In this document: piece after piece, positions 1-64,000 of the stretch
Numbering within the stretch: the first letter of the stretch is position 1
How the letters are laid out: the number at the start of each line of letters is the position of its first letter
IMG/VR virus record: IMGVR_UViG_3300037264_002228
Span: 34,444 to 98,443 of that record
Source of the DNA: a virus
DNA length: 64,000 bases
Reading direction: 5' to 3' (one strand)
Translations under genes and position numbers: made by a program
Notes under the pieces: generated by a model
What the model was told of the DNA's origin: nothing
The model's input: only the letters and a program-made list of their open reading frames with translations
Databases searched by the model: none

Positions 1-984
1 ACTAAACACTTCGATTATAAACGTCGGAAGGGTGGTGCTGAATTATTAATTAATAATCCATTTGATGGAGACACCAAATTTAAATTCAACATTAATACAG
101 TAAAAGGTGTTTGTCATGATTGGCGTCCTGGTCATCAACATCATGATGGACCGTTCTTAAGATTCGTACAAAACTTCAAAAAAATATCGTTTTTTGAAGC
201 CGTTCGTGAGGTGTGCGGACAAGAGGTAGACCTAAGATCAATATTTAAATCTGCGAGGGCGAAGGAAATACAAGAAGACGAACCGGAAATAGTGCCGGAT
301 GCCAGCATGCCATCGTCAGCCAAATCGTTTAGAGATATTAATGAAGACGATAAAATAGGTAAAATAGCATTAAACTATTTAATATCTAGAGGCATTCATA
401 TCGAGACAGCATGTAAACATAATCTTCACTATGGCATAGATAAAGTCTATTTTCCATATTATGAATATGGCGTACAAGTATATTGGCAAGCTAGAACAAT
501 AACTAGCAAAAGGTTTGAATTCCCTAGTCTTGAGGTTACTAAATATGGGAAAGAACATTATTTGTATGGGTTTGATAATGCAGAACCTGGCCAAAATTTG
601 TTTGTTTGCGAATCAATAATAGATTCTATTACATTAGGTGATGGCGCTGTCGCGACTGGCGGTGCCAGTATGGGTGGTGGAGATGCTGTTAAGAGCAGAC
701 ACCAGTGTAAAAAGATTAGAGCAATAGGACCTAGTACTATTATATTATCTCCTGATAGAGACTTTGAGGGTTTGTCGTCAATACTGAAGAATACTGAACT
801 AATTGAGTCGATATGCGATGCTGAAATCAGATTTGTAGTTCCACCTCCACCATTTAAAGATTGGAACGAGATGTTACAAAAATCTGATGACAAATTGTAC
901 CCACGTAAATATGCTGAATCTAATACACTTCCAGTTTCACGTACATTAACATTTCATGTCAATAAATTGTTCGCCACGATCTAG
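1..984 (+). CDS. DNA primase (TOPRIM), 5'-truncated by window edge
   Basis: Frame of ORF 211..984 is open back to base 1 (TKHFDYKRRKGGAELLINNPFDGDTKFKFNINTVKGVCHDW...). Primase motifs: YFPYY..YWQAR, VCESIIDS, DRDFEG, KDWNE. Confidence 0.85.
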   Translation, partial: TKHFDYKRRKGGAELLINNPFDGDTKFKFNINTVKGVCHDWRPGHQHHDGPFLRFVQNFKKISFFEAVREVCGQEVDLRSIFKSARAKEIQEDEPEIVPDASMPSSAKSFRDINEDDKIGKIALNYLISRGIHIETACKHNLHYGIDKVYFPYYEYGVQVYWQARTITSKRFEFPSLEVTKYGKEHYLYGFDNAEPGQNLFVCESIIDSITLGDGAVATGGASMGGGDAVKSRHQCKKIRAIGPSTIILSPDRDFEGLSSILKNTELIESICDAEIRFVVPPPPFKDWNEMLQKSDDKLYPRKYAESNTLPVSRTLTFHVNKLFATI

Positions 985-1006
985 CCATCCAAATATATAA
1001 TATCAC

Positions 1007-1291
1007 ATGCAATTATCGTGGTTACAATACCAAAAAGGTAACCAAGCTAAGTATTATTTAGTCTTGGTATTATTAGACTTAGAAGATAAATATGTTGCAT
1101 TAATGGCCAAAGACATTAATGACGCTGATATAACTAATATTAGGAAAAATATGGCATTATTGGATAATTATTCAATAGAAGAAAAAATTAAGTGGTTTAA
1201 ACAACATATTTCTACCTATAATAGAGCGTATCGTGAGTTTAAAAAGAAACAAGCGAAGATTGATAGTATGTTTCCATTAAAGGCGGTCTAA
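1007..1291 (+). CDS. hypothetical protein
   Basis: 94 aa ORF abutting the next gene, preceded by CAAATATA motif. Confidence 0.6.
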   Translation: MQLSWLQYQKGNQAKYYLVLVLLDLEDKYVALMAKDINDADITNIRKNMALLDNYSIEEKIKWFKQHISTYNRAYREFKKKQAKIDSMFPLKAV

Positions 1292-2518
1292 ATGGGCGAA
1301 CCTATACGTACACATAAGCCAATAGTTGAAATTTCAATAGATGGTGGCTCAGACATTGGTGCGAATTTTACAAAATTTGAATGGGCTAGTTTTAATAATG
1401 GTGGATATATTATTAAAGCTAAAATTTTTGATCCATATTTTAATATATTAAAGAATTTAGCTACTAAAGGTTATTTAAAAGATGGTAGACAAAAAGAAAC
1501 AGAAGTAAAATTTAGAATTAAATGGTCATCTGGTAAAGAAACTCAAAACCGCACAGCATTCATGACATCGTTAAGTGCGCATGGTGTTAATGAATCTGGT
1601 GAAATTGAATTTATAGCCATAGATCCACCAAGTTTTTACTTAAATGAAGGTACTGCTGATGGCAAAGCATATAAGGGTAATGTAAGTTCTGTTATCAAAC
1701 AAGTTATAAATGAGTATGCACCGAATGTGTCTCTTGAAGTAACAGAAACAGATGATAACAAAGAGAATATTTGGTATATGATGCGTCAGGATCCAAAGAC
1801 GTTTATACGATCAATGCTTGATTGGTCTGCTAGCATAACACCTAAGAAAACGCATTGGATTGTTGCTAGTAATGATAAAAAATTAATTATCAAAGAACAA
1901 GATGAGATTAAAGTAGAAGATTTCGGTGTTTATCATTTAAATCGTAATGGTCAAACAGCTAAGGATGTAAAATTATATGAAGTATTGGCTGACAATTTTA
2001 TAAGCCCGCTACAAACTAAACTCATTACTTCTGGTATATCGGCCATTTCTGGCGAATATCTTGATAAAATCACTGATGCAGAAGAAAATAAAGTTTTTGT
2101 TAAAGATGAAAACACAAGTAGTAAAGTAAATGTGAATGTCCAGCCAACGCAGGGCTTTAAAAAACCAGACAAGAAATGGGCCACTAGTGTAAAATCTATC
2201 CCTGAGCATAGCGCTGGTGACCTTGGTATACCATATAGTAAATATATTGATGGAAGAGCACGCGGCATATTCATGAACATGCTTAATCTTGTCATGCGCA
2301 TGCGTTTGCGAGTAATAGGCGACTTTATGTTCGATGATAGCAGTAAAATTGGAGTTGCAAAATGCAATATTAGCTGGAAAGATATAGAAGGAGAACCATA
2401 TTTCCTTGGAGGGAATTGGTTAATTTACGGCTTTCATCATATAGTATCTGTACAAGATTGGGACACAGACCTTTATTTGGCTCGTCTCGATCATGATGCG
2501 TCGGCTAAGAAGGTATAA
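1292..2518 (+). CDS. baseplate hub / tail protein (gp27/GpD-like)
   Basis: 408 aa, directly before tape measure gene; YKGNVSSVIKQV and C-terminal GNWLIYGFHHIV resemble contractile-tail hub proteins. Confidence 0.6.
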   Translation: MGEPIRTHKPIVEISIDGGSDIGANFTKFEWASFNNGGYIIKAKIFDPYFNILKNLATKGYLKDGRQKETEVKFRIKWSSGKETQNRTAFMTSLSAHGVNESGEIEFIAIDPPSFYLNEGTADGKAYKGNVSSVIKQVINEYAPNVSLEVTETDDNKENIWYMMRQDPKTFIRSMLDWSASITPKKTHWIVASNDKKLIIKEQDEIKVEDFGVYHLNRNGQTAKDVKLYEVLADNFISPLQTKLITSGISAISGEYLDKITDAEENKVFVKDENTSSKVNVNVQPTQGFKKPDKKWATSVKSIPEHSAGDLGIPYSKYIDGRARGIFMNMLNLVMRMRLRVIGDFMFDDSSKIGVAKCNISWKDIEGEPYFLGGNWLIYGFHHIVSVQDWDTDLYLARLDHDASAKKV

Positions 2519-5500
2519 TGGCAGACATTAATACATACGCTCTTGGGTTAGAATTCCAAATGCAGACCAAGCCTGCTATGGAAGCTATGGGTCAATTGCT
2601 AGATATGGCTGCTAAACTACAAAACAAAATGTCGGCTGCTGCTGCGTCGTTGTCACCATCAGATACTGCATTAGAAGAAATAATTGATCTTACTGATCCG
2701 TTGGAAGCAATGGGTCTATTAACTGGTCAGCTAGAACGAAAAATGGATGATCTTGCGAAAGCTGAGCAATTTCTTGCATTGGCTACGTTTGAAAGCGAAC
2801 AAGCGGCGGCAGCTACAGAAGAAACAGTTTTTAAACTTAAACATGAAATTGATGATGTAAATGAGGCTGTAAAAAAGTTACATAAAACATGGGAAAAATG
2901 GCCGTACTTATTTGAAGAACATGATAAACAAATAAAGAACGCAACAAGAAATTTTGATATTAATAAGCGTTCAATCGATAGGCAACATAAATCATTAAAA
3001 GAACAAAGTGCAGTATTCTTAAGCGTGCGGAATGCAATACTTGGAGTCACTGAAGAAACTAAACAATTAAACAACATTATTACTGCAGGTCTTGGAAAAT
3101 ATGGTGCTCTTGCTGCGGCTCTTGCATTTATTGGAATTGGCTTCAAAGATGTAATGGAAATGCAAGATACTTATGCTAAAGTTACATTTACTGCAATAGG
3201 TGGTCAAACGGCATTAATAGCTAGCACTAACAGACTACGTGCAACAACTGGTGCGTCTTCAAAAGAAGCAATTAAAGCATTAACGGCGCTTGCTGAGGTT
3301 GGGTTTAGAGCAGAACACAATATTTCTGCATTAGCAGATGCTAATTATAAGTTTAGTAAAGCAACTGGTGTATCAGAGTCAATAACAGCACAATTCCAGC
3401 GACAAATTGTCGCGATGGGTGGCAGCGCAAACATGGCTAAAAACAGTTTGGCGGCTATGTCTGCGATTATTAGAAACAGCGGATTGACGGCAAAAGAAGC
3501 TGAGTCATTAATGAGCGGATTTAGCAAAACGATGTTACGTATGGCATTATTTGGCAAAACCAAAGAAGATTTTGCAGCAACAACTACTGAATTAGGTAAG
3601 CTATCTGGCGCATTTAAAATGGCAGGTGGTAGTGCTGAGTCTGTTAATCAACAATTTGGTAAAATGCTAGAAGATCCACTTGAAATGGCTATTGCATTAG
3701 GAAAATTAGATATTGAGATGGATGAAAATGCAAGCATGCATGAAAAAATGCAGGCTTACATGAAGGGCACTTCTGCTATTCTAGCTGAAACAGCTGGGAT
3801 GACAGATATAGAAAGACAGAAAACACTAGAGGCTAGAGGTGTTAATTTAGATTATGCTGCTTCGTTTGTGTTGCTTGAACAAGAATTGTTAAAAACCGGC
3901 AAAACACAAGAACAATACTTAAAAGGAGTGGCTGCTGCGCCAGATATTAATAAAGATTGGCAGACAGCCACAAGTACATTAACTGAACAACTAAAACAAA
4001 TACTGACACCTATAATGAATATAGCTTCGACTATTGGTTCTGTATTAGTGCCAGCTGCAACTAAATTGGCTAGTGTGGTGTCATATTTAACTACCACGTT
4101 TGGAAAATGGTGGAGCGATTTACAAACGAATTCACCGATTTTAGCTAACATTATATCAGCTGTAGCTGTTGGTGCTATTGGATTTCTTGCATTTGGTGCA
4201 GTAGCAAGCAAATTAATTGGTATGTTTTCACCATTGACAAATGCTATTAAGGCCGTGTTGAATCCAATAGAACAAGTTAATAAAACGATGGATGTGGCGC
4301 AGAAAGCCTCATCATCTGCCGGATTGGGAGTTAAAACATTTTTAACGAATTTGGGTCAAGGCTTAAAGGCACTAGCAGCACCTGGCGCATTACAAGGTGC
4401 TTTAATATTGGGTGTATTGGCAGTTATTGTTGGTGGAACATTGTTGGCATTGGCCATTGCGATGAAGGAATTGGGAATTAGCGTCGGAGAACTTGTTGGC
4501 GCATCTGTTGGATTATTGATAGCTGCAGGTGCATTTTATGTTATGGCTGCTGCACTTGCTGTTCTAGGTCCAGTATCTGCGATAGCGGCTCCATTATTAT
4601 TACCATTAGCTGTTGTATTCTTAGCCATTGGTGCCGCTGTCCTTTTAGCTAGTATTGGCGTATCATTAATGGCGTTGGCTTTCACGGAATTATTTAAAGC
4701 AATACTGCCACAAGCACCAATGTTTGTTATGATTATGGCATCAATGGCTATTTTAATGCCCGCCCTAGCAATTGGGTTTGGCTTGTTGGCTGCATCATTA
4801 GCTATTTCTGCTCCGATTATTTTGATCGGATTCGGTGCATTATTGGTAGCAGCATTAATGGGTTTTATTATAAATCCGGTACTAGAACGATTTGCGAATA
4901 GTTTGAGCCTTATTTCGAGCGCAATGTCTGGGCTTGGTGCTGGTGCTGGTGTGTCATTGCTAAGTTTAGCTATTGGCATAACGGCTTTCATGGCTTCGTT
5001 GATGGGAATTGCTGTTGGTGGTGGTATAGGATCATTGTTCGGTGTTAAGAATCCAGTACAACAAGCAGCAGAAATCGGTGCTGCAATGTTTTTAGTTGCA
5101 GCACCAGCCGCAATGCTATCAAATGCATTAGGAAAATTATCTGACATTGGCGATATATTTAAACCGTTTATTGATAGTGTGCTTGGTCGTAAAAACGAAA
5201 TAGCAGAGGCAGTATCATTTATATCATCAATAGCAACACAAATTGAACTTGCAAGAAAAACTATTAATGGAGCCACAGCTGGTGTTGGATTAATAATTCC
5301 AGTTAAGTTTGCAGAACCAGTACGTAAACCAATAATTACTGAAGACACTGCACGCAAGATCCGTGAAGAGCGTAATCAGTCAAATCTTGTTCGTGGTACT
5401 GAAGACATGAAAAACGCTATAGATAAAGTAACTAATCGTTTAGATAAGGGTGCAGGCATTGGTGAATTAGTTGAATTGTTAAAAATATGGCTACCTAAGA

Positions 5501-5562
5501 TCGCAAAACCAGAAGACAGTGGTGCTGCTGGTTTGTCTAGTGTAGCTAACCAATGGATGTAA
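2518..5562 (+). CDS. tail tape measure protein
   Basis: 1014 aa, Ala/Leu-rich helical with long hydrophobic repeats, inside the tail module. Confidence 0.85.
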   Translation: MADINTYALGLEFQMQTKPAMEAMGQLLDMAAKLQNKMSAAAASLSPSDTALEEIIDLTDPLEAMGLLTGQLERKMDDLAKAEQFLALATFESEQAAAATEETVFKLKHEIDDVNEAVKKLHKTWEKWPYLFEEHDKQIKNATRNFDINKRSIDRQHKSLKEQSAVFLSVRNAILGVTEETKQLNNIITAGLGKYGALAAALAFIGIGFKDVMEMQDTYAKVTFTAIGGQTALIASTNRLRATTGASSKEAIKALTALAEVGFRAEHNISALADANYKFSKATGVSESITAQFQRQIVAMGGSANMAKNSLAAMSAIIRNSGLTAKEAESLMSGFSKTMLRMALFGKTKEDFAATTTELGKLSGAFKMAGGSAESVNQQFGKMLEDPLEMAIALGKLDIEMDENASMHEKMQAYMKGTSAILAETAGMTDIERQKTLEARGVNLDYAASFVLLEQELLKTGKTQEQYLKGVAAAPDINKDWQTATSTLTEQLKQILTPIMNIASTIGSVLVPAATKLASVVSYLTTTFGKWWSDLQTNSPILANIISAVAVGAIGFLAFGAVASKLIGMFSPLTNAIKAVLNPIEQVNKTMDVAQKASSSAGLGVKTFLTNLGQGLKALAAPGALQGALILGVLAVIVGGTLLALAIAMKELGISVGELVGASVGLLIAAGAFYVMAAALAVLGPVSAIAAPLLLPLAVVFLAIGAAVLLASIGVSLMALAFTELFKAILPQAPMFVMIMASMAILMPALAIGFGLLAASLAISAPIILIGFGALLVAALMGFIINPVLERFANSLSLISSAMSGLGAGAGVSLLSLAIGITAFMASLMGIAVGGGIGSLFGVKNPVQQAAEIGAAMFLVAAPAAMLSNALGKLSDIGDIFKPFIDSVLGRKNEIAEAVSFISSIATQIELARKTINGATAGVGLIIPVKFAEPVRKPIITEDTARKIREERNQSNLVRGTEDMKNAIDKVTNRLDKGAGIGELVELLKIWLPKIAKPEDSGAAGLSSVANQWM

Positions 5563-5568
5563 AATAAT

Positions 5569-6129
5569 ATGTCATTTTCATTGTCTGGTGCTGATAGAAG
5601 CATAGTCCGTAATGTTAAGATGAAAATCTTATCAAGTCCTGATATAGTAAGCGGTTTGCCAATAGGCGAGGATGTAAAATTTCAATTTCCACCTAGAATT
5701 ACTGATGATAGCAAAATTGCAAACTGGAAGGAAGATGAAAAAGCTACATTTGAGCCTTTGGTTACATGGATGGGTTCTAGTGCACGCAAAATTTCTATTG
5801 AAATAACATATATAGTAACTGGTGAAGAATTTACTACTAAAACTATTGCTGAAATCACGCGTCAATTTAAGGCATACTTCTATCGTTCGATTAAAAGTGG
5901 TTCAAATGTTCCAATCATAAAACTACGTATGTATGAACATAATCCACAAGAAACAGATTTTAGATTAAATGACGTTAGCATATCATATGGTGAAACATTA
6001 ATTCAAGATGGAGCAGGTATATTTCCATTATTAACAAAAATTAAATTGGGTGCAAGTTTGATAACTCAAGTAAATAAGAAACAACAGATACCAAATTTAA
6101 GAAATACGCCTCCAAAGGAATGGTATTAA
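5569..6129 (+). CDS. baseplate / tail tube initiator-like protein
   Basis: Follows tape measure; FQFPP.I.D....W, RKISIE, DVSISY pattern of tube-fold baseplate proteins. Confidence 0.55.
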   Translation: MSFSLSGADRSIVRNVKMKILSSPDIVSGLPIGEDVKFQFPPRITDDSKIANWKEDEKATFEPLVTWMGSSARKISIEITYIVTGEEFTTKTIAEITRQFKAYFYRSIKSGSNVPIIKLRMYEHNPQETDFRLNDVSISYGETLIQDGAGIFPLLTKIKLGASLITQVNKKQQIPNLRNTPPKEWY

Positions 6130-6130
6130 T

Positions 6131-6448
6131 ATGTCAATTGCAAAAGATCCGCACTCACGATTTTTATTGTCAAATCCGATTATCCATAATGGTGTTGAGG
6201 CGTTTGGTATAATGACAAAACACTTTTTCCTTGACCAAAATAATCTTAAAGATGATCAAATAATATCTGTTGAAATTACGCCAGATCTTGCTGGAAAACC
6301 GTGGGCCGTGGCTAATAAATTATATAATTCACCAGTATTGGATTGGGTTATTGTACTGTTTAATAGACCTATAAATCCTGTTAATTGGCCATATATCGGT
6401 ACTGTTATTAAAGCACCAATTGAAAGCGTGGTTGTACCGAATGTCTAA
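6131..6448 (+). CDS. baseplate wedge protein (gp53/LysM-like)
   Basis: GKPWAVANKLYNSPVLDWVIVLFN..NP...GTVIKAP matches the gp53-type pattern. Confidence 0.75.
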   Translation: MSIAKDPHSRFLLSNPIIHNGVEAFGIMTKHFFLDQNNLKDDQIISVEITPDLAGKPWAVANKLYNSPVLDWVIVLFNRPINPVNWPYIGTVIKAPIESVVVPNV

Positions 6449-8960
6449 TGACAATCTTAATTTGGTTTTTCAGAAATTTTTTAAAGAACGTACTGAAAAT
6501 TTATTTGACAGGTTTGATGGTCTATATCGGGCTATTGTAGAAGAAACTAATGATCCACTACGCATTGGACGTGTTAGGGTTCGTATACCAGAATTACACA
6601 ATAAAGATGTAAAAAGAGATGAATTACCATGGGCTGCCCCGGCATTTTCTCTTGGTGGTAAAGGCTGTGGATGGTGGGGTAGTCCGATTATTGGCGATGT
6701 AATTTTTGTTCAATTTGAGAAGAACCATCCATATGCACCTGTTTGGGTTGGCTCTGCAAGCCCAACTAGAAGAAAATTTTATCCATTACAATCAATACAT
6801 GGTGTTACACCACTTGCAGTAAATGATAAGGGTGAGCCAGCAGATTCACCATCAGATTATCAAAAAGAATATCTTCCTAAAGACGAGCGCCCATTAAGTG
6901 TTGGTGTTCGTGATAGATATGGCACATTTTTCATGCTGAATTCTGTTGGGTTCTTTCCTAAAGAACACGAAGAGCAAGCAGCAGCCGCTGGTACTGATGG
7001 TGTTGCAAAATCTGAATTTAAGGCAGCAAAGGAAGCACCAAAAGAAAATGATCCAGATACAAAATATGCCGTTTTGCATACAAAGTATGGTCATACCTTT
7101 TTAATGACAGATGTTGGGTATGATTGGAAAAAAGAATTTAAAGGCGACCATAATGAAGATGAAAGTTTCGAAATAGCTAGAGCTAAATATTTACAAAAGC
7201 TGTTTAATGAAGATAAACCGAAAGATAGAGATCAGCGCCGTATAGAATTGCGTACACGGTATGGTCACAAGCTTGAAATGCGCGACGTAGGTTGGAAGAA
7301 GAATCGTCCAGGTGAATTCGACAAACAAGTTGAAGTTGCCAAAGGTGACGAAGATGAACGTTGGGTTAAATTGCGCACTAAGGGTGGCCATGTTATTCAA
7401 TCTATTGATAAAGGTTGCGACCCAGAATCAGACAAATTCGTAAAGCAATTATTAAAAACTGATAAAGGTGCCGATTTAGATGGTGAGGATGAAGAAGATT
7501 TTAAAGACGATGCGCGTCAAATTAGGTTTGTCACAAGACATGGTGCAAAGTTTGCATTAGATGATCGTGGCTCTGATAAAACTGATGCACTTGGTAAAGA
7601 AGAACCACGTGGTAATGGATTATTAATTAAGACAAGACGTAAATTTGGTATTGACATTAACGATAAAGACCCTGCAAATCGCATGTTGTTTTATACACCT
7701 AAATCTAAAGCTTTAGATTTTAATGATCGTTTTGATTATATCATGATGACAACCGATACGTCTGATAAAATCCCAGAAGATTTTAAAGGTTTAAAGAGCA
7801 ATGAATTTGCTAAAACAGTAGCATTAACACACGATCCAGAAAAGACTTCATATCATATTAAACTAGACAAAAAGAATCATTATGTTAGTATGAAGACGCC
7901 AGAAGGTCAAGGTATCGAGATGCGCGACGGAGATGCTCCGTGTGCAAGTTTCACTGAAACAACTGGTCCAGATGATCGTGGTATGTGGATGTCTAGGGAC
8001 CATAATAGATCTGTTTGGCGTAGTAAGAATAATGATATGTACATCATCTTAGATGATGGTAAGCAATTGATACTCATTAAGAATGAAACCGATAAAATAC
8101 AGATTTATGCCAAAGGAAACGTAGAAGTAATATCGGAAGCTGATATATGTTTAAAAGCTAAAAAAGATATTTCTCTCAAAGCCGGTGGTCAAATCAATAT
8201 GGAAGTAGGCAATGGTACACAATTCACCGTCAGACCTGGCCATTGCGGCACAAATGATGAACTACGAGCTGGTCGCGTAAATTGTATTACAATGTTTGGA
8301 TTGCATGAATCTATTGATATTCCTCAGCATCCTGCTGGCCCTGCTCCTACTGGTTCAGCAACGCAATGTACTGTATGTGATCCTGAAGAAATTATTATTG
8401 AACCACGTAAACCTAAACCATTTAATGAAGAGCGTAATTGTGCTCCAAACAAATCAGAAGCTAAACCATTACCTAAAACTGTATTCCCAGGAGGCTCTGG
8501 TGGGTTTGGTGGCGGCGGTGGCGGTGGCGGCGGAGAAGGACCACCACCACCAAGCGAGTTCGCGCCATCAAGTGAACCAGATGTTACTGTGAATCCAGAA
8601 CAACAGCCAACGGACCCACTTAGCCCATCTGGTGGTACATTGTTCTATGGTTGCTCAAATATCTTTAAGACAGAAATTGAAGAGTTTGGAATTACGCTTG
8701 ATTCATTTGCTAATAATGATAATATACCACCATTAACTAATGCATCTAAGATTGTGCTATTCTTTGATACATTCCAAGCAGCCGATGCGGCAGAGAAATC
8801 AAAGAAAATTCATGGTGGCCGTTCGATAATTTATAGAGTGACTGGTGTTCCTGATCCTACATTGCTGACATATCTGACAACCGATAGATTAGCAGAGTAC
8901 AAAGGAAATATACCTCCAGAGGCTTTTGAGTTGTTTGAAGAAGAACCAGATTTAACATAA
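6441..8960 (+). CDS. baseplate spike (gp5/VgrG-like OB fold and beta repeats) with C-terminal extension
   Basis: DPLRIGRVRVRIP..LPWA..P.IGD.IFVQFE..P.W.G OB fold; repeated xRTxxGH units. ATG 6441 preferred over TTG 6420. Confidence 0.85.
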   Translation: MSNDNLNLVFQKFFKERTENLFDRFDGLYRAIVEETNDPLRIGRVRVRIPELHNKDVKRDELPWAAPAFSLGGKGCGWWGSPIIGDVIFVQFEKNHPYAPVWVGSASPTRRKFYPLQSIHGVTPLAVNDKGEPADSPSDYQKEYLPKDERPLSVGVRDRYGTFFMLNSVGFFPKEHEEQAAAAGTDGVAKSEFKAAKEAPKENDPDTKYAVLHTKYGHTFLMTDVGYDWKKEFKGDHNEDESFEIARAKYLQKLFNEDKPKDRDQRRIELRTRYGHKLEMRDVGWKKNRPGEFDKQVEVAKGDEDERWVKLRTKGGHVIQSIDKGCDPESDKFVKQLLKTDKGADLDGEDEEDFKDDARQIRFVTRHGAKFALDDRGSDKTDALGKEEPRGNGLLIKTRRKFGIDINDKDPANRMLFYTPKSKALDFNDRFDYIMMTTDTSDKIPEDFKGLKSNEFAKTVALTHDPEKTSYHIKLDKKNHYVSMKTPEGQGIEMRDGDAPCASFTETTGPDDRGMWMSRDHNRSVWRSKNNDMYIILDDGKQLILIKNETDKIQIYAKGNVEVISEADICLKAKKDISLKAGGQINMEVGNGTQFTVRPGHCGTNDELRAGRVNCITMFGLHESIDIPQHPAGPAPTGSATQCTVCDPEEIIIEPRKPKPFNEERNCAPNKSEAKPLPKTVFPGGSGGFGGGGGGGGGEGPPPPSEFAPSSEPDVTVNPEQQPTDPLSPSGGTLFYGCSNIFKTEIEEFGITLDSFANNDNIPPLTNASKIVLFFDTFQAADAAEKSKKIHGGRSIIYRVTGVPDPTLLTYLTTDRLAEYKGNIPPEAFELFEEEPDLT

Positions 8961-8969
8961 ATATAATTT

Positions 8970-9686
8970 ATGATATTGCGTTTCCCGTCAGGCTTATACC
9001 AAGACGCTGGGCAATTACCGGAAGGTGTTGCTGCTGGCAATGTGACTTTCGTTATTTCTAACGAAGAACCTAAGCGCTCTGACATAGTTGTTGTACAACT
9101 ACCTGTCTCAGAAGAAATAAAACCAGCACCAGCTTCACTATATAGTGAAGCTGATAGGCGCGAAGCGTTTGGTGAACTGGTTTATACACTGGTAGAATCT
9201 AATCGTACCGAATCTGGATCTAATAAAAAATTGTTTGGTATTGGTGATTTTTTGGAGTTTGATGACGACGATATTGCGTTGCCTGATTTGCTTGGTGTTC
9301 CAAGACAAGTTGATATTCAACACAATACTAATTTAATAGATTATGCCGATGCTGGATTAACTGTAGAAGAAATAAGTGAAATTACCATTTCGGCTACCAC
9401 AAAAAAACGTGAGCTTGAATCAGAAGTTGCACTATTACAATCGCAAGTCGTAAATTTACAATCTGCTGCATTAGAAAATCAAAAACGCATAAATGAAACA
9501 AGAAAATTGATATCAGCAGTTTCACAAATAGTTGGATCTAATGATTCGATATTAATAAAATTAAAAACTAGAGAATCTGATTTGGAACTAGAACGAGATA
9601 CTATTATTAGTTCAATAAATACAACCAATGACCTATTGAAAGATACTTATAATTCATTACTTGAAATTTCAGGATTGGTACATTAA
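8970..9686 (+). CDS. hypothetical coiled-coil baseplate-region protein
   Basis: 238 aa between spike and gp25-like genes; heptad-rich C-terminus. Confidence 0.6.
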   Translation: MILRFPSGLYQDAGQLPEGVAAGNVTFVISNEEPKRSDIVVVQLPVSEEIKPAPASLYSEADRREAFGELVYTLVESNRTESGSNKKLFGIGDFLEFDDDDIALPDLLGVPRQVDIQHNTNLIDYADAGLTVEEISEITISATTKKRELESEVALLQSQVVNLQSAALENQKRINETRKLISAVSQIVGSNDSILIKLKTRESDLELERDTIISSINTTNDLLKDTYNSLLEISGLVH

Positions 9687-10102
9687 TGGCTAAATCGACA
9701 TATTTTGGTTTTAATCCGCCGTTTTATCGTGATGGACACGTAATGCCTGTTCAGACGGATGAGCGTCTGATTAAAAACGATTTACTACAATTGTTGTTGA
9801 CGTCTCCTGGCGAGAGAGTCTTTAGACCAGATTTTGGTACCGAGTTGCGTAGATCGATGTTTGAACCAATAGACGATTTTCAAGTTGATAGTATTAAAAA
9901 TTCGATAGCGCTTTCGATTGACCAGTTTGAGCCAAGAATAAAAGTGTCTGAAATATTTATAGAACGTGATGATGACAATAGCCAATTAAATGTTAAAGTA
10001 TATGCTGCATTAACAATAGATCCTAACAGAATTTTAGAATTGAATTTATCATTACCTATTGGACCAAATGCATCACAAGCAGCACCTAAACGTACGGTAT
10101 AA
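9686..10102 (+). CDS. baseplate wedge protein gp25-like
   Basis: LLLTSPGERVFRPDFGT..FEP..FEPRI signature. Confidence 0.92.
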   Translation: MAKSTYFGFNPPFYRDGHVMPVQTDERLIKNDLLQLLLTSPGERVFRPDFGTELRRSMFEPIDDFQVDSIKNSIALSIDQFEPRIKVSEIFIERDDDNSQLNVKVYAALTIDPNRILELNLSLPIGPNASQAAPKRTV

Positions 10103-10104
10103 AT

Positions 10105-11778
10105 ATGACAGAAGAAACAGTATTTAGTTTACCAACAGACCCACAAGAATTTGGTATCATATTACCTCCAGCCGATCTACGACGTATTAATTTTAGTGCA
10201 TTAGACTTTGTAACATTACGTCGTGCATTAGTAGAGTATATTAAAACGTATTTTCCGAATGATTTTAATGACTTTGTTGCAAGCAACGGCTCAATAATGT
10301 TCATGGAGTTGGTATCAGCAGTTGGTAATATTCTATCAGAGCGCAGCGATATTCTTGTTGATGAATCTTTTTTGCCTACTTCTCAGACTAAAGAGGCAGT
10401 AATTAATCATTTGGCGTTGATAAATCAGCAAATTTTGAGAGCTACACCAGCTGTAATTGATGTTGAAGTTAGCATCAATAACGCAGCACAAACTCAGATC
10501 TCACTACCTGCCGGTTTAAAATTTAATCTTGTTGGTGCTGATGGTCGAGCTTTAATATATGAAATATATAGGGCTCCAAATGATTTTACTAGTAATATTA
10601 TAATTCCACCTAATAAACGTGGTGTTATTGCATTTGGTATTGAAGGATCGTTTGCTGATCCTATTATTGTAGAATCTGCTGGTGGACCAGATCAAGAAAT
10701 CGAAATATTAGATCCCGATGTGTTGGATGATCCAATATTTGTTGATGTGACAACTGGCATTGATACAACTCGCTATGCGCGTGTTGATAGTATAGAAAGA
10801 TACAATTCTAATGATGCTGTGTTCCAAGTTGTATTTGGTGATGATCGTGCTAAAATCGTATTTGGTGATGACATAGCTGGCAAAGCACCGTTGGCTGGAC
10901 AAACTATTACTGTTCGTTACCGCTCTGGTGGTGGTATACGTGGACGTATAGGCACAAATATCATTAATGAGACAAGACCTGTAGTGCCATTAGCTCCAGC
11001 TAGCGCACCTGTTGAAGTATTATTTAGAAATCCATCACCAAGTTCAGGTGGTACAGATGAAGAAAGTCTTGAATCAGCAAAGGCACGAGCTCCTAAAGAC
11101 GCAGCAACATTAAATTCAGCTACCACTGGTGAGGATTATGCACAGCTATCTTCGACTTTTGCTCATCCAGTATTCGGATCTGTATTAAAGGCTGTTGCTG
11201 TTCTAAGAACTGGTGTAGAAAATGCTGCTAGCATTGCACAAATGGTTAGGTCGGCGGCTACAATAGACGATGCTGTTGAGATATTAGATGCCAATTTTAT
11301 AAATCGGAATATTGTTGAACTATATGTTCTAGCCGAAGGTCCTGATAATATACCAGTTAAACCAAGTGCAGGTTTAAAGCAAGGATTAGTACAATTCTTT
11401 TCAGAGATTGCGGTATTAACCGATGAAGTTAGGGTCCTTGATGGAGAAATTAAACCAATTAATTTTAGAGCCAATGTTATTATGAATAGGACGTCCGACG
11501 CTGGTACAATCAGAGAAGCTGTAAACAAAGTTGTGAATGATTTCTTTGCTGTCGACAAGTTTGATATGGGCAAAGCTTTGTATGTAAGCAAACTATATGA
11601 AGCTATTCAATCAGTTCCAGGCGTAAAATTTGCTAAAATTTTCGAGCCAGCTGACGATGTATTACCTACTAAGCAATTAGCAGTTTCTGGATCTATTGGT
11701 GTAGGATTTAATGAGCTGATAACGCTTGGTGAAAAGAATATTCTATTCTTTTTTGAGCGTGGTGCGGCTGATCGTTAA
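10105..11778 (+). CDS. baseplate wedge protein gp6 / baseplate J-like
   Basis: DFVTLR..F.NDF, FGD..AGK.P, YRSGGG..G, GG.DEES.E..K..AP, T.EDY motifs. Confidence 0.9.
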   Translation: MTEETVFSLPTDPQEFGIILPPADLRRINFSALDFVTLRRALVEYIKTYFPNDFNDFVASNGSIMFMELVSAVGNILSERSDILVDESFLPTSQTKEAVINHLALINQQILRATPAVIDVEVSINNAAQTQISLPAGLKFNLVGADGRALIYEIYRAPNDFTSNIIIPPNKRGVIAFGIEGSFADPIIVESAGGPDQEIEILDPDVLDDPIFVDVTTGIDTTRYARVDSIERYNSNDAVFQVVFGDDRAKIVFGDDIAGKAPLAGQTITVRYRSGGGIRGRIGTNIINETRPVVPLAPASAPVEVLFRNPSPSSGGTDEESLESAKARAPKDAATLNSATTGEDYAQLSSTFAHPVFGSVLKAVAVLRTGVENAASIAQMVRSAATIDDAVEILDANFINRNIVELYVLAEGPDNIPVKPSAGLKQGLVQFFSEIAVLTDEVRVLDGEIKPINFRANVIMNRTSDAGTIREAVNKVVNDFFAVDKFDMGKALYVSKLYEAIQSVPGVKFAKIFEPADDVLPTKQLAVSGSIGVGFNELITLGEKNILFFFERGAADR

Positions 11779-11905
11779 TTCGTCTGTAATTAGTGTTATT
11801 AAATCTTCAATAGTTGCTTTAATAGTAGTATTAATTGAAATGTAGTTATTATCGTTTATTGTAGTGTGTACCATATAGCTGTTTGGTGTGCCTTCTATCT
11901 TAAAA

Positions 11906-12184
11906 TCAACCCAAATCTGTTTCAATTGATTCTCTAAACTTCTTATATACACTACCAACTAGTTTTGTGATATCATAAAAATGTCCATGGTAAACTATAG
12001 CTATTTTGCCATTTTTATCTTCAGCCATTGTTATAGCATTTGTTATTCCTTCTGATACTAGAAGTGGGCCCAACACATCATCAATTTTTTCATCTAATGA
12101 TTTTTGTTGAATTGGTAATTGTTCTGATTCAGTTGGGAGCCGCTTTTCCTCGGAAGGATCAAGTTTTTTGTCATTATCATTCAT
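11906..12184 (-). CDS. hypothetical protein
   Basis: ORF fills the gap; ATG at 12184 (MNDNDKK) is the likely start. Confidence 0.5.
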   Translation of the reverse strand: MNDNDKKLDPSEEKRLPTESEQLPIQQKSLDEKIDDVLGPLLVSEGITNAITMAEDKNGKIAIVYHGHFYDITKLVGSVYKKFRESIETDLG

Positions 12185-12225
12185 AATCAACCAGTATTTA
12201 AAGTCAGTTAAAAATAAGACGTTCA

Positions 12226-12867
12226 ATGAATAACCAAGACGAAGTTACAACTATTTACGAGTGTTATAAGCGTGCGATGGCAAGTGTTGGATATAATATA
12301 CAATTGCCCGCCGACACAGACCCAGAAAAAACATATGCATTTCGTGCAATAAAGAAATTTATACATCAAACTAAACAATGGAATTTAAATACTGATATTA
12401 CTAGAGCATTGGTACGTGAAGTTGTTTTATACGGTAAACAGAATGGTCTTCTAAGAAAAGGCACTGCTCTTCTAAACATGAAATCTGTTCTTACTATTTG
12501 CCATAATTATTTGGCGAATCAAGTTACTAGAACAAATGCATTGGTTGTTGATATAACGAGAACAAAGAAATTTATTGATCACCATATAATTAATGATGAT
12601 GTCATTGGTACGTTAGTAACTAAAATTAATCGAGATGGCTACTCAAATATTGTGTTGTGGTATCGGTCTGGTGATATTTCTATTAGTTTTATTTCAATTT
12701 CTAGCAATAGTAGAAGGGCATTGAATTTATTATCACCTGATGAACGAGCCAATTTTCCGTCTGATGAAAAATTAGTCAGCAATAGAATCAAAATTTTGAA
12801 AGATAATGAAATTCGATCCAAATTAGTAAATATTTTGGGAAGTGATTTACTAAAAATAGGTCCATAA
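12226..12867 (+). CDS. hypothetical protein (weakly gp59 helicase-loader-like)
   Basis: 213 aa; only a loose resemblance around WYRSGDISISFI; function uncertain. Confidence 0.4.
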   Translation: MNNQDEVTTIYECYKRAMASVGYNIQLPADTDPEKTYAFRAIKKFIHQTKQWNLNTDITRALVREVVLYGKQNGLLRKGTALLNMKSVLTICHNYLANQVTRTNALVVDITRTKKFIDHHIINDDVIGTLVTKINRDGYSNIVLWYRSGDISISFISISSNSRRALNLLSPDERANFPSDEKLVSNRIKILKDNEIRSKLVNILGSDLLKIGP

Positions 12868-12878
12868 CGGGTGGGAAA

Positions 12879-15392
12879 ATGACTGGCGATAAGATAACAT
12901 ATACACATGAAGCAGTATTAAAATCATGTCTTGAATATTACGATGGAGACATAATGCAGTCTTCTATTACACAAAAGAAGTATTTGTTGCGTGATAAAGA
13001 CGGAACGTTTTATGAATCAAATCCTGACCATATGCATGATAGGTTGGCGCGTGAATTCGCTCGCATAGAAAAGAAAATGAATCAGACTATTGATGAAAAT
13101 GCATATTTTGCTAGAGTGCGAGCATTATTAAATCGATTTTCTAAAACAGTGCCACAAGGTAGCCCAATGGCAGCAATTGGTAATGATTTTCAGATTCAAT
13201 CTCTGAGCAATTGTATGGTCATTGCTGCGCCGCATGACAGCATGGCAGGCATTTTTAAATCTGGACTGGAAATTGCCGAATTACAAAAACGCCGTGCTGG
13301 TGTTGGTATAGATCTATCGACCTTACGTCCAGTCGGTTCTAAAGTGAACAACGCCGCCCTTTCGTCATCAGGTGTACCATGCTTTTCTGATTTTTATTCT
13401 GATATTACACGTATGATAGGCCAGCGAGGCCGCGTTGGGGCTCTGATGCTGACGTTGGATATTAGACATCCAGATGTTGAATATTTTACATGCATGAAAT
13501 CAGATCTTACTAAGGTTACTGGTGCAAATGTCTCTCTAAAATTAACTGATGAATTCATGAGCGCCGTTGAAAATGATAAAGAGTTTGTACAACAATGGCC
13601 GATTGATGTACCACTTGAACAAGCTAAAGTTGTTAAAAAAACTAAAGCTAGAGATCTATGGAATATTATTATTGAACAAGCGTGGAAAACGGCTGAGCCT
13701 GGTCTTTTAATGTGGGATAATTACACTAGGATGCTTCCAGCACATCAATATCCAGGATTTGAGACACAAAGTACAAATCCATGTTCCGAGATTGCTTTAT
13801 CACCAAACGATTCTTGCAGGTTGATTTCACAGAATTTATTTGGTTGGGTAAAAGACCCATTTTTAAAAGATGCACGTTTTGATTTCGATGAATATTTTGA
13901 AGACACACGTATTGCACAGAGAATGTCAGATGGTATAGTTGAATTGGAATTAGAATCAATTCAAAAAATTATTGATGTCTCAGATTCTGATTTCGAACGT
14001 GAGCTGTGGAATAAAGTACTGCTTGCTGCATGTAATGGTCGCAGAACTGGTTTAGGCACACATGGTTTAGCTGATGTGTTCTTAGCACTCGGAATACGAT
14101 ATGATTCAGATGATGCTATCGATCTTGTTGACAAAATTTACAATACGCATAAGTTAGCAAGCTATACAGAATCTATCCAAATGGCTAAAGAACGCGGTGC
14201 TTTCCCTGCTTGGAATTGGAAATATGATGAACGATCAGAGTTTATACGCGCATTACCAGAGAAAATGAAACTAGACATAAAGAAATATGGTCGTCGTAAT
14301 ATTTCTAATCTGACTATTGCACCGACTGGTAGTGTGTCAGTTGTATCTGGTACTTCATCTGGCATTGAACCTGTGTTTAGATTAGTATATGATCGCAGAG
14401 TTAAAATCACACATGTCGACATGTCAATTCCAGTCGATTATGTTGATGCAGTTGGTGACAAATGGACCAATTTTAGAGTAGTACATCCAATGGTTAAGCA
14501 TTATTTTAAAGCTAAAGGCATTAAATGCCCAATTAATAGTGGTCGAGATTTTTCAATGACTCTAGAAGATGCCAATGAAATCATTGAAAAACAACTACCA
14601 AAATGGTTTGTTACTTCTAATAAAATAAATTACATGCAAGGAATTAAATTGCAAGCTATGGCTACAAAACATTTAGACCATGGTGTGTCTAAAACCATTA
14701 ATTTACCGAAGGGCTCTAAAAAAGATGAGGTTAGTCAAGTTTATTTTAAAGCTTGGAAAATGGGTTTAAAAGGTGTAACGGTATATGTTGATGGATCTCG
14801 TGATGGCGTATTGATCTCTGAAACAAAGAAAGAACCAAGCGATGAGAATAGGCCATCATCTATAATTGATAATCATGCGCCTAAGCGTCCAAAATCACTG
14901 TCTGCAGAAATTCATCACATAAAAATCAAGGGCAAAGACTGGGCGGTTGTTGTTGGATTATTGGGTAACAAACCATATGAAACGTTTGCTGGTAGAGGAT
15001 TGGTATTACCTAAAACTGATAAAATTGAATCAGCAACAATTACCAAAGTTTCTAATGGGCGTTATAAACTTTCAATTAAAATAGTTGATAATGGTATAGA
15101 AGAATATAATGACTTACGTGAAATTTATGACAACAATGAAGAAAGAGTAATTACACGGTCAGTATGCCGAGAACTTCGACATGGAATTCCAATTGAATTT
15201 ATTGCAAAGGATCTTGCCGAACATTCTGGTTCAATTGCAAATTTCTCTGCCGCATTGGCTAGAGTATTAAAGAAATATGCAAAAAATGCTAATCGCTTAA
15301 TGAAGAAGTGTCCACAATGTTCTGGTACTGATTTTATTATGCAAGACGGGTGCGCAAGTTGTGTAACTTGTTATTTTTCTAAATGCAGTTAG
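12879..15392 (+). CDS. nrdJ: class II (adenosylcobalamin-dependent) ribonucleotide reductase
   Basis: SLSNC, TNPCSEI, RRTGLG, TIAPTGS, SSGIEP, SKTINLP, KGVTVY; C-terminal TSCPD-type domain and CPQC..CVTC zinc ribbon; no small subunit adjacent. Confidence 0.9.
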   Translation: MTGDKITYTHEAVLKSCLEYYDGDIMQSSITQKKYLLRDKDGTFYESNPDHMHDRLAREFARIEKKMNQTIDENAYFARVRALLNRFSKTVPQGSPMAAIGNDFQIQSLSNCMVIAAPHDSMAGIFKSGLEIAELQKRRAGVGIDLSTLRPVGSKVNNAALSSSGVPCFSDFYSDITRMIGQRGRVGALMLTLDIRHPDVEYFTCMKSDLTKVTGANVSLKLTDEFMSAVENDKEFVQQWPIDVPLEQAKVVKKTKARDLWNIIIEQAWKTAEPGLLMWDNYTRMLPAHQYPGFETQSTNPCSEIALSPNDSCRLISQNLFGWVKDPFLKDARFDFDEYFEDTRIAQRMSDGIVELELESIQKIIDVSDSDFERELWNKVLLAACNGRRTGLGTHGLADVFLALGIRYDSDDAIDLVDKIYNTHKLASYTESIQMAKERGAFPAWNWKYDERSEFIRALPEKMKLDIKKYGRRNISNLTIAPTGSVSVVSGTSSGIEPVFRLVYDRRVKITHVDMSIPVDYVDAVGDKWTNFRVVHPMVKHYFKAKGIKCPINSGRDFSMTLEDANEIIEKQLPKWFVTSNKINYMQGIKLQAMATKHLDHGVSKTINLPKGSKKDEVSQVYFKAWKMGLKGVTVYVDGSRDGVLISETKKEPSDENRPSSIIDNHAPKRPKSLSAEIHHIKIKGKDWAVVVGLLGNKPYETFAGRGLVLPKTDKIESATITKVSNGRYKLSIKIVDNGIEEYNDLREIYDNNEERVITRSVCRELRHGIPIEFIAKDLAEHSGSIANFSAALARVLKKYAKNANRLMKKCPQCSGTDFIMQDGCASCVTCYFSKCS

Positions 15393-15410
15393 TTTAGTAT
15401 TTAAAAAATT

Positions 15411-16913
15411 GTGTTAGCACGTATTACAGACAATGACTGGGTCTATTTAGATCAAGTAACAATGGGTGTAGAGCCTAGGTTAGTTGAATATTTTAGTGTA
15501 AAACACCCAAGAGCACACTTCATAGATACAATGCAACAAAGTTGGGATGGTGTCTATCGCAAATATGACACCAGGAGACAACGTTTAGCAAGACCGTTGT
15601 TATCTGAGCTTGTTCAGATGTGTCAAATCAATGATATACCACTCGAAATTAAGGACGAGCGACCTATATCAGAGCCACCAGATCCCAGTGTTGTTGGTAC
15701 GGATTGGTTGTCTGGGATTGTGTTAGAACAATATCAAATTGATGCAATTAAAACTACAACAAACGAAGAAGTTGGTATATTTAAACTACCAACTGGCGCT
15801 GGCAAGGGAGAACTGATTGCTGGAATTGCTAAGTTATTTAATTGCACGACAGTGATTATCGCTGAACAACGTGTTGTAATTGAACAACTTAAAAAAAGAT
15901 TATTATTACGTGACATATTTGATGTTGGTTTATTTTACGGTGGCGAAACGCCAACTGGACAAAAGATCGTCGTTGGTTCAATACAATCTATGGCGACACC
16001 ACCAGAATCGTATAAAGTTAAAAACCCACAAGCCTATGCTAAACGTTTTAAACACGCAAAACAATTCCAGGCAATCGCAAAGAATGCTGAATTATTAATG
16101 GTCGATGAAGTTGATAGGGCAGTTAGTAAACACTATAGAAATCTATTTAAATTTCATTTCAATGGACGTAGGAAATATGGCTTCACCGCCACGCCATTCG
16201 ACGCTAAGAAGCCAGTACAAAACTTAATATTAAAAGAACATATGGGATCAATCATTTACGAAGTTGATCGTAACTCTGTTGAGGATCTTGGTAGAATCAT
16301 ACCAGCAAAATTTTACATGTTAGCTGTTGGAGAAGATGGTAATAAAAATGATAAAACCGCATTTGATATAGCTGAACGTGAACAGCTAATTGACAATGTG
16401 GAGTTTCATCAACGTGTTGCTAAAATAGTAAGTGCATTTCCAAATGATTCAACATTAATCCTTGTTGATACCCTAAACGTAGAAGATCTTGGTACAGCTT
16501 TAGAAAAAGAAATACCTGGCTCAAAATTTATATTCGGCAAAACGCCAAACACAATCAGGCGTTCATCTCTTGAGGCCTTTGAAAATAAGGAATTAAGATG
16601 CCTAATTGGTGGTAAAATTCTTAAACGCGGACTAGATTTAAAGGGTGGTGTTGATAATTTAATAATCTGCGGCGGTGGCCAATTGTGGTCAGATTTAGAA
16701 CAAAAAATTGGTCGCGCACTTCGTGTTAATGAACGAAAATGGTCTAGAGTTTTTAATTTTTTGTTTCTTAATAACTATTATTTGTATCGACATGGCCGTG
16801 AGCAACTTAAGGCGATAGTTAGCATGAGATATCAGATTAATGTGGTATTCAAAAACGCTACAGTAGATGGTGCTCAGTTTGTATCGTCTAGATTTCGCAA
16901 ACCTAAAGTATAA
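15411..16913 (+). CDS. uvsW: SF2 DNA helicase, UvsW-like
   Basis: PTGAGKG Walker A, VDEVD, GFTATP, QKIGRALR; N-terminal WDG motif. Confidence 0.85.
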   Translation: MLARITDNDWVYLDQVTMGVEPRLVEYFSVKHPRAHFIDTMQQSWDGVYRKYDTRRQRLARPLLSELVQMCQINDIPLEIKDERPISEPPDPSVVGTDWLSGIVLEQYQIDAIKTTTNEEVGIFKLPTGAGKGELIAGIAKLFNCTTVIIAEQRVVIEQLKKRLLLRDIFDVGLFYGGETPTGQKIVVGSIQSMATPPESYKVKNPQAYAKRFKHAKQFQAIAKNAELLMVDEVDRAVSKHYRNLFKFHFNGRRKYGFTATPFDAKKPVQNLILKEHMGSIIYEVDRNSVEDLGRIIPAKFYMLAVGEDGNKNDKTAFDIAEREQLIDNVEFHQRVAKIVSAFPNDSTLILVDTLNVEDLGTALEKEIPGSKFIFGKTPNTIRRSSLEAFENKELRCLIGGKILKRGLDLKGGVDNLIICGGGQLWSDLEQKIGRALRVNERKWSRVFNFLFLNNYYLYRHGREQLKAIVSMRYQINVVFKNATVDGAQFVSSRFRKPKV

Positions 16914-17052
16914 TGAATTTGCGGGAAGAAGCTATAAATCGCAAAGACCCATTAATGCATGCTCTGCTTCTAAGATTTAACACAAATAACTTAAATATAT
17001 TCATCAAATATTTTCATACGTAAATAATATTATAGCTTTACGATGAGGATAT

Positions 17053-17862
17053 ATGGCAAAGAAAGACCAGAAAACTACTAAAATAGATCAAAAGGCACAA
17101 AAATCTAAACAAAAAATAGACCCAAAACTTGTAAAGCAGCTAGCACAAACAGCTATTTTGCCAGAACATGAAGCTAAGTCCAAAGGGTATTATTTTGATA
17201 ATTATAAAGTAGAGCAATTGCTTACTGTATACGTTAAGGGTGGTTGTGTCGATGTTAAGCTTCGTGACGAAATAATGTTAAATGCCATGGAGCTTTTAAG
17301 ACAAATAATTCGTACACATAATTTCCATAACATCTATCCAGGTCACGATCCAGCGAGCTTTGGTGATTTATTCCAAACTGGTTGGTGTCAAATTGAAAAA
17401 ACATTATATAAGTTTAATTATGAGCCTGGTCACACTAAAGTGTTTAATCTATGGTCTCAAGTTGCCAAAACCGTTATATTAGCATATATTAAACGTGAGA
17501 TGCGGGACAAAAAGAATTATGGATCATATAAAAATCATCAAATAAATCATTATAAACCAAATAGTGCAGTTCTAGAACGATTTATAAATGAAGCACGGTC
17601 TATGGGTCAGTATGATGAAGATGGTTTGCGTATTGTAGATTGTCTTGAAAAATTATACAAAATTGATGAAAAACCGTATGATGGTCTCATTGGAAAGTTA
17701 GTCAGGCTTAGTGGGTTGTCACGCCAAAGAATAGTAAGTTTTTTGAAGCAAGTACGTTTGCGTAGCTTTGAATTTACTGATTCTCCATTAAATCAGGAAC
17801 GTAGTCAGCTATCAAAGGGCGGGTCGTCAAGAGACGAAGACGGCGAAGAAGACTACAACTAA
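17053..17862 (+). CDS. late-transcription sigma factor, gp55-like
   Basis: NF..Y..GDLFQTGW..IEKTLYKFN...KVFNLWSQVAK...YIKRE resembles sigma region 2 of gp55; upstream of the packaging and head module. Confidence 0.65.
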   Translation: MAKKDQKTTKIDQKAQKSKQKIDPKLVKQLAQTAILPEHEAKSKGYYFDNYKVEQLLTVYVKGGCVDVKLRDEIMLNAMELLRQIIRTHNFHNIYPGHDPASFGDLFQTGWCQIEKTLYKFNYEPGHTKVFNLWSQVAKTVILAYIKREMRDKKNYGSYKNHQINHYKPNSAVLERFINEARSMGQYDEDGLRIVDCLEKLYKIDEKPYDGLIGKLVRLSGLSRQRIVSFLKQVRLRSFEFTDSPLNQERSQLSKGGSSRDEDGEEDYN

Positions 17863-17900
17863 ATTGTTAGATATTAACTATCCCCAGTCGAATATATAGT

Positions 17901-18659
17901 ATGGATAGTGTTGACCCATCTGGTGACAAAAAGCCAGAAATGCATGATGATGATAAATTTGGAGACGAACCAATAGCTTCAACATCCATTTATGTTGGTG
18001 CGCCAGACGGTAAAGTAGTATCAGATGCTAAACTACGTCAAATATTTATGTCTGGCATACAAGCATATATAGACAAAGTGACCGAATTAGGTGGTGAGCC
18101 AGATTGGGATGGTGTAATTGAATGGTATATTGGTGATCATAATTATTTCCCAAATTTGGTTGCTGAAGGATTATCACCATTATCTCATGACAATTCAATT
18201 CAACGTAAAATTCGTAAACACAAAACACCACGTGCACGGAGGCATATGAAAGGCAGTGACAGATATCGTAGAACAGACCCGGTCAAAAGGGTTAAAGCTA
18301 GACTAAAACGCGATTCAAGGCACCAACCAAAACCAGAAGTAGAAGAAGCATTTTCATTTATTGCGAAATATGTTGGCAAACCGATTACAGAATCAGATTT
18401 ACAGAACATTGGTAATATAGAACTATTTGCAGATTCAATTGATTTATTGTCGGCAATGGCATTCGGTGGATGGTCTAAAACTAATGATGGGATATCTAAT
18501 GGTCGATACGTTTTGGAAAATGAGAATTTAGATATTAATGATGGGCAACTTATCTATAATAAGTTGCCATTAAAATTGAATTGGGATTGGTTATATTCTG
18601 TAAAGCAATTAGTTGACAAACGAATATCAGACGATAATCGTAAATCGTGGACAGGATAA
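17901..18659 (+). CDS. hypothetical protein (HDDDxF motif, basic central segment)
   Basis: 252 aa ORF in the late operon. Confidence 0.6.
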   Translation: MDSVDPSGDKKPEMHDDDKFGDEPIASTSIYVGAPDGKVVSDAKLRQIFMSGIQAYIDKVTELGGEPDWDGVIEWYIGDHNYFPNLVAEGLSPLSHDNSIQRKIRKHKTPRARRHMKGSDRYRRTDPVKRVKARLKRDSRHQPKPEVEEAFSFIAKYVGKPITESDLQNIGNIELFADSIDLLSAMAFGGWSKTNDGISNGRYVLENENLDINDGQLIYNKLPLKLNWDWLYSVKQLVDKRISDDNRKSWTG

Positions 18660-18660
18660 T

Positions 18661-19170
18661 ATGGACATAGAAGAGACGCCAGAACAAGAAAATAATGACC
18701 TACATGACTTACTAGCAGAATCTGAAGTTCCGACATATATTGAAGTAGAAAAACCAGAAACAAAGTCTGAAGTAGTATCTGGTCCTAAAGTTGAGATTAA
18801 GCAAGATAAACCAATTCCAGACGATGAAGTACAGAAAATATTTAAAAAATTCTTAGATATTAGTAATACAATATTACTTAATTATAATGCTGACCGCGAA
18901 CAAATTGAAAAGACAATTCAATATCTTGATACAATGACACAAATGGGACCAAAGAGCGGTAGAGTGTACATTGAAATGTTAGTTGCCGCTCTTAGAACAA
19001 AAGCCGAAACAAACACAAATGCTGTGAAATTACTTGATGCAATGGCAAAATTCTTATCTGCTGGCAAAGGCACGCAGATATTCGTGCAGCAGAATCAAGC
19101 ATCAGCACCATCTGATTTGGTTAAACTGCTTGAAACTCCCGAATACCCAGACGAGAAGCGGGTAATGTAA
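18661..19170 (+). CDS. probable terminase small subunit
   Basis: Helical protein directly upstream of the large terminase; RVYIEML..TNAVKLL resembles gp16. ATG 18661 follows AGGA. Confidence 0.55.
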   Translation: MDIEETPEQENNDLHDLLAESEVPTYIEVEKPETKSEVVSGPKVEIKQDKPIPDDEVQKIFKKFLDISNTILLNYNADREQIEKTIQYLDTMTQMGPKSGRVYIEMLVAALRTKAETNTNAVKLLDAMAKFLSAGKGTQIFVQQNQASAPSDLVKLLETPEYPDEKRVM

Positions 19171-19172
19171 CA

Positions 19173-21014
19173 ATGGCAATAGATCCAGTTACCGCCAAGT
19201 TAATTAAGCGTTGTCAGAAGAGTCCGGCTTTCTTCCTAGATAATTTCGCTAAGATTCAGCATCCTAAGTTGGGTGTTATCCCATTTAAGTTATTTAAATA
19301 TCAACAGAAGTGTCTATCTGATTTCTTAAGCAATAGATTCACAATCTTTAAGAAAGTTAGGCAGTGTGGGATTTCTACGATTTCTGGTGGTTTCGCATTG
19401 TGGTATGCAATGTTCTTTAATAATAAGAACATTCTAATTGTTTCAAAACGTGATGATGACGCGATGGATTTTTTACGTCGCAATGTTAAGGTCATCCATG
19501 ACAATTTACCAGATTGGATGAAAGACCTGTGGCCACGTGTTGTTGATAATGAACATGAAATTTTATTTCCAAATGGATCTCGAATAAAGAGTTTAACATC
19601 GTCTAAAGAAACATTGCGTTCACAGGCTGCATCATTGAACATTATTGACGAGGCGGCATTCATTCCAGATATGGATGATATGTGGGCAGCAGGTTTACCA
19701 TCAATCCAACACGGTGGTACTGTAATAGTAATTTCTACAGTTAAAGGTGTTGGTAACTGGTATTGGCAAACATGGACTGACGCAGAAGCCAATCAGAACG
19801 ATTTCCACCCAATTGTTATTGATTGGTGGGATATGGATTGGAAACTTGAATTTGGTGATGAGTTGTCTGGTAGGACTATTTCAATTGATCCTACTCGTGG
19901 CAAACGTGAATGTCTTACAAAGGAAGACAAAGACAAATATGGCCCATATTGGTCACCTTGGTTAGAAGAACAATACCGTAATTTGACACAAAAAGGTGAT
20001 TCTACTAAATTTAGACAAGAAATATTGTGTGCATTCGTCGGCACAGGTGATAGTGTTTTGAACCGTGAGGCCCTACAGGCAATTACTGAATCTGTCGATA
20101 AAAATTACAAGACTATTGATAAAGTTGATTATGTAAACCCATATTCAGAAAATAGGGACGTTTTAGAGTTTCAAGATAGACTATGGATATGGAACACACC
20201 TGAGGCTGGCCATATTTATACAATGGGTGTTGATACATCATCTGGTGACGCTAGCGATTATTCCACCATCGAAGTCTTTGATATAAACGAACAAGAACAA
20301 GTTGCAGAATTGCAAATCAAGGTGCTCCCAAGAGTATTTGCAAAGATGGTTGATTATGTTGGTCGTTGGTATAATAATGCTTTTGCGGTAGTTGAACGCT
20401 CTGGCATCGGTGTTGCAATTTGTCAAGAACTTTCTGAAAATTTAGGATATCAAAATCTATACCGTAAAGCTAAGAAAAATGCATACAATAAAGACATAAA
20501 ATATGGTGATGTTGGTTTTGCAACTACAACAACATCTAAACCATTACTAAATAAATCATTAACTGACAATATCGGTCAAGATGGTTGGACAATCAAATCA
20601 ATGCGTTTACAGAGAGAGTTCTTAATATATGTTCATTTAAAAGGTGGCCGCACTGGGGCTGAGCCAGGCAAAGGCAATAATGACGATTTAGTAATCGCAG
20701 CCAGTTTGTGTTTTATTGGTGCCAATCAGGCGGCAACAAATGATGTTACTCCATTAATACCTTTAAGGAACATGGACTTAGGACCAACTTTGCGCGATCC
20801 GGGTGGGTCAGTCCATACATTGCAAAATATTGCAAATACAAATAACATTATGTTACCAGTACAGATTATTGATAATTCTTCACAACCACTATCAATTATG
20901 CAAGAACTATCCAAATTTACATCACAACTTGGTTCAATGCCTATGGATAGAACCACAGTAAATCCAATAAATCCTCAAAAACATGCAATTAGATGGTATA
21001 AGAACAAGAAATAA
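19173..21014 (+). CDS. terL: terminase large subunit
   Basis: KVRQCGIST Walker A, IIDEAAF Walker B, VISTVKG, GVDTSSG..DYS, DDLVIA. Confidence 0.95.
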   Translation: MAIDPVTAKLIKRCQKSPAFFLDNFAKIQHPKLGVIPFKLFKYQQKCLSDFLSNRFTIFKKVRQCGISTISGGFALWYAMFFNNKNILIVSKRDDDAMDFLRRNVKVIHDNLPDWMKDLWPRVVDNEHEILFPNGSRIKSLTSSKETLRSQAASLNIIDEAAFIPDMDDMWAAGLPSIQHGGTVIVISTVKGVGNWYWQTWTDAEANQNDFHPIVIDWWDMDWKLEFGDELSGRTISIDPTRGKRECLTKEDKDKYGPYWSPWLEEQYRNLTQKGDSTKFRQEILCAFVGTGDSVLNREALQAITESVDKNYKTIDKVDYVNPYSENRDVLEFQDRLWIWNTPEAGHIYTMGVDTSSGDASDYSTIEVFDINEQEQVAELQIKVLPRVFAKMVDYVGRWYNNAFAVVERSGIGVAICQELSENLGYQNLYRKAKKNAYNKDIKYGDVGFATTTTSKPLLNKSLTDNIGQDGWTIKSMRLQREFLIYVHLKGGRTGAEPGKGNNDDLVIAASLCFIGANQAATNDVTPLIPLRNMDLGPTLRDPGGSVHTLQNIANTNNIMLPVQIIDNSSQPLSIMQELSKFTSQLGSMPMDRTTVNPINPQKHAIRWYKNKK

Positions 21015-21052
21015 TGTAAAACATTGTCGGATGGAAGATATATAAAGAAGAT

Positions 21053-22912
21053 ATGAGTTGGCAACTATTCGATAGAGTCGCTGCGTTTTTTAAAGCGACT
21101 AATATATACCGTAGTGAAAATCTGTTTCAGGACCAGTCGTCACTAGCTAGAATTTCAGCGGCTGGTGAATTTTTAAATTTTTCTACACAACATCAACTAT
21201 TAGAGCAGACAAATCTGCAAATCAATAGGTTAGAAAGATATAAAGATTTTGACCAAGAAGACCAAGTCGGTGAAATATCGGCGGCACTTGATATGTATGC
21301 CGATGAAGCAAGTTTGATAGATCCTGAAGTACATCATTGCTTAATGGTCAAATCAAGATCATTACGTGTTAAAGAAGAATTAGAAGATTTTTTCTATAAT
21401 ACAATAATGATCGACAATATTCTAAGACCAATGGTTCGTTATTTGTGCAAGTATGGCGATTTCCCAGCTGAAATAGTACCAACTCAAAATAGAAATGGTA
21501 TATCGTCAATACGTCATATGAATGTATACAATTTTACAAGAGTAGAAACTAAATATGGTGATTTGGTTGGTTTCTTCTACCAAGATGAATTTAGTACGCA
21601 ACCAGTATTCTTTCATCCATGGCAAGTAATGCATTTAAGGCTTACTAGTTATGAAAACATTTATCACCCATATGGTAGATCTATCTTAGACCCGACACGT
21701 AAACATTTCAAACAATTGCGTCTAATGGAAGATGCGGCGTTGATATATCGTCTAACACGTGCCCCAGAAAAGAGAGTATTCAAAATCCCAGTTGGTAATA
21801 TCCCAGCAAAGGAAGTCCCACAATTTATACAGCTTATTGCTAGGGAATTTAAGAAGAAGAAGATTTTTGATACAGCCAGCGGCGATGTTAGTGAACGTTG
21901 GTCGCCACTAATCCAAGAAGACGACTTTTGGTTACCTAAGCGCCCAGATGGGTCTGGCCCAGAAATCGAAACACTTCCTGGTGCTGAGAATCTTGATCAA
22001 ATAGCGGACATAGAATACTTCAAAAAGAAAATGGTTTCAGCATTGAAAATACCATTCTCTAGAGTTGGTATTGGTGAGCCGTCTGAGGGCGATGGTGAAC
22101 CATTATCGAAAGTTGCCCCTGAATTCGCAAAAGCAGTTCAGTGGATACAACGAGAAATAGCTATTGGTCTCAAGAAAGTAGCTATCACACATCTAGCATT
22201 GCGTGGATTTTCTGCAGAAGATATTAGAAATTTCGATCTATACATGACGGCATCAAGTGCTATTGATGAATTATATCGCATTGAAACATGGGCATCAAGA
22301 GCAGATGTTATAGATGCATTAAAGGGAACAGGATTATTCCCAGGACGTTGGTTATTGCGTCGTTTTACCAATATGACAGATGACGAAATAGATCAAATGG
22401 AAGAAGAATTTAAGAAACGTGGTGATATTAGTTTCGAGGGTGGTGGTGAAGGCGGTGGAGGTGGAGGCGGCGGCCTCGGCGGTGGTGGATTAGACGTAGA
22501 TATTACGGCACCATCATCTCCTAGTACTCCAGATCTTGGTGGACCAGATGAAGGTGCTGGTGCTCCAGAAGCTGGTGCTCCTGAAGGTGGCGTTCCTGCC
22601 GGGGCTGGTGAAGCATTAGAGGCATTACCTATAGAAGGATATGATTACGCAAAAGAAAAGAAAGTAATCCTAGAATTACGTCAATCGAATAATAAAGCCA
22701 AGATATTAAAATTTAATAATGGTTTTACATATTTGTTAAATCATGGTGAACTTGATAATTTACCAAGTGCAGATAATAATATATTGGTTGAACGAATAAT
22801 TACTGATCAGATGGCTAATGAGGCTATTACTGAGGCCAAGACATTAATGACTCATAATACCTCATCTAAAATAATATCTGAGGACATAACACCAGACGAT
22901 TTACCGAATTAA
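21053..22912 (+). CDS. portal protein (gp20-like)
   Basis: QLRLMEDAALIYRLTRAPEKRVF, EDDFWLP, IETLPG, DIEYFKKK..ALKIP.SR. Confidence 0.95.
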   Translation: MSWQLFDRVAAFFKATNIYRSENLFQDQSSLARISAAGEFLNFSTQHQLLEQTNLQINRLERYKDFDQEDQVGEISAALDMYADEASLIDPEVHHCLMVKSRSLRVKEELEDFFYNTIMIDNILRPMVRYLCKYGDFPAEIVPTQNRNGISSIRHMNVYNFTRVETKYGDLVGFFYQDEFSTQPVFFHPWQVMHLRLTSYENIYHPYGRSILDPTRKHFKQLRLMEDAALIYRLTRAPEKRVFKIPVGNIPAKEVPQFIQLIAREFKKKKIFDTASGDVSERWSPLIQEDDFWLPKRPDGSGPEIETLPGAENLDQIADIEYFKKKMVSALKIPFSRVGIGEPSEGDGEPLSKVAPEFAKAVQWIQREIAIGLKKVAITHLALRGFSAEDIRNFDLYMTASSAIDELYRIETWASRADVIDALKGTGLFPGRWLLRRFTNMTDDEIDQMEEEFKKRGDISFEGGGEGGGGGGGGLGGGGLDVDITAPSSPSTPDLGGPDEGAGAPEAGAPEGGVPAGAGEALEALPIEGYDYAKEKKVILELRQSNNKAKILKFNNGFTYLLNHGELDNLPSADNNILVERIITDQMANEAITEAKTLMTHNTSSKIISEDITPDDLPN

Positions 22913-22982
22913 TTAATTGAAACTAAACTGACATATCTCATTCAAATATATTCCTGAAACAGTTACTAGAGGAGCTTTAGAC

Positions 22983-25900
22983 ATGAGCAATGAACAGAAA
23001 CATGTTCCTGCGTCCTTAAACATGGATGCTAGGAATTTTCTGCATGCTATTAACAACTCGGCCCAGAGCAAAGTTGTTTTCTTTGAAAGCGTTGTGAAAC
23101 GCTTGGGCCAAGAAGCGAAAAAGAATTTTCGGTTAGTTGCACTGCAGCCAGCTAGCTTGATGTTCGAGGATGCCAACACACATGATTATTATGTTGGTGA
23201 CATCAAGAAAGATGGTGTCCGCTATACAATTGACAATATTAAGAAAATTAATGTTGTTGAAGAAAAGAAAGCTGATCTATTCGAAAAGAATTGCAGCGAT
23301 CTTGTTAGCGCGATATCTGAACAAGACTTTAAGAGTGCTGAAAAAACATTTAATAGAATTGAGCTTCAGCGCTTCCGTAGTCGTGTAATCCCAGAGAGTG
23401 GATACGTGATGACACGTGACGGTGAAGTCCGTAAGGTTAATCTAAATAATGGCACAGTAAAAGAAAGTAATATCCCGCTCATTGTCAAAGCGTTCGCTGA
23501 TGCAGTAACTGACTCAGTTGAACTTTCAGAAGGTCAAGTTGTTAGTGGTACATTTACAGAAACTGGTGAACAATTTGTTATTCCTATTGATGAATTAGCT
23601 CGCCGTCGTGTTGTGGCTCGCAAGATGCGCCAAGTCGCAGAAAGCGCGCACCACTCACCATCTTTCCAGAAATTAGTTGCTAATGTTGCGGCTTTGGTAT
23701 CTGAACAAAAAGTTGCCGCTGCTGTTGAAATGGCCGCTAAGTTCTTGAAAGAAGAGCAAGAATTCTGCCTATTAGGCGCTAATGGTGTTTATAAATTAGT
23801 TGAATCAGCTCTTGCAACTCAAATGGAATTTAATTCATTCCTAGTAAACGACGTTGCAATGTTGATGCATAAAACAAATCTAAAGGTTAATCGAGACTCA
23901 ATAGTTGAATGCTGGTCTAAGACAGCTCAAAAGGCTCAGAATGCTGAGCTTTTAACGAAAGCAAAGAATCTATCAGAATCTGAGAGCTTTGCTTCTGATT
24001 ATGAGGTATTCTTGGAATCAGTATTCAATGAAACTGGTGATATTGATTCAAACCGCGCAAAAGCTTATTTGACATCTTTACGTGTTATTCGTGGTGTTCT
24101 AAAACACATGGAAGGCCAGGAACAACTAGTACAAGATATGGACCGTATGGTTGGTGCATTAGAGACTGACCAACCTGCTACAGACGTGATTCAACAAGCC
24201 GAAGAACTATTGGCTAGCTTGAGTGACGAAATTGTCGGAAGAGTTGATAATCTCAGCAATTTCGACCGTATGCCAGGGGTTGAGGAAGAGCCAATGCCTG
24301 GTGATGGAATGGAAGGCGAAGAAGGCGAAGAGCCACCAGTTCCTCTGCCTGAATTGGGTGATGAAACTGCTGGCCCTGAAGTACCTGGAATGTCTGCTGA
24401 TGAATTTGGTAACGCTATGGGCGCTCCAATGGAACCAGCAATGGCTGGCATGGAATCAAAGAAGAAAGTATCAAAACCTCTATCTGAGGGTGAATTCACT
24501 CCAGTAGAGAGAATGAGCGTTCTTGAATTACAAGAAGAGCTATTAAGCTGGAAGACAGATGGTCATATCTTCCTTAAAGAAGATGGATTTGAAGATTGCT
24601 ATGGTCAACTAAATCGTTATATTGACCGTTGCATGTCACTCGGTCAACCAGCTGATCCAGTCCGTGAAGCGTTTGAACAAATCCGTGATGTCGTTATCGA
24701 TTCTGGTAATGACGTCGACTTAGACATGCCACATGATCCATATGCTAAGGCTGTGAATCTGAAGGAAGGCGCTAAGATTAAGGATTACATGCCAGTCTTT
24801 GAAGATCTTGGTGGACTAGCTGGTCCAGCAAAGGGTGTAAAACATGGTAGTGATGCCTCTGGCATGAATGAGCTACAAGATGGTGAAGGCCTCTCTAAGA
24901 AGGAAACTAAGAAAGTCGATGGCACTGATGCTAGTGGCGCGCCAAGCGCAACTGGCGCTGAGAGTCAAGAAGTTGGTCTCGGTATGTCGAAAGACCATCA
25001 GAGCAAGACCAAAGGTCTTGCGTCCAAAGACTTGAAGAAAGTTAGTGGCCAAGATGCTTCTAATACGCCAAATCCAGGTGGCGCTGTAAAGGGCGACCCA
25101 GATATGGCAAAGGATTTGCTTGATAAATCAAAGAGCATCGCTGAAGGATCATTTATTGACAAAATAGCAGCTACTCTTGGTGAAGAAGAGTTTAAATTAG
25201 GTACAACTCATAAGAGTGGCGCTGGTTATACTAAGGGTCATGATCTTAAGATGGATGAGCTGCAAGGTAGCGATGGCGTTGATGGTGATGACTTGAAGAA
25301 AGTCGATGGCACTAGCGCCGCTGGTACTCCTTCCGCTAAGGGCGCAGAGGGTGGTGACACCGATATGGCCAAAGACTTCCAGGACAAGACAGATGGTTTA
25401 GCTGAATCTGAAGAAGGTGGCGAAGTTGTCTCTGAGGTACCAGAGAATGAAGAGGCAGCTACAGAGGATCAGCACAAAGGCCCACGTCAGCACAAATGGG
25501 GCCGCAAAAAGGCAGCTCTTGCTCCACGCGAAGTGAAGAAAGAGAGTGTCGAAGGAATAGCGAACTCATTAAGTGAAGATGTTGCTATCTTTAAGACCGA
25601 TGATCGTCTTGATGACGTAATCATGAAGGTATTGGAGCACATGAAGGGCGATGAACCAATGGGTGTTGATGCTGGCATGATGCCACCAGCACCAGTTGGC
25701 GATATGCCTCCAGGCGATATGCCTCCAGGCGATATGGGTATGCCTCCAGGCGATGGTATGCCTGCAGGTGATATGGGTATGCCTCCAGGCGACATGATGG
25801 GCGGTGACGAAGAGGCCGTTGGCCATACGTTCGATGCTGAAAATATGGCCGCAGGAATTCCACCAGAGGGCGCTCCAGGCCATGATGAAATGGAATCACC

Positions 25901-26222
25901 AGAAGAAAAAGCAGCCGAATCTGAAGCAGGTGGTCCACCTTCATTCGTAAAGGACGAAAAGAAGGATGAGAAGAAGGGTCCACCACCTCCTAAGAAGGAA
26001 AAGAAGGACGACGACAAGGAAGAGAAAGGCGAAAAAAAGGAAAAGAAGGACGACAAGGACGACAAGAAAGAGAAGAAAGAGTCTTTCGACGCCGCTCTTA
26101 ATAACAAATTAGGAACATTGACCGAAGAAGGTTATTGTGTTGATTGCGATCAGAAGGGCGACAAATGTAAGTGCCCTCCGATGTGCAAGAAATGTGGTCA
26201 AGACAAATGTGAGTGCAAATAA
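22983..26222 (+). CDS. large prohead core / internal head protein with repeats
   Basis: 1079 aa between portal and protease; many (L/I)xE sites, acidic and low-complexity repeats, Cys-rich end; GGAG RBS. Confidence 0.65.
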   Translation: MSNEQKHVPASLNMDARNFLHAINNSAQSKVVFFESVVKRLGQEAKKNFRLVALQPASLMFEDANTHDYYVGDIKKDGVRYTIDNIKKINVVEEKKADLFEKNCSDLVSAISEQDFKSAEKTFNRIELQRFRSRVIPESGYVMTRDGEVRKVNLNNGTVKESNIPLIVKAFADAVTDSVELSEGQVVSGTFTETGEQFVIPIDELARRRVVARKMRQVAESAHHSPSFQKLVANVAALVSEQKVAAAVEMAAKFLKEEQEFCLLGANGVYKLVESALATQMEFNSFLVNDVAMLMHKTNLKVNRDSIVECWSKTAQKAQNAELLTKAKNLSESESFASDYEVFLESVFNETGDIDSNRAKAYLTSLRVIRGVLKHMEGQEQLVQDMDRMVGALETDQPATDVIQQAEELLASLSDEIVGRVDNLSNFDRMPGVEEEPMPGDGMEGEEGEEPPVPLPELGDETAGPEVPGMSADEFGNAMGAPMEPAMAGMESKKKVSKPLSEGEFTPVERMSVLELQEELLSWKTDGHIFLKEDGFEDCYGQLNRYIDRCMSLGQPADPVREAFEQIRDVVIDSGNDVDLDMPHDPYAKAVNLKEGAKIKDYMPVFEDLGGLAGPAKGVKHGSDASGMNELQDGEGLSKKETKKVDGTDASGAPSATGAESQEVGLGMSKDHQSKTKGLASKDLKKVSGQDASNTPNPGGAVKGDPDMAKDLLDKSKSIAEGSFIDKIAATLGEEEFKLGTTHKSGAGYTKGHDLKMDELQGSDGVDGDDLKKVDGTSAAGTPSAKGAEGGDTDMAKDFQDKTDGLAESEEGGEVVSEVPENEEAATEDQHKGPRQHKWGRKKAALAPREVKKESVEGIANSLSEDVAIFKTDDRLDDVIMKVLEHMKGDEPMGVDAGMMPPAPVGDMPPGDMPPGDMGMPPGDGMPAGDMGMPPGDMMGGDEEAVGHTFDAENMAAGIPPEGAPGHDEMESPEEKAAESEAGGPPSFVKDEKKDEKKGPPPPKKEKKDDDKEEKGEKKEKKDDKDDKKEKKESFDAALNNKLGTLTEEGYCVDCDQKGDKCKCPPMCKKCGQDKCECK
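25698..25797 (+). repeat. coding tandem repeat GGCGATATG(GGTATG)CCTCCA encoding GDM(GM)PP units
   Basis: About six imperfect copies visible in DNA and protein. Confidence 0.8.
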
Positions 26223-26231
26223 GGTAAATCG

Positions 26232-26912
26232 ATGATAATTTCAAGATCTTCTGTTGCACAAACTGGCCAATTAGGCAATTATCAATTGCTGCGTGAATCA
26301 ATACCATTACTAATAGTTAAATCTGAAAGCGTAATGGTTGAGGACGCAAATGGCCAGAAGCGTCCAACTCTGCGTTTGGCTGGTCGTTTTCAATACGGCA
26401 ATAAGCCAAACTCAAATGGCCGTATCTATGAATCTGCTATTTTAAAACAAGCAGTATCTGAGATTCAAGAAGACCTTAAAGCACGTAGAATTTTAGGCGA
26501 ATTCGATCATCCACCAGATGCTAAGATTCATTTGGATCGTATTAGTCACGTTCTAACTAAGCTGTGGATGGAAGGTGATGAAGTTCTTGGCGAACTAGAA
26601 GTTCTAGAAAAAACACCATGTGGAGCTATTCTAAAAGGTTTAGTTGAGAGTGGTGTTAGTATTGGTATTAGTTCTCGTGGCGTTGGCGATATGGAAGCTG
26701 CAATGGTTGAAGGCCAAGAATATTATAAAGTTATGCCTGGATTTACATTTGTAACGTTTGACGTTGTTGCAGAACCAAGCGTCCATGGTAGTTATCTTAA
26801 TGTTATGGAATCTCGTAATAGACTCATGAAAGACAAGCAGATTTCTGAGTCGTTTAAAACTAAAGAACGCAATGTTCTTAAAGAGATTCATAATTATTTC
26901 AATAAGATTTAA
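26232..26912 (+). CDS. prohead protease (gp21-like)
   Basis: N.NGRIY, GEFDHP, ISH, TPCG.ILK, GISSRGVG, FDVVAEPS. Confidence 0.95.
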   Translation: MIISRSSVAQTGQLGNYQLLRESIPLLIVKSESVMVEDANGQKRPTLRLAGRFQYGNKPNSNGRIYESAILKQAVSEIQEDLKARRILGEFDHPPDAKIHLDRISHVLTKLWMEGDEVLGELEVLEKTPCGAILKGLVESGVSIGISSRGVGDMEAAMVEGQEYYKVMPGFTFVTFDVVAEPSVHGSYLNVMESRNRLMKDKQISESFKTKERNVLKEIHNYFNKI

Positions 26913-26981
26913 ATAATCAGATTGATCTCTATTTGCAAATATATTATAACTTTCGTAGTTTGAGAGTACCTTGAGGAATAT

Positions 26982-27848
26982 ATGAGTTATCCAGATCCTT
27001 ATCCAGATTATGATGATCAACATAAAGACAAATTTTTAGAAATAGAACCAGATACTGATGATGTTCAAGTTCCACCACAACCTAAACCAGAAGGTCTTCA
27101 TGATGAAGATGAATTTACAAATGATCAGCAGGACCCGGAATTCAACACGTGGGGGAAACGTGTATATAATTGGGTTTTAGAAAAATGGAATTCTGGTGAA
27201 TTTAATGAGGACAATAAAGACAGTATTACTGTTGATCAAGCAAAAACCATGTTTAGTAGAGATACCGGGATCGATCTAATAAAACAACCTAATGCTCATT
27301 ATGCTGAGGCGGTATTTTGGTCAAACGATGACATGTTTAATACTGATGTAGAATCATATTTTAATGAATCTAAAAAGTCTAATCCATGGGCTATTTGCAC
27401 CAACTCCGTTGGTCGTGAAAACAAAAAGAAATATGAGAGATGCATTATGTCAGTAAAGAAAAAGACTAATTACAAAGAATCTGTTGATCCAGTTCAGCAA
27501 ATTGCTGAAATGTTAACAGATGACCCAGATGTAATGGTTGGTGATTTTGATGATGAACAATCAAATGATGTTGGTACACTAACTGCAGAGCCGCCAATTG
27601 CTGAGCCAGTTGCTGAGCCAGCACAAGATTTGGATGTTAACGAGTTTGATGCTGCTTTAGATAGGATCTTAGCAGACATGGGAGGCCCAACTGGTGGGCC
27701 GACCACAAAACCGGTTGAACCAGAAACAATGCCTGATGTAGATCCTGGCGCTCCTGGCGCTCCTACTGAACCATCTGAGCCAGACCCTTTTACACCAACA
27801 AGACCAGCAGTTATGCCAGAACCAAAAGCGAGAACAAACAGGTATTAA
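26982..27848 (+). CDS. acidic hypothetical, probable head-associated protein
   Basis: In head module; GLHDEDEF and NPWAICT..VG..KYERC motifs; Pro-rich tail. Confidence 0.6.
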   Translation: MSYPDPYPDYDDQHKDKFLEIEPDTDDVQVPPQPKPEGLHDEDEFTNDQQDPEFNTWGKRVYNWVLEKWNSGEFNEDNKDSITVDQAKTMFSRDTGIDLIKQPNAHYAEAVFWSNDDMFNTDVESYFNESKKSNPWAICTNSVGRENKKKYERCIMSVKKKTNYKESVDPVQQIAEMLTDDPDVMVGDFDDEQSNDVGTLTAEPPIAEPVAEPAQDLDVNEFDAALDRILADMGGPTGGPTTKPVEPETMPDVDPGAPGAPTEPSEPDPFTPTRPAVMPEPKARTNRY

Positions 27849-28886
27849 ATGAATATCATTGAATTGGCATTTTTTAATGACGATGAACTACTTCTTGAAA
27901 TGCATCCATCAATACAAAATGCATTTGAGAAGGGTACTCATCCATTAGCAAAACATCCAGTGTTTAGTAAACATGGTCAAAAAATGTCTAATGACCAATA
28001 TATTCATTTAATGGCACAATATAAATCAAGGTCTGGTAAAGAACAGTTTGATCCAAATGACGTCATGACTACGTATAGGGCCATTACGTCTATAGAAAGA
28101 ATGCATCAGAACGAATTAAAACAACTGGCAATTAAAATAGTGTGCCAAGTATGGAAAGTCGATCCATCATTATTTGCTGAGCCAGAATTAACACAAAATA
28201 TTAGTATTGGTGGTGATGATGAAGACGCAGAAGAGGAAGTTGAAGAAGAATTGACACCAGAACAACTAGAAGAAGTAGAAAAGCGCATTACAATGAACAT
28301 GTTGACCCATGGTAGTTCTATTCATATGATGACTACTATGTATCATTTGGCAAAAGATGCATTAGAAAAGATGGATTCAAGACTTATAAAACTATATGAT
28401 GTATTTAGTACTGGTGCTAATTTAAGTTCTTGGTATATGAATATAGAGAACATGCTACAATTAATGGGTGTAATGACAGGTGGCACTGAAGAGGTTGAGT
28501 GGGAAGGCGACAAGCCAAAAATCAAAGCAAAAGCTATGATGTTTCCAATCTTATTGCACGAAATGTCTAAGGGTGTGATGGAAGTATTAACGATGCATCA
28601 GTTATCATCGTTAGAACCAGACACTCTTAAGAAAGTATATAAGCACGCTGACAAATATGAACACGAATTTTTCCATTTCTTTGTTGGGCCAGCTGTGTGG
28701 AGAAAATTCATTAGAGTAGTACCTAAAGATAAACTGGCGCGTGTTATTGCTGCTTTATCTAATCCAAAATTAAAATCTAAAGATGTAACTGCATTTATTA
28801 ATGCCACAATTGAAGATTCTGAGTTGGCTGTTCAGATGATTAATGATTTGGTGCGTGATCCAAAAGGCACAGTTGAAAATCTATGA
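27849..28886 (+). CDS. hypothetical protein in head module
   Basis: 345 aa ORF abutting its neighbours. Confidence 0.65.
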   Translation: MNIIELAFFNDDELLLEMHPSIQNAFEKGTHPLAKHPVFSKHGQKMSNDQYIHLMAQYKSRSGKEQFDPNDVMTTYRAITSIERMHQNELKQLAIKIVCQVWKVDPSLFAEPELTQNISIGGDDEDAEEEVEEELTPEQLEEVEKRITMNMLTHGSSIHMMTTMYHLAKDALEKMDSRLIKLYDVFSTGANLSSWYMNIENMLQLMGVMTGGTEEVEWEGDKPKIKAKAMMFPILLHEMSKGVMEVLTMHQLSSLEPDTLKKVYKHADKYEHEFFHFFVGPAVWRKFIRVVPKDKLARVIAALSNPKLKSKDVTAFINATIEDSELAVQMINDLVRDPKGTVENL

Positions 28887-29974
28887 AATTAGTTTGTTTA
28901 TTAGAAGATATAACAGCTAAACTTGAGAATCTTAAAAAGATTTTACTTGGTAAGAAATCTATATGGCTACAACGTAAATTAAAAAGACCTGTTGATGCAT
29001 CTATACATGAGCCTGTTGCAGGAGCATCGTCAATTACGCCAGAACTACAACAAGCAGCTGCTGAAGAAATTAAAAACTCTGCACAATGGGATCCAACAAC
29101 TAGACGTGAATTAGATGGCATATTCATACAGTTTATCGTAAGAAATATTGCCAACAATAGCATAAAACTGCCTGAAGATGGCCCACCATTGAAAGAAACA
29201 TTAGACACATTTGTTAAAGCATCTAAAAAGGGTAGTTGGATAGACAAAAAAGATATCATGCAATTTACTGATTGGCGTGAATTGCAGCGTTCAACGATGG
29301 AATGGACAAAGAAAAACCAAGAAGGTAGTAGACCATCATCTGAAACCGAATGGGTTAAAAGAGCCAAAGCAGGATCTGAGAAAATAACAGAATTTGATAT
29401 TACAACCACAGGCGGTAATGTGCCTGGTAATAAACATTATGTTGTGATTCAATTAAACACACCAATTGCAGTAACGGTGTATGGTAGGGGCACACAATGG
29501 TGTACATCTTGCTCATTATATAAGACGATAAGGCCACATGAGCTAGAACAAAATCTTACACAACTAAGTAATCAAGGACAAAAAATTGAAGGTAATCCAT
29601 GGGCAAATGTTGATCGTAAAGGGTTTTTAGATATTATAACAGATTTAAATGATGGCAACATTACTAAGTCGGAGCTAAAAATCCCAAACCCGTATTTGTC
29701 ATCTGCATTGAACAATGCAGTTAGTTACCTTCGTGATGGTCCTATGTTTCTAATTTTTAAAAATGGTAGCCCATATATCCAGATGTCAAATAGTGGTCGC
29801 GATGTTATGAACATTAATGACATCAAACTAAGAGGCACCAGCCCAGCTCTTGCATTAGTATTTAGAAAAATGATAGAAAGTGGCAAGATGTCTGAATCTA
29901 TGAAGAAGGTATTGGAAAGCCACATTAATTCTAGTGGACTAAAAGAACTAGAAGCAAAAGGGTTTAAATTTTAA
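28883..29974 (+). CDS. hypothetical, probable internal head protein
   Basis: 363 aa; N-terminus MKLVCLLE; YGRGTQWCT motif. Confidence 0.6.
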   Translation: MKLVCLLEDITAKLENLKKILLGKKSIWLQRKLKRPVDASIHEPVAGASSITPELQQAAAEEIKNSAQWDPTTRRELDGIFIQFIVRNIANNSIKLPEDGPPLKETLDTFVKASKKGSWIDKKDIMQFTDWRELQRSTMEWTKKNQEGSRPSSETEWVKRAKAGSEKITEFDITTTGGNVPGNKHYVVIQLNTPIAVTVYGRGTQWCTSCSLYKTIRPHELEQNLTQLSNQGQKIEGNPWANVDRKGFLDIITDLNDGNITKSELKIPNPYLSSALNNAVSYLRDGPMFLIFKNGSPYIQMSNSGRDVMNINDIKLRGTSPALALVFRKMIESGKMSESMKKVLESHINSSGLKELEAKGFKF

Positions 29975-30396
29975 TCGTCGAATGCTTTATTAAGACTAGA
30001 TTTAAATCGTTTATTAATATTTAAAATTGCTATGTCGACTGGGCTTTGGCTATTTAACTTCTTATCGATCCGTGTTTTAAGCTTTGTCTCATTAGACTTA
30101 TCCAACATTGATTGTTTCTTAGCTTGATCACTCCATAATGCATTACTAATGGTTTTGCATTTTTGACGTATTTTGGGCGCTTTCATTTTAATTGATATTA
30201 CACATTTTCTACATATATATGGTATATTATTTGAAGATATTCTTTTTACTAGCGCATCTATAGTAATCATATCCCAACTTGAGCACGCTGTACACTGTGT
30301 CGATATTGAGCATCGATGTGCATATTTGTGTTCTGTTATTTTAGTATAATCTACAGCAAACACATTTCCTATTAATTGTTCAATTTTATATTTCAT
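29971..30396 (-). CDS. Cys-rich basic protein, possible homing-endonuclease-related remnant
   Basis: Antisense insertion in the head operon; CxxC..CxxC and basic helical segment; no nuclease motif seen. Confidence 0.4.
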   Translation of the reverse strand: MKYKIEQLIGNVFAVDYTKITEHKYAHRCSISTQCTACSSWDMITIDALVKRISSNNIPYICRKCVISIKMKAPKIRQKCKTISNALWSDQAKKQSMLDKSNETKLKTRIDKKLNSQSPVDIAILNINKRFKSSLNKAFDD

Positions 30397-30503
30397 TGTC
30401 GACGAACCTATATCACGTAACTAAAATATATTTTACGCAAAACTACTTTAGTTATCGATGACATGTGTTCACAATAATGTAGAACACGATATGTCAAAGA
30501 TGT

Positions 30504-31298
30504 ATGAAAGGAAAAGACATGGAAAACATGGTAAAAATCAAGGAACTTTTAAAAGGCATTGGTGCTTCAGATGAATTGGCAGTTGCTCTTTGTGAAGAGC
30601 TTGAGCGCTATAGCGCTGCCTTGAAGACCAAGTATGAACACGAATATTCGCAGAAAATTGGGCGCGCCAAGCAGGTCTGTGTGGAAGAAGTAAACAAGGA
30701 AAAGGCTGCTATGGCTCGCCGCGTTAAAACTTTCATGGAGAGCAAGGTCGCTTCAATGGAACAAGCTTACGCTGGTCGTAGAGCAATCGAAGAGTCTGAG
30801 TCCGCTTCTCGCCTCAAGAAAGCTAAGGCCATTCTTGAGGGCGTCGAGATTAAAGATGGTGGCGTGACGAATCAGACTTTGGAAGAGCGCGATAAGAAAA
30901 TTGCGCGGCTCGAAAAGGCAATCAATAGCTTGAAGGAAGAACGTAATTTAGCTGTTGCTAAAGCCAACACAGCAAATGATATTGCTGCAAAAGCCTTACA
31001 ACGCAATCGCTCTTTAGAGTCACGTGTCGCAACAGAGGGTTACTGCGCCGATCATAAGCTTCCATTCCCAAAGAGTGGTAAGTGCGCTAAATGCGGTGGT
31101 GGTGACAAGAAGGACGACAAGAAAGAAGACAAGAAGGTAGACGAAGCTAGGAAGCCAGCTCCAACTCGTCTTGATGAAAGTCGTACAGCTCCAGCTGCTA
31201 CACAATCAACTCGCAGAACAATGAATGAGTCACAATCCCGTACAGGCCAGTTGCCTGTCACGGAGATCGGCAAAATTGCTGATACAATCCAGGACTGA
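30504..31298 (+). CDS. prohead scaffolding protein (gp22-like)
   Basis: Coiled-coil E/K-rich protein immediately before the major capsid gene. Confidence 0.75.
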   Translation: MKGKDMENMVKIKELLKGIGASDELAVALCEELERYSAALKTKYEHEYSQKIGRAKQVCVEEVNKEKAAMARRVKTFMESKVASMEQAYAGRRAIEESESASRLKKAKAILEGVEIKDGGVTNQTLEERDKKIARLEKAINSLKEERNLAVAKANTANDIAAKALQRNRSLESRVATEGYCADHKLPFPKSGKCAKCGGGDKKDDKKEDKKVDEARKPAPTRLDESRTAPAATQSTRRTMNESQSRTGQLPVTEIGKIADTIQD

Positions 31299-31312
31299 AA
31301 GGAATAAATTAA

Positions 31313-32824
31313 ATGAGTAAGGTTCTAACAGAAGAAGCACGCAGCGAGTCATTGCTCGTCGCTTCTCGTAAGAACGAACTAGTAAAGAAGTGGTCTCCAG
31401 TACTCAAAAAGTGCAAGGAAGTCACTCCAGCTAAGTTCGGTTTACTGTCCCAAATGTTTGAAAACCAGTATAATCACTGGGATCCAAAGAAAAGGTCAGT
31501 AATTCTAGAAGACGCTACGACAACTGGCGACATTGCGGATTTCACCCGCTTTGCTCTCCCTTTGATTCGTAAGTCTTATTCGCGTTTGATCGCTGACAAT
31601 CTCGTCGGCGTTCAGCCAATGAGTCAGCCAGCCAGCCTGATTTTCTACATCAGGTATCGTTACGCTCTGTCAAAGGGCCAGACGCAAGCTGGAACTCAGA
31701 TCATGCGCCAGAACACCGCTCAGGCGTTTGCTCGCCAGAACGGTTGGGCACTTGATCCTTATTACAGCTCACAGGTCGTCAAGGGTGAAGACCTGACTGT
31801 CACATCCGCATTGGTGGCATCAGGCACCTTGAAGCACCGTCCAGTATTAGCGGGCACAGTCGTTGTTAACGTCTTTGCTTCTGATGCAGACAGCTGCGAA
31901 GATCCAACACCAGAGTGTCAGGTAACCTTCGATGCTGACGGTAATCCAGACCTAGTGTTAGCATCGTCTCCAACAAACTGCACCATCGATGATACGACTC
32001 CTGGTGCAACAGTGTTTAACCATTCCACAGGCGTGGTTCAGGTTACACTATCCGCTGGTTCTTTGACTGGTAAGCTGGTACGTGCTGATTACGAGTACGA
32101 TCTCGAAAACAACCCATTCCAGCCAGAAGTCACAATGTCTATCGATTCCGATAGCGTTGCAGCTGCTACACGCAAGCTGAAGACATCCTGGAGCTTAGAG
32201 GCCGCTCAGGATCTCAAGTCAGTGCACAACATTGACGCTGAGAGCACGTTGACCGACCTCATGGCTGACGAAATGGTTGCCGAAATTGACCGCGAAATCA
32301 TCAACGATTTGATCGTCGCAGCGTCAATCCGCGCAACACATAACTTCGGCACAGGCGCTGGCGCATCTGTCAACTTTACAGATCGCAACATCGCACTCTT
32401 GTACAAGGTACTAGAAGTTGCGAACATCATCCATCGTACCACGCTCCGTGGCCCAGCAAACTGGATGGTAACGAGCGCTGACATCTCTTCTAAGTTCGAA
32501 CAGCTGAACGATTTCCGTGGTTCGGACGCTCTTGCTACAGATGGTATCGACATTGGTATTACCTCTGCTGGTACAATTCAGGGCAAGTTGAAGCTCTATA
32601 AGGATCCTCTATTCCCGAATTGCAAGATCCTCATGGGCTTTAAGGGTTCTAGCGTCCTAGACGCCGGATACTTCTACGCTCCATACGTGCCATTACTCTC
32701 CACGCCAACCGTGTTGGATCCAAACTCCTTCACGCCAAACAAGGGGATCATGACTCGTTATGGTAAGAAGCTCATCGAAGACGGTGGCTTGTATTATGGC
32801 GTAGTAAACGTTTCCAATCTTTAA
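31313..32824 (+). CDS. major capsid protein (gp23-like)
   Basis: KW.P.L, GVQPMSQP..LIF, RKLK..WS.E.AQDL..H.IDAE, EIDREII, FYAPYVPL, GIMTRYG. Confidence 0.97.
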   Translation: MSKVLTEEARSESLLVASRKNELVKKWSPVLKKCKEVTPAKFGLLSQMFENQYNHWDPKKRSVILEDATTTGDIADFTRFALPLIRKSYSRLIADNLVGVQPMSQPASLIFYIRYRYALSKGQTQAGTQIMRQNTAQAFARQNGWALDPYYSSQVVKGEDLTVTSALVASGTLKHRPVLAGTVVVNVFASDADSCEDPTPECQVTFDADGNPDLVLASSPTNCTIDDTTPGATVFNHSTGVVQVTLSAGSLTGKLVRADYEYDLENNPFQPEVTMSIDSDSVAAATRKLKTSWSLEAAQDLKSVHNIDAESTLTDLMADEMVAEIDREIINDLIVAASIRATHNFGTGAGASVNFTDRNIALLYKVLEVANIIHRTTLRGPANWMVTSADISSKFEQLNDFRGSDALATDGIDIGITSAGTIQGKLKLYKDPLFPNCKILMGFKGSSVLDAGYFYAPYVPLLSTPTVLDPNSFTPNKGIMTRYGKKLIEDGGLYYGVVNVSNL

Positions 32825-32848
32825 TTAATAGTTAAAGATCAATATTTG

Positions 32849-32886
32849 AAGGCCGGGTGGTCAGAAATGGCCACCCGGCCTTTTTC
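32849..32886 (+). terminator. rho-independent terminator after capsid gene
   Basis: GGCCGGGTGGTCA-GAAA-TGGCCACCCGGCC hairpin followed by TTTTT. Confidence 0.9.
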
Positions 32887-32910
32887 ATATCCAAACAGTA
32901 TCTAAAATTA

Positions 32911-33447
32911 ATGGCATTAGTTATTGGTTTAACAGGCCGCAATGCGTCTGGTAAAGGTCAAATAGCAGAATACTTCAAAAATAAAGGTTTTAAATTCTAT
33001 TCTCTGTCAGACGTAATAAGAGACGAAGCCCGTAAACGTGGACTACAATGTACGCGTGATGTTATGGTTAGTATTGGCATAGAATTAAGATCTAAATATG
33101 GTACTGGTTATTTAGCGGACCGAACCATTAAAAATATTGAAATTAATTCTGATTATGTAATTGATTCATTTAGACATCCTAATGAAGTGAATGTTTTTAG
33201 AAGAATTAGTAATTTTAATTTGTTAGTTATTAAGTCAGACCAATTGATAAGATTTGAGCGCATAAAATTACGTAATAGGATTGGTGACCCTAAAACATAT
33301 CATGAATTTTTGGTATTAGATAATTATGAATCATCAAATCAGTCTAATGTTGGTCAGCAGCTAGATGAAGTAGAAAACATGGCAAATTGTACCATTGAAA
33401 ATAATGGTACTATTGAAGAACTATATTCCAAGCTTGGTAATTTATGA
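32911..33447 (+). CDS. P-loop nucleotide/dephospho-CoA kinase family protein
   Basis: IGLTGRNASGKG, SLSDVIR, IDSFRHPNE, RFERI..R.R.GD; ATG 32911 lies after the terminator. Confidence 0.8.
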   Translation: MALVIGLTGRNASGKGQIAEYFKNKGFKFYSLSDVIRDEARKRGLQCTRDVMVSIGIELRSKYGTGYLADRTIKNIEINSDYVIDSFRHPNEVNVFRRISNFNLLVIKSDQLIRFERIKLRNRIGDPKTYHEFLVLDNYESSNQSNVGQQLDEVENMANCTIENNGTIEELYSKLGNL

Positions 33448-33815
33448 TACTATCAATTATATTATGTCTTGCAATATTTTTATGGTCGATACTGTATTAC
33501 ATTACTAGACCGGAACCACCACCAACATGTGTTGAAGAAGAAATAATGCGCGTGGCTATTAATAAAATAAATTGGCGTAGACGTCCGTCGATTGATGAGA
33601 TATCGTTAATACCACATGGCGGCTTAGTTATGTCAATAGGTACAACTGATATGAGAAAACTTTATTTTGAATTCACTGAAGGTAAAGTGTGTATACGTTC
33701 ATTCAGAAGTGGTCGTAAAGATTTTGTTGACATAATCGATTTGGCAAGACCAGATAGCATTGAATTGTTATCTAATAAAATTGAGCATCATTATATTAAA
33801 TTATTGTATAGTTAA
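33444..33815 (+). CDS. small paralog-family protein with N-terminal TM segment
   Basis: C-terminal IDLARPDSIELL motif. Confidence 0.55.
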   Translation: MILSIILCLAIFLWSILYYITRPEPPPTCVEEEIMRVAINKINWRRRPSIDEISLIPHGGLVMSIGTTDMRKLYFEFTEGKVCIRSFRSGRKDFVDIIDLARPDSIELLSNKIEHHYIKLLYS

Positions 33816-34136
33816 ATGGATAACAATATAGCTGATGAACTTAAGCCATTGATTGTTGGATGGATTAGTGAACATCCAAAATATGGTCCATTAGATGAAG
33901 CATTAAAACATCGTGGATTAGTTCACCCAATAATGGTAATTGATAATAAAGGAGTCGTAATAGCATATGATGGCATTTGTCGCCCAGGGCCTATGCCTCC
34001 GTGTGATTCACAAGCTCTCCGTATATCAAGTGGCAATGTGCAATGTAACTATGTTGATCCTGCTTTTTTCGATAGAATATCTGATGTAATAGAGACACAT
34101 ATTGCTGAATGTACCATATGTCAGGAATTAATATGA
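33816..34136 (+). CDS. small paralog-family protein
   Basis: LIVGWI ... YVDPAFFDRI. Confidence 0.55.
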   Translation: MDNNIADELKPLIVGWISEHPKYGPLDEALKHRGLVHPIMVIDNKGVVIAYDGICRPGPMPPCDSQALRISSGNVQCNYVDPAFFDRISDVIETHIAECTICQELI

Positions 34137-34393
34137 AGCTAATTGATTTAATGATTGAGTGGTCAATTGGTGTGCCGATTGATTGCTATGAGACAGGTTA
34201 TATGTCGTGTAAGACATGTAGAGTTAATATTGGTGTAGTTCATGACACATATATTTATGTATATGGTATCAATAATGGTAAGATTATGTCATATGAACCA
34301 AATTTTTTTGAACAAATTATGAAAAGATCTGAGCACCCATGCGCTGAATTTAAGGCTATGACTGCTGGTCCAACATTTACAATCGCAGGTTAA
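34133..34393 (+). CDS. small paralog-family protein
   Basis: MKLIDLMIEW ... SYEPNFFEQI. Confidence 0.55.
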   Translation: MKLIDLMIEWSIGVPIDCYETGYMSCKTCRVNIGVVHDTYIYVYGINNGKIMSYEPNFFEQIMKRSEHPCAEFKAMTAGPTFTIAG

Positions 34394-34394
34394 T

Positions 34395-34802
34395 ATGCCA
34401 GTCGTAATACAAGTTTATTTTGGACATGAAACAGATAGAAAACATAGGATTAGTGGGCCTGCTGATAGTGACTTAATGTATGATCAAATTGCGAAGAAGC
34501 CAATATGTATACCCGATTGGCCAGATTTAGACTACGTTAGAGATGATGGTAGTTTCCCAATAACATTTATGGGTCTTCCGTTGTGGCGGCCCAAAGGCCT
34601 AGCAGTGTATCGTTGGGCCATTGATTATGTGTCTTGTAGTGATACACGATGGGTGGTTTTTGGCTCATATATGTCAGTAGTATCTGCAAAAGAAGCGATA
34701 AAACCACTATATGATTATATAAATGGATATCATATTATAAGTGAACATTGTTTTCTTGGTGAACATAAAGAACTTCCGCACGACATGTGGACAGACGGTT
34801 AA
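34395..34802 (+). CDS. hypothetical protein
   Basis: 135 aa ORF, tightly packed. Confidence 0.55.
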   Translation: MPVVIQVYFGHETDRKHRISGPADSDLMYDQIAKKPICIPDWPDLDYVRDDGSFPITFMGLPLWRPKGLAVYRWAIDYVSCSDTRWVVFGSYMSVVSAKEAIKPLYDYINGYHIISEHCFLGEHKELPHDMWTDG

Positions 34803-35213
34803 ATGATATCAAAGAACTTAACATTATCTATATTGATTACAGACTGGTTTAATAGACTCAAAAAGAAACACAAATGGTCTATTGGACGTAGTACCATAAT
34901 TAGTGGAAAGACGAATGAGCCAGTAGTAATACATTTATTGTATGAGCCATATAATGAGAAAATTGATGTTATTGATATAGACACCATAGAAAATAAAGCC
35001 TTTGGTCCAATATCTGGATATGACATACATAACAAATGGATTGATCAAGAAATTATAAGTATTACTGATCCACAATTTTTTAAAAAATTAAGATCGATGA
35101 TGCGAAGTGTGGAAAAAGAATTTAGAATATGTAAAGATGTTATTAGAAGACGCGACGGCCATCAGACTTATTACTCGATACATAGAGGAGAATGGAGAGA
35201 CGAATGCTTATAG
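34803..35213 (+). CDS. small paralog-family protein
   Basis: ILITDWF ... ISITDPQFFKKL. Confidence 0.55.
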   Translation: MISKNLTLSILITDWFNRLKKKHKWSIGRSTIISGKTNEPVVIHLLYEPYNEKIDVIDIDTIENKAFGPISGYDIHNKWIDQEIISITDPQFFKKLRSMMRSVEKEFRICKDVIRRRDGHQTYYSIHRGEWRDECL

Positions 35214-35509
35214 GTAAATCTGGATTGCATGAGATGCATTTGTATAAGTGTGTAGATGACGTACCTATGCCAGCTACAGAAGAAGATGTAGCCAATCCTG
35301 CTTATAAACCAATGGTTGTTATGATTATGAGCTATATGCGCTCTATGTCGCCGTTGTTGTATGAAGACAATAAATTATATCATATATATAACGACGCAAT
35401 TACGAAAGAGCTAATTAAAGAGCAGGTTATAGCATTATCAGGTTATCATAATAAATTGATTATTGATGCCGAGGCGGCACTAGAAAGTTGTTTCAAGAAA
35501 AATGGATAA
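35192..35509 (+). CDS. hypothetical protein
   Basis: About 100 aa ORF overlapping the upstream stop. Confidence 0.5.
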   Translation: MERRMLIGKSGLHEMHLYKCVDDVPMPATEEDVANPAYKPMVVMIMSYMRSMSPLLYEDNKLYHIYNDAITKELIKEQVIALSGYHNKLIIDAEAALESCFKKNG

Positions 35510-35645
35510 ATCAATTGGACAATCAGACGGGCATTATCATAAATGTAAAGAATGTGGCATAGAATATAAACATTATACAAAAGACGTTAAATGCAAAGAA
35601 CCACAAGATACTTATTGTGGTAAATGTAAAGAATTTGTAACTTAA
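35502..35645 (+). CDS. 47 aa zinc-finger-like peptide (not in ORF track)
   Basis: Translated by hand: MDKSIGQSDGHYHKCKECGIEYKHYTKDVKCKEPQDTYCGKCKEFVT; fills the gap between two ORFs. Confidence 0.5.
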   Translation: MDKSIGQSDGHYHKCKECGIEYKHYTKDVKCKEPQDTYCGKCKEFVT

Positions 35646-35664
35646 GTATTGAAAGTGAGGATTT

Positions 35665-35967
35665 ATGATGCTGATTATAGGATGTGACAATTGTAATATG
35701 AGCGACAATGGGTTACATATGAAATTAGAATTTAGGCATGTTAATAAATTTTGCAAAACATGCAATCATGATGAAACTACAATTTGGAATTATTATTTCT
35801 GTAATAGTGCGTGCATGTTCAATTGGCTAAGCCATCATGATGTTGAACAAAAAGGAGTTCCATGTAGAGATTGTAGAAATATTCAATCTGAACCGACTGG
35901 ATTTCTTTTCGGATTTAAAGAAAATGGAGTTTGTACATCTTGTAATGGTGTTAAGAGTGTAAAATGA
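35665..35967 (+). CDS. Cys-rich zinc-binding protein
   Basis: Four CxxC pairs plus FCNSAC; GAGG RBS. Confidence 0.6.
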   Translation: MMLIIGCDNCNMSDNGLHMKLEFRHVNKFCKTCNHDETTIWNYYFCNSACMFNWLSHHDVEQKGVPCRDCRNIQSEPTGFLFGFKENGVCTSCNGVKSVK

Positions 35968-36608
35968 TTAATTGGACATATAATCCAACAAAGGATGAGT
36001 TAGAATATTGCCTAAAAGTGTCTAAGTTTCGAGAGAACATGCAATCAGCAAGACCAGAAAATAAAAACAAAAAACGATCTAAAGAGGGCATAGTTGATTC
36101 AATTTGTAATGGCGTAGTTGGTGCTCTAGGTGAATTAGCAGTCTCGAGAATCACTGGGATCAGGTGGGACGGAGCAATGTTGAATGATAAGCAATTTGAT
36201 GTTTGGAATATGAAATGTGCAGACATTGGACCATTTGAAGTTAAGACAATAAGTTATAAAAGCGGAAACTTTGTGCTTAATGATAACGATAAGGATTGGG
36301 CTATTGGGCTATTGGCATACGCACCAAATGCTAGAAATGAAGTTGGATTGCAACTATATAAAGGTAAGCTAGTAAAAATCAAACCATCTGTAATAATATT
36401 GGGTTATTTGCCAGTTGATAAAGCCAAAGCAATGGTTGAGCCACAAGTTAATATGTTTAATAGTGGTAAGTTTAAAATTAAGTATATTGTAACACAAGAC
36501 AAATTAAAACCAGTTTCACGACTAAACAGAATTGTTTTGGGATTAAGAAGTAGAGATAAAACCAAACCAGTGGATATTAAAGGCTGGCCGCCATTTTACG
36601 TTGAATAG
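35964..36608 (+). CDS. putative PD-(D/E)XK nuclease-like protein
   Basis: GALGELAV ... ADIG.FEVKT pattern. Confidence 0.45.
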   Translation: MINWTYNPTKDELEYCLKVSKFRENMQSARPENKNKKRSKEGIVDSICNGVVGALGELAVSRITGIRWDGAMLNDKQFDVWNMKCADIGPFEVKTISYKSGNFVLNDNDKDWAIGLLAYAPNARNEVGLQLYKGKLVKIKPSVIILGYLPVDKAKAMVEPQVNMFNSGKFKIKYIVTQDKLKPVSRLNRIVLGLRSRDKTKPVDIKGWPPFYVE

Positions 36609-36808
36609 TCACTCTTGCTCCACGCGATCCATCCTTCATTATCGATGATGTCGCTGACATGTTTAACAGCTGTGTGCTTGGTCGATTTTTTATACCAAAA
36701 TTTATTACTAGAATTATACACAAACTTATTTCTCTTTAGCCACTTCACAACAGTTCGAAAGTTTGATTTGTAATCTCTGCAAGTCGTGGCTACAACGAAT
36801 TTTGGCAT
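36596..36808 (-). CDS. hypothetical protein
   Basis: 70 aa with AGGAG RBS on the minus strand. Confidence 0.55.
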   Translation of the reverse strand: MPKFVVATTCRDYKSNFRTVVKWLKRNKFVYNSSNKFWYKKSTKHTAVKHVSDIIDNEGWIAWSKSDYST

Positions 36809-36858
36809 GGTTTTCTCCTATAATTGTTATTATGAAATACGTATCTTATAATTAACCT

Positions 36859-37191
36859 ATGAAACCTTGGAGACATATGCGCAAAAACAAATATCAGAAG
36901 ACAGTACACAAATGGGTAAGTCAGTATAAAGATGGTTATTGGGACCCATTTAAAATTTTAGCTCGTTTATTTGAAGAGGGTGGCGAACTTTCTAGAGAAA
37001 TTAATCATAAATATGGGCCCAAAAAGAAGAAACCAGGTGAAAAGGCTGGAAGTATAGAAGAAGAAATAGGCGACATACTATTCACTATTATTTGTATGGC
37101 TAACTCACAAAACATTGATATTGATAAGGCATTTGAATATGCAATGCATAAGGCATATAATAGAGATGCCAATAGGTTTGAAAAATTATGA
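36859..37191 (+). CDS. MazG-like nucleotide pyrophosphohydrolase (YpjD type)
   Basis: LARLFEEGGELSREINH.YGPKKKK..EEEIGDILF..C.AN. Confidence 0.88.
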   Translation: MKPWRHMRKNKYQKTVHKWVSQYKDGYWDPFKILARLFEEGGELSREINHKYGPKKKKPGEKAGSIEEEIGDILFTIICMANSQNIDIDKAFEYAMHKAYNRDANRFEKL

Positions 37192-37535
37192 ATTCTATTG
37201 ATGTTGTTAAGCAAGCATTATCAACAATGAAATTTCAATACAGTGTTCAAGTTGAACCTATTGATCATAATAATGATTATTATATACAAGTACATGGTAT
37301 TAAGCATACGCATAAACTGTGGGGGACACCAACAAAGAAAGAAAGAATTGCAAGAATCGAATTAGATAGTGTGCTTGTGTTTGCGTATGATTACGACATA
37401 AGCTCAATTCCTGGACCGGTTGATGCAGTAGATGGTGCCGAATCGACATTATACTTAGCCGATCCTGATTTTTTTGTTAAGCTAGAAACAGCAATAAATG
37501 GGCATATTGAATGGCTTATTAAACATAAAATTTAA
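37188..37535 (+). CDS. small paralog-family protein
   Basis: LYLADPDFFVKLETAI. Confidence 0.55.
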   Translation: MNSIDVVKQALSTMKFQYSVQVEPIDHNNDYYIQVHGIKHTHKLWGTPTKKERIARIELDSVLVFAYDYDISSIPGPVDAVDGAESTLYLADPDFFVKLETAINGHIEWLIKHKI

Positions 37536-37549
37536 CAGTAACTAAAATA

Positions 37550-37981
37550 ATGAAAAAGATTATTGTGCCAGTATTGGTAGTCATTTTCGTTATTTTGCTT
37601 GGTTTTGCGTCATATAATCCTCCAGCGCCAGTTTATCGTTCTAGTGACATTGCTGTTGCACTAAATAGCATATATGTTTATCGTGGGATTAAAAGAGTTA
37701 ACATTATACTTACAATATCTGGATATATATCAAAATCTGGACACATAAATTTAAAAAGAGTATATGTTAAATATCAAAAGAATAGTATAAAATGTAGACT
37801 TAATGTTCCACCGATGTCTATACCATATGAGTGGACATATTCTCCAAAAGAATACCAAATTGTTTTAAATGGTGATGTATGGGATTGGAGTAAGCAAGGT
37901 AATACACCATCATATGTAATAATAGAATTAGAACACCAAGGTATAAATATCAAGATTATTAACCAGACTGGATTATGGTAA
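37550..37981 (+). CDS. hypothetical exported or membrane-anchored protein
   Basis: MKK plus hydrophobic N-terminus. Confidence 0.55.
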   Translation: MKKIIVPVLVVIFVILLGFASYNPPAPVYRSSDIAVALNSIYVYRGIKRVNIILTISGYISKSGHINLKRVYVKYQKNSIKCRLNVPPMSIPYEWTYSPKEYQIVLNGDVWDWSKQGNTPSYVIIELEHQGINIKIINQTGLW

Positions 37982-38496
37982 AAAAGAAATCTGCTGCTGC
38001 TGCTGCTGCCAGAAAAAGTGCAATTAAGAAATTATATAAACAACCTCGTCCAAGTTGGCATAAAAAACTATTGCCATACTTTGACGAAGGATGGTATCCA
38101 TATCCGTCATGTCAAGATGGGTGGAAGAAGATAATTTTTGATGCTGTTGTCAAGATAGATAAACTTAATGTGCCTTGGTCTATTGGACAAATTAAAGAAA
38201 AATTTGGCACTCTCAGGTTTTATGCTGACATAGATATGATGTCTGAATTATGGCGTCAAAAAGTTTCAAAGCCAGGATATAAACTAACAAAATACGATAA
38301 GAAGATGTTCAATTTTTATCAGATGTCTTCTGAAGAACGAATTAAAATCGGTGGCCAATTTCATGATATATTAAGAGAGGCCGAGCATAAATCAGAAGTA
38401 ACATGTGAAGATTGTGGTAAGAGCGGCAAAATGCGAAATATGTCATGGGTTCGTACATTATGTGATAAATGTTATAAGAGGCATATGTATGGTTAA
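37975..38496 (+). CDS. phage hypothetical protein with C-terminal zinc ribbon
   Basis: GW..II, QIKEKFGTLRFY, CEDCG...W.RTLCDKC. Confidence 0.65.
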   Translation: MVKKKSAAAAAARKSAIKKLYKQPRPSWHKKLLPYFDEGWYPYPSCQDGWKKIIFDAVVKIDKLNVPWSIGQIKEKFGTLRFYADIDMMSELWRQKVSKPGYKLTKYDKKMFNFYQMSSEERIKIGGQFHDILREAEHKSEVTCEDCGKSGKMRNMSWVRTLCDKCYKRHMYG

Positions 38497-38653
38497 AAAA
38501 TGTTCAGTTTGTGGTAATGACATTAGTGAAGCAAGACTAGAGGCATTGCCAGATACTACAATGTGTGTTGTTTGTGCATCTAAAAAAGATCAACCAATGC
38601 GTACGGCGACATTAAAACCAGATCCAGATGCACCTCATCCTAGGGGATGGTAA
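38489..38653 (+). CDS. TraR/DksA C4-type zinc finger protein
   Basis: CSVCGNDISEARLEALPDTTMCVVCA; ATG 38489. Confidence 0.8.
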   Translation: MVKKCSVCGNDISEARLEALPDTTMCVVCASKKDQPMRTATLKPDPDAPHPRGW

Positions 38654-38680
38654 TGACGTATGTAAATCTGAGGAGATAAA

Positions 38681-40450
38681 ATGTCTACTGAACAAGAAGC
38701 ATTAGCAGTCGCAGAAGCGGCAAGAGAAAAGAATTGGAAACAATCATTTTTAAAAGAATTGTTTCTCGGCTCGTTCAAATTTGACATGATAAGTCCGTTT
38801 CCGTCTAAGCCAGAAACTGCTGAATTCACTAGATTTTTTAATGGTTTTAAAAAGTTTTTATATACAAAAGTTAATCCTGCAGAAATTGATAAGACAGGAG
38901 AATATCCAACTGATGTTATTGACGGATTGCGTAAACTTGGCGCATTTGGTATGAAAATCCCTAAAGAATACGGTGGATTAGGATTTAACCAAGTTGAATA
39001 TGATACTATAATGAAGTTATTGGGCAGTTATGATGCTAATCTTACTGCTTTATTATCTGCACATCAGTCGATTGGAGCGCCTCAGCCTCTTAAGATGTTT
39101 GGTACAGAAGAACAGAAACAGAAATATTTGCCACGTTTAGCTGCTGGTTCAATATCTGCTTTTGCTTTAACCGAACCAGAAGTTGGTTCTGACCCATCAA
39201 GCATGAAATCATTAGTTGAGCGCACAAACGATGGATACACATTAAATGGCAAAAAATTGTGGTGCACGAATGCAACACTAGCAGACATGATAATAGTAAT
39301 GGCTAAGCATAGCGATACTGGCAAGATTAGTGCATTTGTTGTTGAAATGAATTCTCCCGGCGTTGTTATCGAACATCGTTGTAGATTTATGGGCTTAAGA
39401 GCATTAAGTAATGCACAGCTTAGTTTCACTAATGTCTTCATACCACGAGAGAATTTAGTAGGCAATGAGGGTCAAGGGTTAAAAATCGCACTAGCAACTC
39501 TCAATACTGGGCGTTTAGCAATACCAGCCGGTGCCGCTGGTGCGGTTAAAAAATGCTTAGAATTTGTACGCCGTTGGGCCAATAATAGAGTTCAATGGGG
39601 TCAATCAATTGGTAAGCATGAAGCTGTGTCTCATATGATAACTGACATTGCTTCGCACGCTTTTGCAATGGATGCTGTTGCCGACCTTGGTAGCAATCTG
39701 GCATGTGACAAAAACAGAGACATTAGATTAGAAGCCGCTGCAGCGAAAGAATTCAATACCTTTTATGGGTGGAAAATTATAGATGACACAATGCAAATAC
39801 GTGGTGGGCGCGGATATGAAACCGAAACATCATTAGAAGAACGTGGTGAATTGCCGATGCCAGTAGAACGTATGATGCGAGATTTCAGAATCAATAAAAT
39901 ATTTGAAGGTTCCAGCGAAATAATGCATCTTATGATAGCACGAGAGGCTGTTGATAAGCATATGCAGGTAGCTGGCGACTTACTTAATAAAAAATCATCT
40001 GTTTGGAGTAAAATTAAATCGATTTTTAAAATGGCTGCTTTCTATACTATTTGGTATCCATCAAAATGGATCGGATGGAGTCATTGGCCAAAGTTTTCTA
40101 AATTTGGCAAATTAAGTAAGCATCTTAAATTTATAGACAAGAATTCTAGAAAATTAGCTAGATCAATTTTTTATGGTATGTTATTAAATGGTCCGAAGTT
40201 GCAGTATAAACAAGCTTTTCTGTTTAGAATTGTAGATATTGCGTTAGATCTGTATGCTATGAGTGCGTCACTATCTAGAGCAGAATCAATACACACGAAT
40301 GAGGCCAATGAATTAGCTGAAGCTTTTTGCAGAACAGCTGAGCAACGTATTAAATTGAGATTCAAAGCGTTGTGGTTCAATGACGATGAGAAGAAGCGTA
40401 AAGTTGCTTTAAAAGTATTAGAAGGTAAACACATATGGATGGAGAAGTAG
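38681..40450 (+). CDS. acyl-CoA dehydrogenase (long, VLCAD-like)
   Basis: AFALTEPEVGSD, NGKKLWCTN, LNTGR, RVQWG, QIRGGRGY, IFEGSSEI; GAGGAG RBS. Confidence 0.93.
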   Translation: MSTEQEALAVAEAAREKNWKQSFLKELFLGSFKFDMISPFPSKPETAEFTRFFNGFKKFLYTKVNPAEIDKTGEYPTDVIDGLRKLGAFGMKIPKEYGGLGFNQVEYDTIMKLLGSYDANLTALLSAHQSIGAPQPLKMFGTEEQKQKYLPRLAAGSISAFALTEPEVGSDPSSMKSLVERTNDGYTLNGKKLWCTNATLADMIIVMAKHSDTGKISAFVVEMNSPGVVIEHRCRFMGLRALSNAQLSFTNVFIPRENLVGNEGQGLKIALATLNTGRLAIPAGAAGAVKKCLEFVRRWANNRVQWGQSIGKHEAVSHMITDIASHAFAMDAVADLGSNLACDKNRDIRLEAAAAKEFNTFYGWKIIDDTMQIRGGRGYETETSLEERGELPMPVERMMRDFRINKIFEGSSEIMHLMIAREAVDKHMQVAGDLLNKKSSVWSKIKSIFKMAAFYTIWYPSKWIGWSHWPKFSKFGKLSKHLKFIDKNSRKLARSIFYGMLLNGPKLQYKQAFLFRIVDIALDLYAMSASLSRAESIHTNEANELAEAFCRTAEQRIKLRFKALWFNDDEKKRKVALKVLEGKHIWMEK

Positions 40451-40962
40451 GTCAACTATTGTGTGAATCGCGTAGTGGTCAAAGGCTATTCATGATTGAA
40501 GCTAGCATTTTTGATAAAGCCGAACAATGGTATACACACGGTGGTTTAGCTACTTTTTCATCAATAAAACCACTTAAATCGTTTTTTATTGATGGTGGTG
40601 GTGCTATCATGTTAAATGAGCCAACTGTTACAATTGCAGCAAATAATGTTAATATTTCAACATTTAAGAGACACGTTCCATACATATTGGAAATGTTGAT
40701 GAATTTGGAAGAATCTAAAGTACAAGATTGTGTAGTATTTAGTGGTGGTATCCATATTTATATCATATCTGTTGTAACAAAAGCATTACTGGTTGATGAA
40801 TTGCGGCGTATATATGACGTCAGCAAGCATGAAATTAGAGAATTAGAAGATAATATTTATAATGGTCTAGAGCAATCGGGTATTTTATATCTTGGTAAAT
40901 GTAGTTGTTTATCTGGTAAATTATATAAAGAATGTTGTGGTACTAGCCACTTGATGGAGTAA
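40435..40962 (+). CDS. hypothetical protein with C-terminal SEC-C motif
   Basis: CSCLSGKLYKECCG. Confidence 0.65.
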   Translation: MDGEVGQLLCESRSGQRLFMIEASIFDKAEQWYTHGGLATFSSIKPLKSFFIDGGGAIMLNEPTVTIAANNVNISTFKRHVPYILEMLMNLEESKVQDCVVFSGGIHIYIISVVTKALLVDELRRIYDVSKHEIRELEDNIYNGLEQSGILYLGKCSCLSGKLYKECCGTSHLME

Positions 40963-40964
40963 TT

Positions 40965-41462
40965 ATGGATTGGCACCAATACTTTATGAGTTTGGCTTAT
41001 TTTGTAGCTATGAAGAGTAAAGATAAAAGCACTAAAATTGGTGCTGTTATTGTTGGACCAAATCATGATATTATATCTACTGGATACAATGGTTTACCAC
41101 GCGGCGTTAATGATGATTTAGATGAGCGACAAGAACGCCCGTTAAAATATTCACTTTTTGAACATGGTGAACGTAATGCTTTGTATAATGCAACCAGAAA
41201 TGGTATACCAGATAACTGTATAATATACACTCAAGGTTTACCTTGTGTTGATTGTGCGCGTGGAATCATTCAAAGTAGAATAAAAACAGTAATTTATCAT
41301 GTGCCATTTGACGCTGACAATTCATTACGTCCACAATGGGTAGAATCATGTAAATTGTCAGAAATGTTATTTAAAGAAAGCAATGTAGAGGTTATTGGAT
41401 ATAATGGTCCACTTATTGCTAATATTGTTGGCCTTAGGGGCGGAAAGATATTGACGTTATGA
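40965..41462 (+). CDS. dCMP deaminase
   Basis: SKD.STKIGAVIV, TGYNG.PRG, HGE.NA, PCVDCA. Confidence 0.92.
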   Translation: MDWHQYFMSLAYFVAMKSKDKSTKIGAVIVGPNHDIISTGYNGLPRGVNDDLDERQERPLKYSLFEHGERNALYNATRNGIPDNCIIYTQGLPCVDCARGIIQSRIKTVIYHVPFDADNSLRPQWVESCKLSEMLFKESNVEVIGYNGPLIANIVGLRGGKILTL

Positions 41463-41719
41463 CTATCATGCAATTACGAGAAAAACTTGATATATTACTA
41501 GATGGTCAATGTGGGTATTTATTGAATCCTAGCAACGGCAACGGATGGTCTGCACAAGTAATGTATAACGATAAATATGTGGTAGTTGAGCGGACAATTG
41601 AGAATGGATATATTTTATATTTCGAAGGTCAAAAATGCTGTATTACAGATGAATCTGTTATAGCGAACAAAGTAGTTGAAATGCTAACGAATTATGGAAC
41701 TTCTAGATATCTTGATTAA
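41459..41719 (+). CDS. hypothetical protein
   Basis: 86 aa ORF with overlapping start and stop. Confidence 0.5.
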   Translation: MTIMQLREKLDILLDGQCGYLLNPSNGNGWSAQVMYNDKYVVVERTIENGYILYFEGQKCCITDESVIANKVVEMLTNYGTSRYLD

Positions 41720-41972
41720 ATGGATAAATGAATATGATACTAGTCAATTTTGGTTCATAGAAAATGATGTCATTTGTTGCTGGCCAACAGGATGGGAACG
41801 TCCAGTTGCTGTATTTGTGATTGATGGATATATTATAAAATCTTTAGAATTAGGCGTAGTAATAAGAAATAATCTAAAAGAAGAATATTCAGTCTATGAC
41901 CCGAACTTTTTTCAGGATTTACAACATTCTTTGATGATACATAAAGCAGCATACACTAGAATAATATTATGA
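41694..41972 (+). CDS. small paralog-family protein
   Basis: MELLDILIKWI ... SVYDPNFFQDL. Confidence 0.55.
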   Translation: MELLDILIKWINEYDTSQFWFIENDVICCWPTGWERPVAVFVIDGYIIKSLELGVVIRNNLKEEYSVYDPNFFQDLQHSLMIHKAAYTRIIL

Positions 41973-42745
41973 ATAAATTGTTATTTATTGGTGGCCCATG
42001 TGTCATAGAATCAGAACAACATGCTATGAGGCATGCATCAGCCATAAAAGATATATGTACAAAATTAGACATAGATTTTATTTATAAAAGTTCCTATGAT
42101 AAAGCTAATAGGACGTCTGGCGAAACTTATCGAGGCCCAGGTTTAATTGATGGTTTATACATATTGAATAAAATTAAACATGAAATTGGCGTTAAGATAT
42201 TGACTGATGTCCATTCTGTTGATGAAGTGAAGTCTGCTGCGGTTGTAGTTGACGTGCTTCAAATTCCAGCATTGTTATGTCGTCAGACAGATTTAGTATT
42301 GGCTGCTTCGAGTACTCACAAAATAGTAAACATCAAAAAGGGCCAATTCATGGACCCATTGGCTATGAGGCATATATTAAAGAAAGCCTTATCAACTGGT
42401 AATAATAATATATGGTTATGTGAGCGTGGTACTACGTTTGGTTATAATAATTTAGTAGTTGATATGCGTTCAATACCAATAATGAAATCTTTTGGTTGCA
42501 AAGTAATAATGGATGCTGGACATGCAGTGCAACAGCCCGGTGGTCTTGGTAATGCATCCGGTGGGATGCGAGATATGATTCCGACGATGGCTCGTTGTGG
42601 TATCGCGGCTGGTGCTGATGGGTTGTTTATTGAAGTCCATGAAAATCCAGATGCTGGCCTAAGTGATGGACCGAATATGCTTAGATTAGATGATCTTGAA
42701 TCATTACTACGCCAAGCAAAAGAAATGAAAAATTTGCTCCTGTAG
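41969..42745 (+). CDS. kdsA: KDO 8-phosphate synthase
   Basis: GPCVIES, KSSYDKANRTS, TDVH, QIPA.LCRQT, KKGQF, ERG..FGYNNLVVD, H.VQQPG, SDG. Confidence 0.95.
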   Translation: MNKLLFIGGPCVIESEQHAMRHASAIKDICTKLDIDFIYKSSYDKANRTSGETYRGPGLIDGLYILNKIKHEIGVKILTDVHSVDEVKSAAVVVDVLQIPALLCRQTDLVLAASSTHKIVNIKKGQFMDPLAMRHILKKALSTGNNNIWLCERGTTFGYNNLVVDMRSIPIMKSFGCKVIMDAGHAVQQPGGLGNASGGMRDMIPTMARCGIAAGADGLFIEVHENPDAGLSDGPNMLRLDDLESLLRQAKEMKNLLL

Positions 42746-42809
42746 CCTATCGGTGAGGCAGGGATCTCTAAAATCTCATAGGTGAGTTCGACTCTCATCA
42801 GGAGCGCCA
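42736..42809 (+). tRNA. amber suppressor tRNA, anticodon CUA
   Basis: Acceptor GCTCCTG/CAGGAGC + G73 + CCA; D stem GCCT/AGGC with GG; anticodon stem GGGAT/ATCTC around loop CT-CTA-AA; T arm GTGAG-TTCGACT-CTCAT. Confidence 0.9.
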
Positions 42810-42814
42810 ATTTT

Positions 42815-43102
42815 ATGACGATATTATCAATAATCACTGTAGTATTTGCTACAGTGTTTATAGCATATTTCTTAATAAGTTGGGCAGATAGTAGACCTTG
42901 TTCTTATTGCAGCAACATGAGAGATCAACTAAAAGAAAGAATGCCACATTGTGATGGATGCGACAACATTGCAGATGTATATTATTGTACCACCTGTATT
43001 AAGAAGTTATTTAAAAAGCGCACACCTAGAATACGTAAATTTCTACAATTATTGCGTAGTATTAAAAAAATAAGACGTAGTGATGACGAGAAAAATATAT
43101 AA
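42815..43102 (+). CDS. membrane-anchored Cys-rich protein
   Basis: TM helix, then three CxxC pairs and a basic tail; ATG just after the tRNA. Confidence 0.55.
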   Translation: MTILSIITVVFATVFIAYFLISWADSRPCSYCSNMRDQLKERMPHCDGCDNIADVYYCTTCIKKLFKKRTPRIRKFLQLLRSIKKIRRSDDEKNI

Positions 43103-43115
43103 TATGGAGGCAATT

Positions 43116-43472
43116 ATGACATAGGGTACACATTTTTACGTGGTGGTAAGGGCAGATCTATCTATTCCTCAACAGCTTTGTCAAGCTGTTCACGCCGCTC
43201 ATGAATCGGGCATCCGGTTCGGCAACCCAAACGATATTTCATCAGTTGTTGTTTGTAGTGTCCCTGATGAAACCAGTCTATTATTAGAACAAGAAAAGGT
43301 TGAATCTAAAGGTATAAAGACTATACTATTTAGAGAACCGGACATAAACAACCAAGCTACAGCATTTGCTACAGAGTTAATCCCTAGCAATTATCGTAAG
43401 GTGTTTTCTAAGCTTGTTTTATGGAAAGGAAATGATTATGTTAGAAACAAGGAGGAATGTTATGGATCCTAA
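43116..43472 (+). CDS. Pth2-like peptidyl-tRNA hydrolase with in-frame TAG at codon 3
   Basis: GGAGG (43106-43110) then ATG ACA TAG GGT ACA CAT TTT TAC GTG in frame with ORF 43140..43472; FYVVVRADL..Q..Q.VHAA..FREPD.NNQ.TA.A is a PTH2-family pattern. Confidence 0.75.
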
Positions 43473-43773
43473 GATTTTTAAATTGAAGGAACACATTAAG
43501 AAGCTGGCTTCGGAACAGAAGCTTCTTAAAATGGCTCGTAAGACAAAATTGCCAAAAGATAAGTGGGAAGATATTAGAATATCTTTAGGTAAGAGTAAAG
43601 ATTGGACGCCAATATACGCTGCATGTGAAGCATATGTAAATACTATTCGTATTACAGCGTGTCTAAATTTGTATCATGAATTACGTGGAAGCGAATTTAG
43701 ACATAATGCCAATATTGATGAGTATTATTATAGCAAATGTTTAAAAGAAGAACGAGATTTATTGAATAAGTAA
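43462..43773 (+). CDS. hypothetical basic helical protein coupled to the Pth-like gene
   Basis: GGAGG at 43451 before ATG 43462; overlaps the end of the Pth-like ORF. Confidence 0.6.
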   Translation: MDPKIFKLKEHIKKLASEQKLLKMARKTKLPKDKWEDIRISLGKSKDWTPIYAACEAYVNTIRITACLNLYHELRGSEFRHNANIDEYYYSKCLKEERDLLNK

Positions 43774-43775
43774 CT

Positions 43776-43920
43776 ATAAGCCGAGATTACCATAAGGCAC
43801 AGCCAGGGACCGCAGGCCGCACCAATAGCTGACGATTGATAGTGGGTTATTGGTCATAGTGCTGGCGATGGTGAACCATTGTCAGGTTCGTATATCAATT
43901 TATGGTAATTCTCGGCTTAT
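43776..43920. ncRNA. unidentified structured RNA closed by a 20-bp stem
   Basis: ATAAGCCGAGATTACCATAA pairs with TTATGGTAATTCTCGGCTTAT (one bulge); GC-richer interior with further helices. Confidence 0.55.
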
Positions 43921-43936
43921 TGTGTATTTAAAGCAT

Positions 43937-44278
43937 ATGCAACCTAATGCAGTTGATCTTATACTGATGTGGCTAGAAGATAGAAATACGAGTAAATTTT
44001 GGACCATAAATCAAAAACGATCAACAGATTATGATACAATTTACATGGTCAGGGAAATAGAATACAAAACTCCAGCAATTAATGACTCTCCACTAAAGAT
44101 TGCAGTGAATATAACATTACCACACAATATTGAAATATGGTCTGTAAAATTACATGATGCATATTTTTTCGATAAGTTACAAAACATGATTAATAGTACT
44201 ATATCGGTGGAATTTAGTGATTTGCATAGAAAAATAACATCTAATAATTTAAGTTTAAGAGGTATGTATGTCGAATAA
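43937..44278 (+). CDS. small paralog-family protein
   Basis: VDLILMWL ... VKLHDAYFFDKL; ATG 43937 follows GTATTTAA. Confidence 0.55.
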   Translation: MQPNAVDLILMWLEDRNTSKFWTINQKRSTDYDTIYMVREIEYKTPAINDSPLKIAVNITLPHNIEIWSVKLHDAYFFDKLQNMINSTISVEFSDLHRKITSNNLSLRGMYVE

Positions 44279-44849
44279 AGCTTTGATAATCGTTGATGTT
44301 CAGAATGATTTTTGTTCTGGTGGGTCGCTTGCCGTACCAAATGGTGATGATGTTGTTAATCCTATAAATAATCTTATTAATTTTGGTCGCCAAAATGGAT
44401 GGCAAATATTCGTATCACGCGATTGGCACCCACCAGTCACTACACATTTCAAAGATTATGGTGGCATATGGCCAGTACATTGTGTTGCCGAATCAATAGG
44501 CGCACAATTTCATAAAGATTTAGATATATCGAATGCTACTATAATATCAAAGGGCATGGGTAATAATGATGATTTTTCGGCCTTCAATGGAGTAACTGAT
44601 CGGCAATATCCATTGAGTTATGCGCTACAATCTAAAAACATAAGCGAGTTATTCATATGTGGATTGGCCACTGATTATTGTGTTAAAGAAACTGTTTTAT
44701 CGGCTTGCCGTCTGAGGTTTGTTACTAATTTTTTAATTGATGCTTCTAGAGCAGTCAATATAAATCCAAATGATGAGAAGGATGCAATTGAGGCCATGAA
44801 AAAACTTGGGACTAGGATCATAACTACAAATGAGGCAATGAATGGCTAA
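44268..44849 (+). CDS. pncA: nicotinamidase
   Basis: IVDVQNDFC.GGSLAV, RDWHP, WPVHCV, KG, GLATDYCV. Confidence 0.95.
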   Translation: MSNKALIIVDVQNDFCSGGSLAVPNGDDVVNPINNLINFGRQNGWQIFVSRDWHPPVTTHFKDYGGIWPVHCVAESIGAQFHKDLDISNATIISKGMGNNDDFSAFNGVTDRQYPLSYALQSKNISELFICGLATDYCVKETVLSACRLRFVTNFLIDASRAVNINPNDEKDAIEAMKKLGTRIITTNEAMNG

Positions 44850-46095
44850 ATTTGAGCCAATCATAACATCATTGCTTGATACTGATTTTTATAAGTTTAC
44901 TATGGGCCAAGTCGTATTCAGAAAATTTCGTGATGTTAATGTTAAATATGCATTTAAGAATCGCTCTAAGGTAAATCTTTCGCATTTTGTTGCTGAAAAA
45001 GATCTTCGAGCGCAATTAGACCATGTTCGCACACTCGAATTTGACAACAGTGAATTGCATTATCTGCGTGGTACCAATGAATATAGCGACCGAATGTTTA
45101 CTGAAGATTATCTTGACTTTTTGAAGACATTACATTTTCCTGATTATAAACTAGTTTATAATGACGATACATTTGAGCTTGAATTCGAAGGCCCATGGAG
45201 CACTGCGATTTATTGGGAAACATTTGCTTTATCGATCATTAATGAATTGTATAATCAGACACTTTTTGATACTGGTAGAAATTTCAACCGTGATGTCGTA
45301 AAAGCTACTGGCGTTATGAACTTGGCATCTAAGATTGCTGTCCTACGTGGTAGTCGTGGTTTAACCTTTACTGATTTTGGTACTCGTAGGCGTTTTAGTA
45401 AAGAATGGCAAGATTATGTAGTAAAAACTTTAAAAAATGAATTTGCAGATCGTACTCACGAACCACAATTTCGTGGAACGTCTAATGTTTATTTGGCAAT
45501 GAAATATGGTTTATTGCCAATGGGCACTTCTGCACATGAAATGTATATGATTATGGCCGGGATTGCTGACCAAACCGATGACGACATTCGTAATTCACAC
45601 AATAAATTCTTGGAGCTTTGGTGGGATCAATATGGATATGGATTGTCAATTGCTTTGACTGACACATTTGGAAGCGAGTTTTTCTTTAAAGACATGACTT
45701 CTTGGCAAGCTGCTAAATGGAAGGGTCTTAGACATGATTCTGGTGATCCATTTGCATTTGGTGAGCGTGTTATTAAATTTTATAACAGTCATGGTATCGA
45801 CCCAGCAGGAAAGATGATTGTTTTCAGCGATGGGCTTGATGTAAATACTATTGTCAGCATCAATAATCATTTTAAAGGACGTATTAAAGTTACATTTGGT
45901 TGGGGCACGAATCTTACTAATGATTTGGGATTTAAGGCATTATCATTGGTAATAAAACCAGTAATGGCTAACAATGTGTCGCTTGTTAAATTAAGTGATA
46001 ACTTGGCTAAAGCTATGGGTGATGTGTCGGTAGTTGAACGCTATAAACGAATTTTTGGACATACAAATGCCACAAGTACCGAATGCAGGTATTAA
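44842..46095 (+). CDS. pncB: nicotinate phosphoribosyltransferase
   Basis: SLLDTDFYKFTM, DFGTRRRFS, GTSNV, GT.AHE, LTDTFG, RHDSGDP, FSDGL, GTNLTND, KLSDN. Confidence 0.95.
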   Translation: MAKFEPIITSLLDTDFYKFTMGQVVFRKFRDVNVKYAFKNRSKVNLSHFVAEKDLRAQLDHVRTLEFDNSELHYLRGTNEYSDRMFTEDYLDFLKTLHFPDYKLVYNDDTFELEFEGPWSTAIYWETFALSIINELYNQTLFDTGRNFNRDVVKATGVMNLASKIAVLRGSRGLTFTDFGTRRRFSKEWQDYVVKTLKNEFADRTHEPQFRGTSNVYLAMKYGLLPMGTSAHEMYMIMAGIADQTDDDIRNSHNKFLELWWDQYGYGLSIALTDTFGSEFFFKDMTSWQAAKWKGLRHDSGDPFAFGERVIKFYNSHGIDPAGKMIVFSDGLDVNTIVSINNHFKGRIKVTFGWGTNLTNDLGFKALSLVIKPVMANNVSLVKLSDNLAKAMGDVSVVERYKRIFGHTNATSTECRY

Positions 46096-46477
46096 TTTAA
46101 TAACTATAATACGTAGATGGTTTTCTGAGAATATTCCATATAACGTTGAATATATGAGATGGGATTTTGATCATGTCATGGAAGATCGGCCCGACTTTCA
46201 AAGCTTGCTAACTGTGCGAATAAGAATAGAAATACAAGAAAATGAAAGAAATTCTCATATTACTAGAGAAAGAATATGTTCATTCTTTGCACATAAATGC
46301 ATTGTTCGAAGATATGTAATTACCAATATGTACCCACACATTGGCCAAACAAAACATTTGTATATTGCTAGTCCTACATTTTTTGATGACTTAAAAACAG
46401 AGATAGATTCAACAATAACAGATTTAATAAATGCTGGTTGTATACTGGAACATAAAAAAACATATGCTAAGTGCTGA
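46034..46477 (+). CDS. small paralog-family protein
   Basis: LITIIRRWF ... LYIASPTFFDDL; start uncertain. Confidence 0.5.
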   Translation: MNAINEFLDIQMPQVPNAGINLITIIRRWFSENIPYNVEYMRWDFDHVMEDRPDFQSLLTVRIRIEIQENERNSHITRERICSFFAHKCIVRRYVITNMYPHIGQTKHLYIASPTFFDDLKTEIDSTITDLINAGCILEHKKTYAKC

Positions 46478-47057
46478 TTTATTGTCTGATGCTGATCTTG
46501 ACGAGACGGTAGCCACAGAAATATTAAAAACTAAAATTTTAGGACATGCATATTTTTGGAGACATGGTGGCGATTGGTCTATACGTACAGATTTGAAATC
46601 AGATAAAGGATGGCGGCCAGGTAGTATATGGCGGCCAATACAAATACATGACTATGGCTGTATGTGTAATCCTAAAATATATAAAGAAATTGAAGATGCA
46701 ATTTACGCAAATGAAACGCCAGACGAGCGAGAAGACCGGCGAACATCTGATTTTTTTGTTGGCCATGAAACAATATGTTTAACATCAGTACCAGATTATA
46801 GCCAAGATTTAGAATTAGCATTAGACGTAGTTGACAATATTAAACCATGTTCATTTTCACTTCATCATATTGATAATTTATGGATTGCAGAACTTAATGA
46901 TTATAAGTTTACTTATGAGTCTAAAATGATAGGAAATGTATCTGATCTTCAAGTTGCTGCTACAGTAATTTGTAGAGCAGTTATTAAATTGGTTAGGAAA
47001 GAATATAAACAACCTACTACTTTGTTAACTAAGATTATAAGTTGGATTAGAAAATGA
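46464..47057 (+). CDS. phage ABA-sandwich-like protein
   Basis: LD..VA..IL, PDYSQDL..A..VVD, A..ICRA pattern. Confidence 0.5.
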   Translation: MLSADLLSDADLDETVATEILKTKILGHAYFWRHGGDWSIRTDLKSDKGWRPGSIWRPIQIHDYGCMCNPKIYKEIEDAIYANETPDEREDRRTSDFFVGHETICLTSVPDYSQDLELALDVVDNIKPCSFSLHHIDNLWIAELNDYKFTYESKMIGNVSDLQVAATVICRAVIKLVRKEYKQPTTLLTKIISWIRK

Positions 47058-47413
47058 ACATTAATTGTGGTATAATTCAAGACATTATTGACTCAATTAG
47101 TGGTGATTATATTGCCACTGATATTGGTGATGGTAATATTGTAGTGAAACGAGGCTCTGATTCAGCTATTCTTATAGGTAACATAACGATCTCAATGGAA
47201 GGCGATGAACCAAAAGCTGACCATTGGACATTGGGTGGGTTTTTCATTATGATGAATGGTTGTATGGCGACTGTTGATGGTCTCGAAGGCGCTGTTGCTA
47301 TTAATTTAGCTGAACCAGATAGCATTGACAAATTAAAAAACTGCATACAACATAATATTGAAAATATTAAAAATTTTGAAAAAGAAATACAAGAGACACA
47401 AGATAATGGGTGA
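47054..47413 (+). CDS. small paralog-family protein
   Basis: INLAEPDSIDKLKNCI. Confidence 0.55.
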   Translation: MNINCGIIQDIIDSISGDYIATDIGDGNIVVKRGSDSAILIGNITISMEGDEPKADHWTLGGFFIMMNGCMATVDGLEGAVAINLAEPDSIDKLKNCIQHNIENIKNFEKEIQETQDNG

Positions 47414-47729
47414 TTTAGTTACAATAATACGCGAATGGTTAAAGGACCAGATGCCAGATTGGAAGGTAGTAAGGCCAAATAGTACATTTTGGGCCCCAAA
47501 TGGGGTTTCTGGAATAATAATGCATAGACAAATACCACGCGAATTTGCTTATGTTTATGATACAAAAGTGGTTGTGCATGAATTTAAACGACAAAAAGCT
47601 GACCTAACTTTGTGTGCTCACTCAGAAAATTTTTTCCCATTGTTGTCAAATAAATTACATATAGCGGGTGTAGGATTTAAAAAAGCGTATGAATCACGCG
47701 AACACAATAGAAATCGTCCAAATAATTAA
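47406..47729 (+). CDS. small paralog-family protein
   Basis: DLVTIIREWL ... LCAHSENFFPLL; ATG 47406. Confidence 0.55.
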   Translation: MGDLVTIIREWLKDQMPDWKVVRPNSTFWAPNGVSGIIMHRQIPREFAYVYDTKVVVHEFKRQKADLTLCAHSENFFPLLSNKLHIAGVGFKKAYESREHNRNRPNN

Positions 47730-48213
47730 GGGATTCTTGTCTGATATGGCAGACATTTCATGGCAAGATTATAATTATGAAAAGGATGGTTGGATGAATG
47801 GTACGTTTCCTAAACAATTGAAATCCGATTATTATTTTCACATAATTGGTCAATCATTAATGGTTTTAGATATCACAAATGTTGACCCATCAAATCAGAC
47901 GCCACCAATAACATTTCGATTCGATGATCAATGTATGGTTTGGATGCACGATGATAGATTGTGGAGCACCGTTAAAAAATGTGCCAATAGCGATAAAATT
48001 TATTTTGCTAATCCAAAGTGTTTTGAATATTTTATTTCGATAATATGTTTACTAATATCTGATGTTAATGTTTCTAGGTTTATTATTAAGAGATTGATTA
48101 ATAAACCAAAATATCGGTCCATGTTTAAAGAAGGGCGCATGAGATATATTCGTAGAAAAATGATGTACGCACTAGATTGTGAAGATGTACATAATTTATT
48201 GTTTAACATATAA
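47689..48213 (+). CDS. hypothetical protein (divergent paralog-family member)
   Basis: IVQIIKGFL ... IYFANPKCFEYF. Confidence 0.5.
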   Translation: MNHANTIEIVQIIKGFLSDMADISWQDYNYEKDGWMNGTFPKQLKSDYYFHIIGQSLMVLDITNVDPSNQTPPITFRFDDQCMVWMHDDRLWSTVKKCANSDKIYFANPKCFEYFISIICLLISDVNVSRFIIKRLINKPKYRSMFKEGRMRYIRRKMMYALDCEDVHNLLFNI

Positions 48214-49233
48214 ATGTCTGCTATCAAACAAAAAATTCATGCAGGTATTACCACATTGGCGTGGGTAGCATCAGAATATTTTAAAATCAACCCGTCCTGG
48301 ATTGATGCTGATGACTACATTCAAACAATGATCGTATTTGAATCATTGGTAGAAAAACATGGCTTTGATCATGCCGATTTAGTTATGAGATATCGAGCAG
48401 AACGGCCAACTAAAATTGCTGGGATCACTATTAAGAATAATGGGGTCGATCATGTTGGACAGATGCATAAATTAAAACAAGATCCTAATCCGCTTTATAT
48501 TGATGATATTGGTTTTACGCCGGGTTGTGCAATGAAAGCGATGCCACTTGGAGTCTGGCACAAAAAATTTGACGATACTGTTTTGTTGGCAGATAATATC
48601 ACGCGCATTACACATGGTACTGCAGAAGCACGGCTAGTAGGTGTATTAACAGCACTTCGATATAGGCATGCATTACTTGAAATTGATAATCCTGATATAT
48701 TGATCCAAGATTGGACAACAGCCGCAAAGACACTTAACTTATATGGCACGACAGCATGGGATTGCGTCAACCGCTCTGTTCAACGCGCAAAAGACATTAT
48801 AGCTACAAGTTGTGGTGTTGAAGCATTGTGTAAATTACTTAGGCGTGTTGGTTTAATGTATTTTGCATGGAGCGGCCCGATAAGCGCAATATTCTGGAGT
48901 TATGTTGTTGATGTGACTTTTAAGAAAATCTTTATGCATGTTGGTAGTGACAAAAAGTTTACAATAAATTCTGAACAAATTCTTGTTGATAATGACGTTC
49001 ATAATGAATACGCCAGTCATGTGAAGAAGCATCACGTAAAATGGAAGAGATGGTTAAACGAACCTAAAACAGGTAGACAAGATTCAGACACTTTCTTTTC
49101 TATTGCTTTTTCTATAGCGTCAATAAGAAATCATAATTTCTTAAGCGATATAGAACAAAATCAAGCGCTCGATGATATAGGTAGAGAAGATTGGACACCA
49201 ATTATTGATGCGGTGGACAAACAATGGAAATGA
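48214..49233 (+). CDS. ADP-ribosylglycohydrolase-like protein
   Basis: DD..QT, G.AMK..PLG, ITH...A and DSDT motifs in the DraG/ARH order. Confidence 0.6.
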   Translation: MSAIKQKIHAGITTLAWVASEYFKINPSWIDADDYIQTMIVFESLVEKHGFDHADLVMRYRAERPTKIAGITIKNNGVDHVGQMHKLKQDPNPLYIDDIGFTPGCAMKAMPLGVWHKKFDDTVLLADNITRITHGTAEARLVGVLTALRYRHALLEIDNPDILIQDWTTAAKTLNLYGTTAWDCVNRSVQRAKDIIATSCGVEALCKLLRRVGLMYFAWSGPISAIFWSYVVDVTFKKIFMHVGSDKKFTINSEQILVDNDVHNEYASHVKKHHVKWKRWLNEPKTGRQDSDTFFSIAFSIASIRNHNFLSDIEQNQALDDIGREDWTPIIDAVDKQWK

Positions 49234-49970
49234 ATAAAGCATTTGCACATTTAGCATTACCATATTATATTGATAATGTTAAAGAAAGAGCCGCAGAAGT
49301 AACAGAAGTCTTAAAGAAGAATATAGCGAACCCTTTGTTTGAAAAGATCCATGTATTTTGTGAAGATCCTGAAGAAACATATGCTGCTGCTGGCGTTCAA
49401 ACATTGTTTGATAACCCGAAAGTGTGTCGTATTCAATTAGGTCGCAGAGGGACATATAAAGATCTGTTCACTCATTTGAGTGCGGAGGCTCCAGGGAAGG
49501 TTTGTGTTGGGTCGTATTGTGATATCTATTTTGATGATACGCTTTCGCTTGTAAAAGACGTTGATCTATCAGGAGTATTTTTATCTCTAGCTAAATGGGA
49601 TGTTGGTAAGACTGCCGATATGCGTGATTGGGACCATTATGCTCAAAGACGAAAATTTAGAAATAAAGGCCCATATAACCCTGTTTGGTCACAAGATTGT
49701 TGGATTTTTAAGGCACCATTAAAAGAATTTCCATGTGATTGGGGCTTTGGGATACCAGGTGATGACAATCTGCTTACCTATAAGGCTAAAGAAGCTGGAC
49801 TTCACGTCGTAAATCCATCGTTGTCTATCAAAGCATGGCATTTACATGAGAGCGGATCGAGACGATGGACCAAAGCAGATAGAATGTGGATACCTAACGA
49901 GACAGAAATTGCGGCCTTCAAGGCCAATATGAATGCAGTGACATTAGAAGAAGCATTGATACGGAAATGA
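49224..49970 (+). CDS. hypothetical, possible glycosyltransferase-like protein
   Basis: CDIYFD, SQDCWIF, G.PG.DN, NPS..I...HLH. Confidence 0.45.
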   Translation: MEMNKAFAHLALPYYIDNVKERAAEVTEVLKKNIANPLFEKIHVFCEDPEETYAAAGVQTLFDNPKVCRIQLGRRGTYKDLFTHLSAEAPGKVCVGSYCDIYFDDTLSLVKDVDLSGVFLSLAKWDVGKTADMRDWDHYAQRRKFRNKGPYNPVWSQDCWIFKAPLKEFPCDWGFGIPGDDNLLTYKAKEAGLHVVNPSLSIKAWHLHESGSRRWTKADRMWIPNETEIAAFKANMNAVTLEEALIRK

Positions 49971-50055
49971 AAATACCGTTAAACAACATGGATATAGTAT
50001 TAAAAGAGAATGTTAATTATACCTATTCTGACACAAATCTATTAATAGAGGACTT

Positions 50056-51129
50056 ATGTCTTTAGACCCAATTAAGCGAATTTTGGCTGAATTACACAAC
50101 AAAGAATCATTTATCACATTGTTGGAAGCTGTATTGTCAGAAGGTATAGTACGCCTACATGATTGGGAAACAGATCCAAAATTCAAATATGACCATGAAG
50201 GCAACCCAGCAGAATATAAAGAAGCCACCATCACAGCTGAAGACTTTGTAAATAATGCACGCCCAGGACAAAGCATATCAAAAAGTCAGTACATTTTTAC
50301 ACCAGTAGACTTTGCATTGACTCCAGGCGACGGCGCTAAAATGGTCGCACATATTGCTGCATTAATTAAGCAAAACGGCAGTGTTACAGTCACTACACTA
50401 CCGGGATTCGGAATTGAAGAAGATCGTGCATACGCCGCAAGGTGGTACAAAACATTCACACATGAAGCTAAAACATTAGTACAATCGCAGCTTGGACAAG
50501 GATTAGTTCTGACAGCAATCAATGGAGAATCATTATCGCGTTGGTTAGTTAAGCCATCACCATTTGACACTAGCGACCCGGAAACAGTATCTAAACATTG
50601 GAAAGGCGGCAAAGTCCCAGATTGGTTGGCCGATCTAGCTTCAGAAATAGATGAAGCTGTTCAGGCTGGTCGTGTTAATGTTGAGCGTATTACAAAAATT
50701 GAAGGATTTAATGGAGATTTAGCGTTATCGACGCCTAAAGGCGATGCGGTATTGTTAGTTTCTAAAGATCCATCAAGAGCTGCGTATATTGTTCGCAAAA
50801 AGATTGATAACACCGACTGGGATATGTGGATGTACAACAAGATGAAAGAGTTGTATCAGACATATAGACGTAAACCAGCTGGCACTAAAAAGGAAGATCT
50901 ACCAAACTTAAATTTAAAAGATAAACGTCAACCTAAATTATCTGCAAGAGACGAATTAAGTAAACTTGGAGCTGGATACGCTTTGCGCCGCGCTATTGGC
51001 CACAAGAGCCCTCAGGGTAGCAATCAACAAATGCGTGAAGAAATGAAGCTCTTAATTAATAATGGTGTTAACTTCGAAGAAGGCCGCCATTTGGCTGACA
51101 CATCTCAAACACCACCACAAGATGCATAG
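50056..51129 (+). CDS. hypothetical, possible virion protein
   Basis: 357 aa; CAAATCTA motif and GAGGA upstream; LLE/LSE sites near the N-terminus. Confidence 0.6.
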   Translation: MSLDPIKRILAELHNKESFITLLEAVLSEGIVRLHDWETDPKFKYDHEGNPAEYKEATITAEDFVNNARPGQSISKSQYIFTPVDFALTPGDGAKMVAHIAALIKQNGSVTVTTLPGFGIEEDRAYAARWYKTFTHEAKTLVQSQLGQGLVLTAINGESLSRWLVKPSPFDTSDPETVSKHWKGGKVPDWLADLASEIDEAVQAGRVNVERITKIEGFNGDLALSTPKGDAVLLVSKDPSRAAYIVRKKIDNTDWDMWMYNKMKELYQTYRRKPAGTKKEDLPNLNLKDKRQPKLSARDELSKLGAGYALRRAIGHKSPQGSNQQMREEMKLLINNGVNFEEGRHLADTSQTPPQDA

Positions 51130-51157
51130 TAGTATTTAAGTAACGAGGATTACTACT

Positions 51158-51832
51158 TTGAAAATTGTAGCCATATCGGATACGCACTTAGTTCATGATG
51201 AATTTGACAAAATACCAGCCATACCAGATGGTGATATTTTAATCCATTCTGGTGATGCCACGTTCCGTGGTCGCCCACATGAAATATATCGTTTTTCTAA
51301 ATGGTTTCATTCATTACCACACAAATACAAAATATTCGTAGCTGGAAATCATGACATAATGTTTGAGGATGATCGTGTTAAAGCAATGGGGTTATTATAC
51401 GATAATTCACAATATTGGTCGAGCCCAATACCGCATAAAGATAGATGCACATATTTAGAGGACAATGAAATAACTATAGAAGGTCTTAGAATATATGGGG
51501 CTCCTTGGAGTCCAAGATTTTATGATTGGGCGTTTAATGTTGATCGTGGTCCTAAAATTAAGGCTAAATGGGATCTTATACCTGAAGGAATTGATATATT
51601 AGTAACTCATGGCCCACCATATGGGTATGGTGATCTATCAACTAAAAACGAATTGCTAGGCTGTAAAGACTTAATGGAAGCAGTAAATCGCGTGAAACCA
51701 AAAGTGCATATTTTCGGCCATATTCATTCTGGGTATGGCGTATCTAATAATGGCCATACTACATTCATAAATGCAGCTATGTGTGATGATACTTATTATC
51801 CAGCTAATAAGCCATTAGAAATAACGCTGTAA
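51158..51832 (+). CDS. calcineurin-like metallophosphoesterase
   Basis: SDTH, H.GD, AGNHD, THGPP, FGHIH. Confidence 0.92.
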   Translation: MKIVAISDTHLVHDEFDKIPAIPDGDILIHSGDATFRGRPHEIYRFSKWFHSLPHKYKIFVAGNHDIMFEDDRVKAMGLLYDNSQYWSSPIPHKDRCTYLEDNEITIEGLRIYGAPWSPRFYDWAFNVDRGPKIKAKWDLIPEGIDILVTHGPPYGYGDLSTKNELLGCKDLMEAVNRVKPKVHIFGHIHSGYGVSNNGHTTFINAAMCDDTYYPANKPLEITL

Positions 51833-51916
51833 CAAGAGCTGTATTTCACTATTAATAAGTGGCTTCTGCAAAGCGGGAATACATACGGAAACACTTGGAA
51901 ATATATTGGGAAAACA

Positions 51917-52699
51917 ATGTTAGAATTTTTTATAGACAATTTAGACAATATTACAACAAAAGCTATTGTAGATGAATATGGTAATGAGCTAACTAAAGAG
52001 AATAAATTAAAGCCGTACACATCAATTACTAGAGAAGAAGCTATATCACAATTGTCGCGTGATGCGATTAATTATAGATATTCTAAAATATATGTAAGTT
52101 CACTTACAAATGTATGCAAGTGTAGGTTCTGGAAACTATTTTGTAAACATAAAGAATATCAAGAATATGTTATGTGTTTAGATTGCGACAGTGAACTAAA
52201 TATGTTAGCTGCTGCTAGATATCTTAATATCTCAGGTATTGGGTATAGTATTATTAAAAGTAGTGAAGCAGGTGACTCAATTCCGAAGCCACCACAGCTC
52301 GGTCCACAATGGCCGCAAGGCATACAGGGACCACAGTTGTTTATACAAGCCGTACAAGTACCAACTGACCATTATTGGATTATCACAGATTTTGTAAGTG
52401 ATTTAATGTCTGTAGCAAATAAAATGAAATCAATACCGGGTGTTGACCATCGTTATGCAAATTGTGTTTTTTATAGAAAAACTGTTCTGTTGCGAGCTTA
52501 TCCTAAAGACGATAAGATGCCAATATTTCCAGATTCGCATAGTTTAACGAATACATTAGCAGTTAAGTGGTACGAATCTTTTAAGAATTATTGGTTATCG
52601 AAAGATATGGTCAGTTTAATGACTGCTAGAGAACTACAATTAGCACTTGTTAATGGGAACATCAAAACAATGATTATGAATCCTAATTTCGTAGTTTAG
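51917..52699 (+). CDS. hypothetical protein
   Basis: 260 aa ORF with GPQ mini-repeats. Confidence 0.55.
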   Translation: MLEFFIDNLDNITTKAIVDEYGNELTKENKLKPYTSITREEAISQLSRDAINYRYSKIYVSSLTNVCKCRFWKLFCKHKEYQEYVMCLDCDSELNMLAAARYLNISGIGYSIIKSSEAGDSIPKPPQLGPQWPQGIQGPQLFIQAVQVPTDHYWIITDFVSDLMSVANKMKSIPGVDHRYANCVFYRKTVLLRAYPKDDKMPIFPDSHSLTNTLAVKWYESFKNYWLSKDMVSLMTARELQLALVNGNIKTMIMNPNFVV

Positions 52700-53007
52700 T
52701 TTGTATCTTCATATTCATCTTCATTTTTTAAGAACATCTTTGTTGTAGTTAAAGCATCATCAATTGCTGTTGCTAATATTTTCATGCTATTTGGATCTGC
52801 TAAGTCGATTTTTTCCGGAAAATGTCTGCCATTTTTGATTGTCAATATGGGTCCATCTCCTTCAACAATACACCAACGTGCTCCTATTTGTATTCTATCG
52901 TCTCTAATCCAGATCTGGTTTTGATTGTCTATTGTCGTCACTGTGACATGATTGATACCAATCATTTGCAATGCATATTTTACGTATAATACAATTGTTT
53001 TGTCCAT
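52696..53007 (-). CDS. small paralog-family protein
   Basis: IDLADPNSMKILATAI. Confidence 0.55.
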   Translation of the reverse strand: MDKTIVLYVKYALQMIGINHVTVTTIDNQNQIWIRDDRIQIGARWCIVEGDGPILTIKNGRHFPEKIDLADPNSMKILATAIDDALTTTKMFLKNEDEYEDTN

Positions 53008-53072
53008 ATTGTATTTTAGTTATGGAAATGGTTAACATAAGTTTACTAATATATTAAGAGTAAATAGACGTA

Positions 53073-53243
53073 ATGCCAAAAACAAATAGATCAGTAGTAC
53101 AAATTCCGCTTGCATGTTGTAGGTGTGGGACTAAACAAGCTATTTGGCGATTAGATGGTAGACTTAAAGATAAGAACCACCCCAAGCATATGTGGTGTCA
53201 TATCTGCAATAAAAAAACTGCACATTTTCAAATTTATGATTAG
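53073..53243 (+). CDS. 56 aa zinc-ribbon protein resembling ribosomal protein L33 (not in ORF track)
   Basis: Translated by hand: MPKTNRSVVQIPLACCRCGTKQAIWRLDGRLKDKNHPKHMWCHICNKKTAHFQIYD. Confidence 0.55.
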   Translation: MPKTNRSVVQIPLACCRCGTKQAIWRLDGRLKDKNHPKHMWCHICNKKTAHFQIYD

Positions 53244-53265
53244 AACCAACACGAAGTGATGTAAT

Positions 53266-53748
53266 ATGAATTTTAATGGCGCAAATTGTACTATATGTAA
53301 AACAAATAAGGCGGCATATTATATAGTTGATATATTGCATGGTAACAAAACTGAAAGTTACTTATGTGAACCATGTTTAAAGAAATTCGATACTAGTGGG
53401 TTTTTAAAATTGTTTGCACTTCCTATAAGCCAAATTGGAATGCTAACAGGATTTTCTAATAATGACATTAAATGCGAATCATGCGGTATGACTTTATCTA
53501 AATTTGTGCAGACTAAAAGAGTTGGGTGTGCAAAGGATTACGATTTGTTTAATTTAGGACCATTGTTAGAATCGCATCATAAAGCATCTAAGCATGTTGG
53601 CAAAGTTCCAGCAAACCAAGTAACTCAAGAAACTATATCCAATAGAGTCGACCATCTTAATAAATCCATGGCTGAAGCAATAAAATCAGAAAAATATGAA
53701 GAAGCTGCTAGAATTCGTGATGAAATAAAAAACCTAAAAGGAAATTAA
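53266..53748 (+). CDS. mcsA: McsA-like protein-arginine kinase activator
   Basis: CTIC..LCEPC..CESCGMT..F....RVGC..DY..F..H.GKVP, C-terminal UVR motif EKYEEAARIRDEI. Confidence 0.85.
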   Translation: MNFNGANCTICKTNKAAYYIVDILHGNKTESYLCEPCLKKFDTSGFLKLFALPISQIGMLTGFSNNDIKCESCGMTLSKFVQTKRVGCAKDYDLFNLGPLLESHHKASKHVGKVPANQVTQETISNRVDHLNKSMAEAIKSEKYEEAARIRDEIKNLKGN

Positions 53749-53749
53749 T

Positions 53750-53998
53750 ATGCGTATGCCATTTGGTAAACACAAAGGTCTTGAAATTTCTGCTTTGCCA
53801 GAAGATTACTTGAAGTGGCTTGTTCAAACCATAGATCCAGGTGACGTAAAAGATGAAGCAAAACGAGTACTCGATAGTGGTGAATTTAAGCAAGAACAGA
53901 AATATAGCGACTTAGAAGCAGAAGCAAATCGTATATTAGGCGAGAAACCAGTTGACTTATTAAAACGCGGTTATGGCAAGCCTAGGAGACGACTATGA
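53750..53998 (+). CDS. DUF3820 / ExoX C-terminal-like small protein
   Basis: MPFGKHKG..I..LP.DYL.W. Confidence 0.75.
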   Translation: MRMPFGKHKGLEISALPEDYLKWLVQTIDPGDVKDEAKRVLDSGEFKQEQKYSDLEAEANRILGEKPVDLLKRGYGKPRRRL

Positions 53999-54939
53999 AA
54001 GATTTAGACTACGTCAAGCATATAATTTCAATTGAAGCTAATGCTGTAGCCCAGTTGTTATCACATGCAGATGCAGAATTCGAAAGAGCTGTAATTTTGT
54101 GTCGTCAATGTCAGGGCAACATTATCGTATCTGGTGTTGGCAAGAGCGGATTTATAGCACAAAAGATGGCAGCTACTTATGCTAGTATTGGTATCAAATC
54201 TTGGTGGATTCATCCAAATGATGCTGACCATGGCGATATTGGAAGAGTCACCGATAAAGACGTTTGCATATTGTTTTCGAATAGTGGCGAGACTAAAGAA
54301 ATTATAAATTTAGCTAACCAAATTAAATCAAGAAACGCCAAAATTATATCAATAGTCGGTAAGAAAAATTCGACATTAGGTTTATTGTCTGATGTGGTTG
54401 TGTACATTGGCGAATGTGTAGAAGCTGGTTTAATAAAAGCCATACCAACATCATCGACAACTGTCTCATTGGTTGCGGCGGATGCAATAGCTCTTGCTAC
54501 TGTCGGTACAAATCTCAGCAATGACGAATTTCAGAAGAACCACAAAGGTGGATCTATTGGAGTTAAATTGTCAAAAGTCAATGTATTTATGAGATCTGGT
54601 AGTGACTGTGTTATTGTTTCTATTCATAATAGACTATTAGATGTGATACTGGCTATGACTGGTGCTCACACTGGGGCCGCAATAGTAGTTGATCAAGATC
54701 ATGTTGTTGGTATTATTACTGATGGTGATTTAAGAAGATTTGTATGTAATCATGACATCACTTCAGCATGGGCCGTTAACTGTATGACCAAAAATCCGAT
54801 TACAATGGTGTCTAGTAAAACCATAGAAGAAGCAATGGAAGTTTTTAGGCATCACTCTATTGGTGATATACCAATTGTTAATGAAATGTTAGTGCCAATT
54901 GGTATGTTGAGTCTGAAGGATCTGGCAAAACTGATTTAA
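53995..54939 (+). CDS. kdsD: arabinose-5-phosphate isomerase (SIS + CBS)
   Basis: GVGKSG.IA.K.AAT, HGD.G, S.SGET.E, PT.STT, H.GG..G, GIITDGDLRR. Confidence 0.92.
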   Translation: MKDLDYVKHIISIEANAVAQLLSHADAEFERAVILCRQCQGNIIVSGVGKSGFIAQKMAATYASIGIKSWWIHPNDADHGDIGRVTDKDVCILFSNSGETKEIINLANQIKSRNAKIISIVGKKNSTLGLLSDVVVYIGECVEAGLIKAIPTSSTTVSLVAADAIALATVGTNLSNDEFQKNHKGGSIGVKLSKVNVFMRSGSDCVIVSIHNRLLDVILAMTGAHTGAAIVVDQDHVVGIITDGDLRRFVCNHDITSAWAVNCMTKNPITMVSSKTIEEAMEVFRHHSIGDIPIVNEMLVPIGMLSLKDLAKLI

Positions 54940-55349
54940 TAATTGTCGTATTTTCCAGGGTTTTGATCAATATCTAACATTGCACGTTTGTACTCATTTA
55001 GTTCTTGCGAAGCATCTATACCAACTAAACTCAATAATTGTTCCATTTTATTGGCATCCATCTTTGCATGGATTGGTCTTTGTCCAGCCTTTGTTGCGTC
55101 GTCCATTATTTCTAAATAGTTTTCATTATCAAATTCGTCATCGTCATGGAGCCCACTATAACTGCGTAATTGTGGGCGATTGACTGTTGCTATTGGTGAA
55201 TCAAACTCATAATTGAAGTCATAATCCAATACAGCACCAGTATCTGATACAAACAATATGTATCCTTTAGTGACACCATAACTTGGTAGTGGATACCAGC
55301 CAGACTCAGGCCACTCTGGCATTGTTCTTGCTATTTCGTCTGGTGTCAT
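54936..55349 (-). CDS. hypothetical protein (GLHDDDEF motif)
   Basis: ATG 55349 just after the upstream stop. Confidence 0.55.
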   Translation of the reverse strand: MTPDEIARTMPEWPESGWYPLPSYGVTKGYILFVSDTGAVLDYDFNYEFDSPIATVNRPQLRSYSGLHDDDEFDNENYLEIMDDATKAGQRPIHAKMDANKMEQLLSLVGIDASQELNEYKRAMLDIDQNPGKYDNY

Positions 55350-55350
55350 T

Positions 55351-55848
55351 TTATGGAATTGGCTTATAGGCAACCAACACTAATAGATCTGTAACAAGCA
55401 TACCAGCGCCAAAATCTGTCTTCTTTAATGATAATACATCACCAGCCGCTAGGTCAGTAGTACCCAATGTTTTAAGTACGGCATCAAATGCTGTAAAGCT
55501 TTCAGTTGCTCCACTAAAAGTCGTTAGAACAGTTGTACCAGCACCACTAGCGCCTTTGTTAACTAAATCGAGCGTAGTATAATTAATGCCATTGGCAGTT
55601 AAATTAGCACCATTTACTAACCACATAGCAGTCACGCGGCAAGCATATGGTGCCACAAACACTGGTTTTTCTGATGCTGTGCCAGCAGCAACAGTACCGA
55701 ATAGAGCGCTTTGTGATAACAATGACTGCATTGCTAGTGAATGATTAGTTAAAGATTCTAGTTGATTTTCTTGGTTGTTATGGTGAGACGCTACAACTCT
55801 ATCAACATTATCTTGTACTGTCGTTTTCGTATATGAAGCTAAGCCCAT
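55351..55848 (-). CDS. probable virion structural / decoration protein
   Basis: Ala/Thr/Gly-rich beta-type sequence; AGGAG RBS and CAAATATA motif upstream on the minus strand. Confidence 0.55.
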   Translation of the reverse strand: MGLASYTKTTVQDNVDRVVASHHNNQENQLESLTNHSLAMQSLLSQSALFGTVAAGTASEKPVFVAPYACRVTAMWLVNGANLTANGINYTTLDLVNKGASGAGTTVLTTFSGATESFTAFDAVLKTLGTTDLAAGDVLSLKKTDFGAGMLVTDLLVLVAYKPIP

Positions 55849-55874
55849 GTAAATCTCCTATCAACTAGTTTATG

Positions 55875-55892
55875 TATATTTGCTGTATTTAA
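55875..55892. promoter_or_regulatory. back-to-back putative phage promoters (CAAATATA on minus, GTATTTAA on plus)
   Basis: Both recurrent upstream motifs sit in the 49-nt gap between divergent genes. Confidence 0.5.
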
Positions 55893-55897
55893 TTAGT

Positions 55898-57286
55898 ATG
55901 AATAATGTATACATTAGCCCATTTACAGATCGGTATGCCTCAAAAGAAATGCTATATAATTTCTCGGCTGATAAAAAATTTAAGACCTGGAGACAGTTGT
56001 GGATTGCATTGGCAGAGAAAGAGAAAGAATTAGGATTACCCATAACTGATGTACAGATCGCTGAATTAAAAGATCATCAAAATGATATAAATTATGATGT
56101 CGCTAGACAATATGAAGAAAAGCTTAAACATGATGTGATGGCACATATTAAAGCATATGGCGATCAATGTCCAAATGCTAAAGGCATTATTCATTTAGGT
56201 GCTACTAGTGCATATGTTGTAGACAATACCGATCTAATTCTGATTAAAGATGGATATGACATAATTTTAAATAAACTAAGTGATATTATCAGTAAACTGA
56301 CCTTATTTGCTAAACAATATGCTGATCTGCCGACAGTTGCATATACACATTTTCAACCAGCTCAATTTACTACGGTAGGTAAACGCGCATGTTTGTGGAT
56401 ACATGATTTATTGCTTGATTTTGACGACATAACGCACAGATATACTAATTTGAAATTTCTTGGCGTTAAAGGAACTACTGGTACTCAGGCTAGTTTTATG
56501 GCCTTGTTCGACAATGATCAGCACAAAGTGACAAAATTAGATCGTTCTATTGCGTATAATATGGGATTTAATGGCACATACTCAGTAAGTGGACAGACCT
56601 ATTCTAGGAAAATAGATGCTCAAGTTCATTCGGTGTTAAGTGGTATTGCAGAATCTGCGCATAAATTTTCTAATGATTTAAGATTACTTCAACATCTTGG
56701 TGAAATTCAAGAGCCATTTGGCAAGGATCAGGTTGGATCAAGTGCTATGGCATATAAGCGCAACCCAATGAAGAGCGAGCGAATAGCGTCGTTATCACGA
56801 TTTGTATTGTCGTTGCAATCAAATGCTGATTTCACCGCTGCATCTCAGTGGTTTGAACGCACATTAGACGACTCTGCAGGCAAGAGGATAGCGTTGCCTG
56901 AAGCTTTCTTGGCTGTCGATTCTATATTACAAATATATCTTAATGTAGTGTCGGGACTAGTTGTCAATAAAGACGTAATTGATAATAATGTTAGGAAAGA
57001 ATTGCCATCAATTGTAACAGAAAATGTGTTGATGGCTGCTGTAAAAATTGGTGGCGACCGTCAAGAATTACATGAACGTATAAGACAATATATGCTTAGT
57101 GGTAAAGATCTTATTCAATGTTTGAAAAATGATGATGTTTTTAGTAAAGTTTCTAATTCTATAAAAGAAGATCCAATCAATTATGTTGGACGCTCGCAGG
57201 AACAAGTTGATGAGTTTATTGACAATGAGGTAAAATCAAGATTAGAGGTTATTTCTAATACTTGTGGATGTCCAGGCATCATATAG
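55898..57286 (+). CDS. purB: adenylosuccinate lyase
   Basis: RYAS.EM, HDVMAH, IHLGATS, THFQPAQ, GSSAM.YKRNPM.SE, QWFERTLDDSA. Confidence 0.95.
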   Translation: MNNVYISPFTDRYASKEMLYNFSADKKFKTWRQLWIALAEKEKELGLPITDVQIAELKDHQNDINYDVARQYEEKLKHDVMAHIKAYGDQCPNAKGIIHLGATSAYVVDNTDLILIKDGYDIILNKLSDIISKLTLFAKQYADLPTVAYTHFQPAQFTTVGKRACLWIHDLLLDFDDITHRYTNLKFLGVKGTTGTQASFMALFDNDQHKVTKLDRSIAYNMGFNGTYSVSGQTYSRKIDAQVHSVLSGIAESAHKFSNDLRLLQHLGEIQEPFGKDQVGSSAMAYKRNPMKSERIASLSRFVLSLQSNADFTAASQWFERTLDDSAGKRIALPEAFLAVDSILQIYLNVVSGLVVNKDVIDNNVRKELPSIVTENVLMAAVKIGGDRQELHERIRQYMLSGKDLIQCLKNDDVFSKVSNSIKEDPINYVGRSQEQVDEFIDNEVKSRLEVISNTCGCPGII

Positions 57287-57360
57287 ATTGTCGCAAGATA
57301 AATAATTTTGTGCAAAAATACTTACAAGCGTATTTAAAGAACATAATGGTTACAAAGATA

Positions 57361-57796
57361 TCGTCAAATCTGTGGTCTAATGAACTCGTGTCCCTAGCGG
57401 ATACGCGGTTTAGTGGGTTGCATAATACACAGCCACAACCCACCCTCGCCGCCGCCTATAAGCGCGGTAGCGAGATCGGAGGTTTGACGGGGTAAGCTTT
57501 AAAGAAAAATTGAGATTTTAATGAGCCCCGCGCTTTCGAAGGAAGGTTGCGGGGCTCAAGCTTTATTTGGGATATGCGGGTCCCGTCGATTGGTAGCCAT
57601 CAGGTTCGCCTGGGTGCTGATCGTACTAGTGGCGTGAACAATTGTGTTCACAACAATTTGACAATTAGGTTAGAAAAGAGCAAAAGACGTAGGGAGGGCC
57701 AAGGAGTCCACCTTGGCCCTCCCTTGCGTAGGCTTAAGAAATATTTGTAATTAGCATCGGAAGCGAAAGCTAATATGCTTTGGTCGTAAGACCAAT
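57361..57796 (+). ncRNA. unidentified multi-hairpin RNA upstream of the tRNA array
   Basis: GC-rich island with a closed multibranch domain (57361-57490) and successive hairpins, some with UUCG/GNRA loops. Confidence 0.55.
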
Positions 57797-57799
57797 CAT

Positions 57800-57875
57800 G
57801 GGTAGGCATGTACCAAGGGGGCGACACTGCCTTGCAAGCAGAGTGTGGTGAGTTCGATTCTCATCCTATCCACCA
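57800..57875 (+). tRNA. tRNA-Ala(UGC)
   Basis: GGGTAGG/CCTATCC with G3:U70, loop CTTGCAA, TTCGA, CCA. Confidence 0.9.
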
Positions 57876-57946
57876 AAATTGTTATTAGCGCCGCCATTTG
57901 AGGCGCGTGGCTAATGACGTATACTTGAATGCTAAGCATTCATTAT

Positions 57947-58030
57947 GGAAGTGCTCGAAAGTGGGATTTCATGCGGACTGTAAATCCGTTGCCAAATGGC
58001 TAAGTGGTTCGATTCCTCACACTTCCACCA
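57947..58030 (+). tRNA. tRNA-Tyr(GUA), atypical D and T arms
   Basis: GGAAGTG/CACTTCC, loop CTGTAAA, long variable arm, CCA. Confidence 0.8.
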
Positions 58031-58038
58031 TAAAATTA

Positions 58039-58115
58039 CAGGCACAGGGTCAGATAGCGGGCCGCCTGCCTCGGAAGCAGGAGTCAGCGCAGTGCAAGTC
58101 TGCGGTGCCTGACCA
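58039..58115 (+). tRNA. tRNA-Pro(CGG)
   Basis: CAGGCAC/GTGCCTG, loop CTCGGAA, T loop TGCAAGT, CCA. Confidence 0.8.
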
Positions 58116-58116
58116 T

Positions 58117-58194
58117 CAGGGTGTAGCTCAGATAGTGATGAGCGCATGTTTTGGATACATGAGGTCGCTGGTGCGAGTCCAGTCACCCTGACCA
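58117..58194 (+). tRNA. tRNA-Pro(UGG)
   Basis: CAGGGTG/CACCCTG, loop TTTGGAT, T loop TGCGAGT, CCA. Confidence 0.85.
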
Positions 58195-58207
58195 TAAAAA
58201 TTAATAT

Positions 58208-58284
58208 CCGGGTGTAGCGTAGTCTGGTAACGCGTCTGCTTTGGGAGCAGAAGATCGCAGGTTCAAATCCTGTCACCTGGACCA
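58208..58284 (+). tRNA. tRNA-Pro(UGG), second copy
   Basis: CCGGGTG/CACCTGG, loop TTTGGGA, TTCAA, CCA. Confidence 0.92.
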
Positions 58285-58285
58285 C

Positions 58286-58360
58286 TTCGGGGTCAGCTAA
58301 TTGGTAAGCTGCTTGTCTGTTAAACAAGTCATCGGGGTTCAAGTCCCTGCCCCGGAGCCA
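58286..58360 (+). tRNA. tRNA-Asn(GUU)
   Basis: TTCGGGG/CCCCGGA, loop CTGTTAA, G73, CCA. Confidence 0.9.
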
Positions 58361-58370
58361 AAATTATCTT

Positions 58371-58454
58371 GCCCCTGTGGTGGAACAGCAGACACGATGG
58401 TCTTAGAAGCCATTGCCAATAGGCGTGGAGGTGCGACTCCTCTCAGGGGCACCA
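58371..58454 (+). tRNA. tRNA-Leu(UAG)
   Basis: GCCCCTG/CAGGGGC, loop CTTAGAA, variable arm, T loop TGCGACT, CCA. Confidence 0.88.
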
Positions 58455-58465
58455 ATAAATAAATT

Positions 58466-58774
58466 ATGGATTTTTGTGAAATAATTTCTGAATGGCTTAA
58501 AACCAATTGCACAAATTGGCAAGTATGGTATGGGGCTTTTATTGAAATTGGATTTAAAGACAACATGAAAAGATGGACATGTATGTCACACATATATCTT
58601 ACACAAAATGAAATTCATGTATACGAGAGAATTAGACGAATTAAACAGAATGCTGTTTTAGTTCACTCACCAAATTATGCACCAGATTATTTAAAATATT
58701 CTCTCAATGCTTGTGATCCAAATTTGTTTAGTAAATTAAAAGAAATTTTAACAGAATACGAAAAGGTCCTATAG
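58466..58774 (+). CDS. small paralog-family protein inside the tRNA array
   Basis: MDFCEIISEWL ... LNACDPNLFSKL; AT-rich island between tRNAs. Confidence 0.6.
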   Translation: MDFCEIISEWLKTNCTNWQVWYGAFIEIGFKDNMKRWTCMSHIYLTQNEIHVYERIRRIKQNAVLVHSPNYAPDYLKYSLNACDPNLFSKLKEILTEYEKVL

Positions 58775-58839
58775 TGTACCGGCGCGCACAACATCCTGTC
58801 ACGATGTAAGAACGGGTTCAACTCCCGTTAGGATCGCCA
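58765..58839 (+). tRNA. tRNA-Asp(GUC)
   Basis: GGTCCTA/TAGGATC, loop CTGTCAC, G73, CCA. Confidence 0.9.
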
Positions 58840-58840
58840 T

Positions 58841-58914
58841 TCTCCGGTCGTCTATTGGTAGGACGTCGCGCTTTGAACGCGGAAAGGTTGGTTCGATTCC
58901 AACTCGGAGAACCA
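58841..58914 (+). tRNA. tRNA-Gln(UUG)
   Basis: TCTCCGG/TCGGAGA (U1-A72), loop CTTTGAA, CCA. Confidence 0.9.
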
Positions 58915-58917
58915 AAT

Positions 58918-58995
58918 TGCCAAGCACTCTGTATCGGTACGGAGACGAGTCTCTGAAACTCGGCGCTGCTGGTTCGACTCCAGCCTTGGCAGCCA
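58918..58995 (+). tRNA. tRNA-Gln(CUG)
   Basis: TGCCAAG/CTTGGCA, loop CTCTGAA, CCA. Confidence 0.88.
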
Positions 58996-58996
58996 T

Positions 58997-59073
58997 GCTC
59001 TCGTGGTGCAACTGGCAGACACACTCGTCTCAGAAGCGAGGCTTTGCGGGTTCGAATCCCGCCGAGAGCACCA
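58997..59073 (+). tRNA. tRNA-Leu(CAG) with short variable loop
   Basis: GCTCTCG/CGAGAGC, loop CTCAGAA, variable GCTTT only, A73, CCA. Confidence 0.88.
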
Positions 59074-59081
59074 AAATTTTT

Positions 59082-59164
59082 GCATCTGTGCTGGAATCGG
59101 TATACGGGGCGGTCCGAGAAGCCGCTGCAATAGCATGTGGGTTCGAGTCCCTCCAGATGCACCA
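59082..59164 (+). tRNA. tRNA-Leu(GAG), C33 variant
   Basis: GCATCTG/CAGATGC, loop CCGAGAA, variable arm, CCA. Confidence 0.82.
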
Positions 59165-59180
59165 AAAGTATTTCACTTCA

Positions 59181-59577
59181 GTAAAGGATGCGGACAATCG
59201 CGGTCATAAGTGATCGAGGAAAGTCCCGGCTCCAAAGAGTAAGATGGTCGCTAACGGCGGCACAGCGTAAGCTGATGGAAAGTGCCACAGAGACTATTCC
59301 TGCTCAAGTCAAGTGATTGTTGTTGGCGGCGTAGCTCATGATGCCTCGCGAAAGCAGGAGGCTAGAAGTAGAAGTCAACAATTTATTGTGAGCAGCTTGA
59401 TAAGAGTAAGGGTGAAAAGAGGTAAACCCCATCTGGAGCAAGGCTAAATAGGAACACTGGGCTACTCGCTCGATAAGTGTTCGGGTAAGCTGCTTGAGGG
59501 TACCAGCAATGGTATTCCCAGATAGATGATTGTCACCCATAATATGGGTACAAAACCGGGCTTATAGCATCCTTTAC
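59181..59577 (+). ncRNA. rnpB: RNase P RNA (bacterial type-A-like, lacking P13/P14)
   Basis: P1 GTAAAGGATGC/GCATCCTTTAC; GAGGAAAGTCCCGGC, AGTGCCACAGA, GGGTGAAA, GGTAAACCCC..GGAGCAAGG, GGGTAAGCTGCTTGAG, AGATAGATGATTGTC, ACAAAACCGGGCTTA in the canonical order. Confidence 0.95.
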
Positions 59578-59585
59578 AACTTGGA

Positions 59586-59627
59586 GTGGTTGGAGGGCTA
59601 ACGCAATGTTAGTCCCTCCAACCACCA
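59586..59627. terminator. strong hairpin between convergent transcripts
   Basis: GTGGTTGGAGGGCTAAC-GCAAT-GTTAGTCCCTCCAACCAC; no U tract on the plus strand. Confidence 0.45.
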
Positions 59628-59636
59628 TGACGGGGG

Positions 59637-60071
59637 CTAATTTTCTATTTTATTTGCAATATTTTGAATTGGGTTTGGCCCACTACAAGCAGACTGTAGG
59701 ATGTTTGTTATGTTGTCAATTAACTCATCGTCAGTCATCTGTGAATGCTCGTCATATAATTTACTAAATCTCTCTGATAGAAATGGTTTAATATCGTTTT
59801 CACCATTTGGATTTATTAGTTGTATAAACCATTTCTTTGTGGTAAAATGTTTAACAACATAACAAACAAATGGGTTTCGTCCTTTGTAACCAAATTCATC
59901 GTCGTCATGTAAACCAAATGATTGGTGGTCTTCATGTTCAATAGCGATACTTGCTTTATTAGTTCCTTTTAAATGTTTTAGATCAAGTGAACGATGTTCA
60001 ATAGGTTGTCCTGCATACCAATGTGTGTACATTAATTCTATCTTTAGACATTCTGGGATTTTTTGATTCAT
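59637..60071 (-). CDS. hypothetical protein (GLHDDDEF motif)
   Basis: 144 aa; shares motifs with the adjacent ORF. Confidence 0.6.
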   Translation of the reverse strand: MNQKIPECLKIELMYTHWYAGQPIEHRSLDLKHLKGTNKASIAIEHEDHQSFGLHDDDEFGYKGRNPFVCYVVKHFTTKKWFIQLINPNGENDIKPFLSERFSKLYDEHSQMTDDELIDNITNILQSACSGPNPIQNIANKIEN

Positions 60072-60078
60072 AAATTAA

Positions 60079-60534
60079 TCAATAATCAATTTTATTAGCA
60101 ATTTGTTGTATTTGGTTCGGTGGACACGAATTGTTTAAATAATCGACAATAGTTTGTTTAATGTTTGATGTAGATTTCTTATAAATTTTTTCTATTTCAT
60201 CTACCATTCTGTGATCTGTTTCGTTATATCGACCGCCGGTAATAACATCAAATAAAAACCAATAATCAAAAAAGACAGTCTGTTTTGTGACAAGTGGTTT
60301 CTTACTAAAATGTAATGTGATGCCAGAATTACGACCACTATTGCCAAAAGTATCGTCATCATGAAAACCAATATTTGTTATGTGATCATTATGGACGATT
60401 CTCATTGATATAATATCGATTGGACGTTCAGTATTATATGATGCATTGTCTAATATGTTGATGTCATTAGTAGTATCTACTATGTTTGTGCCATGTTTTC
60501 TAACAATTTTGATGCTGAAACAATTTGGGACCAT
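60079..60534 (-). CDS. hypothetical protein (GFHDDDTF motif)
   Basis: 151 aa; shares the HDDD motif and C-terminal IQxIANKI with its neighbour. Confidence 0.6.
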   Translation of the reverse strand: MVPNCFSIKIVRKHGTNIVDTTNDINILDNASYNTERPIDIISMRIVHNDHITNIGFHDDDTFGNSGRNSGITLHFSKKPLVTKQTVFFDYWFLFDVITGGRYNETDHRMVDEIEKIYKKSTSNIKQTIVDYLNNSCPPNQIQQIANKIDY

Positions 60535-60550
60535 AAAATATTTTCGACAC

Positions 60551-60624
60551 GCGGGTGTCGTTCAATGGTAGGACCCTAGTTTTCCAAACTAGAGATGTCG
60601 GTTCGATTCCGTCTACCCGCACCA
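60551..60624 (+). tRNA. tRNA-Gly(UCC)
   Basis: GCGGGTG/TACCCGC, loop TTTCCAA, A73, CCA. Confidence 0.9.
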
Positions 60625-60625
60625 A

Positions 60626-60702
60626 GCCCCTGTCCCGTAACTGGATAACGGCCTTGCCTACGAAGCAAGTAAATATAGGTTCGAATCCTATCAGGGGTAC
60701 CA
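60626..60702 (+). tRNA. tRNA-Arg(ACG)
   Basis: GCCCCTG/CAGGGGT, loop CTACGAA, GGATA in the D loop, CCA. Confidence 0.9.
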
Positions 60703-60732
60703 ACAGTATTTAATATTATAAGGAGATTTCTT

Positions 60733-60918
60733 ATGATGTCAACTACAGAACGGGCTAAGCGTAGCCGTGCTATGAAGGCGTTTCACGCTCGTCGTCGTGA
60801 AGCTAATGAAAGTCGGTCATACACTCTACGTGACTATTGGGAGTTCAGCGAGGAAGCTATTGCACATCGTGCGAAGCTCAGCCGCGCCATGAAGCGTTGG
60901 TGGCGTGCGAATCGCTAA
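60733..60918 (+). CDS. small Arg-rich protein with internal repeat
   Basis: AGGAG RBS; RAKRSRAMK / RAKLSRAMK duplication. Confidence 0.7.
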   Translation: MMSTTERAKRSRAMKAFHARRREANESRSYTLRDYWEFSEEAIAHRAKLSRAMKRWWRANR

Positions 60919-60930
60919 GTAGTATCAAAT

Positions 60931-61001
60931 AGGTCGTTGGTGTAATGGTAACATTGCTGCCTCCAAATCAGTAGATGAAGGTTCGATTCCTTCACGGCCT
61001 G
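60931..61001 (+). tRNA. tRNA-Trp(CCA), no encoded CCA end
   Basis: AGGTCGT/ACGGCCT, loop CTCCAAA, TTCGA, G73. Confidence 0.85.
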
Positions 61002-61018
61002 AATTTTTTAGGTGATTA

Positions 61019-62017
61019 ATGAAATTATTGGTTACAGGTGGTTGTGGTTTTATTGGCTCTAATTTCATTCGATACGTACTTGGAAATCGCGATTACAGCA
61101 TTGACAATCTAGATGCTTTAACATATGCTGGAAATCCAGATAATTTAAAAGACCTTAAAGAAGATCGGTATAAATTTTACCATACTTCAATTACCAATAA
61201 AATTATGGTTGATGATTTAGTAAGTGGTGTCGATGCTGTTGTAAATTTCGCCGCAGAAAGCCATGTTGATAGAAGCCTGTTTGGTCCAGAAGAATTCATA
61301 AACACGAATGTGCTGGGTGCTTCTTATGTTCTGGAATCTGTAAAAAAACACAAAAAACGTCTAGTGCATGTTTCAACAGACGAAGTTTATGGCTCAATTG
61401 AGACTGGCATGTTTAATGAGACAATGCCACTTCATCCAAATAATCCATATTCTGTTACCAAGGCATCAGCCGACATGATGATGAAAGTTTATTTTGATAC
61501 ATTTAAAACAGATGTTGTTGTCACTCGTAGCTCAAATAATTATGGTCCTTATCAATACCCAGAAAAATTCGTCCCATTAATCATCACGAATGCTTTAGAT
61601 AACAAGCCAGTACCAGTTTATGGCAAGGGAGATCAAATTAGAGATTGGCTACATGTTACAGATAATGTTAGAGGAATCTTGTTTGCTCTAGAACATGGTA
61701 AGGCTGGTGAAGTTTATAATCTCGGCGGTAGTAATGAGCGCACTAATTTTGAAATGGTAGAGACAATATTAAAATTAATGGACAAACCATTGTCTCTTAT
61801 ACGTTTTGTAGAAGATCGCCCAAATCATGATAGAAGATACGCCATTAATCGTTCTAAAGCATTCAAAGAATTGGCGTGGGAACCACTAATTGATTTGAAT
61901 ACAGGCATTAAGGTTGTAATAGATTGGTATAAAAATAATAGTACATGGATTAGTAACGTAAAATCTAATATAGAATTAAAGAAATATTATGAACGACAAT
62001 ACGGAAAAACGCAGTAA
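61019..62017 (+). CDS. rfbB: dTDP-glucose 4,6-dehydratase
   Basis: VTGG.GFIGSNF, D.LTYAGN, FAAESHVDRS, VSTDEVYG, PYS.TKA, SNNYGPYQ.PEK, RDWLHV.D. Confidence 0.95.
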   Translation: MKLLVTGGCGFIGSNFIRYVLGNRDYSIDNLDALTYAGNPDNLKDLKEDRYKFYHTSITNKIMVDDLVSGVDAVVNFAAESHVDRSLFGPEEFINTNVLGASYVLESVKKHKKRLVHVSTDEVYGSIETGMFNETMPLHPNNPYSVTKASADMMMKVYFDTFKTDVVVTRSSNNYGPYQYPEKFVPLIITNALDNKPVPVYGKGDQIRDWLHVTDNVRGILFALEHGKAGEVYNLGGSNERTNFEMVETILKLMDKPLSLIRFVEDRPNHDRRYAINRSKAFKELAWEPLIDLNTGIKVVIDWYKNNSTWISNVKSNIELKKYYERQYGKTQ

Positions 62018-62133
62018 AAGAGAACGTAGAAATAGACGCAATAAGCGTGAAAAGTCTGTTATGGATTGGTTGATTGGGTCTCTGAAAAGTGTCGATGGAC
62101 GGTTATCTGATAGAAGAAAGAAAGAACGCAGGG

Positions 62134-62361
62134 ATGCTAGATAAATATCGACTATATTTACAACATTTACAAGAAACAGTACACGAACGCGCAAGACAAT
62201 TGAGACCTGAAATACAACGTCTTGCAGAGGGCGGGTATAATAATACTGAATTAGACCAAAAACTTATTAGGTTTATTGCATCAACCATACTTGCCGATTT
62301 AGCACTAGAAGAAGGCGATATTCTTGGTGAGGGATTACCTAAAGATGACGATCCAAAATAA
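62134..62361 (+). CDS. hypothetical protein
   Basis: ATG 62134 within ORF 62089..62361. Confidence 0.45.
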   Translation: MLDKYRLYLQHLQETVHERARQLRPEIQRLAEGGYNNTELDQKLIRFIASTILADLALEEGDILGEGLPKDDDPK

Positions 62362-62370
62362 AAATATTAT

Positions 62371-62562
62371 ATGATGACAGGCACATGTAACGATTGCAGA
62401 CTAGGTGCGCACGAGAATTGTAAATTGGTAATACCATCTGATAGTGGGATGTTGTTTTGCAGCTGTGAATGCGGCGGCATGTCACTTGGAGCACCTACAG
62501 GGTCGATGCCAAAAGTTCCAGACGAAATTAAAAAAGAATTCCCAGAATTACCACCGCAATAA
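62371..62562 (+). CDS. small Cys-rich protein
   Basis: CNDC..H..C..CSCEC. Confidence 0.5.
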   Translation: MMTGTCNDCRLGAHENCKLVIPSDSGMLFCSCECGGMSLGAPTGSMPKVPDEIKKEFPELPPQ

Positions 62563-62576
62563 CCAAAAATACTAAC

Positions 62577-63089
62577 ATGAAGCTATCGTGTTTGTTTCTA
62601 GAGTCAAAGAAAATACTTAAACATGTTGGTATATTCGTTAAACTACCAGAAAATCTAGCTAGTAAATTTAAACGCAATAGTGAAGATACTAGTAAACCAC
62701 ATATTACAGCACTCTATCTTGGTGATAAACATTATTCAGACGAAGACTCAATAGTAGCTGCGGCCTATGAAATAGCCAAAACAACTAGTTCATTTAATAT
62801 AAAATTTGGTGAATTAGGATATTTTGAACACGACGATCAGACAGTAGCGTTTACAAAAGTTGATTCAGATGGGTTGCGTAAACTACGAACTGCATTGATT
62901 CGTGCAATGAAAAAACATGCAGTAAAATGGGAAGATAAATGGGGGAAGTTTAATCCGCATATCACATTGGATTATTTAAAATGTGGTGACACATGGGAAG
63001 AAAATGTGCCATCTGGGTCATGGACTTGCAAAGAATTAGAAGTATGGGGATTTGATAAGAAACATATTATCAAATTCGAGAATTCATAG
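62577..63089 (+). CDS. 2H phosphoesterase (LigT/Acb1 superfamily)
   Basis: Two HxT motifs: KPHITALY and NPHITLDY. Confidence 0.88.
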   Translation: MKLSCLFLESKKILKHVGIFVKLPENLASKFKRNSEDTSKPHITALYLGDKHYSDEDSIVAAAYEIAKTTSSFNIKFGELGYFEHDDQTVAFTKVDSDGLRKLRTALIRAMKKHAVKWEDKWGKFNPHITLDYLKCGDTWEENVPSGSWTCKELEVWGFDKKHIIKFENS

Positions 63090-63163
63090 CATGAATCTGG
63101 ACTAAAAACCAGAGTAATGCCAAAATGGTAAGTTTGGCACTGATATTTTGCAAATATACATAT

Positions 63164-63844
63164 ATGAACGATGCTTTTCTTAAAAGATTGAATGAATCAC
63201 TAGATTTTAAGCAAGATCCAGAGAAATCTAAGCGTTCAAAATGGTGGCATGGAACACCTGATATTACCAACATCGGTCAAGAAGGTATCAAAAGAGGCAC
63301 ATACATTGGCAATTTTGACACAGCCTTAGCATATGGTTCAAATCGTATAGCTGGCACGTTAACTGGTAGTTCTAAAAAAACAATGAATGGAGGGGAATAC
63401 AATAAGAAATTTTACGTAGTAGAAATATTAGTCCAAAATAACCTCAGCCCTGATGAAGATGAACTAACTAGGCTACAAGCTCATGATCTGAACCCAGAAG
63501 ATTTAGAGAAAGTAAAACAACACCATACTAAAGAAAATGAACTATCCGCTGGTATAGCCAAATCATCCAAGCCTGACCATATGAAGCATTATTACGATTG
63601 GTGGAGTAGAGCGCGTGAATTTTCGAACACTTTGAAGTTACAAGATACACATAAACAGTTTAGAGCTAAAACTTCAGAAGCCATTGGATTTACTGGCGAT
63701 AGCAGAATTGTCGGAATTTATGAAATGAGCCTTGTCCAGAAAGGGCGAGATTCTTTTGCCGTCGTAAAAGCAGTGTACAACAAAGGCGGATCAATTAAAG
63801 ACGGTGAGGAATTCGATTTAGCCTGGCTGCATACCTACTTATAA
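63164..63844 (+). CDS. hypothetical protein with ADP-ribosyltransferase-like motifs
   Basis: WWHGTP..I...GI..GTYI..FDTA.AY..YVVEI; ATG 63164 follows CAAATATA. Confidence 0.45.
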   Translation: MNDAFLKRLNESLDFKQDPEKSKRSKWWHGTPDITNIGQEGIKRGTYIGNFDTALAYGSNRIAGTLTGSSKKTMNGGEYNKKFYVVEILVQNNLSPDEDELTRLQAHDLNPEDLEKVKQHHTKENELSAGIAKSSKPDHMKHYYDWWSRAREFSNTLKLQDTHKQFRAKTSEAIGFTGDSRIVGIYEMSLVQKGRDSFAVVKAVYNKGGSIKDGEEFDLAWLHTYL

Positions 63845-64000
63845 TTAACTCTGTCCTACGTATTGAAGACTAAACTTATTTTTTCTTAAAATTGTTGTAC
63901 CAAGATTGAACACCAGACGCTAAAGTCATTGTTGGCATTCCAAGACACAAATAAAACGCAAACCCCAATAAGTCCTGGTTCATGGCCATAAAACATGTAC

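Follow-up and report, generated by a model that had tools for sequence, protein, structure and literature searches.

Membership of the family

Do the 13 small ORFs dispersed between positions 33444 and 58774 of a 64,000-nucleotide stretch of viral DNA (the window, part of the 98-kb record IMGVR_UViG_3300037264_002228) belong to one protein family, and what might such a family do? The ORFs had been singled out for a shared motif near the C terminus, and the original prediction took them for dispersed small paralogues, a claim that was borne out. Each of the 13 ORFs was confirmed at its stated coordinates with its quoted peptide, 12 on the plus strand and one (52696–53007) on the minus strand. 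An independent HMM, made from family proteins of other phages alone, each at most 30% identical to any window protein, recovered 12 of the 13, and these were the top 12 among 815 six-frame segments (E 2e-13 to 1e-3). With the C-terminal motif columns removed from an HMM made without window members, six window members still ranked as the top six. Similarity beyond the motif was seen for at least six to eight members, but not for 33444, 47054, 34109 or 34803, and not clearly for 37188. The strict motif [DE]PxFFxx[LIF] occurred in five ORFs of the 98-kb record, compared with 0.095 expected from shuffled ORFs, and none of 1000 shuffles reached five. The loose motif alone was weakly enriched (20 ORFs in the record, 9.9 expected; a count of 20 was reached in 4 of 1000 shuffles), so family membership rests on the profiles. 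Profile searches supported no further members in the 98-kb record; 41459–41719, tried as an additional candidate, was rejected.

Ten ORFs, all on the plus strand, form the main family, in which an N-terminal helix (LxDIIxxWLxEN) is followed by a variable beta-sheet and by a final strand that leads into a C-terminal helix ([IL]xA[AS]DPxFFxKLxxxL). The best scores with the independent HMM were obtained for 58466–58774 (EIISEWLKTN ... ACDPNLFSKL; E 2.3e-13), which lies within a tRNA array, 34803–35213 (ILITDWFNRL ... ITDPQFFKKL; E 3.2e-12), which has a C-terminal extension, and 37188–37535 (VVKQALSTM ... LADPDFFVKL; E 4.9e-11), which lacks the Trp. They are followed by 47406–47729 (TIIREWLKDQ ... 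AHSENFFPLL; E 2.5e-10), ranked first once the motif was removed, 41694–41972 (ILIKWINEY ... VYDPNFFQDL; E 1.5e-8), 43937–44278 (LILMWLEDR ... LHDAYFFDKL; E 2.4e-8), ranked second without the motif, and 46067–46477 (IIRRWFSEN ... IASPTFFDDL; E 3.2e-8). Lower scores were given by 33816–34136 (IVGWISEH ... YVDPAFFDRI; E 1.7e-6) and 47689–48213 (QIIKGFLSDM ... FANPKCFEYF; E 5e-4), both in the top six without the motif, and by 34109–34393 (LMIEW ... SYEPNFFEQI; E 1.1e-4). The likely true starts of three members, in agreement with the gene calls of other pipelines, are 43937, 46067 and 47406, and the start of 34109–34393 is ambiguous, with 34109, 34118 and 34133 as alternatives in other gene calls. 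ORF 41694–41972 overlaps the start of kdsA by 4 nt, and 47689–48213 bears a 50-amino acid basic C-terminal tail.

The other three ORFs form a DPxS[ILM] subgroup that is tied to the main family mostly through the last strand and C-terminal helix. These are 47054–47413 on the plus strand (LAEPDSIDKL; E 4.9e-5 with a subgroup HMM made without window members and 1.1e-3 with the main HMM), the sole minus-strand member 52696–53007 (LADPNSMKIL; E 7.6e-14 with the non-window subgroup HMM) and, marginally, 33444–33815 on the plus strand (LARPDSIELL). The last scored E 0.66 with the independent main-family HMM, E 4e-4 with a subgroup HMM built without it, and BLAST E values of 0.008 to 47054 and 0.013 to 52696; its N terminus is hydrophobic and resembles a membrane anchor. 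When the subgroup was aligned to the main family by hhalign, the match was weak (probability 24%, P 8.5e-4, 26 columns). ORF 37188 bridges the two subgroups, being matched by the subgroup HMM (E 0.003) as well as by the main HMM. That a short motif arose by chance in unrelated small ORFs is extremely improbable: BLAST between window members gives E values no better than 0.008, the loose motif exceeds its frequency in shuffles only about twofold and the subgroup alignment spans only 26 columns, but this reading is countered by the independent and motif-masked HMMs, by 150-odd homologous clusters with the same motif and by a common predicted topology, and for the ten main members it stands refuted.

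Distribution, copy number, and synteny

Among 1.84 billion representatives, 166 matches were obtained at E < 1e-3, although repeats account for at least two of them (P0082 and P0119), which are false positives. The family comprises at least about 150 sequence clusters, all metagenomic, and DPx[FCSL][FILM]xx followed by a hydrophobic residue is carried by 130 of 152 matched proteins. The family occurs only in an uncultured clade of T4-like jumbo phages (230 to 410 kb) whose nearest isolates have only ~30% capsid identity; T4, cyanophages and other relatives had no copies. Copy number in related jumbo phages ranges from 5 to 15, with 9 to 15 in the complete genome G004, 7 in G014, 9 in G009 and 6 in G007. 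For G006, five copies were found by genome search and eight in the first 30 kb with a wider profile. Pfam, PHROG, NCBIfam and PDB sequence searches gave no match to the family. No Pfam family recurred among 98 members at E up to 0.05, frataxin (PF01491) was not among the families listed, and neither YbjN (PF10722) nor the type III chaperone family (PF05932) gave an HMM match. In PHROGs v4 no profile recurred, four different PHROGs each being matched by one of the 98 members, and none of 48 members was matched by NCBIfam. Taken from sequence, the family is real, recurs in related phages and is in none of these catalogues.

No window paralogue has another as its closest relative; they have individual orthologues in other phages, 43 to 59% identical. 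The orthologue of 37188 (P0038) is 59% identical and that of 46067 (P0108) 52%; in G006, the syntenic orthologue of 47406 is 43% identical, that of 52696 is 44% identical and in the same inverted orientation, and the positional orthologue of 47054 is 26% identical (z 6.7). G006 thus keeps the positions of the paralogues and even the inversion, and its syntenic region lacks KdsA, PncA, NAPRTase, dCMP deaminase and acyl-CoA dehydrogenase with the family members still at the same places. Judged by these alignments, the paralogues are separate old gene lineages. The stable synteny of several of them argues for housekeeping-like roles and against an arms-race arsenal.

Predicted fold and meaning of the motif

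Two members were modeled with AlphaFold. The model of 58466 (pLDDT 77.6, pTM 0.70) has a helix at residues 3–14, five or six strands and a helix at residues 87–101, and that of 47054 (pLDDT 66.6) has a helix, seven strands and a helix. The predicted topology, a helix, antiparallel sheet, helix sandwich, agrees between the two, as does the list of PDB look-alikes; the agreement is not fully independent because both models were built on family alignments. For the DPxS subgroup, represented by 47054, the topology is likewise that of the main family in a model built on a mixed alignment.

Conservation was followed column by column in a profile of 157 sequences. Regional means derived from the per-column table are ~1.6 bits/column for helix 1 and ~2.0 for the last strand and C-terminal helix, with most middle columns at 0.2 to 0.6, which supports the original prediction of an expanded scaffold, here with constant ends and a highly variable middle. 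The most conserved residues are W (87%), D (89%), P (97%), the two F (87 and 92%), K (75%) and L (87%); in the variable middle, conserved Ile/Val alternate in the strands. Residues L5, I8, I9, W12 and L13 and residues F78, F79, L82 and L86 recur at i, i+3/4 intervals, as expected for amphipathic helices with one face buried, and D-P is located at the start of the AlphaFold helix as N-cap and N1 residue. Because the top-conserved residues fall on hydrophobic helix faces and a helix cap, DPxFF reads as a fold signature; from the helical periodicity we infer that the two F and the W are buried. The proposal that DPxFF is a docking motif therefore found no support. Polar helix positions are moderately conserved (Lys81 and acidic residues at 7, 11, 15, 77 and 80), and this face could be a common interaction surface. 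The domain is modular, with tandem copies in one protein (L088/P0025) and fusions to DUF7919 (P0002) and to an AlkB-like oxygenase (L107 ORF).

Comparison with known structures

A Foldseek search with the predicted fold gave no meaningful match, with dsRBD chains low in the list. The best structural match reached Z 8.0, whereas the background of the tool for unrelated models is Z 7 to 8; the fold matches are at noise level, and likeness to known binders therefore carries little weight. The same order of elements as in the family models is found in the frataxin/CyaY fold (4hs5, 9t2w, 2fql and 4jpd), Nqo15 (2fug_7) and NdhV (6l7o_V). In frataxin, as in the family models, an N-terminal helix precedes five to seven antiparallel strands and a C-terminal helix, and the two helices lie against the same side of the sheet. 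Set against that background, model 1 matched 4hs5 at Z 7.4 (rmsd 2.9 Å, 81 residues) and model 2 the frataxin fold at Z 6.0, the two models giving rmsd values of 2.9 to 3.3 Å over 81 to 85 residues. Unlike frataxin, the family has 13 copies per phage and no link to iron–sulfur metabolism, and the two have no sequence or profile similarity.

The two-layer alpha+beta sandwich predicted for the family also resembles that of YbjN (PF10722)/type III secretion chaperone-like and DUF1801/DUF5655 (YdhG-like) proteins, which an Atlas structure search returned at TM 0.57 to 0.69 by query (0.62 to 0.64 for YbjN and type III chaperone-like proteins), values that are modest at ~100 residues. Secretion chaperones reached Z 5 to 6 with model 1, and over both models SycH, SchA, VecA, ExsC, Spa15 and SicP gave noise-level scores of Z 4.3 to 5.8 (VIA). 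YbjN, type III chaperone and YdhG-like folds usually work through protein binding. PsiB (3nct), AcrIIA11 (9utm), the TriTu immunity protein (7zhm) and T7 Gp1.2 (7u65/7u66) are similar in size and architecture, at noise-level Z 4.5 to 6.2 and with no sequence relation to the family. Each of these binds and blocks one target protein, the mode that we infer for the family.

Possible functions

Our best guess, and the most plausible functional reading, is that the proteins are putative anti-defense or host binders. The mostly acidic character of the members (median pI 5.7) and the presence of small protein-binding inhibitors and chaperones among the look-alikes fit this reading. In full, this explanation holds that 13 diverged paralogues share one uncatalogued sandwich domain with a structural motif and a variable face for different host or defense partners, and we give it about an even chance of being correct. 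The domain, ~90 to 110 amino acids long and found in a subset of uncultured T4-like jumbo phages, would be a two-layer sandwich in which N- and C-terminal amphipathic helices pack on one face of a 5–7-strand antiparallel beta-sheet. DPxFFxKL would form the end of the last strand, the N-cap, supplied by D-P, and the opening turns of the C-terminal helix, which would be buried, and together with the Trp-bearing N-terminal helix would stabilize the fold, leaving strands, loops and outward sheet residues free to vary. The variable face may then give each paralogue its own partner, which would most likely be a host or host-defense protein, and the set may act as a repertoire of takeover or counter-defense binders maintained as separate old lineages.

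The best placed of the alternatives, although unlikely, is a modified version of the original idea of adaptors, in which the two-helix face or the motif docks all paralogues on one phage or host machine (e.g. protease, polymerase or ribosome) and the variable sheet recruits targets. Constant ends with a variable middle, the moderately conserved polar helix positions, the enzyme fusions, which suggest a targeting module, and a nearby UVR-motif zinc-finger protein (53266–53748) with an orthologue kept in G006 would all fit such an array, but conservation is strongest at the helix cap and along the hydrophobic sides of the helices, as is typical of a core. The specific suggestion of a Clp protease with McsA was not supported: a search to E 1e-3 found no homologue of the UVR-motif protein in either the complete G004, with its 9 to 15 members, or G014, with its 7, and ClpP (PF00574) gave no match in G000, G004, G006, G009 or G014, with controls matched in 12 of 14 genomes. 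G004 and G014 thus carry the family with neither protein.

Also unlikely, and next in order, is that each paralogue is a dedicated chaperone or partner subunit with one client among the proteins of the phage itself, such as an enzyme or a virion protein. Translational coupling is consistent with this (33444 after dNMP kinase, 37188 after MazG, 41694 before KdsA and 43937 before PncA), as are the stable synteny of several paralogues and the type III secretion chaperones and YbjN among the look-alikes. Against it, the members remain in place in the G006 region that is without the metabolic genes, the fold scores are at noise level, and the type III chaperone fold has a middle helix that the predicted topology of the family lacks. 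A long shot is a set of interchangeable substrate receptors, in which an acidic two-helix face with a near-constant Lys would plug into one machine and a hypervariable Tyr-rich sheet would pick host targets. If true, this would be modular targeting in a bacterial virus, with a logic like that of F-box or other receptor families.

Small DNA- or RNA-binding regulators with diversified sequence specificity are very unlikely. The helix, sheet, helix topology is common to some nucleic-acid binders, dsRBD chains appeared in the Foldseek list, 58466 lies in a tRNA array and a few members are basic (47406, pI 9.6; 34803, pI 9.1), but most are acidic (median pI 5.7, 58% below pI 6), the profile has no conserved basic patch and no nucleic-acid-binding family was matched.

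Significance

Large phages spend much extra DNA on diverged, unnamed families of small proteins, of which the DPxFF family is one more. Bacillus phage G shows the same pattern in its roughly 35-copy zinc-ribbon expansion (PMC7824862): numerous small, strongly diverged paralogues within a single large phage, in which helix motifs are constant, the rest of the protein varies and catalogues have no entry. Compared with other multi-copy jumbo-phage families, the present one has fewer copies (5 to 15), which are scattered between metabolic genes instead of forming a single tandem array, and stable positional orthologues exist for several of them. A profile, a fold model, positional orthologues and a pattern of copy numbers now define the family, and this usable definition allows such genes to be recognized in metagenomes. 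Its compact scaffold, in which the two-helix core is fixed and the sheet varies, also lends itself to screens for host targets. Should they prove to be counter-defense or takeover factors, as in the binder reading that we favor, the members would supply new inhibitors; if one docking partner is common to all, they would represent a new kind of modular adaptor.

Evidence that the candidate ORFs form a family

The original prediction had grouped 13 ORFs, named here by their window start coordinates, as diverged paralogues sharing a DPxFF-type motif, and all of these ORFs and the peptides quoted from them were present in the window. Pairwise BLAST similarity among the candidates was weak (with a database of 334 ORFs, the best E value was 0.008), and the best matches of candidates in this database were mostly fellow candidates. 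In leave-one-out HMM searches of ∼300 ORFs, 11 of the 13 ranked first and two ranked second, a test that is circular because the ORFs had been picked by motif. Three independent tests were therefore employed, using shuffled ORFs, other phages, and a profile free of window proteins.

Against shuffled ORFs, the motif held up in its strict form ([DE]PxFFxx[LIF]), which occurred in five ORFs compared with 0.095 expected, a count reached in 0 of 1000 shuffles, whereas the loose form was only about twofold enriched (20 versus 9.9). When ORFs around the capsid gene of related viruses were searched with a first HMM, the same signature was recovered (VSDPQFFEKL, MCDPDFFEKL, and FADPNFFQKL) with E values down to 1.7e-7, and iteration of the search gave 53 members in the capsid loci of these relatives. 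When 1.84 billion representatives were searched in full with HMMER, 166 matches had E < 1e-3, and the motif was present in 130 of the 152 proteins retrieved from this search; P0082 and P0119, two proteins from the same search, were discarded as repeat-driven false positives. A word-indexed homologue search with the family alignment gave five matches only.

Only non-window members, each <30% identical to any window protein, went into the independent HMM. Of the 815 six-frame segments ranked with it, the 12 best were 12 of the 13 window ORFs, and after removal of the motif columns the top six matches were six window members. Taken together, the shuffles, the homologues in other phages, and the independent and motif-deleted HMMs show that the family is real and that its similarity extends beyond the motif. 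One further ORF, at 41459–41719, was rejected as a member, as was a candidate ∼28 kb upstream of the window start, which gave an E value of 0.002 with the window-trained HMM only and 0.3 with the independent HMM.

Sequence anatomy and predicted fold

For analysis of conserved positions, a profile of 157 sequences was used. The N-terminal helix follows the consensus (M/P)xLxDIIxxWLxEN, with Trp in 87% of sequences, and position 20 is aromatic. In the strands, conserved Ile/Val residues alternate (positions 35, 39, 51, 56, 58, 71, and 73) and are accompanied by a DD turn. The C-terminal part reads [IL]xA[AS]DPxFFxKLxxx[LI], with Asp at 89%, Pro at 97%, the two Phe at 87 and 92%, Lys at 75%, and Leu at 87%. 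Outward strand positions of the sheet are variable and frequently Tyr. The profile supports an expanded scaffold with constant ends and a variable middle.

An AlphaFold2 model of 58466 (alignment of 37 sequences; mean pLDDT 77.6, pTM 0.70) comprised a helix at residues 3–14, five to six strands, and a helix at residues 87–101, with pLDDT above 87 in both helices. The model of 47054 (98 sequences; mean pLDDT 66.6, pTM 0.62) had the same order of elements. In 58466, Asp-84 and Pro-85 immediately precede the C-terminal helix, for which DSSP gives residue 87 as the start. Helix starts have a known preference for Asp as N-cap and Pro at N1, and the predicted position of Asp-84 and Pro-85 fits these roles. 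The conserved hydrophobic residues of both helices show i, i+3/4, i+7/8 spacing, which puts them on a single helix face. Given this spacing and the location of Asp-Pro at the helix start, the motif, originally taken for a docking motif, would instead be part of the fold core and its cap and not an exposed docking peptide.

No match at E 1e-3 or better was found with Foldseek in either PDB or BFVD. A wide VIA-align search gave Z scores of 8 or less throughout, the best being the Mediator Med17 C-terminal domain (Z 8.0), and the list obtained with the 47054 model was largely identical to the first. Frataxin/CyaY matched the first model with Z 7.4 (rmsd 2.9 Å over 81 residues), and PsiB, the TriTu immunity protein, type III secretion chaperones, AcrIIA11, and YjbR matched at lower scores; these VIA-align values lie in the range that the tool reports for unrelated models. 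The same applies to YbjN, DUF1801, and DUF5655 in an Atlas structure search (TM 0.57 to 0.69, likewise in the range for unrelated models), and an Atlas feature search gave scores of 0.82 or less, with hypothetical proteins as the only matches. The architecture may be described as frataxin-like or YbjN-like, in the sense of a resemblance of the predicted models at noise-level scores.

Relationship of the two groups and novelty of the family

The main group consists of 10 ORFs that combine the N-terminal helix with ends of the DPxFF type. In 47054, 52696, and 33444 the motif reads DPxS[ILM] and the N-terminal part differs, that of 33444 being hydrophobic and membrane-anchor-like. Alignment of this subgroup with the main group (hhalign) gave a probability of 24% and a P value of 8.5e-4 over 26 columns, covering the last strand and C-terminal helix only. 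Because a subgroup profile made without 33444 recovers 33444 at E 4e-4 and next matches 37188 of the main group, the two groups appear to be linked, if weakly.

Neither window members, nor consensus-like members, nor whole alignments produced a recurring match in Pfam, PHROGs, or NCBIfam, and a profile search of PDB sequences returned nothing below E 0.48. All representatives looked up were metagenomic, named "hypothetical protein" at most. As judged from these searches, none of the libraries covered describes the family. Expanded and diverged families of small proteins are frequent in large phages (PMC7824862), and the phenomenon as such is known.

Genomic context and distribution

The window spans bases 34444–98443 of an IMG/VR virus record that is 98,443 bp long, with an estimated completeness of 23% (CheckV), and the window holds 13 tRNAs. 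A T4-type major capsid protein, Gp23, is encoded at 31313–32824 (E 5.6e-79). Viral contigs, some of them complete genomes of 354 to 408 kb, contain ∼170 relatives of this protein with identities of 74 to 88%; the nearest GenBank records by capsid are a 595-kb unannotated uncultured phage (41% identity) and cyanophages (∼30%). From the capsid type, the size of these relatives, and the GenBank identities, the window is assigned to the genome of an uncultured T4-like jumbo phage.

Downstream of gp23, genes are co-oriented and frequently overlap, with small unknown ORFs interspersed among metabolic genes. The latter encode a dNMP kinase-like protein, MazG, acyl-CoA dehydrogenase, dCMP deaminase, KdsA, a KdsD-like SIS+CBS protein, Pth2, PncA, NAPRTase, an ADP-ribosylglycohydrolase, and a metallophosphoesterase, the identities of kdsA, PncA, and dCMP deaminase coming from reading of the translations and first-stage notes rather than from a profile search. 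The metabolic genes are densely packed at 38681–54939, the set given for this stretch being acyl-CoA dehydrogenase, dCMP deaminase, KdsA, the KdsD-like protein, PncA, NAPRTase, ADP-ribosylglycohydrolase, MazG, and metallophosphoesterase. The KdsA and KdsD-like genes, for KDO synthesis, suggest a Gram-negative host. At 42736–42809 (+), flanked by kdsA and the Pth2-like gene, ARAGORN calls a CTA-anticodon tRNA (amber suppressor, labeled Pyl). The window ORFs read through normally under table 11. A 208-amino acid protein encoded at 46431–47057 (+), with family members on both sides, has a subthreshold match to Phage ABA sandwich (PF18066; E 0.001; 20.2 bits, with the threshold at 27) and orthologues in two relatives, G006 and G007. 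The frequency of sigma-70-like sites did not exceed that in shuffled sequence, nor was there any enrichment of the T4 late promoter TATAAATA.

The family is multi-copy wherever present. This record has 13 members within 25 kb, compared with nine on a 30-kb contig (G009), six in 32 kb (G007), seven in G014 (234 kb, 89% complete), and nine to 15 in the complete 408-kb genome G004; in G006 (125 kb, 34% complete), five were found by genome search and eight in the first 30 kb with a wider profile. The family is absent or marginal in the complete relatives G001 to G003. Profile searches found no member in T4, the cyanophages S-SSM7 and S-RIM50, or the 595-kb LR756511, and tblastn with two consensus-like members against 50,697 GenBank phage records gave none at E 1 or better.

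The nearest relative of a window paralogue was never another window paralogue; orthologues elsewhere were 59% (37188), 52% (46067), 47% (47406), and 43% (58466, to P0034) identical. Used as queries for related loci in viral contigs, 37188 and 46067 yielded no close relatives. The 58466–58774 ORF, which also has a 95% identical homologue (P0006), lies inside the tRNA array, between tRNA-Leu(TAG) and tRNA-Asp (region 58371–58839), its last 10 nucleotides overlapping the start of tRNA-Asp (58765). Downstream of gp23, G006 (capsid protein identity of 87%) is syntenic, with members at matching positions. Orthologues there were identified for 47406 (43% identity), 52696 (44%, likewise inverted), and 47054 (26%, z 6.7); members at the other matching positions lack detectable orthology. 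Non-family neighbors in G006 are 35 to 56% identical, so the whole region is fast-evolving. The duplications are old, with some lineages stably retained and others turning over. The syntenic region of G006, the closest relative, is without most of the metabolic genes, and the members are therefore not tied to these; a pairing of one member per metabolic gene was ruled out, as G006 retains members in their absence.

The domain also occurs in larger proteins. It is found twice in tandem in P0025 (locus L088), C-terminal to DUF7919 (E 7.3e-21) in P0002 (L017:7564–8397), and N-terminal to an AlkB-like 2OG-Fe(II) oxygenase (E 2.3e-17) at L107:937–1785 (−); a literature search found no paper on DUF7919. 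The tandem copy and both fusions fit an autonomous domain that may be used as an accessory module.

Possible functions

The original prediction had conceived of the family as adaptors that recruit proteins to one machine, perhaps a Clp protease in view of an McsA-like gene. The protein in question, encoded at 53266–53748 (+), carries Cys-rich zinc finger-like repeats at its N terminus and a UvrB/UvrC motif (PF02151, E 4.2e-9) at its C terminus, an McsA-like architecture, and its G006 orthologue is 45% identical. Searches of G001 to G004 and of G014 gave no homologue. The Clp/McsA link is unsupported, since the family occurs in G004 and G014, both lacking a homologue of this UVR-motif protein, and ClpP is encoded in none of five records tested. 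With the polar face of the helices as the shared surface, a modified adaptor role is conceivable and we regard it as improbable. Roles as chaperones or as nucleic acid binders are likewise less likely than protein binding of the kind considered next.

We give about even odds to the family being a repertoire of putative protein binders aimed at host or defense proteins. Such a repertoire would fit members that are small and mostly acidic (median pI 5.7), that combine a fixed core with a sheet face free to vary, that are multi-copy and patchily distributed among lineages, and that are located in the accessory region of a T4-like genome.

What the first reader, a model, noticed from the sequence alone, without database searches (positions are those of the whole stretch)
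42736..43472. Amber-gated peptidyl-tRNA hydrolase next to its own amber suppressor tRNA
Seen: the Pth2-like ORF has a GGAGG (43106-43110) 5 nt before ATG 43116, and the frame reads ATG-ACA-TAG-GGT-ACA-CAT-TTT-TAC-GTG (M-T-stop-G-T-H-F-Y-V-V-V-R-A-D-L). The GTG start in the ORF track has no comparable SD and clips the first beta strand (xYxVVRxDL) of the PTH2 fold. A complete tRNA with anticodon CUA ends about 300 nt upstream on the same strand. Known: Pth frees tRNA from dropped-off peptidyl-tRNA; two-codon minigenes such as lambda bar promote drop-off; RF2 controls its own synthesis through an internal stop. Inference: full-length Pth is made only when the charged suppressor outcompetes RF1, giving a translational switch that senses termination capacity, suppressor level or infection stage. 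Without readthrough the message acts as an fMet-Thr minigene. This is the best candidate for an undescribed system in the window.
Basis: partly seen in the sequence, partly recalled or inferred. Interest (0 to 1): 0.95.

Follow-up and report, generated by a model that had tools for sequence, protein, structure and literature searches.

The report
Suppressor-tRNA-gated phage Pth2-like gene
A large phage that otherwise uses the normal genetic code puts the stop codon UAG at codon 3 of a small tRNA-hydrolase-like gene and carries its own UAG-reading tRNA 306 bases upstream. Dozens of distant phages, several lab-grown, keep this pairing, so the protein is probably made only when that tRNA overrides the stop.

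Summary
GGAGG (43106-43110), ATG 43116, ACA and TAG 43122-43124 are in frame with a PTH2-fold ORF that ends at 43472. A normal-looking tRNA(CUA) lies at 42736-42809 on the same strand.

The early TAG is conserved. 36 of 55 distinct homologue loci have SD-ATG, 0-12 codons, then TAG. The stop is always TAG, always in frame, and always followed by a purine, a context reported to favour suppression. 19 of these loci have no ATG/GTG/TTG between the TAG and the conserved core, so read-through is obligatory there.

The loci include the cultured phages GAP32, Serratia BF, ME3, RsoM2USA and XacN1, where the gene is unannotated or truncated in GenBank. These genomes are not globally recoded.

The gate codon covaries with the suppressor. 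Atu_ph07 carries only tRNA(UCA) and has an early TGA. Its 72%-identical orthologue in phage Phosso, which carries tRNA(CUA), has an early TAG.

Nothing here is experimental. Charging of the tRNA, enzyme activity and the purpose of the gate are inferred, and the minigene and "termination sensor" ideas remain speculation.

I found no paper describing this. The XacN1 authors state they could not find targets for their suppressor tRNAs. This scan has already flagged the same module on other DNA (279 notes).

The parts
42736..42809 (+). amber suppressor tRNA, anticodon CUA (loop CUCUAAA), G73, CCA encoded
   Evidence: ARAGORN; Rfam RF00005 53.9 bits
42815..43102 (+). 95-aa ORF between the tRNA and the gated gene (N-terminal hydrophobic helix, Cys-rich). 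It is a spacer gene, not conserved in the relatives.
   Evidence: ORF list; no Pfam, PHROG or NCBIfam family; no tblastn match in related loci
43106..43110 (+). Shine-Dalgarno GGAGG, 5 nt before the ATG
   Evidence: sequence; 31 of 36 gated loci have an SD-like motif before the upstream ATG
43116..43118 (+). inferred true start codon ATG
   Evidence: in frame with the ORF, good SD; the same layout is seen in homologues
43122..43125 (+). gate: in-frame TAG at codon 3 plus the +4 purine (G)
   Evidence: sequence; TAG and a +4 purine in 36 of 36 gated loci
43116..43472 (+). full PTH2-fold ORF (118 codons if TAG is decoded, stop TAA 43470-43472)
   Evidence: AlphaFold pLDDT 84.3; the Foldseek top 13 hits are PTH2/Bit1 chains plus Atu0240, TM 0.64-0.73; Pfam PTH2 in 25 of 36 family members
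43140..43142 (+). GTG used as the start by standard ORF calling; it lies inside strand beta1
43462..43773 (+). conserved downstream partner gene (103 aa, four helices, motif ITAxLNxYHELRGSxYRH); its start overlaps the end of the gated gene by 11 nt
   Evidence: tblastn hits just downstream of the Pth2-like gene in 12 loci; AlphaFold pLDDT 94.4; no PDB fold match
41969..42745 (+). kdsA-like gene (DAHP_synth_1); its TAG stop (42743-42745) lies inside the tRNA gene (context only)

Best explanation
This is a conserved phage module in which translation of a divergent PTH2-fold gene is gated by an amber codon at the very start of the reading frame.

Proposed mechanism: ribosomes start at SD-ATG 43116 and meet UAG at codon 3. 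If host RF1 wins, only a dipeptide is made. If the phage's own tRNA(CUA), encoded 306 nt upstream and probably on the same transcript, decodes the UAG, the full 118-residue protein is made.

Shown by sequence comparison: the early in-frame TAG is kept across deep divergence; its context is the one reported to favour suppression; many homologues have no other possible start; the phages are otherwise standard-code; and the gate codon matches the anticodon of the phage's suppressor.

Inferred: the tRNA is expressed and charged. The amino acid probably differs between phages and is irrelevant, because the site lies in the variable N-terminus. The product acts on acylated tRNA 3' ends. The gate ties production of this enzyme to suppressor activity, either as feed-forward (the enzyme is made only while stops are being read through) or as negative feedback on read-through.
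For: 1. Recurrence. 36 of 55 distinct homologue loci have SD-ATG, 0-12 codons, then TAG in frame. No TAA or TGA mini-ORF of this kind was seen. TAG ends only 15% of ordinary genes pooled over four genomes.

2. No alternative start. 19 of 31 simple gates have no ATG, GTG or TTG between the TAG and the conserved R-x-D-L.

3. Context. The +4 base is a purine in 36 of 36 gates, against 92 of 193 ordinary TAG terminators (Fisher 7e-11; binomial against 0.65, 2e-7). A +4 purine raises amber suppression (PMC6266110, citing Bossi 1980 and 1983).

4. tRNA presence. A tRNA(CUA) lies inside the fetched flanks (2-3 kb each side) in 18 of 36 gated loci, mostly upstream on the same strand. Every genome I inspected myself that carries a TAG gate has at least one: G000, G001, GAP32, RsoM2USA and Phosso. 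For XacN1 the paper reports two.

5. Covariation. Atu_ph07 has only tRNA(UCA), and its Pth2 gene reads SD-ATG-5 codons-TGA-A with no start codon for 32 codons. The 72%-identical Phosso orthologue reads ATG-AAG-TAT-TAG-G, and Phosso has two tRNA(CUA) and no UCA among the 55 of its 59 tRNA matches that I examined.

6. Not global recoding. The 98-kb contig is 96% covered by standard-code ORFs, and other TAG junctions are followed by ordinary starts. The same holds for the complete 395-kb relative G001. A genome-wide scan for early-stop genes picks out only this gene in GAP32 and RsoM2USA.

7. Position follows the start, not the domain. In the fused forms (XacN1 ORF364, Xoo-sp13, RAS14, L017, L021) the TAG sits after the ATG of the whole two-domain ORF, 189 codons before the Pth2 core.

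8. Phylogeny. On the tree the gate is spread over the whole family and is lost mainly in one clade.

9. The N-terminal extension belongs to the fold. Strand beta1 spans residues 5-12, and codons after the TAG vary synonymously between loci.
Against: There is no experimental evidence of any kind. Expression, charging and identity of the tRNA are unknown.

In this window GTG codons lie 5-6 codons after the TAG, so a truncated protein could be made without read-through.

Fused forms have an ATG 4 codons after the TAG, and the mycobacteriophage forms have a GTG directly after it with better SD spacing. In those lineages reinitiation or a plain start is as good an explanation.

TAG ends about 15% of the ORFs in this contig, including kdsA next door, and about 32% in G001. 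An efficient suppressor should therefore be costly.

The TGA/UCA covariation rests on one pair of phages.

Database relatives P0002, P0005 and P0010 read Q at the gate position. They may carry TAG called under code 15, or a real sense codon.

The TAG was not checked in raw reads.
Confidence: 0.75

Rival explanations
1. Upstream mini-ORF with termination and reinitiation. The ATG-ACA-TAG is a two-codon leader ORF. Ribosomes terminate at the TAG and restart at GTG 43140 (or at nearby non-canonical codons in relatives). The suppressor tRNA plays no part.
For: The window has GTG codons 5 and 6 codons after the TAG. Fused forms have an ATG 4 codons after the TAG. Mycobacteriophages IkeLoa and Myrna have a GTG right after the TAG with ideal SD spacing.
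Against: 19 gated loci have no ATG, GTG or TTG before the conserved core. Reinitiation does not require the stop to be TAG, the mini-ORF to be in frame, or the +4 base to be a purine, yet all three hold in 36 of 36 loci. The gate codon follows the suppressor anticodon in Atu_ph07 and Phosso. A GTG start would remove half of strand beta1.
Confidence: 0.12
2. Part of a wider code change. The phage reads TAG as a sense codon in many genes (code 15-like, as in Lak and crAss-like phages), perhaps in the 77% of the genome not in this contig. This TAG would then be just one of them.
For: Phage suppressor tRNAs are typical of recoded phages (bioRxiv 10.1101/2021.08.26.457843). The contig is only about 23% of the genome. 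Prevotella (Lak-type) phages also carry homologues.
Against: No other convincing in-frame TAG occurs in 98 kb. The complete relatives G001, GAP32 and RsoM2USA use TAG as an ordinary terminator and show no other early-TAG gene. A random sense TAG would not hold the same position just after the start across the family.
Confidence: 0.05
3. Broken gene or assembly error. The TAG is a nonsense mutation or a sequencing error in a decaying gene.
For: Raw reads were not checked. The Pfam score is below the family cut-off.
Against: The same feature is found in 35 other independent assemblies, including finished genomes of cultured phages. The rest of the ORF is intact and folds confidently.
Confidence: 0.02

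Closest known systems
Stop-codon-recoded phages with their own suppressor tRNAs (TAG read as Gln, 'code 15'; Borges et al., bioRxiv 10.1101/2021.08.26.457843)
   Same: A phage-encoded tRNA(CUA) reads an in-frame TAG in a phage gene inside a standard-code host. The proposed purpose is control of when a gene is translated.
   Different: Here the genomes are otherwise standard-code and TAG still ends many genes. One gene family carries the TAG, at a fixed place right after the start codon. That paper does not mention a hydrolase.
prfB (RF2) autoregulation through an early in-frame UGA
   Same: A translation-factor-like gene carries an early in-frame stop codon, so its own synthesis depends on how that stop is handled.
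   Different: prfB needs a +1 frameshift, and the stop is read by its own product. Here the frame is unchanged, a dedicated tRNA reads the stop, and no link between the product and UAG recognition is shown. I looked for a frameshift version and did not find support.
Archaeal/eukaryotic peptidyl-tRNA hydrolase Pth2 (Pfam PF01981; PDB 1wn2, 3erj, 2zv3, 1q7s, 1xty)
   Same: Same alpha/beta fold (Foldseek probability 1.00, TM 0.64-0.73). Shared motifs: the R-x-D-L strand, Q-x-x-H-A helix and E-P-D...A-T-A region.
   Different: The window protein scores 16.8 bits, below the Pfam cut-off of 23. The lysine of the canonical G-K motif aligns to Gln. The clade has its own invariant H-A-A-H-E motif. Several of these phages also carry an ungated canonical Pth2.
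Lambda bar minigenes and Pth limitation
   Same: A strong SD, AUG, one sense codon and a stop, the layout that promotes peptidyl-tRNA drop-off (my own knowledge; not tested here).
   Different: bar minigenes are stand-alone and toxic in pth-defective hosts. Here the mini-ORF is in frame with, and continuous with, a hydrolase-like gene, and in relatives it ranges from 1 to 13 codons.
Synthetic amber-gated gene circuits (suppressor tRNA plus a gene carrying amber codons, as in genetic-code-expansion work and engineered logic gates; from my own knowledge)
   Same: Output protein appears only when both the mRNA and the suppressor tRNA are present.
   Different: This one is natural, ancient and tied to one gene family.

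Membership tests
Pth2 peptidyl-tRNA hydrolase (PF01981) | Pfam score above the gathering cut-off (23 bits) | tested here: not met
   The window protein scores 16.8 bits, E 0.008, and only with the N-terminal extension. 25 of 36 family members match at E<=0.1, best 2.7e-9.
Pth2 peptidyl-tRNA hydrolase (PF01981) | Pth2/Bit1 alpha/beta fold | tested here: met
   AlphaFold pLDDT 84.3. The Foldseek top 13 PDB hits are Pth2/Bit1 chains plus Atu0240, probability 1.00, TM 0.64-0.73.
Pth2 peptidyl-tRNA hydrolase (PF01981) | Lysine of the G-K motif before the Q-x-x-H-A helix (catalytic role recalled from memory, not verified in a paper here) | tested here: not met
   In the profile alignment to PDB 24bt_A the G-K-K of the solved enzyme pairs with a-q-q of this clade (window P18-Q19-Q20). 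That alignment is weak (E 0.15).
Pth2 peptidyl-tRNA hydrolase (PF01981) | Acidic residue of the D-A-G-x-T motif | tested here: inconclusive
   It aligns to the invariant E74 (with D76 also invariant) in F-R-E-P-D.
Pth2 peptidyl-tRNA hydrolase (PF01981) | Hydrolysis of peptidyl- or N-acyl-aminoacyl-tRNA | not testable with these tools
   Needs an enzyme assay or complementation of pth(ts).
Amber suppressor tRNA | Canonical cloverleaf tRNA with anticodon CUA | tested here: met
   ARAGORN; Rfam tRNA 53.9 bits against a cut-off of 29.
Amber suppressor tRNA | Expressed, aminoacylated and able to compete with RF1 | not testable with these tools
   Indirect only: gate codon and anticodon covary, and the +4 base is a purine.
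Code-15 (TAG-recoded) phage | Many genes with internal TAG; poor coding density under the standard code | tested here: not met
   Standard-code ORFs cover 96% of the contig, and other TAG junctions are followed by ordinary starts. The same holds in G001, GAP32 and RsoM2USA.
prfB-type autoregulation | Early in-frame stop whose reading is set by the gene's own product, bypassed by a +1 frameshift | tested here: not met
   The stop is early and in frame, but no frameshift is needed. The candidate frameshift variants dissolved on inspection. The product's effect on UAG is not testable here.
bar-type minigene | SD-AUG-one codon-stop that causes drop-off and depends on Pth | not tested
   The layout is present in the sequence. 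The effect cannot be tested computationally.

The most novel reading that the evidence does not exclude
The module may be a self-contained homeostat for stop-codon read-through. In this reading the Pth2-like enzyme acts on the suppressor tRNA itself, or on ribosomes paused at UAG. Its own early UAG then closes a negative-feedback loop that sets how strongly the phage overrides amber stops during infection, which would be a tRNA-based counterpart of RF2 autoregulation. That would explain two things: why this one gene family carries the gate in so many lineages, and why even ungated copies sit next to tRNA(CUA) (5 of 19 loci).
Probability: 0.2. Interest if true: 0.9.

Novelty: new variant of a known kind. 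Interest (0 to 1): 0.75.

Why it matters
Many standard-code jumbo phages carry suppressor tRNAs whose targets are unknown. [quoted passage not shown] This module gives those tRNAs a concrete, conserved target: a natural gene switch made of a tRNA and one stop codon.

It is testable at once in cultured systems (GAP32, ME3, RsoM2USA, XacN1, Atu_ph07, Phosso).

It shows how limited recoding can exist without a genome-wide code change, which may be a first step toward the recoded phages.

It also exposes a systematic annotation error. The gene is missing or truncated in GenBank records of Serratia BF, the Erwinia pEa_SNUABM phages, RsoM2USA, GAP32, Atu_ph07 and Phosso.

Tried and rejected
1. +1 frameshift at an early TGA. 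L028, L031 and L032 share TCCCATTGA, with an SD-ATG in the -1 frame. I rejected this because L031 and L032 have in-frame ATGs upstream and their nearest relatives start with a plain ATG. L028 and L033 still lack an obvious start.

2. Other TAG-bridged genes in the contig. The candidates were genome 22313-23743 and window 35964-36770, 51917-52921 and 4698-5045. No domain spans the TAG. For the first candidate an ordinary ATG start follows the TAG.

3. A second early-TAG gene in GAP32 (311460-311864). The PHROG profile starts at the downstream Met, so it is not gated.

4. RNA structure around the gate: z-score -0.08, nothing.

5. Megablast of the region against phage records: no match.

6. Complex prediction of the Pth2-like protein with the downstream partner: no verdict.

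7. Foldseek of the partner against the PDB: no match.

9. Amino-acid identity of the tRNA. G73, G1-C72 and a short variable arm fit Gln, Glu or Trp types but do not decide. Discriminator bases differ among the phages' tRNA(CUA) genes.

10. Literature. Three searches found no description of the module. I also could not confirm the Pth2 catalytic residues in a paper.
Full report
**What is in the window**

The window is bases 34444-98443 of a 98,443-bp IMG/VR phage contig, 37% G+C. CheckV rates the contig about 23% complete, so it comes from a very large phage.

At the reported place the sequence reads GGAGG (43106-43110), CAATT, ATG (43116), ACA, TAG (43122-43124), GGT ACA CAT TTT TAC GTG (43140) and onward. 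The frame stays open to TAA at 43470-43472.

ARAGORN finds a 74-nt tRNA with anticodon CUA at 42736-42809 on the same strand. Rfam's tRNA model scores it 53.9 bits against a cut-off of 29. It has a normal T-loop, GG in the D-loop, G73 and an encoded CCA, so it is an ordinary-looking suppressor and not a pyrrolysine tRNA.

Between the tRNA and the gene lies one 95-aa ORF (42815-43102) with no recognisable family. There is no +-strand terminator-like site in between.

**The N-terminal extension belongs to the protein**

Pfam PTH2 is detected only when the residues upstream of GTG 43140 are included (E 0.008, 16.8 bits, below the 23-bit cut-off). The GTG-start form gives no hit.

An AlphaFold model built on 36 homologues has mean pLDDT 84.3. 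It places strand beta1 at residues 5-12, so a GTG start at residue 9 would cut that strand in half.

The best 13 Foldseek matches in the PDB are Pth2/Bit1 structures (1wn2, 3erj, 2zv3, 1q7s, 1rlk, 1xty) plus Atu0240, at probability 1.00 and TM 0.64-0.73. 25 of 36 family members match Pfam PTH2 at E<=0.1.

The protein is thus a divergent member of the Pth2 fold. It should not be called an active Pth. In the weak profile alignment to a solved Pth2, the G-K-K motif pairs with Q-Q. The clade also has its own invariant H-A-A-H-E and F-x-E-x-D motifs.

**The early TAG is conserved**

I collected homologue loci from four sources:
- IMG/VR
- GenBank phages
- one species-representative genome set
- the window itself

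Of 55 distinct loci, 31 have an in-frame ATG, 0-12 codons, then TAG, lying 6-18 codons before the conserved R-x-D-L strand. An SD-like motif precedes that ATG in 26 of the 31.

Five more (XacN1 ORF364, Xoo-sp13, RAS14, L017, L021) have the same device at the start of a longer ORF, in which a domain of about 185 residues precedes the Pth2-like domain. The TAG therefore follows the translation start, not the Pth2 domain.

Further properties of the 36 gates:
- The stop is TAG in all 36, although TAG ends only about 15% of ordinary genes pooled over four of these genomes.
- The mini-ORF is in frame in all 36.
- The base after the TAG is a purine in all 36, against 92 of 193 ordinary TAG terminators (Fisher 7e-11). 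The binomial test against a generous 0.65 background gives 2e-7.
- 19 of the 31 simple gates have no ATG, GTG or TTG between the TAG and the conserved arginine, so the protein cannot be made there without decoding the TAG.

A +4 purine is the classical context that raises amber suppression. For supE a change from C to A gave a tenfold increase (PMC6266110, citing Bossi and Roth 1980 and Bossi 1983).

On a maximum-likelihood tree the gate is spread through the whole family, with median terminal branch 0.35. It is missing mainly from one well-supported clade. An in-frame stop codon kept over that much divergence must be under selection.

**The matching tRNA**

A tRNA(CUA) lies inside the fetched flanks (2-3 kb on each side) in 18 of 36 gated loci, usually upstream on the same strand and in some cases only 42-72 nt before the TAG.

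Whole genomes carrying a TAG gate:
- GAP32 has one tRNA(CUA) 2.8 kb downstream of the gene.
- RsoM2USA has one 13 kb away.
- G001 has two.
- Phosso has two.
- XacN1 is reported to have two.

Five of 19 ungated homologues also sit next to a tRNA(CUA). This hints that the protein and the tRNA are functionally linked beyond the gate.

The discriminator bases of these tRNAs differ (G, A, U, C). The inserted amino acid is therefore probably not the same everywhere. That fits a gate in the variable N-terminus where residue identity does not matter. This is inference.

**Covariation**

Agrobacterium phage Atu_ph07 has a single suppressor tRNA, anticodon UCA, and no CUA (also PMC6102473).

One of its three Pth2 genes, a canonical one with the G-K motif, begins GAAAGG-7 nt-ATG ATT GGC GAA CAC TTT TGA A.... 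It has no canonical start for the next 32 codons, and the GenBank CDS begins at an internal Met after strand beta1.

Its 72%-identical orthologue in Sinorhizobium phage Phosso begins AGGAG-7 nt-ATG AAG TAT TAG G.... Phosso carries two tRNA(CUA) and no tRNA(UCA) among the 55 of its 59 tRNA matches that I examined.

The gate codon thus changes with the anticodon. This is the strongest single argument that the suppressor decodes the gate. It rests on one pair of phages.

**Not a recoded genome**

Under the standard code, ORFs cover 96% of the contig. TAG ends 20 of 133 ORFs. The junctions where TAG joins two long open frames are followed by ordinary starts or show no domain spanning the TAG.

The complete, terminally repeated 395-kb relative G001 behaves the same way.

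A scan for [quoted passage not shown] gives a few hits for each stop type. The hits include the Pth2-like gene in GAP32 and RsoM2USA and the TGA-gated Pth2 in Atu_ph07. The only other TAG hit in GAP32 is explained by a downstream Met.

**How it probably works**

The best-supported reading is a suppressor-dependent gate. Without tRNA(CUA), RF1 ends translation after two residues. With it, the full protein is made.

Placing the stop at the extreme 5' end means that failure costs only a dipeptide and produces no truncated protein.

What the gate is for is not shown. Two readings fit:
- Feed-forward: the enzyme is needed only while stops are being overridden, for instance to recycle tRNAs from abortive or non-stop products. 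A tmRNA lies beside the module in L016, and G001 and RsoM2USA encode tmRNAs.
- Negative feedback: the enzyme limits the suppressor, which would protect the phage's own TAG-terminated genes.

**Rivals**

Termination and reinitiation at a downstream start is plausible for this window alone, and for the fused and mycobacteriophage forms. It does not explain the exclusive use of TAG, the frame, the +4 purine, the 19 loci without a start, or the covariation.

A pseudogene or sequencing error is excluded by the recurrence in finished genomes.

**Other features of the module**

A 103-aa gene that overlaps the end of the gated gene (43462-43773) is conserved just downstream in 12 loci. It folds confidently as four helices (pLDDT 94.4) with no PDB match.

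**Known or new**

Three full-text searches found no description of an amber-gated Pth2 gene. The Borges et al. preprint on recoded phages does not mention a hydrolase. The XacN1 paper states that the targets of its suppressor tRNAs could not be identified.

In GenBank the gene is unannotated in Serratia BF, the Erwinia pEa_SNUABM phages and RsoM2USA. It is truncated in GAP32, Atu_ph07 and Phosso.

This scan has already reported the same module on other genomes: 279 notes in at least 198 genomes. One later check priced the bold "self-contained switch" reading at about 20%, because nothing is experimental and a strong suppressor should be costly. I share that caution for the purpose of the gate, but not for its existence.

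**Limits**

Raw reads could not be checked. The DNA of the three closest database proteins that read Q at the gate could not be inspected.

Noticed in passing
window 42736-42745: The kdsA-like gene (41969-42745) ends with a TAG that lies inside the tRNA(CUA) gene. If RNase P cuts at the tRNA 5' end (42736), the kdsA message would lose its stop codon.
   Followed up: no
window 43462-43773; L004, L005, L006, L007, L008, L010, L011, L013, L014, L015, L104, L105: A conserved small helical protein (motif ITAxLNxYHELRGSxYRH) follows the gated gene in 12 loci and overlaps its end in the window. It has no family and no PDB fold match.
   Followed up: partly
L112-L116, L118, L028, L031, L033, L117: Ungated Pth2-like genes of one clade sit directly beside tRNAs with unusual A34 anticodons: Phe-AAA (often two copies), Ile-AAU, His-AUG and Asp-AUC.
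   Followed up: no
L008 3892-3971; L012 5267-5341 (G001 293620-293694); L031 2401-2477: ARAGORN draws these tRNA-like genes near the module with eight-base anticodon loops (four-base anticodons ccgg, aaac, tccg).
   Followed up: no
L016 3795-4300: A phage tmRNA gene lies 54 nt after the tRNA(CUA), about 0.8 kb downstream of the gated gene. G001 and RsoM2USA also encode tmRNAs elsewhere in their genomes.
   Followed up: no
L058 1464-2303 (XacN1 ORF364), L063, L066, L017 2452-3300, L021: Fused form: a domain of about 185 residues containing an H-D-I-G-K-P motif precedes the Pth2-like domain. Pfam reports only PTH2 for it.
   Followed up: partly
L059 (Serratia BF), L062 (RsoM2USA), L060 (GAP32_397), L123 (Atu_ph07 AUZ95035.1), L149 (Phosso XYS97424.1): The GenBank records omit or truncate the gated gene, presumably because gene callers stop at the early TAG or TGA.
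   Followed up: yes
L107 (Gemmataceae MAG contig of 1.64 Mb), L106, L108: The gated gene, with a tRNA(CUA) about 0.8 kb downstream in L107 and L108, also occurs on Planctomycete MAG contigs, one of chromosome size. It could be a prophage or a cellular copy.
   Followed up: no
L028 2960-3001; L033 2960-3001: These two homologues have an in-frame TGA shortly before the conserved core and no clear in-frame start codon. How they are translated is unresolved.
   Followed up: partly
L064 (IkeLoa) and L103 (Myrna), about 200 cluster C mycobacteriophages: The annotated 'peptidyl tRNA hydrolase' starts at a GTG immediately after ATG-TAG or GTG-TAG, and a tRNA(CUA) lies about 250 nt after the gene's end. 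It is unclear whether this is a relic gate or a start-stop element.
   Followed up: partly

Follow-up and report, generated by a model that had tools for sequence, protein, structure and literature searches.

A strongly folded stretch with a conserved short open frame at the head of a huge-phage tRNA array, tentatively read as an operon leader

A stretch of DNA (57330-57796, here called the leader) opens the tRNA array of a T4-like huge phage; it is strongly structured as RNA on the plus strand, is kept in one relative (G003, a 125-kb IMG/VR contig) and in a strain variant (DNA run X4), contains an open frame, and belongs to no described RNA family. We tentatively interpret it as the composite, cis-acting 5' leader of a tRNA/RNase P RNA operon, in which a leaderless mini-gene is followed by processing and stability hairpins and by an RNase P cut. 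Because the first third of the stretch is a tiny conserved frame, we read the whole as a new operon leader and not as a free-standing RNA of the GOLLD or ROOL kind.

The analyzed window of 64,000 nt corresponds to bases 34444-98443 of a 98-kb IMG/VR virus record (IMGVR_UViG_3300037264_002228) with a CheckV completeness of 23%. This record carries T4-type terminase, portal, major head protein, and baseplate genes; the source of the window is a T4-like huge phage, represented by a fragment only. The genes around the leader encode PurB, a KpsF-like isomerase, a sugar dehydratase, and a 2H phosphoesterase. The nearest non-phage PurB proteins carry a Planctomycetota label, and these matches suggest that the host may belong to the Planctomycetota. 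On its 3' side the leader is followed by an array of at least 15 tRNA genes, which starts with tRNA-Ala and then tRNA-Tyr, and by an RNase P RNA of bacterial type A (59182-59580, 229 bits in Rfam). The structured stretch stops at 57799 because positions 57800-57875 are a tRNA-Ala(UGC) gene; its D arm is weak, and it was missed by ARAGORN with default settings and detected with a relaxed threshold. The 3' end of the leader would be the RNase P site of this tRNA. When the region was compared by blastn with GenBank phages, the tRNA-Ala alone was matched, with nothing for the leader itself. Searches with an array ORF of 151 aa gave no relatives, and those with a neighbor gene of 165 aa returned only G003. 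The elements of the leader are as follows.

57330-57337, plus strand: promoter-like motif GTATTTAA, a phage late-type -10-like box with copies in pre-gene gaps, kept in the relative
57346-57495, plus strand: mini-ORF of 49 codons plus stop (TAA at 57493-95), with the frame open in G003 too
57361-57490, plus strand: domain A, a four-helix closed fold within the mini-ORF, seen in the minimum free energy (MFE) pairs, its z score (-5.3), and the changes in P1/P2
57522-57558, plus strand: hairpin B, about 15 bp (57522-31/57549-58), with its outer 9 bp identical in G003
57569-57633, plus strand: variable insert with a UUCG hairpin (CAGG-UUCG-CCUG, 57601-12), z -0.2, absent from G003
57634-57651, plus strand: hairpin D, 7 bp with loop AUUG, GUGAACA/UGUUCAC (57634-40/57645-51), with a compensatory change in G003
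57657-57669, plus strand: single-stranded box UUUGACAAUUAGG, identical in G003, then a purine-rich spacer
57687-57729, plus strand: hairpin E, predicted by folding, with a G+C-rich core of 14 bp (57691-704/57711-24) and a hairpin at the equivalent position in G003
57747-57778, plus strand: hairpin F, predicted by folding, with outer stem AUUAGC/GCUAAU and a paralogous hairpin at 57883-57915
57780-57795, plus strand: hairpin G, UUGGUC-GUAA-GACCAA, 4 nt before tRNA-Ala, with a compensatory change in X4
57800-57875, plus strand: tRNA-Ala(UGC), the first tRNA of the array (ARAGORN -ps90; 82% identical by blastn to annotated phage tRNA-Ala genes)

The predicted folding energy of positions 57330-57800 (471 nt) is -190.9 kcal/mol, against -134 ± 6.6 kcal/mol in dinucleotide shuffles (z -8.5), and the z scores of positions 57340-57799 are -9.2 on the plus strand and -5.5 on the minus strand. 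Two coding controls of 461 nt gave -1.0 and +0.3, respectively. The G+C content of the leader is 46-49%, against about 35% in its surroundings. By sub-domain, the z score is -5.3 for domain A, -3.8 for B, -7.2 for D-E, -3.8 for F-G, and -0.2 for the UUCG stretch (57570-57636). Four G-U pairs occur in the closing helices of domain A; these pairs, the weaker minus-strand z score, and the UUCG and GUAA tetraloops on the plus strand point to the plus strand as that of the RNA. A sequence-only reading of this DNA had listed the hairpins of an ornate RNA structure, all of which are present where it placed them, and the strong folding relative to shuffles (z -8.5 to -9.2) bears it out.

The same reading had suggested a novel RNA, and a search that included the GOLLD, ROOL, tmRNA, SRP, and 6S families agrees with it: none was found in the leader at E values up to 10. 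With Rfam 15 no family reached the gathering score in the leader, and in a cmscan of 57200-58200 at E values up to 10 only chance miRNA and snoRNA rows (E 2-10) appeared in 57330-57796, with no match to GOLLD, ROOL, 6S, SRP, riboswitches, ribozymes, or RNase P. The G003 leader likewise gave no family at E values up to 10, chance miRNA and snoRNA rows aside. The sole match to the tmRNA model scores 16.4 bits (cut-off 47) and falls on tRNA-Ala at 57800-57875, outside the leader. In a tmRNA, the two ends form a tRNA-like domain, accompanied by a tag reading frame with pseudoknots; ARAGORN detected no tmRNA in the leader with default or relaxed settings. A true tmRNA is present elsewhere in the tRNA array of G003. 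No credible tRNA remnant was found in 57330-57796 by ARAGORN with thresholds down to 70%, a 'tRNA-?' call at 57562-57639 being judged not credible.

The 5' end of the leader is marked by the promoter-like box, for which the consensus across both phages is GTATWTAA; the counterpart in G003, GTATATAA, lies at the same place. All 10 plus-strand copies of GTATTTAA in the 98-kb record lie in gaps before plus-strand genes, and the 2 minus-strand copies are both within genes. One copy, GTATTTCA, ends 6 nt upstream of where Rfam places the 5' end of the RNase P RNA, and this spacing is what a -10-type box would show relative to a start site. The distance from the box to the start codon is 5-8 nt for purB (ATG at 55898), a gene at 15411, an ORF at 43937, and the mini-ORF at 57346, and several mRNAs of the phage would therefore be leaderless. 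Since the ATG at 57346 lies 8 nt past GTATTTAA, the mRNA of the mini-ORF is probably leaderless as well. Contigs from public RNA libraries touch on this region. One of them (record 17) runs unbroken from purB through the leader to the tRNAs, which fits transcription but is no proof of it. Run X2 has a flat depth across the leader, possibly due to DNA, and in run X12 the stretch 57348-58002 is not covered by any contig, with one contig that stops at 57344; both runs were excluded as evidence. In run X16, a relative of roughly 89% identity appears as an RNA contig that covers 57634-57824.

Relatives of the phage were collected through the major head protein, yielding 80 IMG/VR contigs with 74-88% identity, 24 large ones of which were compared with the leader. 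Among these 24, similarity to the leader was found, in fragments, only in G003, with a head protein that is 87% identical; proteins near the leader are 54-68% identical between the two genomes. The G003 leader, located on the minus strand, consists of an AT-rich conserved stretch, GTATATAA, an ATG 7 nt on, a folded domain, and hairpin B, followed by a small hairpin, the 13-nt box, a purine-rich spacer, two strong hairpins, and a first tRNA of type Gly-UCC. It is as structured as the leader described here (z -9.6). The array heads of the more distant relatives G004-G006 contain no similar leader, a blastn search with the G003 leader as query gave no match, one scan of genome contigs hit an unrelated tRNA-Leu, and exact DNA patterns in IMG/VR returned nothing, chance matches, or G003 alone. 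Synteny around purB identified three loci in IMG/VR, all without the array, and one metagenome scan was dominated by bacterial purB at 63% identity or less. The PurB relatives P0002-P0004 are 81-84% identical. With a covariance model built from the single sequence of domain A, the true G003 homolog scored only 6.2 bits, and the model was therefore left unused on other genomes. The leader family was thus found in this phage with its strain variants and, beyond them, in G003 only. With so few relatives carrying the leader, the evidence is thin and confidence in a mechanism is moderate at best; moreover, since the comparison joins two diverged members and near-identical strains, covariation rests on few events.

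The strain variant is a 15.5-kb contig from X4, colinear with 56300-57877 at about 98% identity, which keeps the leader with substitutions at 57514, 57560, 57574, 57759, 57784, 57787, and 57791 and insertions after 57530 and 57673. In hairpin G, the pair of changes 57784 U>C and 57791 A>G converts U-A to C-G, which is one clean compensatory event, and 57787 U>C changes the loop from GUAA to GCAA, still a GNRA loop. Positions 26 and 44 of the tRNA-Ala of X4 have changed together. G57560A disrupts a predicted AAGCUU/AAGCUU helix, which is therefore left without support. The other leader substitutions of X4 fall on bases that the MFE fold leaves unpaired; the insertions flank paired bases (57530 in hairpin B, and 57673).

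The first third of the leader combines an open frame with a closed fold. In G003 the frame has 45 codons, with the ATG 7 nt past the motif and the stop at the corresponding place. The nucleotide alignment of the two frames contains gaps of 3, 3, 3, 3, 2+1, and 4+5, its anchoring blocks are offset by 6, 3, 0, 12, 12, and 12 nt, and the frame is kept in 113 of the 132 aligned columns. We estimate that a frame open in both phages, a fixed AUG, the same stop, and triplet indels would occur jointly by chance in a non-coding region with a probability well under one per cent. The encoded peptides are 43% identical, and the differences by codon position number 14/18/26, compared with 21/20/34 in a bona fide small basic gene with a Shine-Dalgarno site (60733-60918) and 43/24/89 in the 165-residue neighbor, all between the same genomes; proportionally, the pattern of the mini-ORF resembles that of the bona fide small gene. 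In frame, the proteins reach a similarity of 29.3 bits, which a reverse frame interrupted by stops matches with 28.9 bits. Among 1.8-5.8 billion proteins, the only relative of the peptide was a near-identical copy, P0121, and no significant match was obtained in Pfam or PHROG. On balance we lean towards the frame being translated.

Domain A is closed by a helix at 57361-71/57480-90 and then by one of 6 bp at 57373-78/57473-78, and it encloses three hairpins (57381-93/57399-412, 57413-20/57436-43, and 57447-57/57461-72). The ORF regions of this phage and of G003 have z scores of -4.3 and -3.9; for a control small ORF, equally G+C-rich, the corresponding values are +0.8 and +0.2. When P1/P2 of both phages were aligned on the nearly identical 5' strand, 13 of the 14 columns pair here and 12 in G003. 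The sequence of the 3' strand differs in G003, with a one-base bulge there, and the changes are A-U to G-C, GxG to U-G, U-G to U-A, G-U to G-C, and U-A to U-G, the first being a swap of both bases and the other four wobble-mediated. In hairpin H1, five basal pairs are identical and the next pair changes from C-G to G-C in G003, which has two further pairs. The partner of a shared CAACC is a GGUUG in both phages, located upstream of it here (H2) and downstream in G003 (H3). Within domain A, the inner hairpins of the two phages are built from non-homologous nucleotides. We read domain A as a kept frame with selection for a compact fold, not as one fixed RNA architecture.

This outcome divides the proposal of the sequence-only reading that the region encodes one or more novel ncRNAs. 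The leader is indeed structured, is kept at the array head in the relative and the variant, and shows pair-preserving changes. A single ornate RNA of the GOLLD/ROOL type does not emerge, given that the three-hairpin domain coincides with the open frame at 57346-57495, that its inner hairpins are non-homologous, and that the UUCG domain is missing in G003.

Hairpin B starts 27 nt past the stop codon in both phages, and its apical part differs between them yet pairs. The sequence directly 3' of it is AAGCUUUAUUU here and GUGCGUUUAAAG in G003, where there is no U tract. Hairpin D differs from the G003 hairpin at the same place by A-U to U-A and A-U to G-U changes. At the position of hairpin E, G003 has a different G+C-rich hairpin of 12 bp. 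No U tract follows hairpin E on the plus strand; as a terminator, this hairpin scores on the minus strand only, where nothing needs one, and it was rejected as such. The hairpin at 57883-57915, 3' of tRNA-Ala, is a paralog of hairpin F and has the same outer stem.

Between hairpins D and E lies the invariant 13-nt box, and UUUGACAAUUAGG is unique in each of the two genomes. Matches to it with one mismatch in 53 related records are no commoner than those to a reversed control. In local folds the box is unpaired in G003, and its first six bases form part of a weak helix here; pairing between six to seven of its bases and the P1 5' strand is possible in both phages. A sigma-70 promoter within the 13-mer (TTGACA) was considered and rejected, there being no usable -10 element at 16-18 nt in either phage. 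The box probably binds a protein. Its setting recalls rRNA leaders and the lambda nut sites, with which it shares an order of elements within the leader of a long untranslated operon: a hairpin of variable sequence whose pairing is kept (D) and, a few bases on, a single-stranded box that does not vary. The compensatory change in hairpin D and the identical 13-mer reproduce the boxB-boxA order of hairpin, then box. In the rRNA-type arrangement the box would match the boxA of the host and be bound by NusB/S10. The gamma-proteobacterial boxA consensus is GYTCTTTAANA (PMC5725501). UUUGACAAUUAGG does not fit this consensus, which, being gamma-proteobacterial, may not be that of the host. In addition, UUUGACAAUUAGG occurs once, about 310 nt into the transcript, whereas rRNA-type boxes are found at the transcript start and before each RNA.

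The sequence-only reading had also offered an attenuating leader as an explanation. The short ORF that this requires is present at the 5' end of the leader as a predicted open frame in both phages, but a consensus scan found no plus-strand terminator in 57330-57796 and no competing antiterminator was identified. When a ribosome was simulated as a mask of 28 nt, at each second codon here and at each codon in G003, hairpin B kept a pairing probability of 1.00 under every mask in both phages. An 8-nt complement (57460-67/57528-35), considered as an alternative pairing, never displaces it. With both the terminator and a competing helix missing, and hairpin B always folded, we reject classical attenuation by alternative pairing. 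Attenuators of the trpL/hisL/pheL type likewise have a short 5' ORF that overlaps strong helices and precedes genes connected with translation. They differ from the leader in having a U-tract terminator and a mutually exclusive antiterminator, and the genes behind them encode biosynthetic enzymes, against tRNAs here. Moreover, our ORF is longer (45-49 codons), probably leaderless, and has no conserved run of regulatory codons.

Several features of codon usage bear on a link between the mini-ORF and the array. The 5' strand of the third hairpin holds GCC GCC GCC UAU, ahead of tRNA-Ala and tRNA-Tyr, and the Ala run is not kept in G003. By hand count, 18 of the 49 mini-ORF codons are read by array tRNAs, compared with 22 of the 61 sense codons, so that array-read codons are not enriched. 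The mini-ORF uses 19 of the 20 amino acids here (P=0.12-0.18) and all 20 in G003 (P=0.012-0.02), two P values that are not independent because the phages are homologous. That the mini-ORF and its closed fold act, by a non-classical route, as a sensor of translation capacity for the phage's own tRNAs and RNase P RNA seems to us quite doubtful.

In the composite leader that we tentatively favor, transcription would start about 7 nt past GTATTTAA, at or next to the AUG of the 49-codon mini-gene, which would be translated without a ribosome-binding leader. The mRNA of the mini-gene is predicted to fold on itself, its 5' part pairing with its 3' end around three hairpins. Past the stop, the transcript would continue with the very stable hairpin B, hairpin D and the 13-nt box, and a chain of stable hairpins. 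Cleavage by RNase P at tRNA-Ala would then free a leader RNA about 455 nt long, with its 3' end possibly shielded by hairpin G, and the hairpins may serve in processing or protection.

Other explanations of the same data must be weighed against this one. The stretch could encode one or more stable, trans-acting ncRNAs, similar to RNAC and RNAD of T4 or loosely to GOLLD and ROOL, that are transcribed together with the tRNAs and released by RNase P, with the frame a coincidence of G+C-rich sequence. This we consider unlikely, although the folding is very strong in both phages, changes in P1/P2 and in hairpins D and G preserve pairs, UUCG and GNRA tetraloops lie on the plus strand, the region adjoins tRNAs as RNAC and RNAD do in T4 (PMC3014915), and the in-frame protein similarity is no better than that of a non-coding frame. 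Against it, both phages keep the frame open, with an AUG 7-8 nt past the box, the same stop, and triplet indels. A conserved ribozyme or protein-binding RNA would also be unlike domain A, whose inner hairpins are non-homologous in position; furthermore, the UUCG sub-domain is dispensable, as it is missing from G003, and there is no Rfam family. Alternatively, the leader could sense translation: the mini-ORF would encode a test peptide, and the progress of the ribosome through the closed fold would set whether RNA polymerase, or the transcript, gets as far as the tRNA and RNase P RNA genes, via Rho, a processing enzyme, or the 13-nt box. A conserved short ORF at the extreme 5' end, within a fold closed by its own two ends, would suit such a device, as would its unusual amino-acid diversity, the three GCC codons and UAU before tRNA-Ala and tRNA-Tyr, and the ability of six to seven bases of the 13-mer to pair with the P1 5' strand in both phages. 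We nevertheless regard it as quite unlikely, given the lack of a plus-strand terminator, the lack of a U tract after hairpin B in G003, and the folding of hairpin B at a probability of 1.00 whatever ribosome position is masked; array-read codons are not enriched, and the Ala run is not kept in G003, where the first tRNA is Gly.

It is very improbable that the stretch has no dedicated function and consists of remnants of duplicated tRNA-plus-spacer modules, with G+C-rich hairpins, in a fast-changing array. Short direct repeats do join 57699-57755 to tRNA-Ala and its trailing hairpin, the modular array turns over among strains (replaced segments, a 449-nt deletion), and the 3' hairpins are unlike between the two phages. 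Yet the order of the elements, the stem of hairpin B, the 13-mer, and the frame are kept between genomes whose neighboring proteins are only 54-68% identical, hairpin G shows a compensatory change, and 57330-57796 contains no credible tRNA remnant. The chance that the leader is a diverged member of a known family (tmRNA, GOLLD, ROOL, 6S, SRP RNA, a riboswitch, or a ribozyme) is negligible: the weak match to the tmRNA model (16.4 bits) lies on tRNA-Ala, even if G003 does have a true tmRNA, no family appears at an E value of 10 in the leader here or in G003, and ARAGORN found no tmRNA.

The nearest analogs of the leader are RNAC and RNAD of T4 by position and, by layout, leader-peptide and rRNA leaders, but it fails defining tests of both these kinds of leader. 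RNAC and RNAD, also called species 1 and 2, are stable RNAs encoded in the tRNA region of T4, with roles that are unknown (PMC3014915). Like them, the leader is a non-tRNA structured RNA in or beside the tRNA cluster of a T4-like phage; the resemblance is positional only. The leader differs in that it lies at the 5' head of the array behind a promoter box, is about 455 nt long and multi-domain, and has a conserved open frame. With GOLLD and ROOL it shares being a large, G+C-rich, multi-hairpin RNA beside phage tRNA genes. It differs from them in giving no Rfam match at E values up to 10, in being shorter, in being partly an ORF, and in having one dispensable sub-domain. In addition, the leader family, as found, is confined to the closest relatives of this phage, unlike GOLLD and ROOL.

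To our knowledge, how the large tRNA arrays of huge phages are switched on, processed, and stabilized is almost unstudied. The leader offers a concrete, conserved, and testable unit for such work, with a promoter box, a mini-gene fold, a 13-nt box, protective hairpins, and an RNase P site. It also calls for caution, in that frames should be checked before fields of G+C-rich hairpins beside phage tRNAs are named 'ornate ncRNA'. If the mini-gene is not translated, the leader would represent a new family of phage RNAs, about 450 nt in length. If it is translated, selection would act on the same 150 bases for both a coding frame and a stable RNA fold, which is rare, and the leader would raise the question of whether the phage couples its tRNA supply to the state of the host ribosomes.

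Within the tRNA array of this phage lies a complete RNase P RNA of bacterial type A (59182-59580, 229 bits). Such an RNA is absent from all 24 capsid-related IMG/VR records examined, of which four, at 354-408 kb, are 98-100% complete. Between the 3' end of this phage's RNase P RNA and the end of a minus-strand ORF (59637-60071) lies a long perfect hairpin (59583-59630), which is likely a two-way terminator. In the closest IMG/VR relative, G003, the tRNA array includes a tmRNA (99 bits; minus strand, 1983-2329 of contig L292), and a DUF5658 membrane ORF occupies the place of purB. A 61-residue basic ORF without a match to known families is conserved in the arrays of both phages at 54% identity. 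The elements discussed here are as follows.

Promoter-like boxes, unusual tRNAs, conserved small ORF and repeats (window coordinates unless stated)
12194, 15397, 43924, 51132, 55885, 57330, 60706: copies of the box GTATTTAA
51841, 59168: the box in its GTATTTCA form
57800-57875: tRNA-Ala(UGC), missed by default ARAGORN, found at 90% thresholds
58045-58115: tRNA-Pro(CGG), likewise missed by default ARAGORN and found at 90% thresholds
60733-60918, and L292 5623-5444 (minus strand): basic ORF of 61 residues that has both a GTATTTAA box of its own and a Shine-Dalgarno site
57699-57755 versus 57799-57889: repeat pairs CCAAGGAGTCCAC/CCAAGGGGGCGAC, CTCCCTTGC/CTGCCTTGC and TTGTAATTAGC/TTGTTATTAGC

The GTATTTAA motif is restricted to gaps, strand-specific and positioned ahead of genes, and one copy of the GTATTTCA form lies 6 nt upstream of the RNase P RNA. 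In four cases, including purB, the start codon follows the GTATTTAA box by only 5-8 nt, a distance so short as to suggest leaderless mRNAs, transcribed from what would be a late-type promoter. Elsewhere in the window, a 20-bp inverted repeat closes another G+C-richer element (43776-43920). The end of this element is followed after 3 nt by a GTATTTAA box, and 5 nt beyond the box an ORF of 113 codons begins.

In both the tRNA-Ala and the tRNA-Pro, the D arm is degenerate or the T loop odd. In strain X4, a variant of this phage assembled from a public DNA run, positions 26 and 44 of the tRNA-Ala are altered together, from C-G to G-C. A further tRNA (42736-42809), labelled Pyl by ARAGORN, carries a CUA anticodon of the amber suppressor type; TAG still ends genes in this genome, e.g. 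purB (57284-86).

Short direct repeats tie hairpins E and F, towards the 3' end of the structured leader, to the tRNA-Ala and its trailing hairpin, and may represent a duplicated module that has since decayed. In strain X4, 157 other bases stand in place of 57878-58024 (a spacer and the tRNA-Tyr region), 180 other bases replace 58917-58996 (a Gln(CUG)-like tRNA), and 59640-60088, with the minus-strand ORF, is missing by deletion. The leader is colinear in this strain despite these replaced and deleted segments, a pattern that points to modular turnover inside the tRNA array.

Follow-up and report, generated by a model that had tools for sequence, protein, structure and literature searches.

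A predicted phage gene for a bacterial type A RNase P RNA that lies beside a tRNA array and lacks P13/P14

The 64,000-nucleotide stretch of viral DNA analyzed here (the window) contains, as judged from its covariance-model match and helix map, a phage gene for the catalytic RNA of a bacterial-type RNase P. The gene is 399 nt long, lies on the plus strand at 59182–59580 and encodes a variant of bacterial type A. RNase P RNA, the ribozyme by which newly made tRNAs are trimmed, is regarded as part of the cellular core, and tRNA processing in classic phages such as T4 depends on the enzyme of the host. In an Rfam covariance-model scan of the whole window, the match to RF00010 (RNaseP_bact_a) at 59182–59580 was the sole strong match other than those to tRNAs; it scored 229.4 bits in cmscan against a gathering score of 100 (E = 2.9e-73) and covers model positions 1–367. 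Over the same interval the archaeal model RF00373 (67.1 bits, cut-off 84) and the type B model RF00011 (79.4 bits, cut-off 97) both stayed below their cut-offs, so the window RNA is type A in kind. The initial annotation had placed an RNase P ribozyme at 59181–59577 and proposed comparing it with bacterial A, bacterial B and archaeal models; the ribozyme is borne out with slightly refined ends, and that comparison exceeded the cut-off on type A only.

To describe the structure, each helix was mapped by coordinate and each pair was checked by script. All 118 mapped pairs (P1–P12 and P15–P19) are canonical: P1 (11 of 11), P2 (7 of 7), P3 (6 of 6), P4 (8 of 8, with a bulged U at 59224), P5 (4 of 4), the P6 pseudoknot (4 of 4), P7 (5 of 5), P8 (5 of 5), P9 (4 of 4, with the GNRA loop GUAA as L9), P10 (2 of 2), P11 (5 of 5), P12 (29 of 29), P15 (4 of 4), P16 (6 of 6), P17 (4 of 4), P18 (59498–59517, plus strand; 8 of 8, with the GNRA loop GCAA as L18) and a P19-like hairpin (59535–59549, plus strand; 6 of 6) located between P2 and the 3′ strand of P4. 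The conserved regions CR-I to CR-V are all present, as had been noted from the sequence. In the CR-II/CR-III module, ACAGAGAC and GUAAGGGUGAAA align to the consensus and the P9, P10 and P11 pairs are all intact; in CR-V the conserved G of ACAGAA is an A, a change that also occurs in the phage copy at locus L062. L15 carries GGGU at 59483–59486 (plus strand), aligned to the consensus cCGGGUA, and the GGU of type A enzymes at this position is the motif that pairs with the 3′-CCA of pre-tRNA.

The same pair map upheld a compensatory swap in P4 to which the initial annotation had drawn attention. The 5′ strand, AAAGUCCCGG (AAG[U]CCCGG; 59221–59229, plus strand), lies within CR-I and pairs at eight of eight positions with the 3′ strand, CCGGGCUU (59556–59563, plus strand), within CR-V. 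P4 thus has CCCGG in its 5′ strand and CCGGG in its 3′ strand, against CCGGG and CCCGG, respectively, in the family consensus; this is a fully compensated change from G-C to C-G, and of the 15 conventional homologues in a MAFFT alignment, 14 differ from the window RNA on both sides of this pair. The exact CR-I motif carrying the swap occurs on no other IMG/VR contig. Among the 185,579 species genomes of GTDB it had 11 matches, only one of them in a real RNase P RNA (from a Planctomycetaceae MAG), and JGI metagenomes gave four matches, again with a single real RNase P RNA. Both real matches lack the compensating 3′ change and keep the ordinary 3′ strand; they contain a mismatch or a shifted register instead of the swap. 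Among the motif matches from GTDB, IMG/VR and the JGI metagenomes, the compensated swap therefore looks unique to the window RNA.

Compensation extends well beyond P4. When the helices of the window RNA were compared with 15 conventional type A homologues (from Planctomycetota, two other bacteria and six P13/P14-bearing phage copies), the MAFFT alignment gave 387 changes on both sides of a pair, 99 on one side and 112 broken cells, the broken cells being concentrated in P1, P3 and P16, where the alignment is poor. Core identity to the nearest sequences is 60–70%. A blastn search for a donor against 401, 401, 401 and 301 genomes of four phyla returned conserved-core stretches only, at 73–80% identity, and no close donor was found among these approximately 1,500 bacterial genomes. 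Such heavy divergence with every pair intact argues for a functional structured RNA and not a pseudogene.

The major departure from the conventional form is found in the S-domain. CR-III (GGGUGAAA), a spacer of AGA and the 3′ strands of P11 and P10 (GGUAAACCCC) follow one another at 59410–59430 (plus strand), the site where P13/P14 would sit. The junction has the form GGGTGAAA plus AGA plus GGTAAACCCC, and 42 model positions are deleted there in the cmscan alignment. Since CR-III runs into the 3′ strand of P11 via AGA alone and these positions are deleted, P13 and P14 are absent, in agreement with the earlier reading of this junction. The P13/P14 stack is a type A hallmark of the S-domain (PMC1874661, PMC8457005). 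Because the window RNA does not have this stacked pair of helices, by which canonical type A RNAs are told, we file it as a type A variant and not as a canonical member; it shows every other type A membership feature that was tested. It also contains no P10.1, for which there is no room because the spacers between P10 and P11 are only AAA and AA.

P12, in turn, is extended to 113 nt (59299–59411, plus strand) and forms a single long hairpin; a long P12 had been proposed at about 59294–59409 (some 115 nt), and its length holds with these refined bounds. The arm is built of stem 1 (59299–59305/59404–59411, 6 bp), stem 2 (59308–59314/59395–59401, 7 bp), stem 3 (59319–59327/59374–59382, 9 bp), an internal loop of 4 × 12 nt and a tip hairpin (59343–59362) with a GAAA loop at 59350–59353. 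Its predicted fold (MFE −35.9 kcal/mol, z −1.9) is modestly more stable than those of shuffled sequences, and the long P12 is without covariation support because the window RNA has no close relative. No canonical K-turn was seen by eye in the internal loop. We considered P12 as a mobile insert or repeat and rejected this, as no second copy of its sequence occurs elsewhere in the window or in the fetched loci. The catalytic domain is conserved, as are those parts of the specificity domain that contact tRNA; the stabilizing P13/P14 stack was lost, and the 113-nt P12 arm with its GNRA tip may have taken over the bracing role of that stack.

The gene lies in a phage genome. The window makes up the final 64 kb of an IMG/VR virus record of 98,443 bp, whose completeness CheckV puts at 23%; this implies a genome of about 400 kb. 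Among the genes of the window are those for ribonucleotide reductase, a helicase, the large terminase, the portal, a baseplate hub and the major head protein. For the last of these, IMG/VR contains 170 relatives, of which 80 were kept (74–88% identical); the related records include some of 354–408 kb that are 98–100% complete by CheckV, two of them with direct terminal repeats. As a pointer to the host, the Atlas neighbours of kdsA are ambiguous, comprising Thermodesulfobacteriota, Bacteroidota and viruses. By blastn, positions 52740–55886 and 60551–62722 are collinear with the closest large relative (G001). Between them lies a lineage-specific segment of 4.66 kb (55886–60551), in place of which G001 has about 760 bp. 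This segment consists of an adenylosuccinate-lyase-like gene, a structured RNA, a tRNA array, the RNase P RNA and two paralogous minus-strand ORFs.

Phage synteny on both flanks makes a misassembly with host DNA unlikely. An assembly chimera or host contamination, that is, a bacterial RNase P segment joined to a phage contig, might be suspected because the record comes from a metagenome assembly, the gene is 4.4 kb from the contig end and its GC content is 48% against a phage background of 34–40%. However, the tRNAs of the array share the raised GC of the ribozyme, and tRNA-Pro (58205–58284), inside the 4.66-kb segment, matches tRNAs of two relatives. Downstream genes have PHROG matches, and no searched bacterial genome or metagenome contig (GTDB and JGI motif matches) has this RNA. 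Given these data together with the collinear flanks, we regard a chimera as extremely improbable.

RF00010 is absent from all 24 larger related phage records searched, four of which are 98–100% complete. Thus the gene is not a trait of this phage family but was acquired by the lineage of the window, and the family can dispense with it. These observations could also be explained if a cellular rnpB had been captured during tRNA-array shuffling and were now a passenger or decaying, with no role in infection: among 25 related phage records the gene is in this lineage only, and it sits in a variable segment, tRNA arrays being fluid between related phages. We consider such a capture quite unlikely, since no helix pair is broken, the RNA has moved far from every sampled cellular RNA through compensated changes, quite the reverse of neutral decay, and the same class of gene recurs in the tRNA arrays of unrelated huge phages.

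The immediate surroundings of the gene are dominated by tRNAs. An upstream array of nine called genes (57947–59164, plus strand; ARAGORN and Rfam) ends with tRNA-Leu(GAG), and the ribozyme starts 17 nt after this last tRNA on the same strand. All nine tRNAs of the upstream array encode CCA (as do 12 of the 13 called tRNAs overall), and some are 1 nt apart; a single nucleotide separates the members of the pairs Pro-Asn, Asp-Gln and Gly-Arg. On the other side, genes for tRNA-Gly, tRNA-Arg and tRNA-Trp (60551–61002, plus strand; ARAGORN and Rfam) follow, of which tRNA-Gly is syntenic with G001. Just 3′ of the ribozyme, a 17-bp hairpin followed by a T-rich tract (59586–59625) faces the convergent minus-strand ORFs. 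The hairpin has a ΔG of −31.8 kcal/mol (z −4.2), a stability that no sequence among 200 shuffles matched; with its T-rich tract it is likely a two-way terminator.

Several further features of this region deserve mention. Two tRNA-sized gaps in the array (58031–58116 and 58915–58996, plus strand) end in CCA just before the next tRNA and have no ARAGORN or Rfam call; both are possible non-canonical tRNA genes. At the head of the array, 57800–57875 (plus strand, 76 nt) has a weak match to the tmRNA model (16.4 bits, E = 9e-4) and adjoins a structured region at 57330–57796; it is probably a tRNA-like unit. Further away, 42736–42809 (plus strand) is a tRNA with the anticodon CUA, an amber suppressor labelled Pyl by ARAGORN; with the standard code, the long ORFs of this genome are intact. 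Directly downstream of the tRNA/RNase P region, and partly conserved in G001, is a gene of the 2H phosphoesterase/LigT-like 2′-5′ RNA ligase family (62577–63089, plus strand; PF13563, E = 1.5e-17). The two minus-strand ORFs (59637–60071 and 60079–60534) encode acidic paralogues that have in common the motifs HDDDxFG..GRN and IANKI; neither has a Pfam or PHROG match or a homologue in five related phage genomes. We considered them as candidates for an RnpA-like protein partner and rejected them, as they are acidic and have no Pfam or PHROG match.

Indeed, a search for the gene of the protein subunit (rnpA, PF00825) came up empty both in the 98-kb record and in five further phage records with an RNase P RNA, of which three are at least 90% complete. 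This makes host RnpA the probable partner, and the low completeness of the window's own record (23%) leaves room for a phage-encoded one. We think it probable that the RNA is an active catalytic subunit that is co-transcribed with the CCA-encoding, packed tRNAs and works with host RnpA. The ribozyme would be transcribed together with the array whose last tRNA ends 17 nt before it, be released by processing and assemble with host RnpA. The enzyme would then cut the 5′ leaders of the phage's own closely packed, CCA-encoding tRNA precursors; where two precursors are 1 nt apart, an RNase P cut at the downstream 5′ end would nearly complete the upstream 3′ end. Extra or lasting RNase P activity of this kind could keep phage tRNA maturation going during infection. 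The roles put forward in the initial annotation, in which the ribozyme would mature atypical phage tRNAs or stand in for a host enzyme that has been shut off, presumably with host RnpA or a phage protein, are plausible.

The missing rnpA also bears on a different idea, namely that the RNA is a decoy or sponge that mainly binds host RnpA or another factor (a defence nuclease or a regulator) and does not serve catalysis, for without a phage rnpA the RNA, if it binds such a protein at all, has to compete for that of the host. In contrast to what this predicts, the RNA has retained its catalytic-core nucleotides and the substrate-binding L15 as well as the protein-side regions, and a sponge would have no need of an intact P4, L15 and S-domain T-loop module. 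A decoy is accordingly very unlikely in our judgment.

RNase P RNA was described in the initial annotation as rarely seen in phages. This agrees with GenBank, where blastn with the window RNA and with a consensus-like phage copy as queries retrieved only a handful of metagenomic or prophage-like phage records, but not with IMG/VR. A scan of IMG/VR with the CR-I motif gave 66 contigs, of which about 18, apart from the window's own record, carry an RNase P RNA inside tRNA arrays; many of these contigs are 100–463 kb long, a few loci come from short contigs and some lie beside a tmRNA gene. At three other phage loci (L057, L062 and L016) a full tmRNA gene is found beside the RNase P RNA. By their major head proteins the carrier phages are mostly unrelated to the window phage. 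The window gene belongs with them in an informal phage-borne class, having an RF00010-type RNA, tRNAs on both sides, hallmark genes and phage synteny on both flanks.

Roughly half of the phage copies lack P13/P14, with a spacing from CR-III to CR-IV of 17–25 nt versus 66–68 nt. P13/P14 are present at L030, L044, L048, L059 and L064, and the further phage loci compared were L014, L024, L057, L062, L005, L021, L186 and L227. The architecture that had been called unusual is therefore real but not unique, as copies without P13/P14 occur both in other phages and in small-genome bacteria (below). A search of IMG/VR for the junction pattern GGGTGAAA-N(1-8)-GGTAAACCCC gave four matches, three by chance and one at L186. 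The RNase P-like RNA at L186 (approximately 1330–1850, minus strand, of a 146-kb IMG/VR contig) is without P13/P14, its P4 is unusual (GUCCACGC/ACGUGGCUUA), its P12 is short and a large insert separates P5 from P10; in the tree it forms a very long branch. Between the closely related RNAs of L044 (a 369-kb phage contig) and L059 (114 kb), P18 differs by a compensated change, GCAUGG..CAUGC versus GCGUGG..CACGC, a hint of structural selection within a phage lineage.

The recurrence of P13/P14 loss in separate branches of the phage copies raises the question of whether the remodelled S-domain shifts substrate choice toward non-canonical tRNAs or other phage RNAs that are poor substrates for the host enzyme. 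The uncalled tRNA-sized, CCA-ending gaps of the array would suit such a specialized enzyme, as would the unrelated phage copy L227 (153-kb contig), in which P13/P14 are likewise lost and the P12 region, about 123 nt long, has no sequence likeness to P12 of the window RNA. Yet the elements that touch tRNA (the CR-II/CR-III module, P9–P11 and the L15 GGU) are conventional here, cellular RNAs without P13/P14 serve ordinary tRNA sets, and P13/P14 brace the S-domain without contacting the substrate (PMC8457005). We therefore hold specialization to be unlikely. More speculatively, and with considerable doubt on our part, phage RNase P RNAs in general may have been selected for a streamlined virus-specific enzyme, with P13/P14 lost independently in several phage lineages, the GAAA-tipped P12 arm of the window RNA replacing the brace, and altered stability, substrate range (odd tRNAs, for example) or a lesser dependence on host protein as the outcome. 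If so, a streamlined phage RNase P would be a viral take-over device for tRNA maturation and not simply a spare part.

A full-text literature search found no paper on an RNase P RNA gene in any virus, so the phage RNase P RNA class appears to be undescribed. In their survey of huge phages, Al-Shayeb et al. 2020 mention tmRNA but say nothing of RNase P (PMC7162821), and the paper on a tool for metagenomic rnpB never mentions phages or viruses (PMC7191817). A virus-encoded RNase P ribozyme should be of interest to RNase P and phage specialists alike. The viral reach into the translation apparatus takes in tRNAs, tmRNA, synthetases and ribosomal proteins; if a virus encodes its own catalytic subunit, that reach extends to a ribozyme. 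It raises the question of whether a viral RNA subunit can recruit the host protein subunit during infection. If the reading of the S-domain given above is correct, these RNAs would furthermore be natural, independently evolved minimal S-domain variants with which to probe the roles of P13/P14 and P12 in folding and substrate choice.

The cellular RNAs closest in architecture to the window RNA come from a class of bacteria with small genomes (0.6–1.8 Mb), in which a type A RNA without P13/P14 was the single rnpB match in 63 of 71 genomes; such an architecture can thus serve a cell. The class is represented by loci L195–L224, among which L216 (genome G511, unpublished) carries no claim. In the RNAs of this class that were read, CR-III runs straight into the 3′ strand of P11, and the junction at L205, GGGUGAAAAGAGGAAAACC, is nearly the same as that of the window RNA. 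Core identity between this class and the window RNA is 45–54%, however, and the class forms a separate, well-supported branch. These bacterial RNAs score 38–130 bits on RF00010, and 44 of the 63 matches lie below the gathering score, so that they would escape standard annotation. A MAG titled 'uncultured Gammaproteobacteria' (genome G440, locus L156) belongs to the same class, for which all 71 sampled genomes measure 0.6–1.8 Mb.

In a maximum-likelihood tree, which was built from 246 core columns with few phyla sampled and names no donor, the window RNA groups with conventional type A RNAs and the P13/P14-bearing phage copies (support 100/99), apart from the other phage copies that lack P13/P14 and from the small-genome class. 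From this placement and the low identity, the loss of P13/P14 looks independent in the window RNA.

Other cellular lineages offer more distant parallels. Archaeal RNase P RNAs depend on four or five proteins. In archaeal type A RNAs the S-domain consists of P7–P12 without P13/P14 or P10.1, and P18 is missing as well (PMC4919922). This reduced S-domain topology is common to the archaeal RNAs (RF00373) and the window RNA, but the latter keeps P18 and a bacterial L15 and, at the score given above, falls short of the archaeal cut-off. Type B RNAs contain P10.1, P5.1 and P15.1, lack P6, P16 and P17, and make a tertiary contact through the P12 tetraloop. Types B and C (RF00011; Bacillus, Thermomicrobium) have no P13/P14 and have P10.1 in its place (PMC2858038). 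The window RNA has in common with them the missing P13/P14; unlike type B, it is without P10.1, keeps P6, P16 and P17 and, again, stays below the cut-off of the type B model.

The fullest likeness is to the canonical type A RNAs, such as E. coli M1 RNA (rnpB) and the P RNA of Thermotoga maritima, with which the window RNA has in common P1–P5, the P6 pseudoknot, P15–P18, the GGU of L15, the P7–P12 core, CR-II/CR-III and the GNRA loops L9 and L18. It differs from them in being without P13/P14 and in having a 113-nt P12 and one swapped P4 pair, and it differs from cellular rnpB in that it has no rnpA nearby, is encoded by a virus and lies inside a tRNA array. Taken together, these comparisons make the window RNA a structurally distinct member of a recurring class and not a unique kind.
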